A stretch of 64,000 bases of DNA from Thalia democratica (lineage: Eukaryota). Every line of letters begins with the position of its first letter. The first letter of the stretch is position 1. Below, in pieces: positions 1 to 64,000 of the stretch. Both the position numbers and the translations under genes were made by a program. The DNA lies in contig OZ241834.1 of the NCBI GenBank assembly GCA_965202585.1, positions 25,606,001-25,670,000 on the forward strand, written 5' to 3'. A model generated the notes under the pieces. The model did no database searches. It saw nothing but the letters and a program-made list of their open reading frames with translations, and had not been told where the DNA came from.

Positions 1-102
1 TCTACAGTTAAACGTACTAAACAAAAACTTAACGATAATACTAATAATAAACAACAATTGTTTTTGTATGCTTAATATTTTCACACAAAAACTTTCAACT
101 AG

Positions 103-1235
103 CCATCGGATACCTGAAAGTGAGGACAGCATCCGGGTATGACTGCAACTTTTCAATGAGCTCCATCTTCTACAACCAGCACGCTGACACGTGCACCACG
201 GACTACTACAATCTGTTCCTGGTGGGAAAGTCCACGGAAGATCCGTGGTGCGCCACTAAGAGAACCATGGGCGTGTACACTCACTGGGACTGGTGTGAAG
301 GTCGGTGTCGAAAATATTTTAAATTATTAGTTTCATCCAAACTAGTAAAATTAATTGTGTGCTTTTTAATTTTCAAATGCTAGAATGATAAATAGTTCTT
401 AATGTTTAATCGTAACAAGATATACTAAAAATATTTAAATATTTTGATTTTTTTTTTCTAACTAACAATACTATAAAAAAAAATTAATTTAAACAACAAT
501 AAAAGATCTTAAAATGATTAGATCTTTTTTAATAAGTAGTATTTAATAGTAGAGTTCGAAATGCTATTAAAAATTATGATTTTGAAAAGATTCAATTAGA
601 ATTACTTAAAGCATATACAAAAATTTTAGACGTCTTTAAAAATAAAAGTTAGAAACTCACTAAGTTAATTAATTATTTAAAGTTAAATAATAAAGAAATA
701 ATACTGTAGATTACACGTGGAGTCATACAATGTCTGCTTATAAAGGACCAATGACAAAAGAGTATCATTTTAATAAAAACTACATATTAAATAATTACAA
801 CACGGCAAAAGAAGTTTGTAAATCGAGAGGATACGGTTGGGATATTGCTGACTTTGGGTTTATTATCGAAAATGAAAATGTTTCTAATCAAAAACTTTTG
901 AAAAATAAAAAACAAATAGAAAAAATAAGGTAATTTTAAGTTTTTAAATTTTATTAATTAGACAATTTATTTTCATATTATTTGTTAAGTAATTTTTAAA
1001 CAGTCATTAAGAATATATACACAGTTTGTAATTTATTTATAAAAATAAAATTGAATGTTAATTTTTCTGTAGGGAAATATTATACCCTTTGATATCATAC
1101 GAAGATAAATTTTGGGTTCGAAACATAAACAATGAAGAAATGTGCATCAAGTTTAAACACGGATCTTTGAAAATTGGTTCATGCTTCGAACGAACATTTT
1201 TTGTTTGTCAACGAGACTTGATGTTTATGAGTTAA
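103..1235 (+). CDS. FN2-like + C-type lectin-like secreted protein, copy A (3' three exons; signal-peptide exons not found in window, presumably upstream)
   Basis: Exons 103-300 (ag/gt, phase 1-1; IGYLKVRTASGYDCNFSMSSIFYNQHADTCTTDYYNLFLVGKSTEDPWCATKRTMGVYTHWDWCE; FN2-type C..C..WCAT..W.WC pattern), 710-929 (phase 1-2) and 1073-1235 (EILYPLISYEDKFWV..C..C..FVCQRDLMFMS*) splice in frame. Same exon layout and phases as copies B and C. Confidence 0.8.
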
Positions 1236-1481
1236 AAAGTTCAACATTTTTTGACTTTGTTGATATATAAATGTAACAACTATCACTTTTAAATTATAAA
1301 TATTATTTTTTGCTATACACAAAGTTTTAAAAATCTTATAAGATGAAAAAATAGTTTTGTTTCAAATTTAAATTGTTTATTCTGTTAAATATAATTAGGT
1401 TTTCTTGCCTTTTTAAGTAAAGCTTGAGTTAAGTTTTTCTTACTCAAAACTTGTGTTTTAGAAGAATATCTCACCTGAGAT

Positions 1482-1866
1482 CAGGGTTTCCCAAACTGGG
1501 CCAATACAGAAATTTAGAGAGCAGTATGGGGCCAAAGGGGGGCATGAGGTCATAAATTGAAACTTACACTAGATGTTCTGGAGTTGATGATGAAGAGCAA
1601 AAAAAAGTCTTAGGCAATTTTAGTAGTAGTTTTAAAACTTGTACTAGGTATTATGGAAAAAGTTAGGGGGCCACAAGACGGGGGAGTAGTCACACGGCCA
1701 TAGTTTTAAACTTTCACTAAATATTCTGGAGTTGATGATGAAGAGCAAAAATAATAAGGTCTTCGGCAGTTTTAGTGGCATGTTTTGCGAAATCCTGTTG
1801 AAGGGGGCTATAGCTTTTTTAATTTCTCTAAAGGGGGCCTTTTGAAAAAAATTTTGGGAAACCCTG
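1482..1866. mobile_element. hAT-like non-autonomous DNA transposon (MITE)
   Basis: 14-bp TIRs CAGGGTTTCCCAAA / TTTGGGAAACCCTG. Flanking 8-mers CCTGAGAT / CCTTATAT match 6/8 (decayed TSD). Internal direct repeat containing TTCTGGAGTTGATGATGAAGAGCAAAAA twice. No ORF. Confidence 0.75.
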
Positions 1867-4160
1867 CCTTATATAAAGCTTAACAAAATCATATTAAAAA
1901 TATCTACAAATTTTTTGCAGAGTTATATAATTGTTATGCAATTTAAATTTTATAAATATAATGTTATCTCTATTGATTAAAAACAATCAAAATAAAACAA
2001 ATGATAAGTTGTGATTAATAACAGAACGTATTTTTTTCTTAAGAATAAAGTTTTAAACTAGTTTGAAGGCTTTATAATTCTAAGGATTTTATTTAGCGAT
2101 TTTTATACTTAGCTATTAAACTTAATTTTTTATCTTTAAATCTGATACCTTAGCTACAACTATCCAACAAGTAAAAATATAAAATAAATGAGCTTCTACT
2201 ATACGAAAGAAAAATACAAACATCTAGAAAATCAACGTCTATTAAGAAACCATAAAAGACTAAAAGTTTTATCAACTGTGTTTTACAAGTCTGTAAAAAC
2301 CTTTTAATTAGTTATATAAAACATTCAAAAAGTGTAGCAAGTGCATTTATCATTTAGTTGTTCTCTCATCGAACACATAGCATTTAAATTTGTTTTTTTA
2401 TGTTATAATGTTTTGATAATCCACAACAACATTCCATGTTATAGTCAGATAAATAGTATTATCCCTCATAAAATTATTAAATTCAATTAGTAAACTACAT
2501 TGTAGTTTGTTTTGTGAAATCAATTGTTTACTTAAACAGTTGTCAACTTTTTTTTACCACCCTAGGATGTCAAATAAAGAAGTTCAAAATATACTTTTTT
2601 CAATATCACAAACAAACATAACATTTAAATATTTTTTTTCCTCCATATTTAAATGTTTAGTTAAATATTTCAAATAAATTTTAGATATACTTTGGTGAAA
2701 CTTCATACTTTTTATTTTTATAAAATTCAGTTTAGATTAATATTTTAAGTAGCCTTTTTTTATAATGTGATTCTAATAAATTGCTCTTTTCACGTTTAAT
2801 ACCTAAACTATTGTTTTTAAAACACAACCTCAACAGAATAATCATTTAATATTTTGTAAAACTATTTATTTTCTAAAAAGGAGTACAAAATGCATATAAC
2901 TTCCAATTAGAGACTTAAAAATACTTAAGAACTGCCAAAAAAGCATAAACGTTTTTCAAATATTGAATTTTTTTTTGAACTTAGGCTTAACATAGTTCTT
3001 AGAGTCAAATGGTAGTTTAGAACTAGCAAAAAAAGAGTGTTACATTAAAAAAATATATATAGACTTTAATTTCAAAAAAAAAATTAAGATCATAGAGTTT
3101 TAACGCAATTATAAATTGTAAAAGAAGAAGTTACCACAGGTTAAAGACTTTAGTGTTTTCAAATAATGTTTTTACTATTGAAATATAATCAAATGAGGAT
3201 ATTCTACTAGCTTTTATTGATATACTCAATTAAACTCAGTTAAGTTTTTTGCATTAATATGTACTCTAAAAAAAGTAGTATAACAAATTAGTCAAATTAA
3301 GCAGCAAACAATAAACTATAATTGTAAAATAAACCTTCAATAACAAAAGTTCTGAATAATGGTTCAGAAAATTTTTAAAAGTAGTGCATAGTAGATGGTT
3401 AAATAAACGCTAGGTACACGATTAAAGTTCTGAAAATTTAAATTTTGACATTTTAAATCCTGATGATTCTTGCTTAAATATTAATTTGACAGTTTTTACA
3501 GTAAGAAGGTTATCTATTAGAAGTTCTATTACATAATAAATTTCTTAAATATTTTTTGATATATAGCTACAAAAAACTTAAAATTTACAAAAATGTGCCT
3601 ACTATCAGTAATAATGATTTTTTTCTTAATTTTTTTTGAAAAATATTTTACTACAATAATCTTGAGAAGTACACCTCGTACAATGATTTTATTTTAGAAT
3701 TTAAAATGGTTTTATTCTAAATATGGTTTTTTTAAATTTTTATATGAAAATTTGAATCGTCCCTTTTATAAATTGTCATGCTAACAGAAATTTAATGTAT
3801 ACTTTATAATTTAATCTTTTAAAACGAAAATATGGCGAATTGAAAATAGGGTTAAAAAACACTTTTTTATCTTGATTTCAACATTAACCATAAAATTTTA
3901 TGTGCATAAAAAATAATCCTTTTGTGAAAGTTGAAATTTATTGATTATATGATTATATTGATATCATATAGCTTACTAATTTTAAAACACAATAAAAAAC
4001 CTTATTATGGTCTTTAAATATTATTAAGCTACAAACTTTATAAAAACCATAAATATTTATGCAATTAGTTCTACAAAGTAAGCTTTCAAGAGAAACCAAG
4101 TCAAAAATCAAAAACAATTACCTAACACATTTAATTTTTTCTACATATAAGTATAGTTTA

Positions 4161-5237
4161 TTAACAGTCTTTAAGGTTATTTAGTTCTTTGAAAACACTA
4201 TCCACAGTTTCCAATATCTTTTTCTTGTCACTTTCGTGCAAAAGATGATTGAACTTCTGCTGGAACTTGTCCGAGTGCCACAAGGCCATCTGCCTGATAA
4301 TATACTTTCTCCTCACCTTTGCATCGGCTCCTTTCTCCACACCCTTCATTATGACCTCGATCATCTCCTTGAGACTTCCCAAACAAGGCCAAGGGATGTC
4401 GTTGTACTTGAGCTTTTTGTCCTTCACTCCCTTCATATCTTCTAACTTCTGCTTGTACGTTTCGTGTTGCTGCTGCAGTTTGAGCTTCTTCACTGGAATC
4501 AGCTGCATTTCAGGTTTTCTTTCTAATTTCTTTGTTTGCTGTTCATTCAACTTTTGTCTTTTAGTTGGCTCTTGATGCTCTTGTTTGTGGAACTTGTGTT
4601 TCCTTGCGTATTCTTGAGACATGCGCTCCGCCCACTGGTCAAAAGTTTCAACGTCTTCTTTGACATTATCCCAGTATCCATCATTGAACGGGCTTTCAAA
4701 CTTTGAGCATTCAATCTCTATCTCTTCTGCCAATATCTCTTCAAACGTGCGTTTAGTTCCAGCTGATTCTTCTTCAAATTTGCTGGAGTTTGAATCTGTT
4801 GATGAAACATCTTCCAAGCAAAACTTATGATACCTTTCCCTTGCCTTGTTCAAATAGTCCACTGGGGTCTTGCCTTTGTCATTTTTCTCGTCAACTCCAT
4901 CAGGAAAATGCTTGATAAGCGGCTTCAAAAGATCCTCGTGGCACTTATACAGTTTGAAGTTGTCCAGCACGTACTTTGAAGCCAGGTGAGCCGGAAGGTT
5001 TCCTCTGTAATCTCTGATGTCTGAGCTGGCTCTGTGTTTGATCAAGCATCTGACAATCGCGTCGTTTCCTAATGAAGAAGCAATGTGCATGCAGGTTCGT
5101 TTCCGCTTGCCCTTGGTGAGAAAATCAAGGTTGTAATTGATGTTTTTCTTTTCAAGCTTCCTGAGGTAGTGTTTTAATTTGATGAGAGAGCCGCTTTGAA
5201 CAAACCGGAAAACCTTTTGCTGGTCAAAATCCTTCAT
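4161..5237 (-). CDS. NFKBIL1: NF-kappa-B inhibitor-like protein 1 (IkBL) homolog, 358 aa, uninterrupted ORF
   Basis: N-terminal ankyrin repeats (TCMHIASSLGNDAIVRCLI; GNLPAHLA; GKTPVDY), acidic stretch, charged coiled region, and C-terminal IPWP...LWHSDKFQQKF motif typical of NFKBIL1. A splice acceptor (ttttcag) about 19 nt upstream of the ATG implies an upstream exon that was not located. Confidence 0.8.
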   Translation of the reverse strand: MKDFDQQKVFRFVQSGSLIKLKHYLRKLEKKNINYNLDFLTKGKRKRTCMHIASSLGNDAIVRCLIKHRASSDIRDYRGNLPAHLASKYVLDNFKLYKCHEDLLKPLIKHFPDGVDEKNDKGKTPVDYLNKARERYHKFCLEDVSSTDSNSSKFEEESAGTKRTFEEILAEEIEIECSKFESPFNDGYWDNVKEDVETFDQWAERMSQEYARKHKFHKQEHQEPTKRQKLNEQQTKKLERKPEMQLIPVKKLKLQQQHETYKQKLEDMKGVKDKKLKYNDIPWPCLGSLKEMIEVIMKGVEKGADAKVRRKYIIRQMALWHSDKFQQKFNHLLHESDKKKILETVDSVFKELNNLKDC

Positions 5238-7623
5238 GTTATGTAAATATCTTAACCTGAAAATAGTTTAAATGTAAGTAAGATTTAAGTAATGTTAAAT
5301 TATCACTGTTCTTTATTGTAATTGATTGTTTAACTTTTAAACGACAACTGAAACTTAAAACAAAAATATAGCAAAAACTATAGCTTTATTTTTAACATAA
5401 GAAAAATTAAAACATTATTTTTGTTGTACTACTGCAATCTGTAGTATAAGATGTACGAAAACTCATAGAGATTTTATACCTTGTAGTATCATAACAATAA
5501 CAAAGGACTTTGCATCTAAAAGAAAAAATATAATGTTGTAGAAAAAAAGTTGTTTTAAAAGTTAAAAGAGATTTACAAAAAATATCAAAACCAGCCTGAG
5601 TTAAGAAATAGAAAAAGTTTAACAAGCCTGAAGGTTAAAATTTAAAAAAAAATGATTTAGTATGTGATAACATTGTAAAAAACAATCTATTTGAAGATTT
5701 TCAAATGTAAATAATCATGATTAGTACTAAATTTAGAACTAAACTAATTTCTAAGTTAGCAATACTTCTTAATTTGAAATTTTAATTATTATCTGTAAAT
5801 TGTTTTAATTTTTAGTTATTTGTAAAACCCACTTGTAATGCTATTGTTTGTTTAAGGTTAATCATTTAAAACAACTTAAATTTTAATATTTTTTGCTATT
5901 CATGATTCTAATTAAGAATTTAAATAAAATATTTAGATGTCTATTAACTTTGGTCTATTTTTCTAAAATAAAGTTATCATTATTTTTTTCTATTATACCA
6001 CACACTATTTGTATAACAAAATAAACTTAACTTCTTATGAAACTTATTCATTTGCTTTTCAGCACTTTAGAAATGACCTAAACAACTATTAAAACAAATA
6101 AAAAAAGGTAAAATTTGTTTAAAAAAGTTCCTCTGACAAATTTTCCAAATGATTTTCACAGTAAACTTTTAGTGAGATATATTTAAAAGAGCAAAGTTTT
6201 AATTACTTGATTAGTCAGCATATTAAAAGCAGTAATGTAAATATTATTGAAGACTCTGTGTTTAAGTTAAGTTTAAAAGCAAAAGTTTTATAGCAACTTT
6301 TGAATATTAATTTTTTTATAATAAAGTAGGTAATAATTATTTTTAAAAGTATAAGTTGTGTTACTGGTTTGTCTTTTGCTGTTCTTGTACTTGTAGTATT
6401 TAAATTTTCTAAAACATCTAACTTTTTACTACAGTGATGTACATAACTGGAACCAAAATATTTGCATATTATGTGTGCAAATTTATAAAACAAAATTCAC
6501 AAAAATTACAAGTTTTTAGTTTAATATCCAACAAAAAAAAGAGACAAAAACTTTGTTAGTAACTTTCAACACTTTAAAACATATAATAATTATAAAATAC
6601 ATGCTTACTCTTAAACAATTGAGGGCTAAAATTGACTATTTTGATGAATATAATTAAGTGTTACATACAGACAAAACTAGATTTCTCGTTTTTAAAATTG
6701 TTTTTGTTTCTTTTCTGTTCCATGCGTTTCAGAAATTATTTATTTTAAATACAACAAGTTTTTGTTATTTTTAAGTTAAAAATTATTAAAAGCTCCTAAT
6801 AACATTTTATACAATTTTAAAACATCTGATTTTTAAAAAAATTGTTTTATTAAAAAAAAATTATAAACAGGATACAAAATACTCCTTGCTAAAACTTTTT
6901 TAAAAACATGCCACAATGGTTTTCTGTGAAAAAATTTTTAGCTTCTCAAATATATGTGCTCTAGCATATATAATAAAGTATTCTGGTTGAATTTTAGCTT
7001 AATTACCATAAATGCACCCCTGAGTTGAAAAATGAACAGTGTTTTTAAAAGAAAAAAATTTATTAAAATACTTTGAGTTTTCAGATAATGTATTTTATGT
7101 TTTAATGAAAAACATGTATATCAGATAAAGATGTCAAAAACAATAGTCAGATAGCATATTTTATATAAAACATATATGTATTTCAGGTCTTTTAAGGTAA
7201 TTATTGCGGGCTTTAATTTTGAAATATGTTATAGAGCATTTTGAGTAATTTTGAGTTCCCAGAAAATCTGAGGTCTAGAGCTCATAAAAAGTTAATTCTT
7301 ATTCTTCATAAAAATTGCAGACCCATACATTTCTATTAAAAAATTTTTAAAAGTTACTATATATCAAATGTAAATAAAGTGTTTATACTCAATAAAACTT
7401 ACTTATAGTTTATATACGAGTAGTCTTCAACCTTTTTGAAAGCTGTGTAAATTAAAAATCTTTAATTAGGATATGTGTCACAAGGCTATCAAAAATGGAG
7501 CTTGTTATTTAAAAATAACCTTTCTTATGTTTATGGTCTAAATATGTGTTAGTAATTATAAATAACAATTTAAAAATATTAATTCATATTAAAAATATTG
7601 TTTTTTTTTTTAAAACAAAAAAA

Positions 7624-7642
7624 ATATATATATATATATATA
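7624..7642. repeat. (TA)n microsatellite
   Basis: Short run of about 9 TA units. Confidence 0.7.
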
Positions 7643-7828
7643 TCTTACTCTATTTTTGGTGTACTAAAAAAAATATATGCACTAATACATAGATGTCTTC
7701 ACCTACATGCTACTGTACTACTACTTTATATAACACCTTTATATGTTAATTTTTGGAATTGGTAGGTGTCAAAAATGCACAAAGGGATACTTTTGCTTAA
7801 TGGATCAATTTTGTACAAAAACACTATT

Positions 7829-8195
7829 CAGGGTTGCCACTAGTTTTTTCAAAATTTTTCCAGGTTTTTCAAATTTCTTCCAGGTTTTTAAAAGTACTAT
7901 TTTTTAAAAAGGGTCTATTTTTAGTGTAAGTTAAATTTAAGGTAAGAAACTGTGTTCAATAGTATAAAAAGGTTAAAAAGATACTGTAAAGCTACTTAAA
8001 ATATATTTTTTAATAAAAAATTTTTGGTAATGACAATATTTTTTTATCTATATGATAAATTTTTTGATTCAAACCGAAATTTTACTACTGAACATGTTAA
8101 AATTCTTAAAAATTCCAAGTTTTTCCAGGTTTTGTTTTTACCAAAATAGTCAAATTCCAGGTTTTTCCAGGATTCCAGATAAAGTGGCAACCCTG
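7829..8195. mobile_element. Non-autonomous DNA transposon (MITE) with CAGGGTTGCCACT termini
   Basis: Perfect 13-bp TIRs CAGGGTTGCCACT / AGTGGCAACCCTG. Exact 6-bp direct repeat ACTATT on both sides (7823-7828, 8196-8201). Subterminal TTCCAGGTTTTT repeats. Confidence 0.85.
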
Positions 8196-8329
8196 ACTAT
8201 TAAATGGCATCAATTTTGCAGGAGGGATCATTTTTGCACAATTAGTTATAACTAAATCATAATTTATGCTGAATCATTGTAAGATTTTTTTAAATTTCAA
8301 AATATCCTGAGTGTCCAGAGTGAGAGGCA

Positions 8330-8477
8330 GCCCAGATAACAGGTTTTTTTGGTTCATTAGTGATTTTTATTCGAAATTCCAGTTTTATTTTTCAAATTTT
8401 CTCATATTCCTGATATTATTTACCCAAAATGTTAAATTCCAGGTTTTTCCAGAATTCAAAGACTTTTGGCAACCCTG
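8330..8477. mobile_element. Partial copy (right end) of the CAGGGTTGCCA MITE family
   Basis: Ends in AAATTCCAGGTTTTTCCAGAATTC..TGGCAACCCTG, like the 7829-8195 element. Left end not recognisable; start approximate. Confidence 0.55.
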
Positions 8478-8725
8478 TTAAAAGATTTTAGCTTTGGTAG
8501 TATTAAAATAACTTCAATAGATTAAATAAACTTATAGTTGAAGTGAGAAGTTTGAAAATATGTAATTAATTTTGTGGTTGATAAAGCAGTAGTAGTTGAA
8601 ATTACATCATCAGTTTTTAATAAACACATTAAAATAAGAACTTAAAAAACCATTTAAAATGATTAATTATCAAAATACTAAAGTATAAGCTATTTTTGCA
8701 TGTGTTAGAGATTGAAGGGCATATA

Positions 8726-9316
8726 GGGGTTACCACCTTTTTCACAATTTTTTTCTTATTTTATAGAGTTTTAACTAAGCTTTAAGCTGTTTTTTACAGA
8801 TATTTAAAATTCAAAGTAATTTTTGAAATATAGCAGGTCATTAGGAAGCAACAATAGGTTCCTTATGATAGGTGCAAACTAAAATGGCAAATAACTACAA
8901 ATCACTAAAATTTAATCTTCTCCTACGCTTTTTGAGACAAATACCTCAAACTTTCAGGAAGTGTTCCTTGGAATATTTAGAAAATACTGTTGGATCAAAA
9001 TTTAAAAATAAATAAATAAAAATTCTACAACAAAAAAAACAAAAAACTGATTGAAATCTATGCGACAGAATTTTTTAAATGTTGCAAAAAAAATTTTATA
9101 AAAGTTTGAGGCATTTATCTCAAAAAATGTAGGAGAAGATAGATTTTTAGTGAAATAGTCTTTTTTTGCGGTTTTAGTTTGTGCTTCCCATAAGGAACCA
9201 ATTGTTGCCTCGACTTTGACCTTTTATATCTCAAAAATTTGTAATAGCATCTTGTAGCTTAGTTAAAACTCTATAAAACAAGATCAAACTGTGAAAAAAG
9301 TGATAACTTCCCCCCC
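8726..9316. mobile_element. Long-TIR foldback-type non-autonomous DNA transposon
   Basis: Arms 8726-8954 and 9101-9316 are imperfect inverted repeats over about 220 bp (e.g. TTTTATAGAGTTTTAACTAAGCT / AGCTTAGTTAAAACTCTATAAAA; CTTCTCCTAC / GTAGGAGAAG). GGGG...CCCC termini flanked by TATA on both sides. Confidence 0.8.
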
Positions 9317-9407
9317 TATAACCTGAATATAACTTTGTGAAGTACCAATGTTTTTATTAAGTAATAGTTTATTTCTGTCTTTGCATCTTATACTCAGAAA
9401 CTACCAT

Positions 9408-9947
9408 TAGGGTGTTTATTGGTTTTTAGCAAATTTTCTCAAGGTTTTTCAAAATTTCTTCCAGTTTTTCAAAGTTTCTTTCAGGTTATTGAAAATTCTT
9501 CCAGGTTTTCAACATTTTTTCCAGGTTTTTCAGAACTTCTTCCAAATTTTCAAAATTCCTTTCATGTTTTCAAAAATTTTTCCAGGTTTGAATATAATTT
9601 TGAAAATACATCCTTTTTTGACCATTTTTAATAGTAAATTAATCCTAATTCAGAAAAGGTGTTATTTGATATATTTAAAGTACTTAAACAATACATTATT
9701 ACTAATATTTAATGTTTGTTTTATTCTAATGCAACCTGTAGTGTTATTTTGAATCAATTTTGTCTATATGATAAATTTTTAGTTTCAAATCAAAATTTTA
9801 TTACTCTATATGAAAAAATTGGTTAAAATTCCAGGTTTTTTAATGATTTTTGTTGAAAGTTCTAGGTTTTACCAGGTTTTTTTATTTAATTCACAAATTC
9901 TAGGTTTTCCATGTTTTTCCATGATTCCAGGTTTTGTTGCAACCCTG
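9408..9947. mobile_element. Older copy of the CAGGGTTGC MITE family with expanded ~20-bp subrepeat
   Basis: Right end TTGCAACCCTG; degenerate left end TAGGGTG; many tandem TTTTCCAGGTTTTTCAAAA-like units at 9420-9600 and 9830-9935. Confidence 0.65.
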
Positions 9948-11566
9948 TTTAATTACATATTTTAATACATTTTTGATTAAAATAGTTTTTTTTTTATCAT
10001 TATAAACTTTATGCAGCCTGCATGCAATATTTAATAAAAAAAAGCTGAGAACCTTTAGTTTATTAAAAAACAACAAAAAAATTACTCAAAAAGTTAGGTC
10101 ACAAAGAAAACACTGGATGCTCTTGCCCTTGACCTAACTTAACAATTTACCTTTGTTAACAATTATAAAAAACTGGAACAAAATTGTCAGATATACAATG
10201 ATGCACATAGTTAAAATTACATTTAAACACTTTGAAAATTTCAGGGTATTGTTTGAAACTTGTTGAAATTTCCTGGGTATTCAATCACTTTTGGAAAATA
10301 TTCTAATTGCATAAATCCATCAACTTCCCTACCCCTAATATTTCAAATTCAACAACTTCTAATGATATTCTTTATTTATTCATTTAATTGCATATATGTT
10401 CAATTAAAAAATTTCCTTCCAACAAGATTTATTGTTAGTTTTATAATGATTCAATATTGAGAAACACATGACTTGTTTATTGTTTGACTTAGTGTCTAGT
10501 ATATTTTCTCCAAACTTTCATTTTAGCAAATTTTGTAAAAATAGATATCAAAACTATTATACCTAAACTCAAATATGTGTAAAACGATTTAATGTTTTTA
10601 GTTAGTTTATAAACCTTTTATCTATCTTAACGAATACCTAACGTTTTTAGATACATAATTGAAATTTTATGAAAGTTTTATTTCAAAATTAATCAATTAT
10701 ATAATAATTTAAAAAAATTATCTAGGTTTGTTCTTTTAGAAGTTTTAGATATTTTATTATTTAACTTTATTTTATTTTTATCTTGATTTTACTTTTTATC
10801 AAAAACATATTTTAGACAAATATTTTTTCAAACGCCATTGAAACTATAAGAATAGATTAAGCTTAAATTTTACCGACATTTTTCATAAACACAACAAATT
10901 TGCTTAGTAATTTCAAAACTGTTACTTAAAAATAACGAAAATCAAAGAACTATGATATCTTTGTGTTTTTCATATTCATGTGAACTACAACATTTTTTTT
11001 TTTTTTTAATTTCAATTAAATAGTTAGAATAATAATGTGTTTAGTTTTATTTTGACAAACAATTTTCAATTAATTAGTCAAAACTAAAGTTGTTATATAA
11101 AGTAGTAATTGTTATCAGTAGTCTTTACTTTACGGTCTGAGTAAATTCAACTTACTTAAAGGACATATGTTTCAGTAATGTGAAAATATATTAATAAAGC
11201 TTAACTTATTTTCCTTTTAAGAAATGCTATTTATATTATATATTCAGCTTTGGTCCCTTATGTATGTATTAAAGCGCTCAAAAATAAAAAGTATTATGAT
11301 TTAATAACATTTTTGTAGTCTAGCTAAAATGTACACACTAACTTAGTGCCCGCAGCTTTTGTAATAAAAACTGATAACCACTTTCTACAATCGGTTTAGC
11401 TTTTTAGAGCTTACTTTACTAGCCATATTTCTGTTTTTTTGTTTTTTTGCTTTATCGTAACTTATTGTATTATTATTAAAGAAAGCTTTGAAATTTGAAT
11501 AGTTTCTAATCAGGTTAAACAAAAAGTTTTAAGTAAGTAAAAAAAAATTATTAAAAAATTATTGAC

Positions 11567-11742
11567 CTTGGTTTCCTAAACTCATTTCTACAAGCGCCCC
11601 CTTTTCAGAAAATTTAAAAATAATCGCCCCCTTAAATGTGAGTTTCGAGTCTCTCGCAAAAAGTACTTAAGTACCCCTTCGGCCCCTTTGCAGCTCTCTG
11701 ACTTGCTAATATGGCCACAAGAGGATTTGCTTAGTAACCCTG
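11567..11742. mobile_element. Degenerate short hAT-like MITE
   Basis: GC-richer island with termini CTTGGTTTCCTAAAC / GCTTAGTAACCCTG resembling the 1482 element, and internal CGCCCCC motifs. TSD not convincing. Confidence 0.4.
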
Positions 11743-12834
11743 TTTTAAACTAAGGTAAAGTTTACAATCAAAGAAAAGTTTCTTCTTGTAAAATTATATT
11801 TTTATTACAAAACTAATCTATATAATTGTATCCGTAATTACTAATAAACACTAAATAGTTTAGAAACACTAAGAATAAAGTTTAATTAGCCAGTTTTTAG
11901 TTTAATAAACTTCTGTAATTACAATATACAAAAAACTTAAAAGATAAAATATACTTTTAAATAAGATGCTCTTTTTATTCTGCGCACTTTAAAATCGTCA
12001 ATTTAGTTTGTCAACCAGACATGTTAAAAAGCTCTGCTTTGTTTACTCGAGCGTGAAATTACTAACTTAAAACAAACCAAAGTTTATACGCTTCATTGCT
12101 GAATTACCATAGTAATTGTTAGCATTTTAACAAGTCTGTTGTCAACGTATTTTTAAATAACAATCATTGAAAAACCTCCTTTACATCATGAATAGTTTAA
12201 CAGAACTATATAGCAAAAGCTAAATTCTGGATAAATAAACTAAGGGATGCAAAAGAATTTACTTATTAAATTCCACAATTAGTACAAAATTAAAACAAGT
12301 TTCAAAATGTACTATCTATTTTGCTAAAAATACTCCAAAGTTGATGATTAAACATATAGTAACCGGTATAGATAATACGAGTTTACTCTATGAACACAAA
12401 GTACATAATTATCATATTTATAAGACGTATAGTCTTAACTGATAACTTTAGTTAAACTAAGAAAAACTGTAAGTATAGGTTAAATATAATTTATAACTAA
12501 ACTCACAGTAGTTGTATAAAGTATAACAATGTAAAAAAGGAGTAATTTAGCTTTGAATATACTTAAATTTTTGTTAAAAGTTTTAAAATGTCTCTCACAT
12601 AGCTAGAATAATTAAAAAGTTATCAAAATTCAAATCAATTGGTTTTGCTTTACGATAGTTTATTTTTACGATTGCAATCTCCATATTAGTGAAATTTTCT
12701 TCAAGTGCTCAACTTATTGAACAAGAATTTAAAAATGTAGTCCAAAATTTAACAAAGACAACAGGGCTTTTTTATAAGCATATTATACTTATCAGTTGAA
12801 AACACTTACACAAATAAAATATTTGACTAATTAA

Positions 12835-14540
12835 TCACAAATCTTGCTGGCAAACGTAAGAGGCTTGTTCAAAACACGAAGCAAATTTCAACGCTCCTTC
12901 GTTGTATCTGATGCAGATTCTTGTGTTGTAAAAGTTAAAGTGATGAACCCAAAAGTTGTGCTTTGTTGCCGCTAAAGGGTACAATATTTCCCTGCAAAAA
13001 AAATCTAATATTTATTTGTTCAAAAAAATATGCTTGGTAGTTGTTTACCTTATATATACAATAAATATCTAAATAATACTTTTAACAGTACATTTAAGTT
13101 TTAGCAATCTTATTAAGAAAGTTACTTTATTTTTTGAACTGATTCGTCTTTATTAACACTCTCTATGTCAGTAATATTTTTGTTTTCCACATCAAGTCCG
13201 AAATCAGCAACTTTCCAAGGGGAGTTACAAATTTTTCTTGCCTTGTCGTAAGTAACTTCGAATAAGTAACTTCTACTGAAATAGTATTCTTTAGTCTTTG
13301 ATCCTTGATAAGAAGGCATTGTATGACTCCATGTGTATTCTGAAATTTTCAATAAACTTGAACTTTTTAAACATTTAATTGCTTCTACACTTTTAAAAAG
13401 TCGTTTATTTTATTGAATTAGTAATCAATTGAACATTTACAGTTAAAAAAAAACGATTTTGATCAAAATCATTAATATTAATGTCATTATTTGTATGTTC
13501 ACAACTGTAACTCAACTAAAATTTGTTATAATCAACATAGAGAAACGTCTTTATACTTCATGAACAAATTTTATCAATTTTTTTTTATGATGGCTTTCAT
13601 TTATAAAGTATTTAAAGAACGTAGCAAAAGAAAATCAAAAAGCTTATTGCAGCAAAAATGTTTTACTAGGCTTAGGGACTTTAAAAGGTTAAAAAAAATA
13701 GCAGTTTAAATGTTGTGTTCATGCTATAACTGTGTCATACAGGCATCATTAGTAAGTTACCAACTAAACTCTGTTGAACTCTGAATATAATTTATATAAT
13801 TGTCGTCGTCAGCTTTAACAAACTGAATACTTTTGAATTTTATTTGATGAAGCCTATTTTTAACTCACTTTCGCACCAATTCCAATGAATGCGACCCCAA
13901 GACAATTTTGTCGCACACCAGGGTTTTTTCGTTGTTTTACGCCAAAAAAGTGAAACGTAATCTTTAGTACAAGTATCCGAGTATTGTGGAGACCACGGAG
14001 TTCCAATGGAAAAATTGCAATATTCCCCCATAGAAGTTTTTATTTTCAAGTATCCAATAGCTTTGTAAAAAAAGTGGTTACTTTAAACTTAATTTTGATG
14101 TATATTTTGTTTATACATAAAAGAAAATTACAAAAAAAAATCATAAACAAAAAGTATTTTGAAAATTTAATAAATTTGTAATAGAGAATAATAAACTTTG
14201 TTTTAATAACTGCATGAAACTTAAGACCTAAAATATGGAAACTTTAAGTCATCAAATCCGAAAAATTTTATCTGAATATACTCACAGCTCGGAAGTTGTT
14301 CTGAAAAGGAGAAAAAACTGACCAAGACCTGTTGTGAATTAAATAAAAACTAATACTAATAAAATCATTGTTTTCCTTTTTTTTTTGTTTAGCTTCATTA
14401 AGTTGTATTCATGCTTTAAAAATAAATGATTTACTGTTTGTTTTGCAATTTAATAACTAAATAAATTTAAAATCAGTTTTAGTTTTTGCTATTTATTTAA
14501 AACTTACAACAATCAGAAACGAAATAGGTCTGCTTTTCAT
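12835..14540 (-). CDS. FN2-like + C-type lectin-like secreted protein, copy B (5 exons, 212 aa)
   Basis: Exons 14540-14508 (MKSRPISFLIV), 14328-14286 (VLVSFFSFSEQLPS), 14060-13869 (FN2-like), 13339-13126 and 12991-12835 (..FWV..C..C..YVCQQDL*). All introns GT-AG; 639 nt with no stop or frameshift; hydrophobic N-terminus; no TM segment. Confidence 0.85.
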
Positions 14541-16396
14541 TTTATTGTTATGTTAATGTACAATCTGTTACAGTTAAACATGAGTCAATCAATAACTGGC
14601 TTAAATATTATAAATCTTTTTTTAGTGATATAAACATATACTTCTAGTTTTTTTATTGTTTTTGAATAATTGAACAAATTAAGTAAAAATTTGTTGTTTG
14701 GTTAGAACTGGTTAAAAAAACTCTGAATTAATAATAAAATATTTAATGAACTTATAAAGTGTACCTTCTACTATTTATGAAAATATTAAGTGAAAACAAG
14801 TTTTACAAAAAAAACGAACTAAAATAAAGGTCTTAACACATTAAACAAACTTATTTTTTTAACTTTTATGTTCTAGCCGTAGCTATAACATTTGGTATGC
14901 AAAGGTATTAAGTAAAGAGCATTCTTCTAACGAGTTTATATACAAAATTAATTGTTTTTTGTTTTGAAACTTTTATGAAAACATTTATAATTACTAAAAA
15001 TAGACGTCTTTGTATATTTTTAGACGTTTACAAATGTTTTGTTTTTATTACTTTCAAAGTACCAGTGTAAAAACAAAACAAACTTTGTACAATCATTTAG
15101 CTTTAATTTAGTATTACATAACTGTTTTGCATTTTTAGTATGCTTGTTTTTTTTTTTTTAATTAAAATGATGGCGTAAACTGACATGTTTTTTTCAAAAA
15201 CACCTCAAGTCACATTATAATATCTTTTAATAACAATTAAAAAAAATAGTTATGTGTTACTTAGTTATTAAATTTTTAAAAATATTTCTATGTGTATAAG
15301 GTACAAATATAAATTCTAAAATATGGTTAGGTATAAAAAGAAAAAAAAAAGTTTTATAAACTTTTAAAACCATAAAGTCGTTAGCTTAGATTCTTAGAAC
15401 AATGAAGATTTTTTAATTAATTTATAAACTTTGATGAGTTTAGTACATTTGGGTCAAAAATCTTTTTTAAATTATCTTAGAACTAAGAGCCTTAGAATTG
15501 TAAATTTAAAAACTTGAAATATGTAAGTATGTTTATTTGTTTAAGTTTTAAAGTATATGTTAGTTTTAATCAGCTTACATTTTCCTAACCTTAACATAAA
15601 CTAACCTGGTAATATAATGATTTTCCTAAATTAGTTTTTTTAAACTATAAGTTTTATTTTGTTTTTTTTACACACTAATAACAGTTTTATTTCAAGTTTA
15701 GCCTAATGTCTTCATGCATGTTTATATAAAAAAAAGTTACAAATTGTACTCAACTGATGGTCTCGTTTTATTTAGTTCAAACAAGTGAAACATTGTTTAC
15801 TTAATAATTCAAATTTTTTTATTAGCTAACTTTGAATCAAAAGTTTTCTTTTTATAATGTGTTCGTTTTTCAATTACAAAGTTTTATACAATTATACCTT
15901 TTTTATACAAAAAACTTGTATGATAAATATATCGCAAAAAAAAAAAAACATAAATAAAGTTGGACTTGATAGCAAAAAGTTAACAAATGGATATAGTTTT
16001 TTTCAAGTTGAAATATTTAAAAATTTGAGCAGTTTTTTCAAATACCAAAATAAAAAATAGCGTGATAAATAAAGCAAAAACTACCAGTTAGTTGAAATAA
16101 GTTAAACAATTTTATGTTGTTAAATAATTTATTGCAAGTAATAAATTAAACTATAAAATCTTTCAACGCGTAAAAGAAAAAGTAGTAAAGTTTTTTTTAC
16201 ATTTCATATTTATTCCGCATACTCAAAATAAAATTATTAGGAGAACATGTTTAAAAAACCAAAGTGTTGTGTTTATCTACTACAAAATTCTGTGTTGTAT
16301 TTCTAAACTACACAAACATTTTAAACTATTTTTCTATGTATGTGATATGAACAAAAATGTTTCATTACTACAAAACAAAAAGTGTTTTTAGTAAAT

Positions 16397-18805
16397 AAAG
16401 TTTGAAAATACAAGCTAGTTTCAAAAGCATACGAAAAAGCTGTAAAAAAATTCGACATATAATATGAAAAAAGCTTCTGTCAAAATACTAATTCAAAAAA
16501 ATTTTATTCTTTTGTATAAATCAAAGCTAAATCTATCACCTTCTTTTCCTCTTTTACTTGATGAAAATAACTTACCATTAATTTCCGACTTTGATAAAGC
16601 CTCTTATTTTAACAAATCATTCCAAAAAGTATTTAGTAAAGATTATGAAGATGAACATTTTATACTTATTGATAAGAGTTGTCCTGAAATGCAGGGTTTT
16701 TTTATTAGTAATAATGAAATAATTGAATCTGTAAATCATTTAAAAGATAAAATACTCAGAACAGCAGAAAACATACCTTCGTATTTTTTAAAACGAACTA
16801 TTAGCTCTCTCATTTTTCCAATCTCGTTAATTTTTAATTGCTCTTTAGCTACATCTTTCATACCAAGGCAATGGAAAATATCTTATATTATACCAATATT
16901 CAAAAAAGGAAACAAAAATAATCCATTAAACTATAGACCAATTTCACTAACTAGTAGCTTTTGCAGATCTTTTGAACATATAATTTCATTAAAAATACTT
17001 AATCATCTTTTCTTAAATAATCTTATTTCTCCGAAACAACTTGGTTTTCTTCCTAAACGAACTTCATGTATTCAATTATTGGATTGCCTTCATTCATGGT
17101 TAGTATCTTTTTTTACCAATAAATCTATCAATGTAATTTATACAGACATTCAGAAAGCGTTTGACTCTGTCTCTCATTTTAAGTTAATTAAAACTTTATC
17201 TCAATACAAAATTAATAGAAATCTAGTTGAATGGTTTAAAGAATTTCTTCAGGAAAGAACACAAAGAGTAGTTATCGGTAACACGTTCTCAGAATCCTTA
17301 CCAATTTTTAGTGGAGTTCCGCAAGGAGGGGTTATAGGTCCACTGTTATTTATAATCTATATAAATGATATAGCCTTAGAGGTTGATTCTAATAGCAACA
17401 TTAAGCTTTTTGCAGACGACACATAAATATTTAGTGAATCTAACTTAGTTTTACAAAAATCTTTAGATAAAATCTACCATTGGTTAAAAGAAAGGAGATT
17501 AAACCTAAATCCCAGCAAAAGTCATGTTTTGAATATTCACAAAAGTACACATATTCCAACGTTTGATTTTAAAATAAACAATGCAATCTTACCTAAAACT
17601 GAGGTATTCAAAGACCTTGGAATTTTTATTTCAGATAATTTAAACTGGAACCATCATATTAACTATATTTACCGTACTGCATCAATTTTATCTTTTCAAG
17701 TTCTTAAAAGCTTTATATCTACGGATTTGGTAATTCTTAAAAAAACTGTACCTAGTTTACATCCGTCCTAAGATGGAATACAACACACCTTTATGGTCTC
17801 CATATTCTATAAAAGACATCAACCAACTAGAATCTATTCAAAGAAAATTTACGAGATTAATCTTTAATCGGTGCAACATTTCATATACGTCTTACATAGA
17901 CAGACTAACAAAGCTTAATATAAAAACTTTAGAATACAGAAGACTTGAATTTGATCTAATTACTTTTTTTAAACTGATTAACAATGAAACTGCTATTGAT
18001 TCTCCAACTTTCTTTAAACCTTATGAAAATAATTACTCACTCAGAGGTAATAATAGAAAATATACATGCAAATATCATTTCAACTATGTTGGTTGGCACG
18101 AATCTTTTTTCTATCGTTCGGTAAAAATGTGGAACAAACTTCCAAATGAACTAGTATCGTGCAAAAATCTTAAACATTTTCGATTAAACTTGAAAAGATT
18201 TGATTTGAATAAAATATTTACCAGTAAAATTTATAAGTGATTAGTTTTGTTCATCTCTTTAGCCATTGATTTGGTGTGTGGTATGTAGTTTATTGGTAGT
18301 TTAATCTGTAAGCTACACCTTCCCCTTATAGATTTTAGGTACTTTTCAACTTTGATTTTTTCGGAAGGGCTGTTGTTAATGTGCTTTGGGCTTTAGATTT
18401 TGAAATTATTGGATACTCAGTTGATTCCTAAGCTAGATTTGTGAACTGTTGCTGCCACATTTTTGAAGTGATTTTTGACTGAATATGCCGTCATAACGAG
18501 TGGCAAATAGTAGCTCAGATCAATGTTCTGCGAGATGAAGACAGGTTCTGAAGATTTGACAGAAATGCTTGTTACAGGTATTTGTTGCTTTGGAACGTAT
18601 AATTGGAGATTGGTGACTTTGGAATCGTTGAATTGTGAAAGTTTTAATTTATTCAGTTTTTACTTTGTATAAGTTTTATGTTTATGTTTATTTAATCACT
18701 GTAATTTGTTTTTTTCTTTTTATGTTAGTGTCTTTCAGTTTAAGTGGCTTAGGTTTTAATGCCTAGGTCCTTTGTTGGACAATAAACTTAATAATAATAA
18801 TAATA
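16397..18805 (+). mobile_element. 5'-truncated, inactivated non-LTR retrotransposon (CR1/L2-like LINE): RT region, 3' UTR and (TAA)n tail
   Basis: RT motifs NYRPISLTS, QLGF, YTDIQKAFDSVSH, SGVPQGGVIGPLLFIIYIND, FADDT, and downstream LEYRRLEFDL. Stop directly after FADDT, frameshift near 17750, lesions near 16470-16530. No endonuclease domain. About 550-bp 3' UTR ending in TAA repeats (18789-18805). Start approximate. Confidence 0.9.
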
Positions 18806-20451
18806 AATGTAAGATTATCAGTTTTGCTATAAACGATACGGTTTATAAACGAGTATTTAATTTTAGAGTTTAATACAAACAAGTTTATACAAACAGTTTT
18901 AAGTCAACAACAAAGTAGATAAAAATTAAAAACATCAGTTTACGCAGAAATGATACACAGAGTTTTTTAATTTTAAGAAAAGTTGAAACTACTAGATTGT
19001 TGAATTACATAAAGTAAATTTGCCTATAAACAGTCAAAACAAATTAAACAACATTAGAATAGTTAAGTGTGACTTAAAATGTTTTTATTTACTTATAGAT
19101 TTACGCTTTCGTAATAATTTTTAAAACTAACAAAAACTTTCAACAGTTATGTAGTAAATAAATTTCAAATTTAACAGTTATATAGCTTGCTTATAAGTTT
19201 TTTAGAAAATAGCTAACTGCCCTATAAATTATACTTTACAAGTTTGTTTCAAGTTCCAGATGAATTGTCTTTGTTTTTCTTTAATTTTTCTTAATTATTA
19301 TATTTGAAATGTTAATGTATTCATTAAAATATATTAAAGCGAGAAAAAATGTTGAACAACAGTTATGTCTTTAAACTTTTTAAAATAGTTTTGAATCTTA
19401 TAGAAGTATATAAGTAAAGTTGTTTTTAACTGTTGCAGATTTTTGCATATAACAGTCTAAATGCAAAATAGGCTTTCTTTGTTTTATATTAATGTAAGTT
19501 GTAAGTCTATTATGAAAAATAAACCTTCCAATTTTTACAAATGAATAAGTATAAAAACATACTTAACTACCTACACTACCTCATTAAATACTACCTAAAT
19601 TGAATTAAAAAAAAAAACAAATCTAAAATGTTAACGATAAAATTTTAAAAAATAATAATATTTTTAAATTAATCATTGAAAACATAAATAGTCCTGGTCA
19701 TTTTTTTCTATTCAAAAGCACTTCCTAATTGTTATAAAATTTATTTTACAAAATAGCTATAGAATTAGAATAACTTTGTAATTAAATTAGTCAAGTTTGT
19801 TTGGCGTTCTCTTAAAAATATGATTAAACATAGAGTAGTTGGTATTGATAGTAATGAATTTCTCTTTAAACATAAAGTTTGTTCTTATCAATTTATTTCA
19901 AGATAAAAACTATTAACTGAAATCTTTTAGTCAAACTTAAATTAAGAACAAAACTGTTGGGTTAGGTTAAATTTAGTTTAAAACTAAGCTCATATCAACT
20001 ACATAAATAATACACTTTTAAAATTGGTAAGTAGCCTGTCGATTTAATTAATTTTTTTAATTTTGTGTTTTAGATTTAACTTATAATTTAAAAATTATAG
20101 TTAAAATAATAAAATGTTGGTGAAACTGGTCATGCTGTAAAATAGTTTATTTTAAAATAAATTTTGAAACTGCTTGGGACGATTTTCTATATTTTTAAAC
20201 TGTCTTCGAAAAATACAACTTGAATTTTGTCATAAACGATTTAAACAACAAACGTGTATTTCAAAACTTAAACTTATTTGATCACAGACAACAAAAATTG
20301 AATTTTAAATAACTCTAAAAAAATTCAATATTACTTAGTATGGTTTTAATAGTCGTAATTAAAAAATTTATTATATAAAATGAATAGTTTTTAATAGTTT
20401 TAGTTGAAAATTGTTGTACATAATCAAAATTTTTTGAAGTACATTAGTTGA

Positions 20452-21810
20452 TTACAAATCCCGTTGGCAAACATAGGAAGCATGTTCAGTACATGAAGTT
20501 GTTTTCAAAACTCCTTGATTGTATTTGATGCAAACTATTTCATTTTTTTCGTTGTTGATGTGACGCACCCAAAAATTGTGCTCAGTTGCAGCTAATGGAT
20601 ACAAAATTTCTCTGTAAAAAGTTTAAAAAGTAAATTTTTATTTTTATTTTGTAAACAAAAACTTTCTATTTATCTATCATTTACTTTTTACATTTTGTGC
20701 AATAAATATACAAATAATACTTATAACAATCAATTAGTTTAGGTTTTATCAATCTTATTCAGAAAATTACTTTATCTTTTGAACTGATTCGCCTTGAACA
20801 ACACTCTCTATGTCAGTAATATTTTTATTTTCCACATCAAGTCCGAAATCAGCAACGTGCCACAAGGAGTTACAAATGTTTCTTGCCTTGTCGTAAGTTA
20901 CTTCGAATAAGTAACTTCTACTGAAAAAGTATTCCTTTGTCTTCGATCCTATATAAGATGGCATGGTGTGGCTCCATCTGTATTCTAGAATTTTAAATAG
21001 ACTTTATGTAACAACTCTTAATTAGTTTTATTGTTTTAAATTAAATTTTTTTAAACTAGTATCATGGTTAAACTAAAATATCAGAAGTTAAATGCAATAT
21101 TTTTTTTCAGTACAGTGTTCGTGTTACTATTTTAACATAAAAAAGCGTCCTTAATTTTATCAAATGTTTATTTTGAAAACTTATTTTAATAATTATTTTA
21201 TTTAATATTTACGCTGGCACCAGCCCCAATCAGTGAAACCGGGAAAATACAATGAAGTTGCACACCAGGGGGTTCCCAGTGTGACGGGGTAAAACAAAAA
21301 CTTCTGATATTTTCTAGTGCAAGTGTCAGTGTACTCTCGAAGATAAATAGATCCGATGGAGAAGTCGCAATCGTGTCCCATGGAAGTTTTCACTTTCAAA
21401 TATCCAATCGCTTTAAAAAATGTAAATTCTTAAATTACTCTCAGTAAATTTAAAACTCCTTATAGTAAGTAGTACACGAATATAATTTTATTCTAATAAT
21501 TTTTTTAATTTAACATCAAAATATAAGTACGCAAACTGTGAAAAATTAAACATTTCTTTCTTAATATAATTACAACTTGGAAGTGGTTCTGAAAAGGAGA
21601 AAATATTGACAACAACCTGTCATAGAAAAAATAAAAAGTTCAAAAGTAAGTAATATATTTTTTAAATATTTTTTTATCTGTAATTTTACGTTGTTTTCAT
21701 ATACTAAAAATCTGTTTTCAAAATAACTTTGTTTATAAGAGAGGAACTTTTTTTAATATAATTGATAAAAAACTTACATTAACAAAAAACAAAGCAAGTT
21801 TGTTTTGCAT
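20452..21810 (-). CDS. FN2-like + C-type lectin-like secreted protein, copy C (5 exons, 215 aa)
   Basis: Exons 21810-21778 (MQNKLALFFVN), 21616-21574 (VVVNIFSFSEPLPS), 21410-21213 (FN2-like), 20984-20771 and 20611-20452 (..YVCQRDL*). All introns GT-AG; 648 nt in frame; same phases as copy B. Confidence 0.85.
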
Positions 21811-24788
21811 TTTCTGTTTTGTCCTAAAATCTGCAACATTTTTATTTAAAAATAAAAATACAATTTGTATTTAGCTTTCAAAATATAAGGACAAACTATT
21901 GTTAAGCTTTTTTTTTTTTGTTTTTACTTATTCGTGAATATTTCAACATTTATATATGTAATAGTTAAAAAAAAACAACGAAATATTTTCTGCAACAGTA
22001 AACAAAATTTTAAATCTAATTAACTTCTACTTTTTTGTAAAACTTTTTGTTGCAAATTTATATAAACATAAGGTACACATAAACATTACAAAATTAAACC
22101 ATACTAAAATCAATTTTTTTAAATTAAAAAAGCTATAATTTATATTTGTTTAATAAATATGTTATAGCTTAGTCTTTGTCATACAAGCTGGTATGCAATA
22201 AGCAAAATGCGTTCCTGTAAAGCTTTTATATACTTAATAAGTTGTTTTTTGTTTTGAAACTTTTATGTAAACACTTTTAATTACCAAGAATAGACAAACT
22301 TCTATATTTTTAGAGGTTTACAAGTATTTTGCATCTATTACTTGTCAAGTACTTATGGTAAAGACAAAACAACAAATTATAAAGTCATTAAGCTTCAATT
22401 TAGATATTACATAACTGCTTTGTGTTTTTAAAAAACTTACTTGTTTTTTAAATTTAATAAGAAAGCGTAAACCTACAAGTTTAATAAAAACATTTCAAGT
22501 CACACTTAACTATTTCAATGTTGTTTAGTTGTTTTTGGCTATATATAGACTAATTTACTTAATGTTCTCAAGCAATCTATTACTTTTTATTATAACTTGT
22601 ATTTAATAAGTGAGCTATGCCCTGCGTGAACTTGCAATGTTATTAAACTTGCAACTATTCTAAAATATTTGTACTAAACTTCTATATGTTTTTAATAAAA
22701 ACTTGTTGTACTAAATTCATAAAAGTTAAAGATTTGTTTTTAAAATAGTGACCTGAGCTAAACTAGCGACACTTTTTCTTTAAAAAAATTTGTTTACTTT
22801 AAAGTAAAAAGAATTTTCTTTTTACAGATTTGTATATTTTATTAGTCCTATTCGTACCACACGCATATTGAAAAGTAGCTTAACATTTTTTTATCGTTTT
22901 AACATACATTAATTTTTTTCTGTTAGATATAATAAGTAAGTACAAATTTTTTTCTTTCTCCATGCACTTTTCCTTAAAAAGTTTTTTATTAATTTATTAA
23001 CAGAATAAATGTATAATTTAAATATTTTTTTTGAAAGCAGTTATTTACTTAACCTATAAAACAAATAGCATTTTTTATAAGTAATGGGTCGTTTTTCGTT
23101 TGTTATACTTAATATAGCGAAAACTATAAATACTGCTCAAACAACGTGTAGATATATTTAAGTTTTGGCTTATATTACGATTGTTCCTAAGCGTTAAAAA
23201 GGCTTTCTTAAAATACTGATTTTATTCATTGTTTTAAAATCTAATTAATTTCGATTAATATTTTTATAAACACTTTAAGAAATTGTATTTAGTAAAATAA
23301 AATATCAACAATTTTTCGTCATGAATAAAATGATATAAAAAGTCTTATTGTATAGTTTAAGTAGTGTAAGCTATCAAAACTTTAAGTACTGTACACGTGA
23401 AAAGCACTTCTTTAAAACTTTTTTAAACGATATTTTAAATTTACATACCGAACTTTTATGAAATTGTAACTAAAAACTGACAAAATATAAAGTACCACCA
23501 CAACAACTCGAACATAAACACCATTTACAACTGGTCCGATTACGTCAGTTACTTTATTTGCGAATAGTAACTTTGTTTGATCGGACCGTTTTGTTTTGAC
23601 ACGATTATCCGTTAATTAAACATAGTATGAAAAGTTTATAAATTTATTATAGCTTAAGATAAAAAGTTAAGTCTTAAGACTTTATTTGTTCGAATTTAAA
23701 TGCTTTTTTTGCTTTCAGTAACTAATAGTTATCTTTTCTTAATCCAACTTATATGCCTTTTATTAACTTAACAAATTAGTTTCTTTAGTTTTAGAACAAC
23801 TCAAAAAAGTTCTTAACTTTTAAAATTTAAATAAACAATATCCTACTTGTTTTCTTATTTTTTCATTACTAATTTTCAAAATTAAATATTGGACTGAATA
23901 CAAATTAAATTTTACTAAACTTAAATGATAACAACATACAGTTAATACTTTATTTCAGTTTTATTAACTTGTTAATAGTTATTGTTTAAATTAAAAATTT
24001 GTAAACGAAAGCAACAAAATACCTATTATTCATTACTAATTTTGATTTAGTAAAAAATATAATGATTTCGGTTTAAAAGATTTTATACTTATTTTTGTAT
24101 CTTAATTTCTATCTTTTTATATATTGTTAAAACTATTCGACATTTTTAAGTATATAATAAACTGTACTACAGTATTGTAACTTACTTGTGAGCTGAAAAA
24201 TAATAAAAAAGTCAAGCTGTGTACATATAAGACACAAATGATATTTTATTTTACAAATTATAAAACACAACATAATGTTTTGAGCCTATAATTATCTATA
24301 AGAGATCTTAAGTTGTTGATTCAATTTGATAATAGTGAATAATAAACGAATGAATTTTGTAAAAAAAATAATTAAAAGAGGCCTTTTTAATTTGAGCTAA
24401 ATAATTCTTGTGTTTATATATTTCTTAAGGTTAAGTTAAAAAATATGGCGTCAAAATAAAAGTAATAACTTTTGATATTTTATACTTTAAAATAACACAG
24501 TATTTAATATAATAAACAAACTTTTTTGTAAGTTATATTAATGACATTTAAAATCTTCAAGTAACATAATTGAATACCATAAAAACTCAAGTTTTCAATT
24601 TTTCATTAAAGACATAAGTACCACTTTGAAAAATTAAAAACTGAAAAATTATTAAAAAATAGCTTTTTTTATAACTAGCCAAAAAAATTTTCAATTTGTT
24701 AATAACATCCAAATTAGTCTATATCTTAAGTTTTTCTCACTGTCAAAGTTTTAAGGTGGCCCTGAAAAGGACCGGTTTTAGCTAACGC

Positions 24789-25280
<492 letters not shown>

Positions 25281-25380
25281 CTAACTTGCATATTTTCAAC
25301 TTAGAATTGTTTTATGCATTTTGAGTTACGTTATATTTTGTTTGAGTGGTCCTGAAAAGGACCTTGGGTAAAAGAACAAC

Positions 25381-25918
25381 TTATTTTTTGCAGCTTTTGT
25401 TCTTGGATGCTTTTTTGGCTGCCGGCTTCTTCTTGGTTACTTTCTTCTTCTTGCCTGCAGCTTTTTTAGATGCTGCCTTCTTAGGAGCGCACTTTTTAGC
25501 AGGTCGCTTTTTGGCTGCTGGTTTTTTTGCAGCCTTCTTGGGAGCACACTTCTTTTTTGGTTTTTTAGCTGGGGCCTTATTTGCTGCTGGCTTTTTAGCT
25601 ACTTTCTTTGTCCTCTTCTTGGGCCCAGCAGCTGGCATTGGAGCAAGCTTGAACGAGCCAGAAGCGCCTTTTCCAGTAGTCTGGAGAAAAGCACCTTTGG
25701 TCACGCCGCTGGTAAGTGCTCTCTTCAAGTGAGAATTGGAAGCTGTGAGGTCAAGCTTGTAGGTGTCCGCGATAAACTTTTGTATCTTCTGGCGGGATGT
25801 ACCTTTTCGTTCCTTCATTGCTCCAAGGGCAGAGCTAATCATTTCCCTGTAAGAAGGGTGCTCTGCCTTCTTGGCGCTTGGTCTCTGCTGGTACTGCTGC
25901 TATTGCTGTGGTAGACAT
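25381..25918 (-). pseudogene. H1: Histone H1 probable pseudogene (edge unit)
   Basis: ATG at 25918. A 17-nt deletion relative to unit 1 (near 25886) frameshifts after about 11 codons. The remaining frame from internal Met 25842 lacks the start of the globular domain. Confidence 0.8.
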
Positions 25919-28900
25919 GATGAATGAATATTAAAGCGACCAAAACGATACTTGCAAGAGTTACTGACTGTGACGAATTGACTGTTGAGCAGTTATGCTT
26001 TGCAAGGTACCTTTTACTTCTTAATATAAGCATTAGCATGTTTGTTTAAGACATATATGCTTATAAAAACTTAGTTGTCTTATTAAGAATGTTGAAAAAG
26101 TTCCAGTAAGAAAGAAACCATATTTAACTTGTTCTAAAAGTAATTTTTTTAAAGCATTAGTTTGAAAAGTCCAGAAATAACAGCCTGTATCTTACAGCAC
26201 ACCTCTAAATACATTAAGAAAAACATAAATGAAACAAAACATGTTAACACACTCCCGACTGAGTTTTCCTTTGCCGCTCACCTAAAGTAATAAAGTTTTA
26301 ACAAAGCACAAGGTTTTTTTTTACCTTAAACAAAATTTCATTATATCGATTTCATGGAGTTTTGTTAATCGTAAGTTCTATCAAGTATGTTCAAGTTAAT
26401 TACAGTTTAAACTAATGTGTAAAAAGTAATTCCAAAAGAATAAAAGTGTTCATTTTTTTTAGCTTTACTGCTTATGATTACTCATAAGCAATGTACTCAA
26501 AACTTTTATTAAACAGACAACTAGATAGCTTTGTTGTTGCACATACTAGTAACTTACCTTACAACAATGTTTTCCAAACAACCTTTCAAAAACGTGCTGT
26601 ACAGTAACTATGATGATACTTGTTTAAAGTTGTAAACTACATTTAAACACAAACTTTATTTTTCAGTGTGTATGAAAAACTAGTTTAAAAGATAAGTAGT
26701 TTAACATTCAATTAGTGTTTCAAACAACTGATTGAAGCTGTTATACAGTTTAAAAAATAACTGATGCAATTTTGCTCGTTAAACTTAAACCTTGATCAAA
26801 CTAAGAACTTTAACTTTGCAGATTTCAACCGAATAAAGTGTGCTGATAAAAGTGAACAAATGGATTTGGTTGTAAATTTTCCAAACAAAATAAAGTTAAT
26901 TAAATTCAAAGAAGTAAATAAGTCGAAAAAGCTTATGAACACTAGCACTAAATTTGAACTTAAACAAAAGCTGATACCTTTTGGATGAAAAATTTTACGT
27001 AAAAAAAGAGGTTGGTTTATTTTTTAAGCAGCATTATATACAAAATAAAATCGAGTAAGAAAATCTAAATGAAAAAGTTTAGAAATAAGATTGACAAACT
27101 TAGTGTTTGAATAAAGCTTTGTTTACAATCAGCACTCATAACCTTTCAATCTATCTTTGAAACTTTTTAACTGGAAAATAATGCAAGTAAGTTTTTTTTT
27201 CAAACTTTGTTTTGTCACTTCTCATAAAGTTTTAAAGTCAGTCGAAACAACATAGAACAACTTACTACTTTCTTGAAACATATTTTGAAACAACAACAGT
27301 ACTGTCTTTTAAAGTTTACGATTGAAGTGCTTACCAAGTTAAACATGTGTTTTAACTGCTTTACTGCTAATAGTGATTTCTTAGTTTACTCAACCTAGAT
27401 TAATCATAATGTTCTGTACCATTGATTTCATTGACTAAATGTTTGCTTTTCAAAATTCGTAACTAGTTATCTCTAGCTTACTGTTAATGTAGTTAAAAAC
27501 ACAGCTTAGGATAAGTTACATTTTATTCTCGGATGTCGTTAAGAACATAGCTGTTGTAGCAATAACATATAAACTTGAAACAAAGTAACTGTTATCTTAT
27601 TCAATTATAGACCATATAAAACAAAGTATTTGCTTGATTCAAAGTTTTACATTGTTGTTTGCCTATTATGGAACTTGTACCATCACATAATAAGCTGTAA
27701 AAAAATGAAGGCTAAAAAAAGTTTTGGTTTCGCTTTGTCCAGTTTTTTCTTCTTCTTTAGATTTATAAAAACTACACAGCTTAAAGCAACAAGTTACAGT
27801 AATTTCAGTTTACTTATGTATAGCGTACATAAGGGTAACAAACAAGTGGTAACAAGTTTTTTGCTTCTTTTCTTTGTACCATGTTTTAGCTAATCAATTG
27901 GTTTATTTCATATGCTTGACAAGATTAGAAAGCTTAAATCAAGTAAGTAGATGTAAGCTTTGTAAAATAAAAGATTTGTTTATACAAGTTCATCATTTTA
28001 TTAAGGTATTTTGTTTTGTAAACTGTGTACTTGTTAATAGTGTTCTCTTTCTTTTGAACAATCGATGTTGTTTACATTTATGTGTTACACCAGTTTTGAA
28101 TTGTTAAGCATGTTTCAGTTGTAGTTTAATTGTAATTGAACAGCATTTTTTAAGGACACTAAACATTGTTTGTTATTAACAGTTTAAAACGTTTTCAGTT
28201 AATAAGTCAAAGTTTTATTTTTATTTCTGTTTAAGCGTACTATTTTCATTGAAAAATACAAATAGTTTTTACAGTGACGTAGGCACAGTATTTTTTTAAT
28301 AAACTAAAAAACAAATGAAATATTGAATTAAAAAATGTCCACAAAGTTAATGAGAATAAGTTTTATTTGGAAAAGAAAGTTAAAAGGAAAAAAGCCACGA
28401 AAAAGACACTCAAGTTAGTTAAAGCTTTTCACTAAGCATTCGATAATAGTAAGCAATAAAGTAAGGATTAGAGCAGTTATCTAGCTAGAGTTCCCTTCTT
28501 AACAGTTGCATAAAAAAAGTATAGTAGAGAAATTTGGCAAGCTAGGTATTTAATAAATAATGGGCTTTATAATTTGGAAGGAAATATGTTTTTGATTCTT
28601 TATCACCACAAAGTTGATTAAGTATGTTTATTTGTGTTGTTGAGTTTAGTAGTCATTAGTAGCTTGTGTAATTAATTGGTGATCCACCTAATCTTTAGAT
28701 TTAAAAAGTACATAGCTTAAAACAAACAAGTATCGTCGTTTTGAGTTGTCTCATACATAGTTTAAAAAAGAGTTACAAAAAATTGTAACAAGCTGTTCTT
28801 TTTTACCGTGGAATCATTTTGTAATTTGTCATAGCCACAGAAAAAATGAGTTCAACAAAACAAGTATGAGCTTTGTAAGCAGAAAGATTATTTCAATTGT

Positions 28901-30419
28901 ATGTTTGTTTTAAACAATCACTGTTGTCTACATTAGTTTGACTGTTCAACTTTTAAACAGTTTTTTATTGTTTCATTTGCATTCTGATAAATAAAACTAA
29001 TACTTATTTGACAATCAGACCTTAAACAAATATCATTGAGCATTTTTAGTATCAACGCAAAGTAAATTTTTCTTCTCATTTAATATAATGTCTTATTTAA
29101 GCATAAATTTTTAGTTAGTGACAGATTGATTTTTTTATTAAACTAACAACAAATATGTATTGAGTGTTTGAAAAACAAGTTTACAAAGTAAAATGAACTA
29201 GAATAAGTTTTGTTTAAACAATAAGTTAAACAAGAAAATTCCCATTAAAAAACATTTTTACCTAACATTTAAATACTAGTGAAGCAGAAAAACTTATTCT
29301 ACATTATCAAAAGTAGTTTAAAATGTCAAGTAGAACTACAAAAACTGAAGTAAGTGTAACTAACTAGTAGAAATAAAAACAGAGAAATTCAGTTTTAGAA
29401 AGTTTATTTAGAAGTTATTGAAATACACTAACTGTTACTTTTTACCAACACGCACAATGTAGATATAAATTTGTACATTTTTTGTCGCTTAGTTTAAGCT
29501 TGTTTGACACTGTTTACTCGACATTAGTAGCTGCTTAAATCAACTGGTGGTCCTGATTACTTTAGATATGTAGAAACATAACTTTCAACAAACTACTAGA
29601 GTTGTTAAAGGTCAGTAAGTTGTCTCATATCTAGTTAAAACAAGTACCTTTTACTTTGAAAACTAGAATAATAAATTACTTAAAAAAGTACAAGCAGCTA
29701 CTTTTTTGTGTTTTACCAAGTTTCAACCAATGAGCTGGTTTGTTTTGTGTGTTTATGTTTTGAATTGAAAATGTTTCTTGAATATGCTAAACAGAAGTTA
29801 GCTTTGAAAGAAGGAATATGTTGTTTTACTTGAAAACACATCTGTAATTTTTTGTTTTGAACAACCATTTTTGTATTCATTTATGTATTCGTAACTTTTT
29901 AAAACGTGTTACATGGCTTCAATTGCAGTTAAGTTGATAAGAAGAACTCGTTTAAAAAGTTAAAGCTCGGTTGTGTTACTAATAATCAACAACAACTTAA
30001 AATAAAGTTACAACTAAGTTTTTGCATGTTATAAGTGATATACATTTTTGTTTAAAAAGATGATACTTTTTTGTAAGCACTTATTTATTGAATGTTTCAA
30101 CAGAACTTCAGCAAATGAATAAAAACAAGTGTTTTGTACAAAAAGTATTCAGATGAAAAATCTTACGGACAACAAAATCAAGTTAGTTAAACATCTTTTA
30201 CAAACCATTTGATTACAAGCACTACTACTGTTTTTAGACTAATGCAATGCTTTTTCTACAATATAACGAGTTACAAGTTTATAAAGTATTTGAAACAAAA
30301 AAAAAGTGTGTTCATTCAAGTATATGAGTTTTTAATTTACACAAATAAGAATTTATTTGTACTAAGCTTATATTCTTGTACTTTAAGTAAACATGAACAG
30401 CTGGTTCTATTCAAATGGT

Positions 30420-30435
30420 GGTCCTAAAAAGGACC
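30420..30435 (-). terminator. Histone 3' stem-loop (H2B unit 1; equivalent in every unit)
   Basis: GGTCCT TTTT AGGACC followed by ACCA, about 13 nt after the stop. Confidence 0.95.
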
Positions 30436-30448
30436 GGTTGTTTAGCGT

Positions 30449-30808
30449 TTATTTTGAGCTGGTGTATTTGGTAACAGCTTTAGTTCCTTCTGAAACTGCG
30501 TGCTTTGACAACTCGCCGGGGAGCAAGAGCCTGACAGCAGTTTGAATTTCGCGGCTGCTAACAGTTGACCTCTTGTTGTAATGAGCCAAACGTGAAGCCT
30601 CTGCTGCAATGCGCTCGAAGATGTCGTTGACAAATGAGTTCATGATTCCCATTGCCTTGCTGGAAATTCCGGTGTCGGGGTGCACTTGCTTCAAAACTTT
30701 GTACACGTAGATGCCAAAGCTTTCTTTGTTTCTCCTCCTTCGCTTCTTCTTGCCGTCGACCGGAGCGGTCTTGGCTACTGACTTCTTCGCGCCTTTGGTT
30801 GCTGTCAT
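30449..30808 (-). CDS. H2B: Histone H2B (unit 1), 119 aa
   Basis: MTATKG...[25 protein letters not shown]...KYTSSK. True ATG at 30808, about 30 bp below the TATA box; the longer ORF call uses a non-ATG start. Confidence 0.97.
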
Positions 30809-30837
30809 GATGATGTGTGGACTTCTGTCTCGGCGCC

Positions 30838-30884
30838 GGTTTATATCCTGAAAAATTATGCAAATTAGCATAGTTCCGTACGCG
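30838..30884 (-). promoter_or_regulatory. H2B promoter: TATA, octamer ATTTGCAT, ACGCG
   Basis: TATAAA near 30840-30845, octamer at 30858-30865, ACGCG at 30880-30884. Confidence 0.8.
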
Positions 30885-30941
30885 AACGATAGCTGGTTTC
30901 TCTCACTTCACAATTCTCTCGTTTGTTGTAAATATTTTGGT

Positions 30942-30957
30942 GGTCCTGAAAAGGACC
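30942..30957 (-). terminator. Histone 3' stem-loop (H2A unit 1; equivalent in every unit)
   Basis: GGTCCT TTTC AGGACC ACCA. Confidence 0.95.
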
Positions 30958-30971
30958 TGGTTTTTTTTAAC

Positions 30972-31352
30972 TTAGGCTGACTTTTTTGAAGCGGTCTTCT
31001 TAGGCAATAGTACTGCCTGGATGTTTGGAAGAACACCACCTTGAGCAATTGTGACGCCTCCGAGAAGTTTGTTCAACTCTTCGTCGTTGCGAATAGCTAG
31101 TTGCAAATGGCGAGGAATGATCCTGCTTTTCTTGTTGTCACGAGCAGCGTTACCGGCAAGCTCGAGCACTTCTGCGCTCAAGTACTCGAGAACGGCAGCC
31201 AGATAAACTGGAGCACCAGCTCCGACTCTTTGGCTGTAGTTGCCGGTGCGCAACAGGCGGTGCACGCGACCGACTGGAAACTGCAGTCCTGCACGGGAAG
31301 ACCTGCTCTTCGGCTTAGATTTGAGTTTTGATCCTTTACCACGTCCTGACAT
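30972..31352 (-). CDS. H2A: Histone H2A (unit 1), 126 aa
   Basis: [27 protein letters not shown]. No C-terminal SQ motif, so canonical rather than H2A.X. Confidence 0.97.
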
Positions 31353-31392
31353 TTTGTTGTTCGAATGATTGTGATGATAGCTTGCACAGCTC

Positions 31393-31440
31393 AATATACA
31401 ACTCATACCTAACCGCGTCGAACAAAAAACTAATTTGCAT
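31393..31440 (-). promoter_or_regulatory. H2A promoter: TATA-like, ACGCG, octamer
   Basis: TATATT near 31393-31398, CGCGT at 31414-31418, octamer at 31433-31440. Confidence 0.7.
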
Positions 31441-31501
31441 ATGTCATAGCTAATGCTTAATCTTGTCAAAAGTGTTGTAAAACTTTTATATTGAATTAGG
31501 T

Positions 31502-31517
31502 GGTCCTAAAAAGGACC
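31502..31517 (-). terminator. Histone 3' stem-loop (H4 unit 1; mutated in unit 5)
   Basis: GGTCCT TTTT AGGACC ACC. Confidence 0.95.
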
Positions 31518-31534
31518 GGGTTTGCTAAAAGCGA

Positions 31535-31933
<399 letters not shown>

Positions 31934-31995
31934 ACTCAAAAAAGTCTCTTAACTTACGTTCGGTTAAGTTTTTCTCACTGTCAAGGTTTTAAGGT

Positions 31996-32011
31996 GGCCC
32001 TGAAAAGGACC
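31996..32011 (-). terminator. Histone 3' stem-loop (H3 unit 1; equivalent in every unit)
   Basis: GGTCCT TTTC AGGGCC ACC, with one G-U pair. Confidence 0.95.
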
Positions 32012-32026
32012 GGTTTTAGCTAACGC

Positions 32027-32529
<503 letters not shown>

Positions 32530-32585
32530 ATTTTCAACTTAGCATTGTTTTATGCATTTTGAGTTACGTTATATTTTGTTTGAGT

Positions 32586-32601
32586 GGTCCTGAAAAGGAC
32601 C
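32586..32601 (-). terminator. Histone 3' stem-loop (H1 unit 1; equivalent in every unit)
   Basis: GGTCCT TTTC AGGACC ACTC. Confidence 0.95.
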
Positions 32602-32618
32602 TTGGGTAAAAGAACAAC

Positions 32619-33173
32619 TTATTTTTTACAGCTCTTCTTCTTGGATGCTTTTTTGGCTGCCGGCTTCTTCTTGGTTACTTTCTTCTTCTTGCTTGCAGCT
32701 TTTTTAGATGCTGCCTTCTTAGGAGCGCACTTTTTAGCAGGTCGCTTTTTGGCTGCTGGTTTTTTTGCAGCCTTCTTGGGAGCACACTTCTTTTTTGGTT
32801 TTTTAGCTGGGGCCTTCTTTGCTGCTGGCTTTTTAGCTACTTTCTTTGTCCTCTTCTTGGGCCCAGCAGCTGGCATTGGAGCAAGCTTGAACGAGCCAGA
32901 AGCGCCTTTTCCAGTTGTCTGGAGAAAAGCACCTTTGGTCACGCCGCTGGTAAGTGCTCTCTTCAAGTGAGAATTGGAAGCTGTGAGGTCAAGCTTGTAG
33001 GTGTCCGCGATATACTTTTGTATCTTCTGGCGGGATGTACCTTTTCGTTCCTTCATTGCTCCAAGGGCAGAGCTAATCATTTCCCTGTAAGTAGGGTGCT
33101 CTGCCTTCTTGGCGCTTGGTCTCTTGGAAGACCTGGCTGGCGCTGGTACTGCTGCTACTGCTGTGGTAGACAT
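32619..33173 (-). CDS. H1: Histone H1 (unit 1), 184 aa
   Basis: Globular domain HPTYREMI..KERKGTS..GKGASGSFKL followed by a K/A/P-rich tail. Confidence 0.96.
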   Translation of the reverse strand: MSTTAVAAVPAPARSSKRPSAKKAEHPTYREMISSALGAMKERKGTSRQKIQKYIADTYKLDLTASNSHLKRALTSGVTKGAFLQTTGKGASGSFKLAPMPAAGPKKRTKKVAKKPAAKKAPAKKPKKKCAPKKAAKKPAAKKRPAKKCAPKKAASKKAASKKKKVTKKKPAAKKASKKKSCKK

Positions 33174-35286
33174 GATGAATGAATATTAAAGCGACCAAAA
33201 CGATACTTGCAAGAGTTACTGACTGTGACGAATTGACTGTTGAGCAGTTATGCTTTGCAAGGTACCTTTTACTTCTTAATATAAGCATTAGCATGTTTGT
33301 TTAAGACATATATGCTTATAAAAACTTAGTTGTCTTATTAAGAATGTTGAAAAAGTTCCAGTAAGAAAGAAACCATATTTAACTTGTTCTAAAAGTAATT
33401 TTTTTAAAGCATTAGTTTGAAAAGTCCAGAAATAACAGCCTGTATCTTACAGCACACCTCTAAATACATTAAGAAAAACATAAATGAAACAAAACATGTT
33501 AACACACTCCCGACTGAGTTTTCCTTTGCCGCTCACCTAAAGTAATAAAGTTTTAACAAAGCACAAGGTTTTTTTTTACCTTAAACAAAATTTCATTATA
33601 TCGATTTCATGGAGTTTTGTTAATCGTAAGTTCTATCAAGTATGTTCAAGTTAATTACAGTTTAAACTAATGTGTAAAAAGTAATTCCAAAAGAATAAAA
33701 GTGTTCATTTTTTTTAGCTTTACTGCTTATGATTACTCATAAGCAATGTACTCAAAACTTTTATTAAACAGACAACTAGATAGCTTTGTTGTTGCACATA
33801 CTAGTAACTTACCTTACAACAATGTTTTCCAAACAACCTTTCAAAAACGTGCTGTACAGTAACTATGATGATACTTGTTTAAAGTTGTAAACTACATTTA
33901 AACACAAACTTTATTTTTCAGTGTGTATGAAAAACTAGTTTAAAAGATAAGTAGTTTAACATTCAATTAGTGTTTCAAACAACTGATTGAAGCTGTTATA
34001 CAGTTTAAAAAATAACTGATGCAATTTTGCTCGTTAAACTTAAACCTTGATCAAACTAAGAACTTTAACTTTGCAGATTTCAACCGAATAAAGTGTGCTG
34101 ATAAAAGTGAACAAATGGATTTGGTTGTAAATTTTCCAAACAAAATAAAGTTAATTAAATTCAAAGAAGTAAATAAGTCGAAAAAGCTTATGAACACTAG
34201 CACTAAATTTGAACTTAAACAAAAGCTGATACCTTTTGGATGAAAAATTTTACGTAAAAAAAGAGGTTGGTTTATTTTTTAAGCAGCATTATATACAAAA
34301 TAAAATCGAGTAAGAAAATCTAAATGAAAAAGTTTAGAAATAAGATTGACAAACTTAGTGTTTGAATAAAGCTTTGTTTACAATCAGCACTCATAACCTT
34401 TCAATCTATCTTTGAAACTTTTTAACTGGAAAATAATGCAAGTAAGTTTTTTTTTCAAACTTTGTTTTGTCACTTCTCATAAAGTTTTAAAGTCAGTCGA
34501 AACAACATAGAACAACTTACTACTTTCTTGAAACATATTTTGAAACAACAACAGTACTGTCTTTTAAAGTTTACGATTGAAGTGCTTACCAAGTTAAACA
34601 TGTGTTTTAACTGCTTTACTGCTAATAGTGATTTCTTAGTTTACTCAACCTAGATTAATCATAATGTTCTGTACCATTGATTTCATTGACTAAATGTTTG
34701 CTTTTCAAAATTCGTAACTAGTTATCTCTAGCTTACTGTTAATGTAGTTAAAAACACAGCTTAGGATAAGTTACATTTTATTCTCGGATGTCGTTAAGAA
34801 CATAGCTGTTGTAGCAATAACATATAAACTTGAAACAAAGTAACTGTTATCTTATTCAATTATAGACCATATAAAACAAAGTATTTGCTTGATTCAAAGT
34901 TTTACATTGTTGTTTGCCTATTATGGAACTTGTACCATCACATAATAAGCTGTAAAAAAATGAAGGCTAAAAAAAGTTTTGGTTTCGCTTTGTCCAGTTT
35001 TTTCTTCTTCTTTAGATTTATAAAAACTACACAGCTTAAAGCAACAAGTTACAGTAATTTCAGTTTACTTATGTATAGCGTACATAAGGGTAACAAACAA
35101 GTGGTAACAAGTTTTTTGCTTCTTTTCTTTGTACCATGTTTTAGCTAATCAATTGGTTTATTTCATATGCTTGACAAGATTAGAAAGCTTAAATCAAGTA
35201 AGTAGATGTAAGCTTTGTAAAATAAAAGATTTGTTTATACAAGTTCATCATTTTATTAAGGTATTTTGTTTTGTAAATTGTGTACT

Positions 35287-35386
35287 NNNNNNNNNNNNNN
35301 NNNNNNNNNNNNNNNNNNNNNNNNNNNNNNNNNNNNNNNNNNNNNNNNNNNNNNNNNNNNNNNNNNNNNNNNNNNNNNNNNNNNNN
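35287..35386. other. Assembly gap (100 N placeholder)
   Basis: Exactly 100 N. The left flank is class-A spacer and the right flank is class-B spacer. Confidence 0.99.
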
Positions 35387-36763
35387 TAGCTAGAGTTCCC
35401 TTCTTAACAGTTGCATAAAAAAAAGTAAAGTAGAGAAATTGTAGCAAGCTAGGTATTTAATTAATAATGAGTTTATAGTTTGGAGGGAAATAGTTTTTTG
35501 ATTCTTTTTCACCACAAAGTTGATTAAGTGTGTGTATTTGTGTTGTTGAGTTTAGTAGTCATTAGTAGCTTGTGTAATTAATTGGTGATCCACCTAATCT
35601 TTAGATTCAAAAAGTACATAGCTTAAAACAAACAAGTACAGTCGTTTTAAGTTGTCTCAAACATAGTTTAAAAAAGAGTTACAAAAAATGGTAACAAGCT
35701 GTTCTTTTTTGCCTTTGAATCATTTCGTAATTTGTCATAGCCACAGAAAAAAATGAGTCCAACAAAACAAGTATGAGCTTTGTAAAGAGAAAGATTATTT
35801 CAATTGTATGTTTGTTTTAAACAACCACTGTTGTTTACATTAATTTGATTGTTCAACTTTTAAACAGATCTTTATTGTTTCATTTGCATTCTGATAAATA
35901 AGACTAATACACTTTTGACAATCAAACCTCCGTTAAATAACTACCATTGAGTATTTTTAATATCAATGCAAAGTAAAGTTTAATATAAGTCTCATTTAAT
36001 ATAATGTCTTATTTAAGCATAAATTTTTATGTAGTGACAGATCATTGTTTTTTTAATTAAACTAACAACAAATATCTATTGAGTGTTTTTAAAACAAGTC
36101 TACAAAATAAAACGAATAAGAATGAGTTTTGTTTAAACAATAAGTTAATTGTATTAATAAGTAATGTAAGTAATAATAATAAGTAATGTATTCGTAACTT
36201 TTTTAAACGTGTTACATGTCTTCAATTGCAATTAAATTGATAAGAAGAACATGTTCAAAAAGTTAAAGCTCGGTTGTGTTACTAATAATCAACAACAACA
36301 ACTTAAAATAAAGTCAAAACTAAGACTTTGCTTGTTATAAGTGATATGAATTTTTGTTTAATAAGATGATACTTTTTTGTAAGCACTTATTTATTGAACT
36401 TTTTAACAGAACTTCAACAAATGAATAAAAGAAAGTCTTTTGTATAAAACGTATTCAGATGAAAAATCTTACGGACGACATAATCAAGTTAGCTAAACCT
36501 CTTTTACAAAGCATTTGATTACAAGCACTACTACTGTTTTTATCATATTAGACTAATGCAATGCTTTTTATACAACATAACGAGTTACAAATTTATAAAG
36601 CATTTAAAACAATAAAAATAGTGTGTTTATTTAAGTATTTGAATTTTTAATTTACACAAATAAGAACTTATTTGTACTAAGCTTATATTCTTGTACTTTA
36701 AGTGAGCATGAACAGCTGGTTCTATTCTAATGGTGGTCCTAAAAAGGACCGGTTGTTGAGCGT

Positions 36764-37123
36764 TTATTTTGAGCTGGTGTATTTGGTAACAGCTTTAGTT
36801 CCTTCTGAAACTGCGTGCTTTGACAACTCGCCGGGGAGTAAGAGCCTGACAGCAGTTTGAATTTCGCGGCTGCTAACAGTTGACCTCTTGTTGTAATGAG
36901 CCAAACGTGAAGCCTCTGCTGCAATGCGCTCGAAGATGTCGTTGACAAAAGAGTTCATGATTCCCATCGCCTTGCTGGAAATTCCGGTGTCGGGGTGCAC
37001 TTGCTTCAAAACTTTGTACACATAGATGCCAAAGCTTTCTTTGTTCCTCCTCCTTCGCTTCTTCTTGCCGTCGACCGGAGCGGTCTTGGCTACTGACTTC
37101 TTCGCGCCTTTGGTTGCTGTCAT
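36764..37123 (-). CDS. H2B: Histone H2B (unit 2)
   Basis: Same protein as unit 1; ATG at 37123; stem-loop present. Confidence 0.97.
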
Positions 37124-37288
37124 GATGATGTGTGGACTTCTGTCTCGGCGCCGGTTTATATGCTGTAAAATTATGCAAATTAGCATAGTTCCGTACGCGA
37201 ACGATAGCTGGTTTCTCTCACTTCACAATTCTCTCGTTTGTTGTAAATATTTTTGGTGGTCCTGAAAAGGACCTGGTTTTTTTCTAAC

Positions 37289-37669
37289 TTAGGCTGACTT
37301 TTTTGAAGCGGTCTTCTTAGGCAATAGTACTGCCTGGATGTTTGGAAGAACACCACCTTGAGCAATTGTGACGCCTCCGAGAAGTTTGTTCAACTCTTCG
37401 TCGTTGCGAATAGCTAGTTGCAAATGGCGAGGAATGATCCTGCTTTTCTTGTTGTCACGAGCAGCGTTACCGGCAAGCTCGAGCACTTCTGCGCTCAAGT
37501 ACTCGAGAACGGCAGCCAGATAAACTGGAGCACCAGCTCCGACTCTTTGGCTGTAGTTGCCGGTGCGCAACAGGCGGTGCACGCGACCGACTGGAAACTG
37601 CAGTCCTGCACGGGAAGACCTGCTCTTCGGCTTAGATTTGAGTTTTGATCCTTTACCACGTCCTGACAT
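37289..37669 (-). CDS. H2A: Histone H2A (unit 2)
   Basis: Same protein as unit 1; ATG at 37669. Confidence 0.97.
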
Positions 37670-37851
37670 TTTGTTGTTCGAATGATTGTGATGATAGCTT
37701 GCACAGCTCAATATACAACTCATACCTAACCGCGTCGAACGAAAAACTAATTTGCATATGTCATAGCTAATGCTTAATCTTGTCAAAAGTGTTGTAAAAC
37801 TTTTATATTGAATTAGGTGGTCCTAAAAAGGACCGGGTTTGCTAAAAGCGA

Positions 37852-38199
<348 letters not shown>

Positions 38200-38351
38200 T
38201 TATATACAAGCTGTTACGGACGCGTACGGTTACTACTAACTAGTTTGCATACTCCAAAAAGTCTTTTAACTTACATTTTTTCGTTTGGTTAAGTTTTTCT
38301 CACTGTCAAAGTTTTAAGGTGGCCCTGAAAAGGACCGGTTTTAGCTAACGC

Positions 38352-38843
<492 letters not shown>

Positions 38844-38938
38844 CTAATTTGCATATTTTCAACTTAGCATTGTTTTATGCATTTTGAGTTATATTTTGTT
38901 TGAGTGGTCCTGAAAAGGACCTTGGGTAAAAGAACAAC

Positions 38939-39499
38939 TTATTTTTTGCAGCTCTTCTTCTTGGATGCTTTTTTGGCTGCCGGCTTCTTCTTGGTTACTT
39001 TCTTCTTCTTGCTTGCAGCTTTTTTAGATGCTGCCTTCTTAGGAGCGCACTTTTTAGCAGGTCGCTTTTTGGCTGCTGGTTTTTTTGCAGCCTTCTTGGG
39101 AGCACACTTCTTTTTTGGTTTTTTAGCTGGGGCCTTCTTTGCTGCTGGCTTTTTAGCTACTTTCTTTGTCCTCTTCTTGGGCCCAGCAGCTGGCATTGGA
39201 GCAAGCTTGAACGAGCCAGAAGCGCCTTTTCCAGTAGTCTGGAGAAAAGCACCTTTGGTCACGCCGCTGGTAAGTGCTCTCTTCAAGTGAGAATTGGAAG
39301 CTGTGAGGTCAAGCTTGTAGGTGTCCGCGATATACTTTTGTATCTTCTGGCGGGATGTACCTTTTCGTTCCTTCATTGCTCCAAGGGCAGAGCTAATCAT
39401 TTCCCTGTAAGTAGGGTGCTCTGCCTTCTTGGCGCTTGGTCTCTTGGAAGACCTGGCTGCGGCTGGCGCTGGTACTGCTGCTACTGCTGTGGTAGACAT
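38939..39499 (-). CDS. H1: Histone H1 (unit 2), 186 aa
   Basis: As unit 1, with two extra Ala in the N-terminal tail. Confidence 0.96.
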   Translation of the reverse strand: MSTTAVAAVPAPAAARSSKRPSAKKAEHPTYREMISSALGAMKERKGTSRQKIQKYIADTYKLDLTASNSHLKRALTSGVTKGAFLQTTGKGASGSFKLAPMPAAGPKKRTKKVAKKPAAKKAPAKKPKKKCAPKKAAKKPAAKKRPAKKCAPKKAASKKAASKKKKVTKKKPAAKKASKKKSCKK

Positions 39500-42400
39500 G
39501 ATGAATGAATTTTAAAGCGACCAAAACGATACTTGCAAGAGTAACTGACTGTGACGAATTGACTGTTGAGCAGTTATGCTTTGCAAGGTATTTTTACTTC
39601 TTAATATAAGCATTAGCATGTTTGTTTAATACATATATGCTTATAAAAACTTAGTTGTCTTATTACGAATGTTGAAAAAGTTCCAGTAAGAAAGAAACCA
39701 CATCTAACTTGTTCTAAAAGTAATTTTTTTAAAAGCATTAGTTTGAAAAGTCCAGAAATAACAGCCTGTATCTTACAGCACACCTCTAAATACATTAAGA
39801 AAAACATAAATGAAACAAAACATGTTAACACACTTCCGACTGAGTTTTCCTTTGCCGCTCACCTAAAGTAATAAAGTTTTAACAAAGCACAAGGTTTTTT
39901 TTACCTCAAACTTAAACAAAATTTCATTATTTCGATTTCATGGAGTTTTGTTAATCGTAATTTCTATCAAGTATGTTCAAGTTAATTACAGTTTAAACTA
40001 ATGTGTAAAAAGTAATTCCAAAGGAATAAAAGATTTCATTTTGTTTAGCTTTACTAGTTATGATTACTCATAATCAATATACTCATAAGCAATGTACTCA
40101 AAACTATTATTAAACAGACAACTAGATAACTTTGTTCTTGCACATACTAGTAACTTACCTTACAACAATGTTTTCCAAACAACCTTTCAAAAACGTGCTG
40201 TACAGTAACTATGATGATACTTGTTTAAAGTTGTAAACTACATTTAAACAAAAATTTTATTTTTCAGTGTATATGAAAAACTAGTTTAACAGGTAAGTAG
40301 TTTAACATTCAATTAGTGTTTCAAACAACTGATTCAAGCTGTTATACAGTTTAAAAAATAACTGATGCAATTTTGCTCGTTAAACTTAAACCTTGATCAA
40401 ACTAAGAACTTTAACTTTGCAGATTTCAACCGAATAAAGTGTGCTGATAAAAGTGAACAAATGGATTTGGTTGTAAATTTTTCAAACAAAATAAAGTTAA
40501 TTAAATTCAAAGAAGTAAATAAGTCGAAAAAGCTTATGAACACTAGCACTAAATTTGAACTTAAACAAAAGCTGATATCTTTTGAATGAAAAATTTTACG
40601 TAAAAAAAGAGGTTGGTTTATTTTTTAAGCAGCATTATATACAAAATAAAATCGAGTAAGAAAATCGAAATGAAAAAGTTTTGAAATAAGATTGACAAAC
40701 TTAGTGTTTGTATAAAGCTTTGTTTACAATCAGCACTCATAACCTTTCAATCTATCTTTGAAACTTTTTAACTGGAAAATAATGCAACTAAGTTTTTTTT
40801 TTAAACTTTGTTTTGTCACTTCTCATAAAGTTTTAAAGTCAGTCGAAACAACATAGAACAACTTGTTACTTTCTTGACACATATTTTGAAACAACAACAG
40901 TACTGTTTTTTAAAGTTTACGATTCAAGTGTTTACCAAGTTAAACATGTGTTTTAACTGCTTTACTGCTAATAGTAATTTCCTAGTTTACTCAACCTAGA
41001 TTAATCATAATGTTCTGTACCATTGATTTCATTGACTAAATGTTTTGCTTTTCAAAATTCGTAACTAGTTATCTCTAACTTACTGTCAATGTAGTTATTT
41101 AGGATAAGTTACATTTTATTCTCGGATGTCGTTAAGAACATAGCTGTTGTAGCAATAACATATAAACTTGAAACAAAGTAACTGTTATCTTATTCAATTA
41201 TAGACCATATAAAACAAAGTATTTGCTTGATTCAAAGTTTTACATTGTTGTTTGCCTATTATGGAACTTGTACTATCACATAATAAGCTGTGAAAAAATG
41301 AAGGTTAAAAAAGTTTTGGTTTTGCTTTGTCCAATTTTTTCTTCTTCTTTAGATTTATAAAACTACACAGCTTAAAGCAACAAGTTACAGTGATTTTAGT
41401 TTACTTATGTATAGCGTACATAACAGTAACAAGCAAATAAGTTTTTTACTTCTTTTCTTTGTATCATGTTTCAGCTAATCAAATGGTTTATTTCATATGC
41501 TTGACAAGATCAGAAAGCTTAAATCAACTAAGTAGATGTAAGCTTTGTAAAATAAAAGATTTATTTATACAACTTCATCATTTTATTAAGATATTTTGTT
41601 GTGTAAATTGTGTACTTGTTAATAGTGTTCTCTTTCTTTTGAACAATCGATGTTGTTTACATTTAAGTGTTACATCAGTTTTGAAATTGTTTCAGTTGTA
41701 ATTTAATTGTAATTGAACAGTATTTTTTAAGGACACTAAACATTGTCTGTTATTAACAGTTTAAAACGTTTTCAGTTAATAAGTCAAAGTTTTATTTTTA
41801 TTTATGTTAAAGCGTACTATTTTCATTGAAAAATATAACTAGTTTTTACAGTGACGTAGGCACAGCTTTTTTAAATAAACTAAAAAACAAATGAAATATT
41901 GAATTAAAAAAGTTTCCACAAAGTAAGCATGAATGAGAATAAGTTTTGTTTTGAAAAGAAAGTTAAAAGGAAAAAGTCTACGAAAAAGACACTCAAGTTA
42001 GTTAAAGCTTTTCACTAAGCACTCATTAATAGTAAGCAATAAAGTAAGGATTAGAGCAGTTATCTAGCTAGAGTTCCCTTCTTAACAGTTGCATAAAAAA
42101 AGTAAAGTAGAGAAATTGTAGCAAGCTAGGTATTTAATTAATAATGAGTTTATAGTTTGGAGGGAAATAGTTTTTTGATTCTTTTTCACCACAAAGTTGA
42201 TTAAGTGTGTGTATTTGTGTTGTTGAGTTTAGTAGTCATTAGTAGCTTGTGTAATTAATTGGTGATCCACCTAATCTTTAGATTCAAAAAGTACATAGCT
42301 TAAAACAAACAAGTACAGTCGTTTTAAGTTGTCTCAAACATAGTTTAAAAAAGAGTTACAAAAAATGGTAACAAGCTGTTCTTTTTTGCCTTTGAATCAT

Positions 42401-43440
42401 TTCGTAATTTGTCATAGCCACAGAAAAAAATGAGTCCAACAAAACAAGTATGAGCTTTGTAAAGAGAAAGATTATTTCAATTGTATGTTTGTTTTAAACA
42501 ACCACTGTTGTTTACATTAATTTGATTGTTCAACTTTTAAACAGATCTTTATTGTTTCATTTGCATTCTGATAAATAAGACTAATACACTTTTGACAATC
42601 AAACCTCCGTTAAATAACTACCATTGAGTATTTTTAATATCAATGCAAAGTAAAGTTTAATATAAGTCTCATTTAATATAATGTCTTATTTAAGCATAAA
42701 TTTTTATGTAGTGACAGATCATTGTTTTTTTAATTAAACTAACAACAAATATCTATTGAGTGTTTTTAAAACAAGTCTACAAAATAAAACGAATAAGAAT
42801 GAGTTTTGTTTAAACAATAAGTTAATTGTATTAATAAGTAATGTAAGTAATAATAATAAGTAATGTATTCGTAACTTTTTTAAACGTGTTACATGTCTTC
42901 AATTGCAATTAAATTGATAAGAAGAACATGTTCAAAAAGTTAAAGCTCGGTTGTGTTACTAATAATCAACAACAACAACTTAAAATAAAGTCAAAACTAA
43001 GACTTTGCTTGTTATAAGTGATATGAATTTTTGTTTAATAAGATGATACTTTTTTGTAAGCACTTATTTATTGAACTTTTTAACAGAACTTCAACAAATG
43101 AATAAAAGAAAGTCTTTTGTATAAAACGTATTCAGATGAAAAATCTTACGGACAACATAATCAAGTTAGCTAAACCTCTTTTACAAAGCATTTGATTACA
43201 AGCACTACTACTGTTTTTATCATATTAGACTAATGCAATGCTTTTTATACAACATAACGAGTTACAAATTTATAAAGCATTTAAAACAATAAAAATAGTG
43301 TGTTTATTTAAGTATTTGAATTTTTAATTTACACAAATAAGAACTTATTTGTACTAAGCTTATATTCTTGTACTTTAAGTGAGCATGAACAGCTGGTTCT
43401 ATTCTAATGGTGGTCCTAAAAAGGACCGGTTGTTGAGCGT

Positions 43441-43800
43441 TTATTTTGAGCTGGTGTATTTGGTAACAGCTTTAGTTCCTTCTGAAACTGCGTGCTTTGA
43501 CAACTCGCCGGGGAGTAAGAGCCTGACAGCAGTTTGAATTTCGCGGCTGCTAACAGTTGACCTCTTGTTGTAATGAGCCAAACGTGAAGCCTCTGCTGCA
43601 ATGCGCTCGAAGATGTCGTTGACAAAAGAGTTCATGATTCCCATCGCCTTGCTGGAAATTCCGGTGTCGGGGTGCACTTGCTTCAAAACTTTGTACACAT
43701 AGATGCCAAAGCTTTCTTTGTTCCTCCTCCTTCGCTTCTTCTTGCCGTCGACCGGAGCGGTCTTGGCTACTGACTTCTTCGCGCCTTTGGTTGCTGTCAT
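43441..43800 (-). CDS. H2B: Histone H2B (unit 3)
   Basis: Same protein as unit 1; ATG at 43800. Confidence 0.97.
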
Positions 43801-43965
43801 GATGATGTGTGGACTTCTGTCTCGGCGCCGGTTTATATGCTGTAAAATTATGCAAATTAGCATAGTTCCGTACGCGAACGATAGCTGGTTTCTCTCACTT
43901 CACAATTCTCTCGTTTGTTGTAAATATTTTTGGTGGTCCTGAAAAGGACCTGGTTTTTTTCTAAC

Positions 43966-44346
43966 TTAGGCTGACTTTTTTGAAGCGGTCTTCTTAGGCA
44001 ATAGTACTGCCTGGATGTTTGGAAGAACACCACCTTGAGCAATTGTGACGCCTCCGAGAAGTTTGTTCAACTCTTCGTCGTTGCGAATAGCTAGTTGCAA
44101 ATGGCGAGGAATGATCCTGCTTTTCTTGTTGTCACGAGCAGCGTTACCGGCAAGCTCGAGCACTTCTGCGCTCAAGTACTCGAGAACGGCAGCCAGATAA
44201 ACTGGAGCACCAGCTCCGACTCTTTGGCTGTAGTTGCCGGTGCGCAACAGGCGGTGCACGCGACCGACTGGAAACTGCAGTCCTGCACGGGAAGACCTGC
44301 TCTTCGGCTTAGATTTGAGTTTTGATCCTTTACCACGTCCTGACAT
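43966..44346 (-). CDS. H2A: Histone H2A (unit 3)
   Basis: Same protein as unit 1; ATG at 44346. Confidence 0.97.
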
Positions 44347-44528
44347 TTTGTTGTTCGAATGATTGTGATGATAGCTTGCACAGCTCAATATACAACTCAT
44401 ACCTAACCGCGTCGAACGAAAAACTAATTTGCATATGTCATAGCTAATGCTTAATCTTGTCAAAAGTGTTGTAAAACTTTTATATTGAATTAGGTGGTCC
44501 TAAAAAGGACCGGGTTTGCTAAAAGCGA

Positions 44529-44876
<348 letters not shown>

Positions 44877-45028
44877 TTATATACAAGCTGTTACGGACGC
44901 GTACGGTTACTACTAACTAGTTTGCATACTCCAAAAAGTCTTTTAACTTACATTTTTTCGTTTGGTTAAGTTTTTCTCACTGTCAAAGTTTTAAGGTGGC
45001 CCTGAAAAGGACCGGTTTTAGCTAACGC

Positions 45029-45520
<492 letters not shown>

Positions 45521-45615
45521 CTAATTTGCATATTTTCAACTTAGCATTGTTTTATGCATTTTGAGTTATATTTTGTTTGAGTGGTCCTGAAAAGGACCTT
45601 GGGTAAAAGAACAAC

Positions 45616-46176
45616 TTATTTTTTGCAGCTCTTCTTCTTGGATGCTTTTTTGGCTGCCGGCTTCTTCTTGGTTACTTTCTTCTTCTTGCTTGCAGCTTTT
45701 TTAGATGCTGCCTTCTTAGGAGCGCACTTTTTAGCAGGTCGCTTTTTGGCTGCTGGTTTTTTTGCAGCCTTCTTGGGAGCACACTTCTTTTTTGGTTTTT
45801 TAGCTGGGGCCTTCTTTGCTGCTGGCTTTTTAGCTACTTTCTTTGTCCTCTTCTTGGGCCCAGCAGCTGGCATTGGAGCAAGCTTGAACGAGCCAGAAGC
45901 GCCTTTTCCAGTAGTCTGGAGAAAAGCACCTTTGGTCACGCCGCTGGTAAGTGCTCTCTTCAAGTGAGAATTGGAAGCTGTGAGGTCAAGCTTGTAGGTG
46001 TCCGCGATATACTTTTGTATCTTCTGGCGGGATGTACCTTTTCGTTCCTTCATTGCTCCAAGGGCAGAGCTAATCATTTCCCTGTAAGTAGGGTGCTCTG
46101 CCTTCTTGGCGCTTGGTCTCTTGGAAGACCTGGCTGCGGCTGGCGCTGGTACTGCTGCTACTGCTGTGGTAGACAT
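45616..46176 (-). CDS. H1: Histone H1 (unit 3), 186 aa
   Basis: Same protein as unit 2. Confidence 0.96.
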   Translation of the reverse strand: MSTTAVAAVPAPAAARSSKRPSAKKAEHPTYREMISSALGAMKERKGTSRQKIQKYIADTYKLDLTASNSHLKRALTSGVTKGAFLQTTGKGASGSFKLAPMPAAGPKKRTKKVAKKPAAKKAPAKKPKKKCAPKKAAKKPAAKKRPAKKCAPKKAASKKAASKKKKVTKKKPAAKKASKKKSCKK

Positions 46177-49100
46177 GATGAATGAATTTTAAAGCGACCA
46201 AAACGATACTTGCAAGAGTAACTGACTGTGACGAATTGACTGTTGAGCAGTTATGCTTTGCAAGGTATTTTTACTTCTTAATATAAGCATTAGCATGTTT
46301 GTTTAATACATATATGCTTATAAAAACTTAGTTGTCTTATTACGAATGTTGAAAAAGTTCCAGTAAGAAAGAAACCACATCTAACTTGTTCTAAAAGTAA
46401 TTTTTTTAAAAGCATTAGTTTGAAAAGTCCAGAAATAACAGCCTGTATCTTACAGCACACCTCTAAATACATTAAGAAAAACATAAATGAAACAAAACAT
46501 GTTAACACACTTCCGACTGAGTTTTCCTTTGCCGCTCACCTAAAGTAATAAAGTTTTAACAAAGCACAAGGTTTTTTTTACCTCAAACTTAAACAAAATT
46601 TCATTATTTCGATTTCATGGAGTTTTGTTAATCGTAATTTCTATCAAGTATGTTCAAGTTAATTACAGTTTAAACTAATGTGTAAAAAGTAATTCCAAAG
46701 GAATAAAAGATTTCATTTTGTTTAGCTTTACTAGTTATGATTACTCATAATCAATATACTCATAAGCAATGTACTCAAAACTATTATTAAACAGACAACT
46801 AGATAACTTTGTTCTTGCACATACTAGTAACTTACCTTACAACAATGTTTTCCAAACAACCTTTCAAAAACGTGCTGTACAGTAACTATGATGATACTTG
46901 TTTAAAGTTGTAAACTACATTTAAACAAAAATTTTATTTTTCAGTGTATATGAAAAACTAGTTTAACAGGTAAGTAGTTTAACATTCAATTAGTGTTTCA
47001 AACAACTGATTCAAGCTGTTATACAGTTTAAAAAATAACTGATGCAATTTTGCTCGTTAAACTTAAACCTTGATCAAACTAAGAACTTTAACTTTGCAGA
47101 TTTCAACCGAATAAAGTGTGCTGATAAAAGTGAACAAATGGATTTGGTTGTAAATTTTTCAAACAAAATAAAGTTAATTAAATTCAAAGAAGTAAATAAG
47201 TCGAAAAAGCTTATGAACACTAGCACTAAATTTGAACTTAAACAAAAGCTGATATCTTTTGAATGAAAAATTTTACGTAAAAAAAGAGGTTGGTTTATTT
47301 TTTAAGCAGCATTATATACAAAATAAAATCGAGTAAGAAAATCGAAATGAAAAAGTTTTGAAATAAGATTGACAAACTTAGTGTTTGTATAAAGCTTTGT
47401 TTACAATCAGCACTCATAACCTTTCAATCTATCTTTGAAACTTTTTAACTGGAAAATAATGCAACTAAGTTTTTTTTTTAAACTTTGTTTTGTCACTTCT
47501 CATAAAGTTTTAAAGTCAGTCGAAACAACATAGAACAACTTGTTACTTTCTTGACACATATTTTGAAACAACAACAGTACTGTTTTTTAAAGTTTACGAT
47601 TCAAGTGTTTACCAAGTTAAACATGTGTTTTAACTGCTTTACTGCTAATAGTAATTTCCTAGTTTACTCAACCTAGATTAATCATAATGTTCTGTACCAT
47701 TGATTTCATTGACTAAATGTTTTGCTTTTCAAAATTCGTAACTAGTTATCTCTAACTTACTGTCAATGTAGTTATTTAGGATAAGTTACATTTTATTCTC
47801 GGATGTCGTTAAGAACATAGCTGTTGTAGCAATAACATATAAACTTGAAACAAAGTAACTGTTATCTTATTCAATTATAGACCATATAAAACAAAGTATT
47901 TGCTTGATTCAAAGTTTTACATTGTTGTTTGCCTATTATGGAACTTGTACTATCACATAATAAGCTGTGAAAAAATGAAGGTTAAAAAAGTTTTGGTTTT
48001 GCTTTGTCCAATTTTTTCTTCTTCTTTAGATTTATAAAACTACACAGCTTAAAGCAACAAGTTACAGTGATTTTAGTTTACTTATGTATAGCGTACATAA
48101 CAGTAACAAGCAAATAAGTTTTTTACTTCTTTTCTTTGTATCATGTTTCAGCTAATCAAATGGTTTATTTCATATGCTTGACAAGATCAGAAAGCTTAAA
48201 TCAACTAAGTAGATGTAAGCTTTGTAAAATAAAAGATTTATTTATACAACTTCATCATTTTATTAAGATATTTTGTTGTGTAAATTGTGTACTTGTTAAT
48301 AGTGTTCTCTTTCTTTTGAACAATCGATGTTGTTTACATTTAAGTGTTACATCAGTTTTGAAATTGTTTCAGTTGTAATTTAATTGTAATTGAACAGTAT
48401 TTTTTAAGGACACTAAACATTGTCTGTTATTAACAGTTTAAAACGTTTTCAGTTAATAAGTCAAAGTTTTATTTTTATTTATGTTAAAGCGTACTATTTT
48501 CATTGAAAAATATAACTAGTTTTTACAGTGACGTAGGCACAGCTTTTTTAAATAAACTAAAAAACAAATGAAATATTGAATTAAAAAAGTTTCCACAAAG
48601 TAAGCATGAATGAGAATAAGTTTTGTTTTGAAAAGAAAGTTAAAAGGAAAAAGTCTACGAAAAAGACACTCAAGTTAGTTAAAGCTTTTCACTAAGCACT
48701 CATTAATAGTAAGCAATAAAGTAAGGATTAGAGCAGTTATCTAGCTAGAGTTCCCTTCTTAACAGTTGCATAAAAAAAGTAAAGTAGAGAAATTGTAGCA
48801 AGCTAGGTATTTAATTAATAATGAGTTTATAGTTTGGAGGGAAATAGTTTTTTGATTCTTTTTCACCACAAAGTTGATTAAGTGTGTGTATTTGTGTTGT
48901 TGAGTTTAGTAGTCATTAGTAGCTTGTGTAATTAATTGGTGATCCACCTAATCTTTAGATTCAAAAAGTACATAGCTTAAAACAAACAAGTACAGTCGTT
49001 TTAAGTTGTCTCAAACATAGTTTAAAAAAGAGTTACAAAAAATGGTAACAAGCTGTTCTTTTTTGCCTTTGAATCATTTCGTAATTTGTCATAGCCACAG

Positions 49101-50117
49101 AAAAAAATGAGTCCAACAAAACAAGTATGAGCTTTGTAAAGAGAAAGATTATTTCAATTGTATGTTTGTTTTAAACAACCACTGTTGTTTACATTAATTT
49201 GATTGTTCAACTTTTAAACAGATCTTTATTGTTTCATTTGCATTCTGATAAATAAGACTAATACACTTTTGACAATCAAACCTCCGTTAAATAACTACCA
49301 TTGAGTATTTTTAATATCAATGCAAAGTAAAGTTTAATATAAGTCTCATTTAATATAATGTCTTATTTAAGCATAAATTTTTATGTAGTGACAGATCATT
49401 GTTTTTTTAATTAAACTAACAACAAATATCTATTGAGTGTTTTTAAAACAAGTCTACAAAATAAAACGAATAAGAATGAGTTTTGTTTAAACAATAAGTT
49501 AATTGTATTAATAAGTAATGTAAGTAATAATAATAAGTAATGTATTCGTAACTTTTTTAAACGTGTTACATGTCTTCAATTGCAATTAAATTGATAAGAA
49601 GAACATGTTCAAAAAGTTAAAGCTCGGTTGTGTTACTAATAATCAACAACAACAACTTAAAATAAAGTCAAAACTAAGACTTTGCTTGTTATAAGTGATA
49701 TGAATTTTTGTTTAATAAGATGATACTTTTTTGTAAGCACTTATTTATTGAACTTTTTAACAGAACTTCAACAAATGAATAAAAGAAAGTCTTTTGTATA
49801 AAACGTATTCAGATGAAAAATCTTACGGACAACATAATCAAGTTAGCTAAACCTCTTTTACAAAGCATTTGATTACAAGCACTACTACTGTTTTTATCAT
49901 ATTAGACTAATGCAATGCTTTTTATACAACATAACGAGTTACAAATTTATAAAGCATTTAAAACAATAAAAATAGTGTGTTTATTTAAGTATTTGAATTT
50001 TTAATTTACACAAATAAGAACTTATTTGTACTAAGCTTATATTCTTGTACTTTAAGTGAGCATGAACAGCTGGTTCTATTCTAATGGTGGTCCTAAAAAG
50101 GACCGGTTGTTGAGCGT

Positions 50118-50477
50118 TTATTTTGAGCTGGTGTATTTGGTAACAGCTTTAGTTCCTTCTGAAACTGCGTGCTTTGACAACTCGCCGGGGAGTAAGAGCC
50201 TGACAGCAGTTTGAATTTCGCGGCTGCTAACAGTTGACCTCTTGTTGTAATGAGCCAAACGTGAAGCCTCTGCTGCAATGCGCTCGAAGATGTCGTTGAC
50301 AAAAGAGTTCATGATTCCCATCGCCTTGCTGGAAATTCCGGTGTCGGGGTGCACTTGCTTCAAAACTTTGTACACATAGATGCCAAAGCTTTCTTTGTTC
50401 CTCCTCCTTCGCTTCTTCTTGCCGTCGACCGGAGCGGTCTTGGCTACTGACTTCTTCGCGCCTTTGGTTGCTGTCAT
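50118..50477 (-). CDS. H2B: Histone H2B (unit 4)
   Basis: Same protein as unit 1; ATG at 50477. Confidence 0.97.
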
Positions 50478-50642
50478 GATGATGTGTGGACTTCTGTCTC
50501 GGCGCCGGTTTATATGCTGTAAAATTATGCAAATTAGCATAGTTCCGTACGCGAACGATAGCTGGTTTCTCTCACTTCACAATTCTCTCGTTTGTTGTAA
50601 ATATTTTTGGTGGTCCTGAAAAGGACCTGGTTTTTTTCTAAC

Positions 50643-51023
50643 TTAGGCTGACTTTTTTGAAGCGGTCTTCTTAGGCAATAGTACTGCCTGGATGTTTGGA
50701 AGAACACCACCTTGAGCAATTGTGACGCCTCCGAGAAGTTTGTTCAACTCTTCGTCGTTGCGAATAGCTAGTTGCAAATGGCGAGGAATGATCCTGCTTT
50801 TCTTGTTGTCACGAGCAGCGTTACCGGCAAGCTCGAGCACTTCTGCGCTCAAGTACTCGAGAACGGCAGCCAGATAAACTGGAGCACCAGCTCCGACTCT
50901 TTGGCTGTAGTTGCCGGTGCGCAACAGGCGGTGCACGCGACCGACTGGAAACTGCAGTCCTGCACGGGAAGACCTGCTCTTCGGCTTAGATTTGAGTTTT
51001 GATCCTTTACCACGTCCTGACAT
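50643..51023 (-). CDS. H2A: Histone H2A (unit 4)
   Basis: Same protein as unit 1; ATG at 51023. Confidence 0.97.
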
Positions 51024-51205
51024 TTTGTTGTTCGAATGATTGTGATGATAGCTTGCACAGCTCAATATACAACTCATACCTAACCGCGTCGAACGAAAAA
51101 CTAATTTGCATATGTCATAGCTAATGCTTAATCTTGTCAAAAGTGTTGTAAAACTTTTATATTGAATTAGGTGGTCCTAAAAAGGACCGGGTTTGCTAAA
51201 AGCGA

Positions 51206-51553
<348 letters not shown>

Positions 51554-51705
51554 TTATATACAAGCTGTTACGGATGCGTACGGTTACTACTAACTAATTT
51601 GCATACTCCAAAAAGTCTCTTAACTTACATTTTTTCGTTTGGTTAAGTTTTTCTCACTGTCAAAGTTTTAAGGTGGCCCTGAAAAGGACCGGTTTTAGCT
51701 AACGC

Positions 51706-52197
<492 letters not shown>

Positions 52198-52292
52198 CTA
52201 ATTTGCATATTTTCAACTTAGCATTGTTTTATGCATTTTGAGTTATATTTTGTTTGAGTGGTCCTGAAAAGGACCTTGGGTAAAAGAACAAC

Positions 52293-52853
52293 TTATTTTT
52301 TGCAGCTCTTCTTCTTGGATGCTTTTTTGGCTGCCGGCTTCTTCTTGGTTACTTTCTTCTTCTTGCTTGCAGCTTTTTTAGATGCTGCCTTCTTAGGAGC
52401 GCACTTTTTAGCAGGTCGCTTTTTGGCTGCTGGTTTTTTTGCAGCCTTCTTGGGAGCACACTTCTTTTTTGGTTTTTTAGCTGGGGCCTTCTTTGCTGCT
52501 GGCTTTTTAGCTACTTTCTTTGTCCTCTTCTTGGGCCCAGCAGCTGGCATTGGAGCAAGCTTGAACGAGCCAGAAGCGCCTTTTCCAGTAGTCTGGAGAA
52601 AAGCACCTTTGGTCACGCCGCTGGTAAGTGCTCTCTTCAAGTGAGAATTGGAAGCTGTGAGGTCAAGCTTGTAGGTGTCCGCGATATACTTTTGTATCTT
52701 CTGGCGGGATGTACCTTTTCGTTCCTTCATTGCTCCAAGGGCAGAGCTAATCATTTCCCTGTAAGTAGGGTGCTCTGCCTTCTTGGCGCTTGGTCTCTTG
52801 GAAGACCTGGCTGCGGCTGGCGCTGGTACTGCTGCTACTGCTGTGGTAGACAT
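52293..52853 (-). CDS. H1: Histone H1 (unit 4), 186 aa
   Basis: Same protein as unit 2. Confidence 0.96.
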   Translation of the reverse strand: MSTTAVAAVPAPAAARSSKRPSAKKAEHPTYREMISSALGAMKERKGTSRQKIQKYIADTYKLDLTASNSHLKRALTSGVTKGAFLQTTGKGASGSFKLAPMPAAGPKKRTKKVAKKPAAKKAPAKKPKKKCAPKKAAKKPAAKKRPAKKCAPKKAASKKAASKKKKVTKKKPAAKKASKKKSCKK

Positions 52854-55800
52854 GATGAATGAATTTTAAAGCGACCAAAACGATACTTGCAAGAGTAACT
52901 GACTGTGACGAATTGACTGTTGAGCAGTTATGCTTTGCAAGGTACCTTTTACTTCTTAATATAAGCATTAGCATGTTTGTTTAATACATATATGCTTATA
53001 AAAACTTAGTTGTCTTATTACGAATGTTGAAAAAGTTCCAGTAAGAAAGAAACCACATCTAACTTGTTCTAAAAGTAATTTTTTTAAAAGCATTAGTTTG
53101 AAAAGTCCAGAAATAACAGCCTGTATCTTACAGCACACCTCTAAATACATTAAGAAAAACATAAATGAAACAAAACATGTTAACACACTTCCGACTGAGT
53201 TTTCCTTTGCCGCTCACCTAAAGTAATAAAGTTTTAACAAAGCACAAGGTTTTTTTTACCTCAAACTTAAACAAAATTTCATTATTTCGATTTCATGGAG
53301 TTTTGTTAATCGTAATTTCTATCAAGTATGTTCAAGTTAATTACAGTTTAAACTAATGTGTAAAAAGTAATTCCAAAGGAATAAAAGATTTCATTTTGTT
53401 TAGCTTTACTAGTTATGATTACTCATAATCAATATACTCATAAGCAATGTACTCAAAACTATTATTAAACAGACAACTAGATAACTTTGTTCTTGCACAT
53501 ACTAGTAACTTACCTTACAACAATGTTTTCCAAACAACCTTTCAAAAACGTGCTGTACAGTAACTATGATGATACTTGTTTAAAGTTGTAAACTACATTT
53601 AAACAAAAATTTTATTTTTCAGTGTATATGAAAAACTAGTTTAACAGGTAAGTAGTTTAACATTCAATTAGTGTTTCAAACAACTGATTCAAGCTGTTAT
53701 ACAGTTTAAAAAATAACTGATGCAATTTTGCTCGTTAAACTTAAACCTTGATCAAACTAAGAACTTTAACTTTGCAGATTTCAACCGAATAAAGTGTGCT
53801 GATAAAAGTGAACAAATGGATTTGGTTGTAAATTTTTCAAACAAAATAAAGTTAATTAAATTCAAAGAAGTAAATAAGTCGAAAAAGCTTATGAACACTA
53901 GCACTAAATTTGAACTTAAACAAAAGCTGATATCTTTTGAATGAAAAATTTTACGTAAAAAAAGAGGTTGGTTTATTTTTTAAGCAGCATTATATACAAA
54001 ATAAAATCGAGTAAGAAAATCGAAATGAAAAAGTTTTGAAATAAGATTGACAAACTTAGTGTTTGTATAAAGCTTTGTTTACAATCAGCACTCATAACCT
54101 TTCAATCTATCTTTGAAACTTTTTAACTGGAAAATAATGCAACTAAGTTTTTTTTTTAAACTTTGTTTTGTCACTTCTCATAAAGTTTTAAAGTCAGTCG
54201 AAACAACATAGAACAACTTGTTACTTTCTTGACACATATTTTGAAACAACAACAGTACTGTTTTTTAAAGTTTACGATTCAAGTGTTTACCAAGTTAAAC
54301 ATGTGTTTTAACTGCTTTACTGCTAATAGTAATTTCCTAGTTTACTCAACCTAGATTAATCATAATGTTCTGTACCATTGATTTCATTGACTAAATGTTT
54401 TGCTTTTCAAAATTCGTAACTAGTTATCTCTAACTTACTGTCAATGTAGTTATTTAGGATAAGTTACATTTTATTCTCGGATGTCGTTAAGAACATAGCT
54501 GTTGTAGCAATAACATATAAACTTGAAACAAAGTAACTGTTATCTTATTCAATTATAGACCATATAAAACAAAGTATTTGCTTGATTCAAAGTTTTACAT
54601 TGTTGTTTGCCTATTATGGAACTTGTACTATCACATAATAAGCTGTGAAAAAATGAAGGTTAAAAAAGTTTTGGTTTTGCTTTGTCCAATTTTTTCTTCT
54701 TCTTTAGATTTATAAAACTACACAGCTTAAAGCAACAAGTTACAGTGATTTTAGTTTACTTATGTATAGCGTACATAACAGTAACAAGCAAATAAGTTTT
54801 TTACTTCTTTTCTTTGTATCATGTTTCAGCTAATCAAATGGTTTATTTCATATGCTTGACAAGATCAGAAAGCTTAAATCAACTAAGTAGATGTAAGCTT
54901 TGTAAAATAAAAGATTTATTTATACAACTTCATCATTTTATTAAGATATTTTGTTGTGTAAATTGTGTACTTGTTAATAGTGTTCTCTTTCTTTTGAACA
55001 ATCGATGTTGTTTACATTTAAGTGTTACATCAGTTTTGAAATTGTTTCAGTTGTAATTTAATTGTAATTGAACAGTATTTTTTAAGGACACTAAACATTG
55101 TCTGTTATTAACAGTTTAAAACGTTTTCAGTTAATAAGTCAAAGTTTTATTTTTATTTATGTTAAAGCGTACTATTTTCATTGAAAAATATAACTAGTTT
55201 TTACAGTGACGTAGGCACAGCTTTTTTAAATAAACTAAAAAACAAATGAAATATTGAATTAAAAAAGTTTCCACAAAGTAAGCATGAATGAGAATAAGTT
55301 TTGTTTTGAAAAGAAAGTTAAAAGGAAAAAGTCTACGAAAAAGACACTCAAGTTAGTTAAAGCTTTTCACTAAGCACTCATTAATAGTAAGCAATAAAGT
55401 AAGGATTAGAGCAGTTATCTAGCTAGAGTTCCCTTCTTAACAGTTGCATAAAAAAAAGTAAAGTAGAGAAATTGTAGCAAGCTAGGTATTTAATTAATAA
55501 TGAGTTTATAGTTTGGAGGGAAATAGTTTTTTGATTCTTTTTCACCACAAAGTTGATTAAGTGTGTGTATTTGTGTTGTTGAGTTTAGTAGTCATTAGTA
55601 GCTTGTGTAATTAATTGGTGATCCACCTAATCTTTAGATTCAAAAAGTACATAGCTTAAAACAAACAAGTACAGTCGTTTTAAGTTGTCTCAAACATAGT
55701 TTAAAAAAGAGTTACAAAAAATGGTAACAAGCTGTTCTTTTTTGCCTTTGAATCATTTCGTAATTTGTCATAGCCACAGAAAAAAATGAGTCCAACAAAA

Positions 55801-56796
55801 CAAGTATGAGCTTTGTAAAGAGAAAGATTATTTCAATTGTATGTTTGTTTTAAACAACCACTGTTGTTTACATTAATTTGATTGTTCAACTTTTAAACAA
55901 ATCTTTATTGTTTCATTTGCATTCTGATAAATAAGACTAATACACTTTTGACAATCAAACCTCCGTTAAATAACTACCATTGAGTATTTTTAATATCAAT
56001 GCAAAGTAAAGTTTAATATAAGTCTCATTTAATATAATGTCTTATTTAAGCATAAATTTTTATGTAGTGACAGATCATTGTTTTTTTAATTAAACTAACA
56101 ACAAATATCTATTGAGTGTTTTTAAAACAAGTCTACAAAATAAAACGAATAAGAATGAGTTTTGTTTAAACAATAAGTTAATTGTATTAATAAGTAATGT
56201 AAGTAATAATAATAAGTAATGTATTCGTAACTTTTTTAAACGTGTTACATGTCTTCAATTGCAATTAAATTGATAAGAAGAACATGTTCAAAAAGTTAAA
56301 GCTCGGTTGTGTTACTAATAATCAACAACAACAACTTAAAATAAAGTCAAAACTAAGACTTTGCTTGTTATAAGTGATATGAATTTTTGTTTAATAAGAT
56401 GATACTTTTTTGTAAGCACTTATTTATTGAACTTTTTAACAGAACTTCAACAAATGAATAAAAGAAAGTCTTTTGTATAAAACGTATTCAGATGAAAAAT
56501 CTTACGGACAACATAATCAAGTTAGCTAAACCTCTTTTACAAAGCATTTGATTACAAGCACTACTACTGTTTTTATCATATTAGACTAATGCAATGCTTT
56601 TTATACAACATAACGAGTTACAAATTTATAAAGCATTTAAAACAATAAAAATAGTGGGTTTATTTAAGTATTTGAATTTTTAATTTACACAAATAAGAAC
56701 TTATTTGTACTAAGCTTATATTCTTGTACTTTAAGTGAGCATGAACAGCTGGTTCTATTCTAATGGTGGTCCTAAAAAGGACCGGTTGTTGAGCGT

Positions 56797-57156
56797 TTAT
56801 TTTGAGCTGGTGTATTTGGTAACAGCTTTAGTTCCTTCTGAAACTGCGTGCTTTGACAACTCGCCGGGGAGTAAGAGCCTGACAGCAGTTTGAATTTCGC
56901 GGCTGCTAACAGTTGACCTCTTGTTGTAATGAGCCAAACGTGAAGCCTCTGCTGCAATGCGCTCGAAGATGTCGTTGACAAACGAGTTCATGATTCCCAT
57001 TGCCTTGCTGGAAATTCCGGTGTCGGGGTGCACTTGCTTCAAAACTTTGTACACATAGATGCCAAAGCTTTCTTTGTTCCTCCTCCTTCGCTTCTTCTTG
57101 CCGTCGACCGGAGCGGTCTTGGCTACTGACTTCTTCGCGCCTTTGGTTGCTGTCAT
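56797..57156 (-). CDS. H2B: Histone H2B (unit 5)
   Basis: Same protein as unit 1; ATG at 57156. Confidence 0.96.
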
Positions 57157-57322
57157 GATGATGTGTGGACTTCTGTCTCGGCGCCGGTTTATATGCTGTA
57201 AAATTATGCAAATTAGCATAGTTCCGTACGCGAACAATAGCTACTTTCTCTCACTTCACAATTCTCTCGTTTGTTGTAAATATTTTTGGTGGTCCTGAAA
57301 AGGACCTGGTTTTTCTTTCAAC

Positions 57323-57703
57323 TTAGGCTGACTTTTTTGAAGCGGTCTTCTTAGGCAATAGTACTGCCTGGATGTTTGGAAGAACACCACCTTGAGCAAT
57401 TGTGACGCCGCCGAGAAGTTTGTTCAACTCTTCGTCGTTGCGAATAGCTAGTTGCAAATGGCGAGGAATGATCCTGCTTTTCTTGTTGTCACGAGCAGCG
57501 TTACCGGCAAGCTCGAGCACTTCTGCGCTCAAGTACTCGAGAACGGCAGCCAGATAAACTGGAGCACCAGCTCCGACTCTTTGGCTGTAGTTGCCGGTGC
57601 GCAACAGGCGGTGCACGCGACCGACTGGAAACTGCAGTCCTGCACGGGAAGACCTGCTCTTCGGCTTAGATTTGAGTTTTGATCCTTTACCACGTCCTGA
57701 CAT
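57323..57703 (-). CDS. H2A: Histone H2A (unit 5)
   Basis: Same protein as unit 1; ATG at 57703; TATA-like box altered. Confidence 0.95.
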
Positions 57704-57885
57704 TTTGTTGTTCGAATGATTGTGATGATAGCTTGCACAGCTCAACATAAAACTCATACCTAACCGCGTCGAACAAAAAACTAATTTGCATATGTCATAG
57801 CTAATGCTTAATCTTGTCAGAAATGTTGTAAAACTCTTATATTGAATTAGGTGGTCCTAAAAAGTACCGGGTTTGCTAAAAGCGA

Positions 57886-58233
<348 letters not shown>

Positions 58234-58372
58234 TTATATACAAGCTGTTACGGATGCGTACGGTTACTACTAACTAATTTGCATACTCAAAAAGTCTCTT
58301 AACTTACATTTAAGTTTTTCTCACTGTCAAAGTTTTAAGGTGGCCCTGAAAAGGACCGGTTTTAGCTAACGC

Positions 58373-58864
<492 letters not shown>

Positions 58865-58964
58865 CTAATTTGCATATTTTCAACTTAGCATCGTTTTATG
58901 CATTTTGAGTTACGTTATATTTTGTTAGAGTGGTCCTGAAAAGGACCTTGGGTAAAAGAACAAC

Positions 58965-59510
58965 TTATTTTTTGCAGCTCTTCTTCTTGGATGCTTTTTT
59001 GGCTGCCGGCTTCTTCTTGGTTACTTTCTTCTTCTTGCTTGCAGCTTTTTTAGATGCTGCCTTCTTAGGAGCGCACTTTTTAGCAGGTCGCTTTTTGGCT
59101 GCTGGTTTTTTTGCAGCCTTCTTAGGAGCACACTTCTTTTTTGGTTTTTTAGCTGCTGACTTTTTAGCTACTTTCTTTGTCCTCTTCTTGGGTCCAGCAG
59201 CTGGCATTGGAGCAAGCTTAAACGAGCCAGAAGCGCCTTTTCCAGTAGTCTGGAGAAAAGCACCTTTGGTCACGCCGCTGGTAAGTGCTCTCTTCAAGTG
59301 AGAATTGGAAGCTGTGAGGTCAAGCTTGTAGGTGTCCGCGATAAACTTTTGTATCTTCTGGCGGGATGTACCTTTTCGTTCCTTCATTGCTCCAAGGGCA
59401 GAGCTAATCATTTCCCTGTAAGTAGGGTGCTCTGCCTTCTTGGCGCTTGGTCTCTTGGAAGACCTGGCTGCGGCTGGCGCTGGTACTGCTGCTACTGCTG
59501 TGGTAGACAT
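58965..59510 (-). CDS. H1: Histone H1 (unit 5), 181 aa
   Basis: In-frame 15-bp deletion in the tail; QKFIAD as in the edge unit. Confidence 0.94.
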   Translation of the reverse strand: MSTTAVAAVPAPAAARSSKRPSAKKAEHPTYREMISSALGAMKERKGTSRQKIQKFIADTYKLDLTASNSHLKRALTSGVTKGAFLQTTGKGASGSFKLAPMPAAGPKKRTKKVAKKSAAKKPKKKCAPKKAAKKPAAKKRPAKKCAPKKAASKKAASKKKKVTKKKPAAKKASKKKSCKK

Positions 59511-62500
59511 GATGAATGAATATTAAAGCGACCAAAACGATACTTGCAAGAGTTACTGACTGTGACGAATTGACTGTTGAGCAGTTATGCTTTGCAAGGT
59601 ACCTTTTACTTCTTAATATAAGCATTAGCATGTTTGTTTAATACATATATGCTTATAAAAACTTAGTTGTCTTATTACGAATGTTGAAAAAGTTCCAGTA
59701 AGAAAGAAACCATTTCTAACTTGTTCTAAAAGTAATTTTTTTAAAAGCATTAGTTTGAAAAGTCCAGAAATAACAGCCTGTATCTTACAGCACACCTCTA
59801 AATACATTAAGAAAAACATAAATGAAACAAAACATGTTAACACACTTCCGACTGAGTTTTCCTTTGCCGCTCACCTAAAGTAATAAAGTTTTAACAAAGC
59901 ACAAGGTTTTTTTTTACCTCAAACTTAAACAAAATTTCATTATATCGATTTCATGGAGTTTTGTTAATCGTAAGTTCTATCAAGTATGTTCAAGTATGTT
60001 CAAGTTAATTACAGTTTAAACTAATGTGTAAAAAGTAATTCCAAAAGAATAAAAGAGTTCATTTTGTTTAGCTTTACTAGTCATGATTACTCATAATCAA
60101 TATACTCATAAGCAATGTACTCAAAACTTTTATTAAACAGACAACTAGATAACTTTGTTCTTGCACATACTAGTAACTTACCTTACAACAATGTTTTCCA
60201 AACAACCTTTCAAAAACGTGCTGTACAGTAACTATGATGATACTTGTTTAAAGTTGTAAACTACATTTAAACACAAATTTTATTTTTCAGTGTATATGAA
60301 AAACTAGTTTAACAGGTAAGTAGTTTAACATTCAATTAGTGTTTTAAACAACTGATTCAAGCTGTTATACAGTTTAAAAAATAACTGATGCAATTTTGCT
60401 CGTTAAACTTAAACCTTGATCAAACTAAGAACTTTAACTTTGCAGATTTCAACCGAATAAAGTGTGCTGATAAAAGTGAACAAATGGATTTGGTTGTAAA
60501 TTTTTCAAACAAAATAAAGTTAATTAAATTCAAAGAAGTAAATAAGTCGAAAAAGCTTATGAACACTAGCACTAAATTTGAACTTAAACAAAAGCTGATA
60601 TCTTTTGGATGAAAAATTGTACGTAAAAAAAGAGGTTGGTTTATTTTTTAAGCAGCATTATATACAAAATAAAATCGACTAAGAAAATCGAAATGAAAAA
60701 GTTTTGAAATAAGATTGACAAACTTAGTGTTTGAATAAAGCTTTGTTTACAATCAGCACTCATAACCTTTCAATCTATCTTTGAAACTTTTAAACTGGAA
60801 AATAATGCAACTAAGTTTTTTTTTCAAACTTTGTTTTGTCACTTCTCATAAAGTTTTAAAGTCAGTCGAAACAACATAGAACAACTTACTACTTTCTTGA
60901 CACATATTTTGAAACAACAACAGTACTGTTTTTTAAAGTTTACGATTGAAGTGTTTACCAAGTTAAACATGTGTTTTAACTGCTTTACTGCTAATAGTGA
61001 TTTCCTAGTTTACTCAACCTAGATTAATCATAATGTTCTGTACCATTGATTTCATTGACTTTTCATTGTTTTGCTTTTCAAAATTCGTAACTAGTTATCT
61101 CTAACTTACTGTTAATGTAGTTAAAAACACAGCTTAGGATAAGTTGCATTTTATTCTCGGATGTCGTTAAGAACATAGCTGTTGTAGCAATAACATATAA
61201 ACTTGAAACAAAGTAACTGTTATCTTATTCAGTTATAGACCATATAAAACAAAGTATTTGCTTGATTCAAAGTTTTACATTGTTGTTTGCCTATTATGGA
61301 ACTTGTACTATCACATAATCAGCTGCAAAAAAATGAAGGCTAAAAAAGTTTTGGTTTTGCTTTGTCCAATTTTTCTTCTTCTTTAGATTTATAAAAACTA
61401 CACAGCTTAAAGCAACAAGTTACAGTAATTTTAGTTTTCTTATTTATAGCGTACATAAGGGTAACAAACAAGTGGTAACAATTTTTTTACTTCTTTTCTT
61501 TGTACCATGTTTCAGCTAATCAATTGGTTTATTTCATATGCTTGACAAGATTAGAAAGCTTAAATCAAGTAAGTAGATGTAAGCTTTGTAAAATAAAAGA
61601 TTTATTTATACAAGTTCATCATTTTATTAAGGTATTTTGTTTTGTAAATTGTGTACTTGTTAATAGTGTTCTCTTTCTTTTGAACAAACGATGTTGTTTA
61701 CATTTATGTGTTACACCAGTTTTGAATTGTTAAGCATGTTTCAGTTGTAGTTTAATTGTAATTGAACAGTATTTTTTAAGGACACTAAACATTGTTTGTT
61801 ATTAACAGTTTAAAACGTTTTCAGTTAATAAGTCAAAGTTTTATTTTTATTTCTGTTTAAGCGTACTATTTTCATTGAAAAATACAAATAGTTTTTACAG
61901 TGACGTAGGCACAGTTTTTTTTAATAAACTAAAAAACAAATGAAATATTGAATTAAAAAATGTCCACAAAGTAAGCATGAATAAGAATAAGTTTTATTTG
62001 GAAAAGAAAGTTAAAAGGCCTCGAAAAAGACACTCAAGTTAGTTAAAGCTTTTCACTAAGCATTCGATAATAGTAAGCAATAAAGTAAGGATTAGAGTAG
62101 TTATCTAGCTAGAGTTCCCTTCTTAACAGTTGCATAAAAAAAGTATAGTAGAGAAATTGTAGCAAGCTAGGTATTTAATAAATAATGGGTTTATAGTTTG
62201 GAGGGAAATAGTTTTTTGATTCTTTTTCACCACAAAGTTTATTAAGTGTGTGTATTTGTGTTGTTGAGTTTAGTAGTCATTAGTAGCTTGTGTATTAAAT
62301 TGGTGATCCACCTAATCTTTAGATTCAAAAAGTACATAGCTTAAAACAAACAAGTATCGTCGTTTTGAGTTGTCTCATACATAGTTTAAAAAAGAGTTAC
62401 AAAAAATGGTAACAAGCTGTTCCATTTTTATCTTGGAATCATGTCGTTATTTGTCATAGCCACAGAAAAAATGAGTTCAACAAAACAAGTATGAGCTTTG

Positions 62501-64000
62501 TAAGCAGAAAGATTATTTCAATTGTATGTTTGTTTTAAACAATCACTGTTGTTTACATTACTGTTCAACTTTTAAACAGTTTTTTATTGTTTCATTTGCA
62601 TTCTGATAAATAAAACTAATACTTATTTGACAATCAGACCTTAAATAAATATCATTGAGCATTTTTAGTATCAACGCAAAGTAAATTTTTCTTCTCATTT
62701 AATACAATGTCTTATTTAAACATAGATTTTTATTTAGTGACAGATTTAAACTAACAACAAATATCTATTGAGTTTTTGAAAAACAAGTTTACAAAGTAAA
62801 ATGAACTAGAATAAGTTTTGTTTAAACAATAAGTTAAACAAGAAAATTCCCATTAAAAAACATTTTTACCTAACATTTAAATACTAGTGAAGCAGAAAAA
62901 CTTATTCTACATTATCAAAAGTAGTTTAAAATGTCAAGTAGAACTACAAAAACTAAAGTAAGTGTAACTAACTAGTAGAAATAAAAACAGAGAAATTCAG
63001 TTTTAGAAAGTTTATTTAGAAGTTATTGAAATACACTAACTGTTACTTTTTACAAACACGCACAGTGTAGATATAAATTTGTACATTTTTTTGTCGCTTA
63101 GTTTAAGCTTGTTTGACACTGTTTACTCGACATTAGTAGCTGCTTAAATCAACTGGTGGTCCTGATTACTTTAGATATGTAGAAACATAACTTTCAACAA
63201 ACTACTAGAGTTGTTAAAGGTCAGTAAGTTGTCTCATATCTAGTTAAAACAAGTACATTTTACTTTGAAAACTAGAATAATAAATTACTTAAAAAAGTAC
63301 AAGCAGTCACTTTTTTGTGTTTTACCAAGTTTCAACCAATGAGCTGGTTTGTTTTGTGTGTTTATGTTTTGAATTGAAAATGTTTCTTGAATATGCTAAA
63401 CAGAAGTGAGCTTTGAAAGAAGGAATATGTTATTTTACTTGAAAAACACATCTGTAATTTTTTGTTTTGAACAACCATTTTTGTATTCATTTATGTATTC
63501 GTAACTTTTTAAAACGTGTTACATGACTTCAATTGCAATTAAATTGATAAGAAGAACTCGTTTAAAAAGTTAAAGCTCGGTTGTGTTACTAATAATCAAC
63601 AACAACTTAAAATAAAGTTACAACTAAGTTTTTGCATGTTATAAGTGATATACATTTTCGTTTAAAGATGATACTTTTTTGTAAGCACTTATTTATTGAA
63701 TGTTTCAACAGAACTTCAGCAAATGAATAAAAACAAGTGTTTTGTACAAAAAGTATTCAGATGAAAGATCTTACGGACAACAAAATCAAGTTAGTTAAAC
63801 ATCTTTTACAAACCATTTGATTACAACACTACTACTGTTTTTAGACTAATGCAATGCTTTTTCTACAACATAACGAGTTACAAATTTATAAAGCATTTAA
63901 AACAATAAAAATAGTGTGTTTATTTAAGTATATGAGTTTTTAATTTACACAAATAAGAATTTATTTGTACTAAGCTTATATTCTTGTACTTTAAGTAAAC

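Follow-up and report, generated by a model that had tools for sequence, protein, structure and literature searches.

Organization of the gene copies

The window analysed here is a 64,000-nucleotide stretch of the genome of Thalia democratica (assembly GCA_965202585.1, contig OZ241834.1, positions 25,606,001 to 25,670,000), and it contains three copies of a small multi-exon gene. Copy 1 lies on the forward strand at the beginning of the window. Its exon 3 (103–300, 53% GC, with the AG acceptor at 101–102 and the GT donor at 301–302) is a phase 1-1 exon encoding a fibronectin type II (FN2)-like module with four cysteines, exon 4 (710–929, running from phase 1 to phase 2) encodes the N-terminal half of a C-type lectin-like domain (CTLD), and exon 5 (1073–1235) encodes the C-terminal half and the stop codon. 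Exons 1 and 2 of this copy are found ~140–350 nt 5′ of the window start, and it is therefore incomplete only because the window edge cuts it. A similar peptide can be read through the acceptor of exon 3, and a fusion of exons 2 and 3 was considered; it was ruled out because proper exons 1 and 2 with GT donors are present upstream.

Copies 2 and 3 lie on the reverse strand with all five exons inside the window. In copy 2, exon 1 (14508–14540) carries the start codon and the beginning of the signal peptide, and exon 2 (14286–14328), conserved with copy 3 (repeat D5), carries the remainder of the signal peptide and the predicted cleavage region (SFS/EQ). The FN2-like module is encoded by exon 3 (13869–14060), and the two halves of the CTLD by exon 4 (13126–13339) and exon 5 (12835–12991), the latter ending in the stop codon. 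Copy 3 has the same arrangement, with the start codon and signal peptide in exon 1 (21778–21810), the end of the signal peptide in exon 2 (21577–21616), which has a weak GTTGTA donor, the FN2-like module in exon 3 (21213–21410), and the CTLD in exon 4 (20771–20984) and exon 5 (20452–20611, with the stop). A conserved block that may be a promoter or 5′ element lies ~370–540 nt upstream of the ATG of copy 2 (14909–15083, no strand assigned), and it is 76% identical to a matching block upstream of the ATG of copy 3 (22199–22373, likewise; repeat D3). The GC content of the exons is 24–53%, mostly 31–45%, and that of the background is 22–28%.

We reconstructed each of the three gene models from sequence. 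Every intron is of the GT...AG type, and the phases are 0,1,1,2 throughout, so that the splicing into open reading frames proposed in the first-pass annotation is borne out. The spliced frames predict products of 212 amino acids for copy 2, as had been stated, and 214 for copy 3, where 215 had been given. The description of the remaining copy as 5′-incomplete is correct within the window, yet its first two exons are present just beyond the edge.

A predicted small secreted protein

Hydrophobic cores of the signal-peptide kind (Kyte-Doolittle 2.4–3.0) are found at the N-termini, and there is no transmembrane-like stretch after the signal peptide (maximum 19-residue Kyte-Doolittle mean below 1.0). 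The mature proteins contain eight cysteine residues. The stop codon follows directly after the last cysteine motif, at the same position in all 11 copies modelled in this work, and a repeat comparison found no conserved block past the stop codons in copies 2 and 3. These results agree with the small secreted layout predicted at the outset, comprising one four-cysteine module and one CTLD with no membrane anchor or further CTLD, and they give no sign of additional downstream exons encoding either. We can strongly infer a five-exon gene in which two short exons encode a cleavable signal peptide, one phase 1-1 exon the four-cysteine module and two exons the single CTLD, the product being a soluble protein of ~190 residues with four predicted disulfide bonds.

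These exons might instead be part of a larger gene, such as a fragment of the kringle + FN2 + multi-CTLD receptors that the same genome encodes, in which case the protein would be neither small nor soluble. In copies 2 and 3 the stop codon does overlap a GT dinucleotide, which might in principle serve as a donor. These candidate donors are not conserved in copy 1, however, and each copy has its own methionine and signal-peptide exons. Together with the invariant stop and the lack of a downstream block, and with CTLD intron positions that differ in the ORFs of two of the large-gene loci, this makes a larger gene scarcely credible.

The N-terminal module

The N-terminal module spans ~51 residues from the first to the last of its four cysteines. 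Its cysteine spacing is 16/19/15 compared with ~14/14/13 in FN2 domains, and its four cysteines, a phenylalanine and a tryptophan align with those of 11 canonical FN2 domains from the same genome. The hallmarks of FN2 that are present include the phenylalanine two residues after the first cysteine (C1), C-T at C2, W-C at C3 and aromatic-x-aromatic-C at C4; the P-F sequence following C1 and the Y-D-x-D motif are absent. The genome's FN2 modules each occupy a single phase 1-1 exon, as does the module here, while kringles in this genome are divided between two exons.

Single-profile searches fall short of formal assignment. The gathering threshold of Pfam fn2 (PF00040, 22.2 bits) was not reached, the best score being 8.8 bits (E 2.1) for copy 1 with no score for the other copies, and the 55 matches to fn2 in the genome (E ≤ 1) include no exon of the family. 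Similarly, the threshold of Pfam Kringle (PF00051, 34.3 bits) was not reached, and the Kringle matches in the genome (E ≤ 1) do not include the module. Using hhalign, the close copies match canonical FN2 with P 2.9e-4, a score reached by none of 300 shuffles; with a broad family profile the match weakens to P 0.005. When the family HMM was run against 1390 ORF pieces, the best matches were all canonical FN2 exons. In a profile search of the PDB, the top matches of the close copies are the FN2 domains of LY75 and factor XII (E 0.02–0.05).

A broad profile built from eight diverse members gives a different order in the PDB, with the kringles of plasminogen, apolipoprotein(a) and factor XII matching over nearly the full length (E 0.008–0.04), ahead of factor XII FnII (E 0.16). 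The distant paralogues also have the kringle-like sequences PWCY or PFCY and W-D-Y-C. The module could then be a reduced kringle that has lost the outer disulfide, giving an architecture of mini-kringle plus CTLD. We consider this rather unlikely. A kringle has six cysteines forming three disulfides within ~80 residues, and the module has four, lacking the flanking pair. The spacing between C1 and C2 is 16 residues compared with 14 in FN2 and 29 in kringles, the phenylalanine just past the first cysteine and the threonine after the second are FN2-like, the single exon is that of the genome's FN2 modules, and the close copies match FN2 first.

AlphaFold2 run on the FN2-like exon with five family sequences only gave a pLDDT of 46, which is unusable. 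Adding canonical FN2 sequences, which is partly circular, raised this to 69, and Foldseek with that model returned kringles in the lead together with factor XII FnII, all non-significant (TM 0.44–0.57, E > 0.4). The ESM Atlas features of the exon have no informative neighbour. From its sequence we assign the module to the kringle/FN2 clan, with cysteine spacing of the FN2 type. The original designation as FN2 thus stands as regards cysteine spacing, while the similarity is divided between FN2 and kringle and the Pfam fn2 threshold is missed.

Within the module the loops between the cysteines are only 10–28% identical, compared with 74–76% for the frame. Between copies 2 and 3, ω is 1.95 in the loops and 0.08 in the frame, for loops that were chosen after seeing the alignment and comprise ~30 codons.

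The C-type lectin-like domain

The C-terminal half of the protein is more readily classified. When the spliced family is compared by hhalign with canonical CTLDs from the genome, 98 columns align (P 3.2e-5, probability 73%, score reached by 0 of 100 column shuffles), and a global run gives P 6.5e-6 with 0 of 150 shuffles reaching the score. The last-exon profile has 17 matches in the PDB, every one of them a CTLD (best E 0.006), and the nearest ESM Atlas clusters are Lectin_C. The exon 4 profile gave chance matches only in the PDB, for example to Cas1. Single exons, which are half domains, score 16.0 and 18.9 bits with Pfam Lectin_C (PF00059), corresponding to E 0.021 (exon 5 of copy 3) and 0.0025, against a gathering threshold of 22.6 bits, and these matches always cover profile positions 68–107. 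The four canonical CTLD cysteines are present in canonical order, C1 lying in helix 1. The identification as a single CTLD, already claimed from the first reading, is thus well supported by profile-profile comparison and by the PDB matches.

All the sequence motifs listed in the first-pass annotation are present, namely C.F, D-T-C-T, PWCAT, W.WC, A..(I/V)C, FWV, C...C and (Y/F)VCQ, though one needs reassignment. FWV had been taken for the WIG strand. Its spacing to the next cysteine is 13 residues, as for the later tryptophan in canonical CTLDs, and FWV is therefore probably not the WIG(L) strand but the later, loop-region tryptophan. We had also considered a compact CTLD with no long loop region. 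This was dropped, since the domain is only ~13 residues shorter than two canonical CTLDs (L020) and the distance from FWV to the cysteine fits the loop-region tryptophan.

Many invertebrate secreted proteins with CTLDs are lectins, and the homology alone would allow the family to be classical Ca2+-dependent sugar-binding proteins with the CTLD as the working end. The EPN/QPD and WND motifs of Ca2+ site 2 are, however, absent at the aligned positions of all copies, as noted from the beginning. The segment between the tryptophan and the second cysteine reads I/F-N-N/F, the WND position reads L-K-T or similar, and Ca2+-independent NK-receptor CTLDs are among the best matches in the PDB. A sugar-binding lectin is very unlikely on this evidence.

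A larger family under constraint

The family is not confined to the three members first reported. Seven loci are found on the same chromosome, of which six are intact. The exception is the neighbouring paralogue L005, where the FN2-like exon is dead, with a stop codon, a lost cysteine and an AT acceptor. Searches with the family profile for the FN2-like exon and for the last exon match six more, dispersed loci. Gene models were built for four of them; these lie on other chromosomes, with identities of 28–36% (about 30%), and the phases at the junctions are unchanged. The family as a whole, by sequence comparison, is far larger than a trio of genes and also far older. The cluster probably grew through tandem and inverted duplications accompanied by gene conversion at exon 4.

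Comparison of copy 2 with copy 3 gives dN/dS values of 0.44 for exon 3, 0.23 for exon 4 and 0.12 for exon 5, at dS 0.35–1.6. Exon 4 aligns gap-free to two ocean metagenome contigs (83% identity); the AG and GT are retained and the flanks have diverged. Exon 4 of copy 1 with both its splice sites is retained in Tara Oceans contig L030. Against 1.84 billion protein representatives the exon 4 profile found no full-length family protein, the only matches being two ORF fragments of 67–68 amino acids from ocean metagenomes and two spurious bacterial repeat proteins, of which the one inspected is an S-layer/Big_4 protein. A word-indexed search with the FN2-like exon, for which the length window excludes full-length proteins, found one ENA ORF of 77 amino acids (P0005), 89% identical to exon 3 of copy 3.

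The one RNA run found is a marine metatranscriptome with a word share of 5%. Over the copy 2 region (12700–18699) its coverage falls mainly on a LINE at 16.4–18.7 kb, and no contig spans a splice junction; a single contig of 177 nt lies on exon 5 of copy 2 (12822–12974). Nor was spliced cDNA found in JGI metagenome contigs using the exon 4/5 junction pattern or the exon 4 profile. The case for the exons being coding is wholly comparative, and the genes are apparently unannotated and lineage-restricted.

The lack of junction RNA and of any annotated full-length protein, together with the dead exon of L005 and the weak donor of copy 3 exon 2, would be expected if the loci were decaying or never-expressed relics, their open frames left over from recent duplication. 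Yet the dN/dS ratios are well below 1 at substantial dS, six of the seven local copies are intact, and paralogues on other chromosomes that are only about 30% identical retain the splice sites and phases. Exon boundaries are also retained in the environmental relatives, and open frames of 63–72 codons are unlikely by chance in DNA of ~25% GC. We regard relics as most improbable. The loci are likely to be intact and to belong to a multigene family restricted to this lineage of marine animals, encoding secreted proteins with an FN2-like module and one CTLD.

Possible function and significance

We tentatively suggest, from the analysis of the loops and by analogy, that the product could be a secreted binding protein with two heads, in which the FN2-like loops set ligand specificity and the CTLD serves as a scaffold. 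The fast-diverging loops, held around a conserved frame of aromatic residues and cysteines, would determine the ligand of each paralogue, which might be a protein, matrix or a lipid head-group, as for other FN2 domains. A scaffold for protein binding or self-association, like CTLDs of the NK-receptor type, would be provided by the conserved non-lectin CTLD. The immune, mucus, gamete or venom roles first put forward are guesses. A bolder proposal, which we regard as speculative and improbable, is that pelagic tunicates have a soluble, germline-diversified recognition repertoire with the CTLD as handle and the FN2-like module as head, its three loops being under diversifying selection. Duplication, gene conversion at the level of exons and, now and then, loss of the head exon would generate new specificities, and the repertoire would act in the recognition of non-self, microbes or gametes.

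If the models are right, they describe a minimal soluble architecture of one FN2-like module and one CTLD, for which a literature text search found no description. With a frozen frame of cysteines and aromatic residues set sharply against loops that diverge strongly, the family is a candidate for ligand recognition specific to each paralogue. It belongs to an animal group whose secreted proteins, in tunic, feeding mucus and blood cells, have hardly been studied. The modules themselves are familiar, and only the demonstration of a recognition function would make the advance more than incremental.

Comparison with known systems

An FN2-type module directly N-terminal to a CTLD is found in the mannose receptor family (MRC1, MRC2/Endo180, LY75/DEC-205 and PLA2R1), and LY75 provides the best PDB sequence matches for both modules of the family described here. 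The combination had been tied to these vertebrate receptors. That association is too narrow, since the large kringle + FN2 + multi-CTLD genes of T. democratica have the same adjacency, and in both groups, as here, the FN2 module occupies one exon. The arrangement therefore exists beyond vertebrate proteins of the mannose-receptor type, and this genome has it both in giant receptors and in a pared-down form that is secreted. Mannose receptors have a ricin-type domain, 8–10 CTLDs, a transmembrane segment and a short tail, whereas the family has one CTLD and none of the others in ~190 mature residues. Its domains, the CTLD being scanned as single exons, are also too diverged for the Pfam thresholds.

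The seminal plasma proteins of the BSP/PDC-109 type are also small and secreted, and bind through FN2 modules with an aromatic pocket. They and other FN2-only proteins have two to four canonical FN2 modules and no CTLD, where the present family has one divergent FN2-like module joined to a CTLD. The kringles of plasminogen, apolipoprotein(a) and factor XII belong to the same clan, and the broad family profile aligns their T-x-x-G-x-x-C, PWC and W-x-Y-C sequences; they differ in size, cysteine number and C1-C2 spacing from the short, single-exon module. Lastly, the C-terminal half aligns best with the CTLDs of the NK receptors CD94, KLRB1 and CLEC12A. Both have the four canonical cysteines with no Ca2+ or sugar-binding motifs, but the NK receptors are dimeric type II membrane proteins of vertebrates, whereas here the CTLD forms the C-terminal end of a predicted secreted invertebrate protein.

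Organization of the three genes

The gene models were rebuilt base by base, joining short open frames on the same strand through canonical GT...AG introns. Copy 3 lies on the minus strand, with exons at 21810-21778, 21616-21577, 21410-21213, 20984-20771 and 20611-20452 (645 nt, encoding 214 aa), as does copy 2, with exons at 14540-14508, 14328-14286, 14060-13869, 13339-13126 and 12991-12835 (639 nt, 212 aa). Copy 1 is on the plus strand, and has exons at 103-300, 710-929 and 1073-1235 inside the window. The first-pass annotation took this copy to be incomplete at its 5' end, but its start codon, 33-nt exon 1 and 43-nt exon 2, with their GT donors, are found ~140-350 nt upstream of the window start, and the gene is not truncated. 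In every copy the introns have phases 0,1,1,2, in agreement with the GT-AG splicing originally proposed; of the two protein lengths proposed, 212 aa is retained and 215 aa becomes 214.

Outside the genes the window is very AT-rich (22-28% GC), and the exons of the three copies have a GC content of 24-53%. Stop codons occur at a frequency of ~8-9% per codon in such DNA, so that three open frames of 51-72 codons in each gene are far beyond chance expectation, and the recurrence of the same cysteine pattern across the genes makes chance still less likely. The N-termini have the character of typical signal peptides: the Kyte-Doolittle mean over 12 residues is 2.4-3.0, and S-F-S/E comes next. By Kyte-Doolittle hydropathy no transmembrane-like stretch occurs further on in the window copies, and there are eight cysteines in the mature part.

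Between copies 1 and 2 there is a single-exon open frame of 358 aa (4161-5237, minus strand) with ankyrin repeats (Ank_2, E 2e-6), and between copies 2 and 3 a fragment of a non-LTR retrotransposon (LINE; 16464-18240, plus strand; RVT_1 E 3e-24) that is extremely repeated in DNA runs. A marine metatranscriptome covers this fragment better than any other part of the stretch. Copies 2 and 3 share a 175-nt block, at 14909-15083 and 22199-22373, with 76% identity; it precedes their start codons by ~370-560 nt, and may be a shared promoter or 5' non-coding exon. The genes adjoin a tandem histone gene array (24000-60000) with a unit of ~6.68 kb. Open frames for linker histone H1 (25381-25842, 32619-33173, 38939-39499, 45616-46176, 52293-52853 and 58965-59510) and H2A (30972-31469, 37289-37786, 43966-44463 and 50643-51140), all on the minus strand, sit in GC-rich (40-47%), T-skewed blocks.

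The C-terminal domain is by sequence a C-type lectin-like domain

The C-type lectin-like domain (CTLD) is divided between exons 4 and 5. Pfam searches with single exons give sub-threshold half-domain matches (Lectin_C, E 0.021 and 0.0025; UL45, E 0.05), all of which fall in the C-terminal end of the profile. Compared with the PDB, a profile of exon 5 from the close copies (the narrow family) gave CTLDs as eight of nine matches, and one that included diverse paralogues (the broad family) gave 17 out of 17, with a best E of 0.006. These include LY75, CD94, KLRB1, CLEC12A, SIGNR1 and codakine. In a language-model embedding, too, exon 5 has Lectin_C clusters as its neighbours.

We spliced exons 4 and 5 by script and compared the family alignment with four canonical CTLDs of the genome, obtained with PF00059. 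Global hhalign of the narrow family gave a score of 31.4 (P 6.5e-6), equalled by none of 150 column shuffles. Local alignment of the broad family extended over 98 columns with a score of 33.9 (P 3.2e-5, probability 73%), where shuffles score 11.7 +/- 2.3. The C-Y-x-F strand of the canonical domains is matched here by K-x-Y-x-F, their helix 1 by Y-x-x-A-x-x-x-C, their L-A-x-I strand by W-x-V-A-x-F, and their C2-C4 by the last three cysteines of the family. We conclude from these comparisons of sequence that the domain is a genuine CTLD, as was claimed.

Two of the canonical CTLDs belong to locus L020 (C7:10,290,535-10,293,870), a single open frame of 693 codons in which they are followed C-terminally by an apparent trypsin-like serine protease domain, from motifs read by eye. 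The family CTLD is ~13 residues shorter than these two. The FWV motif was previously read as the WIG pattern. It lies 13 residues ahead of C2, as does the Trp preceding the EPN position in canonical CTLDs, and is therefore probably that later Trp and not the WIGL strand. EPN/QPD and WND are absent at the equivalent positions in every copy, bearing out the earlier reading, and the domain is probably not a Ca2+-dependent lectin.

The N-terminal module is probably of the FN2 type

Canonical FN2 matches number at least 55 in the genome, most of them contained in a single exon. The exon 3 modules of the family are not among these, and their best score against Pfam fn2 is 8.8 bits, below threshold. 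The four cysteines, the Phe at C1+2, the Thr after C2 and the W-C at the third cysteine all align with the canonical FN2 domains of the genome. By hhalign the close copies match canonical FN2 with P 2.9e-4 (0/300 shuffles as high), in the PDB they match FN2 domains best, those of LY75 and factor XII (E 0.02-0.05), and when a family HMM was run on 1390 ORF pieces the top matches were all canonical FN2 exons.

A broader profile of eight diverse members comes closer to kringles. It aligns over nearly the full length with those of plasminogen, apolipoprotein(a) and factor XII (E 0.008-0.04); factor XII FnII falls back to E 0.16, and the hhalign match with FN2 becomes weaker, at P 0.005. The exon 3 modules also escape the Kringle Pfam model, and the kringles of this genome are split across two exons. 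Structure prediction with family sequences only gave a pLDDT of 46. This rose to 69 once canonical FN2 sequences were added to the alignment, a partly circular procedure, and Foldseek with that model returned a list of kringles and factor XII FnII (TM 0.44-0.57) in which no E-value was significant. The spacing between C1 and C2 is 16, compared with 14 in FN2 and 29 in kringles. Taken with the presence of four cysteines and a single phase 1-1 exon, this favours an FN2-type module. It is safe to place the module in the kringle/FN2 clan, of FN2 type and outside both Pfam families, a more guarded assignment than the FN2 fold of the first-pass annotation.

Size and age of the family

The family is larger than the three members first recognized. 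With exon 4 as query, seven loci are found on the chromosome of the window: the three copies, a paralogue 5.9 kb upstream of the window (L005; G000 C10:25,598,606-25,601,818), and a second cluster. In L005 the FN2-like exon (phase 1-1; 870-1070) has an in-frame stop, has lost the third cysteine and has AT in place of the acceptor AG. The lesions are limited to that exon, with exons 4 and 5 remaining open; if the dead exon were skipped a secreted protein comprising just the CTLD would result.

The second cluster (L002, L004 and L006; C10:25,915,884-25,948,639) lies 290-340 kb away and contains the same three genes in mirror image, with identities of 100% to copy 2, 97-99% to copy 1 and 92-96% to copy 3. 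In the partner of copy 3 the FN2-like peptide is identical, but exon 4 has diverged (86% aa). A recent inverted segmental duplication accompanied by gene conversion would account for the cluster, as would an uncollapsed haplotype. The FN2-like exon of copy 1 (103-300) is 53% GC, compared with 28-31% in its other exons; L006, its mirror counterpart, is 99% identical across that exon, and the shift in GC is confined to it.

Profiles of the FN2-like exon and exon 5 extend the family to more distant relatives on other chromosomes, where the two kinds of exon share a strand and are separated by ~1 kb. Six of these loci were examined (L031-L036, at C6:74.915, C2:71.378, C7:18.803, C5:30.319, C8:34.328 and C4:57.656 Mb). 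All six have matches to the FN2-like and last exons of the family profile, correctly ordered, and five have an exon 4-like match. Four were modelled at the junctions between the FN2-like exon, exon 4 and exon 5, all of which are GT-AG. In these four the FN2-like exon ends in phase 1, 1-2 residues past the fourth cysteine, the length of exon 4 is 1 mod 3, and the stop follows 2-6 residues past the last cysteine, in a V/I-C-E-K motif. They are 28-36% identical to the window copies, so that sharing of phases and junctions indicates that the architecture and intron plan are old. In L032 the second and third cysteines of the CTLD are separated by a Cys-rich insertion of ~22 residues. The family comprises at least 13 loci, and probably ~20 if a cluster of ~8 exon 5-like copies on contig 8 (34.24-34.35 Mb) is counted.

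Coding constraint and expression

Comparison of copies 2 and 3 gave a dN/dS of 0.44 (dS 0.94) in the FN2-like exon, 0.23 (dS 0.35) in exon 4 and 0.12 (dS 1.6) in exon 5. The block surrounding exon 4 (repeat D2) is 88% identical between copies, which together with the low dS of exon 4 indicates gene conversion of that exon. Relatives of exon 4 occur on two short ocean metagenome contigs, one from Tara Oceans, with 83% identity and no gaps within the exon. Both retain the AG and GT of exon 4, and the similarity falls off in the flanks.

In a marine metatranscriptome run (5% of sampled words) examined over 12700-18699, coverage was mainly of the retrotransposon. One 177-nt contig matched exon 5 of copy 2 with 93% identity, and no splice-junction reads or contigs were found over that interval. 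A search of JGI metagenome contigs yielded no spliced form, and there is no full-length family protein among 1.84 billion protein cluster representatives. The proposed five-exon model is thus upheld by conserved phases, dN/dS and exon boundaries, with no RNA junction found in the one metatranscriptome searched. This comparative evidence argues strongly for the gene models, though it is short of transcript proof.

Loop variation and a possible function

Among the three window copies the frame of the FN2-like module (the N-terminal strand, the cysteines, D-T-C-T, P-W-C-A-T and W-x-W-C) is 74-76% identical, but the three loops between cysteines just 10-28%. When copies 2 and 3 are compared the loops have an omega of 1.95 and the frame one of 0.08; the loops were delimited post hoc, the comparison involves only ~30 codons, and the alignment of the loops is uncertain.

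From what is shown or strongly inferred, the product is a secreted, disulfide-rich protein of ~190 residues, with an FN2-type head and a non-lectin CTLD. By analogy with FN2 domains elsewhere, the head might use its aromatic frame and variable loops to bind a ligand, candidates being a lipid head-group or a matrix protein, whether collagen-like or of another kind. The CTLD could mediate protein contacts or self-association, as Ca2+-independent CTLDs do elsewhere. We offer this division of labour tentatively, judging it possible but rather less than probable.

Relationship to known systems

The family is real, conserved, unannotated and apparently lineage-restricted. It does not reach the thresholds of Pfam fn2 or Kringle, nor, scanned as half domains, that of Lectin_C. 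The marine metagenome relatives fit a planktonic animal. Non-exhaustive text searches of the literature found no description of a secreted family with one FN2 and one CTLD.

In other parts of the genome, canonical FN2 exons have kringle exons on their 5' side and canonical CTLD exons within ~1 kb on their 3' side. These form large genes with a kringle in two exons, a canonical FN2 exon and many successive CTLD exons (L025-L028 and L037-L040; C4:71.69, C6:55.13, C2:23.27 and 23.39 Mb, and C287). FN2 beside CTLD is thus an established arrangement in Thalia democratica. A recent origin of the small genes from the large ones is argued against by the position of the CTLD exon break, which falls after the WIGL strand in the ORFs of two large-gene loci and before FWV in the family. 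The large genes have the FN2-to-CTLD order of the mannose receptor, together with extra domains. The window family has one CTLD and neither a ricin domain nor a transmembrane segment, and so falls outside the mannose receptor family. What is new is the architectural variant, built from domain types that are themselves already known.
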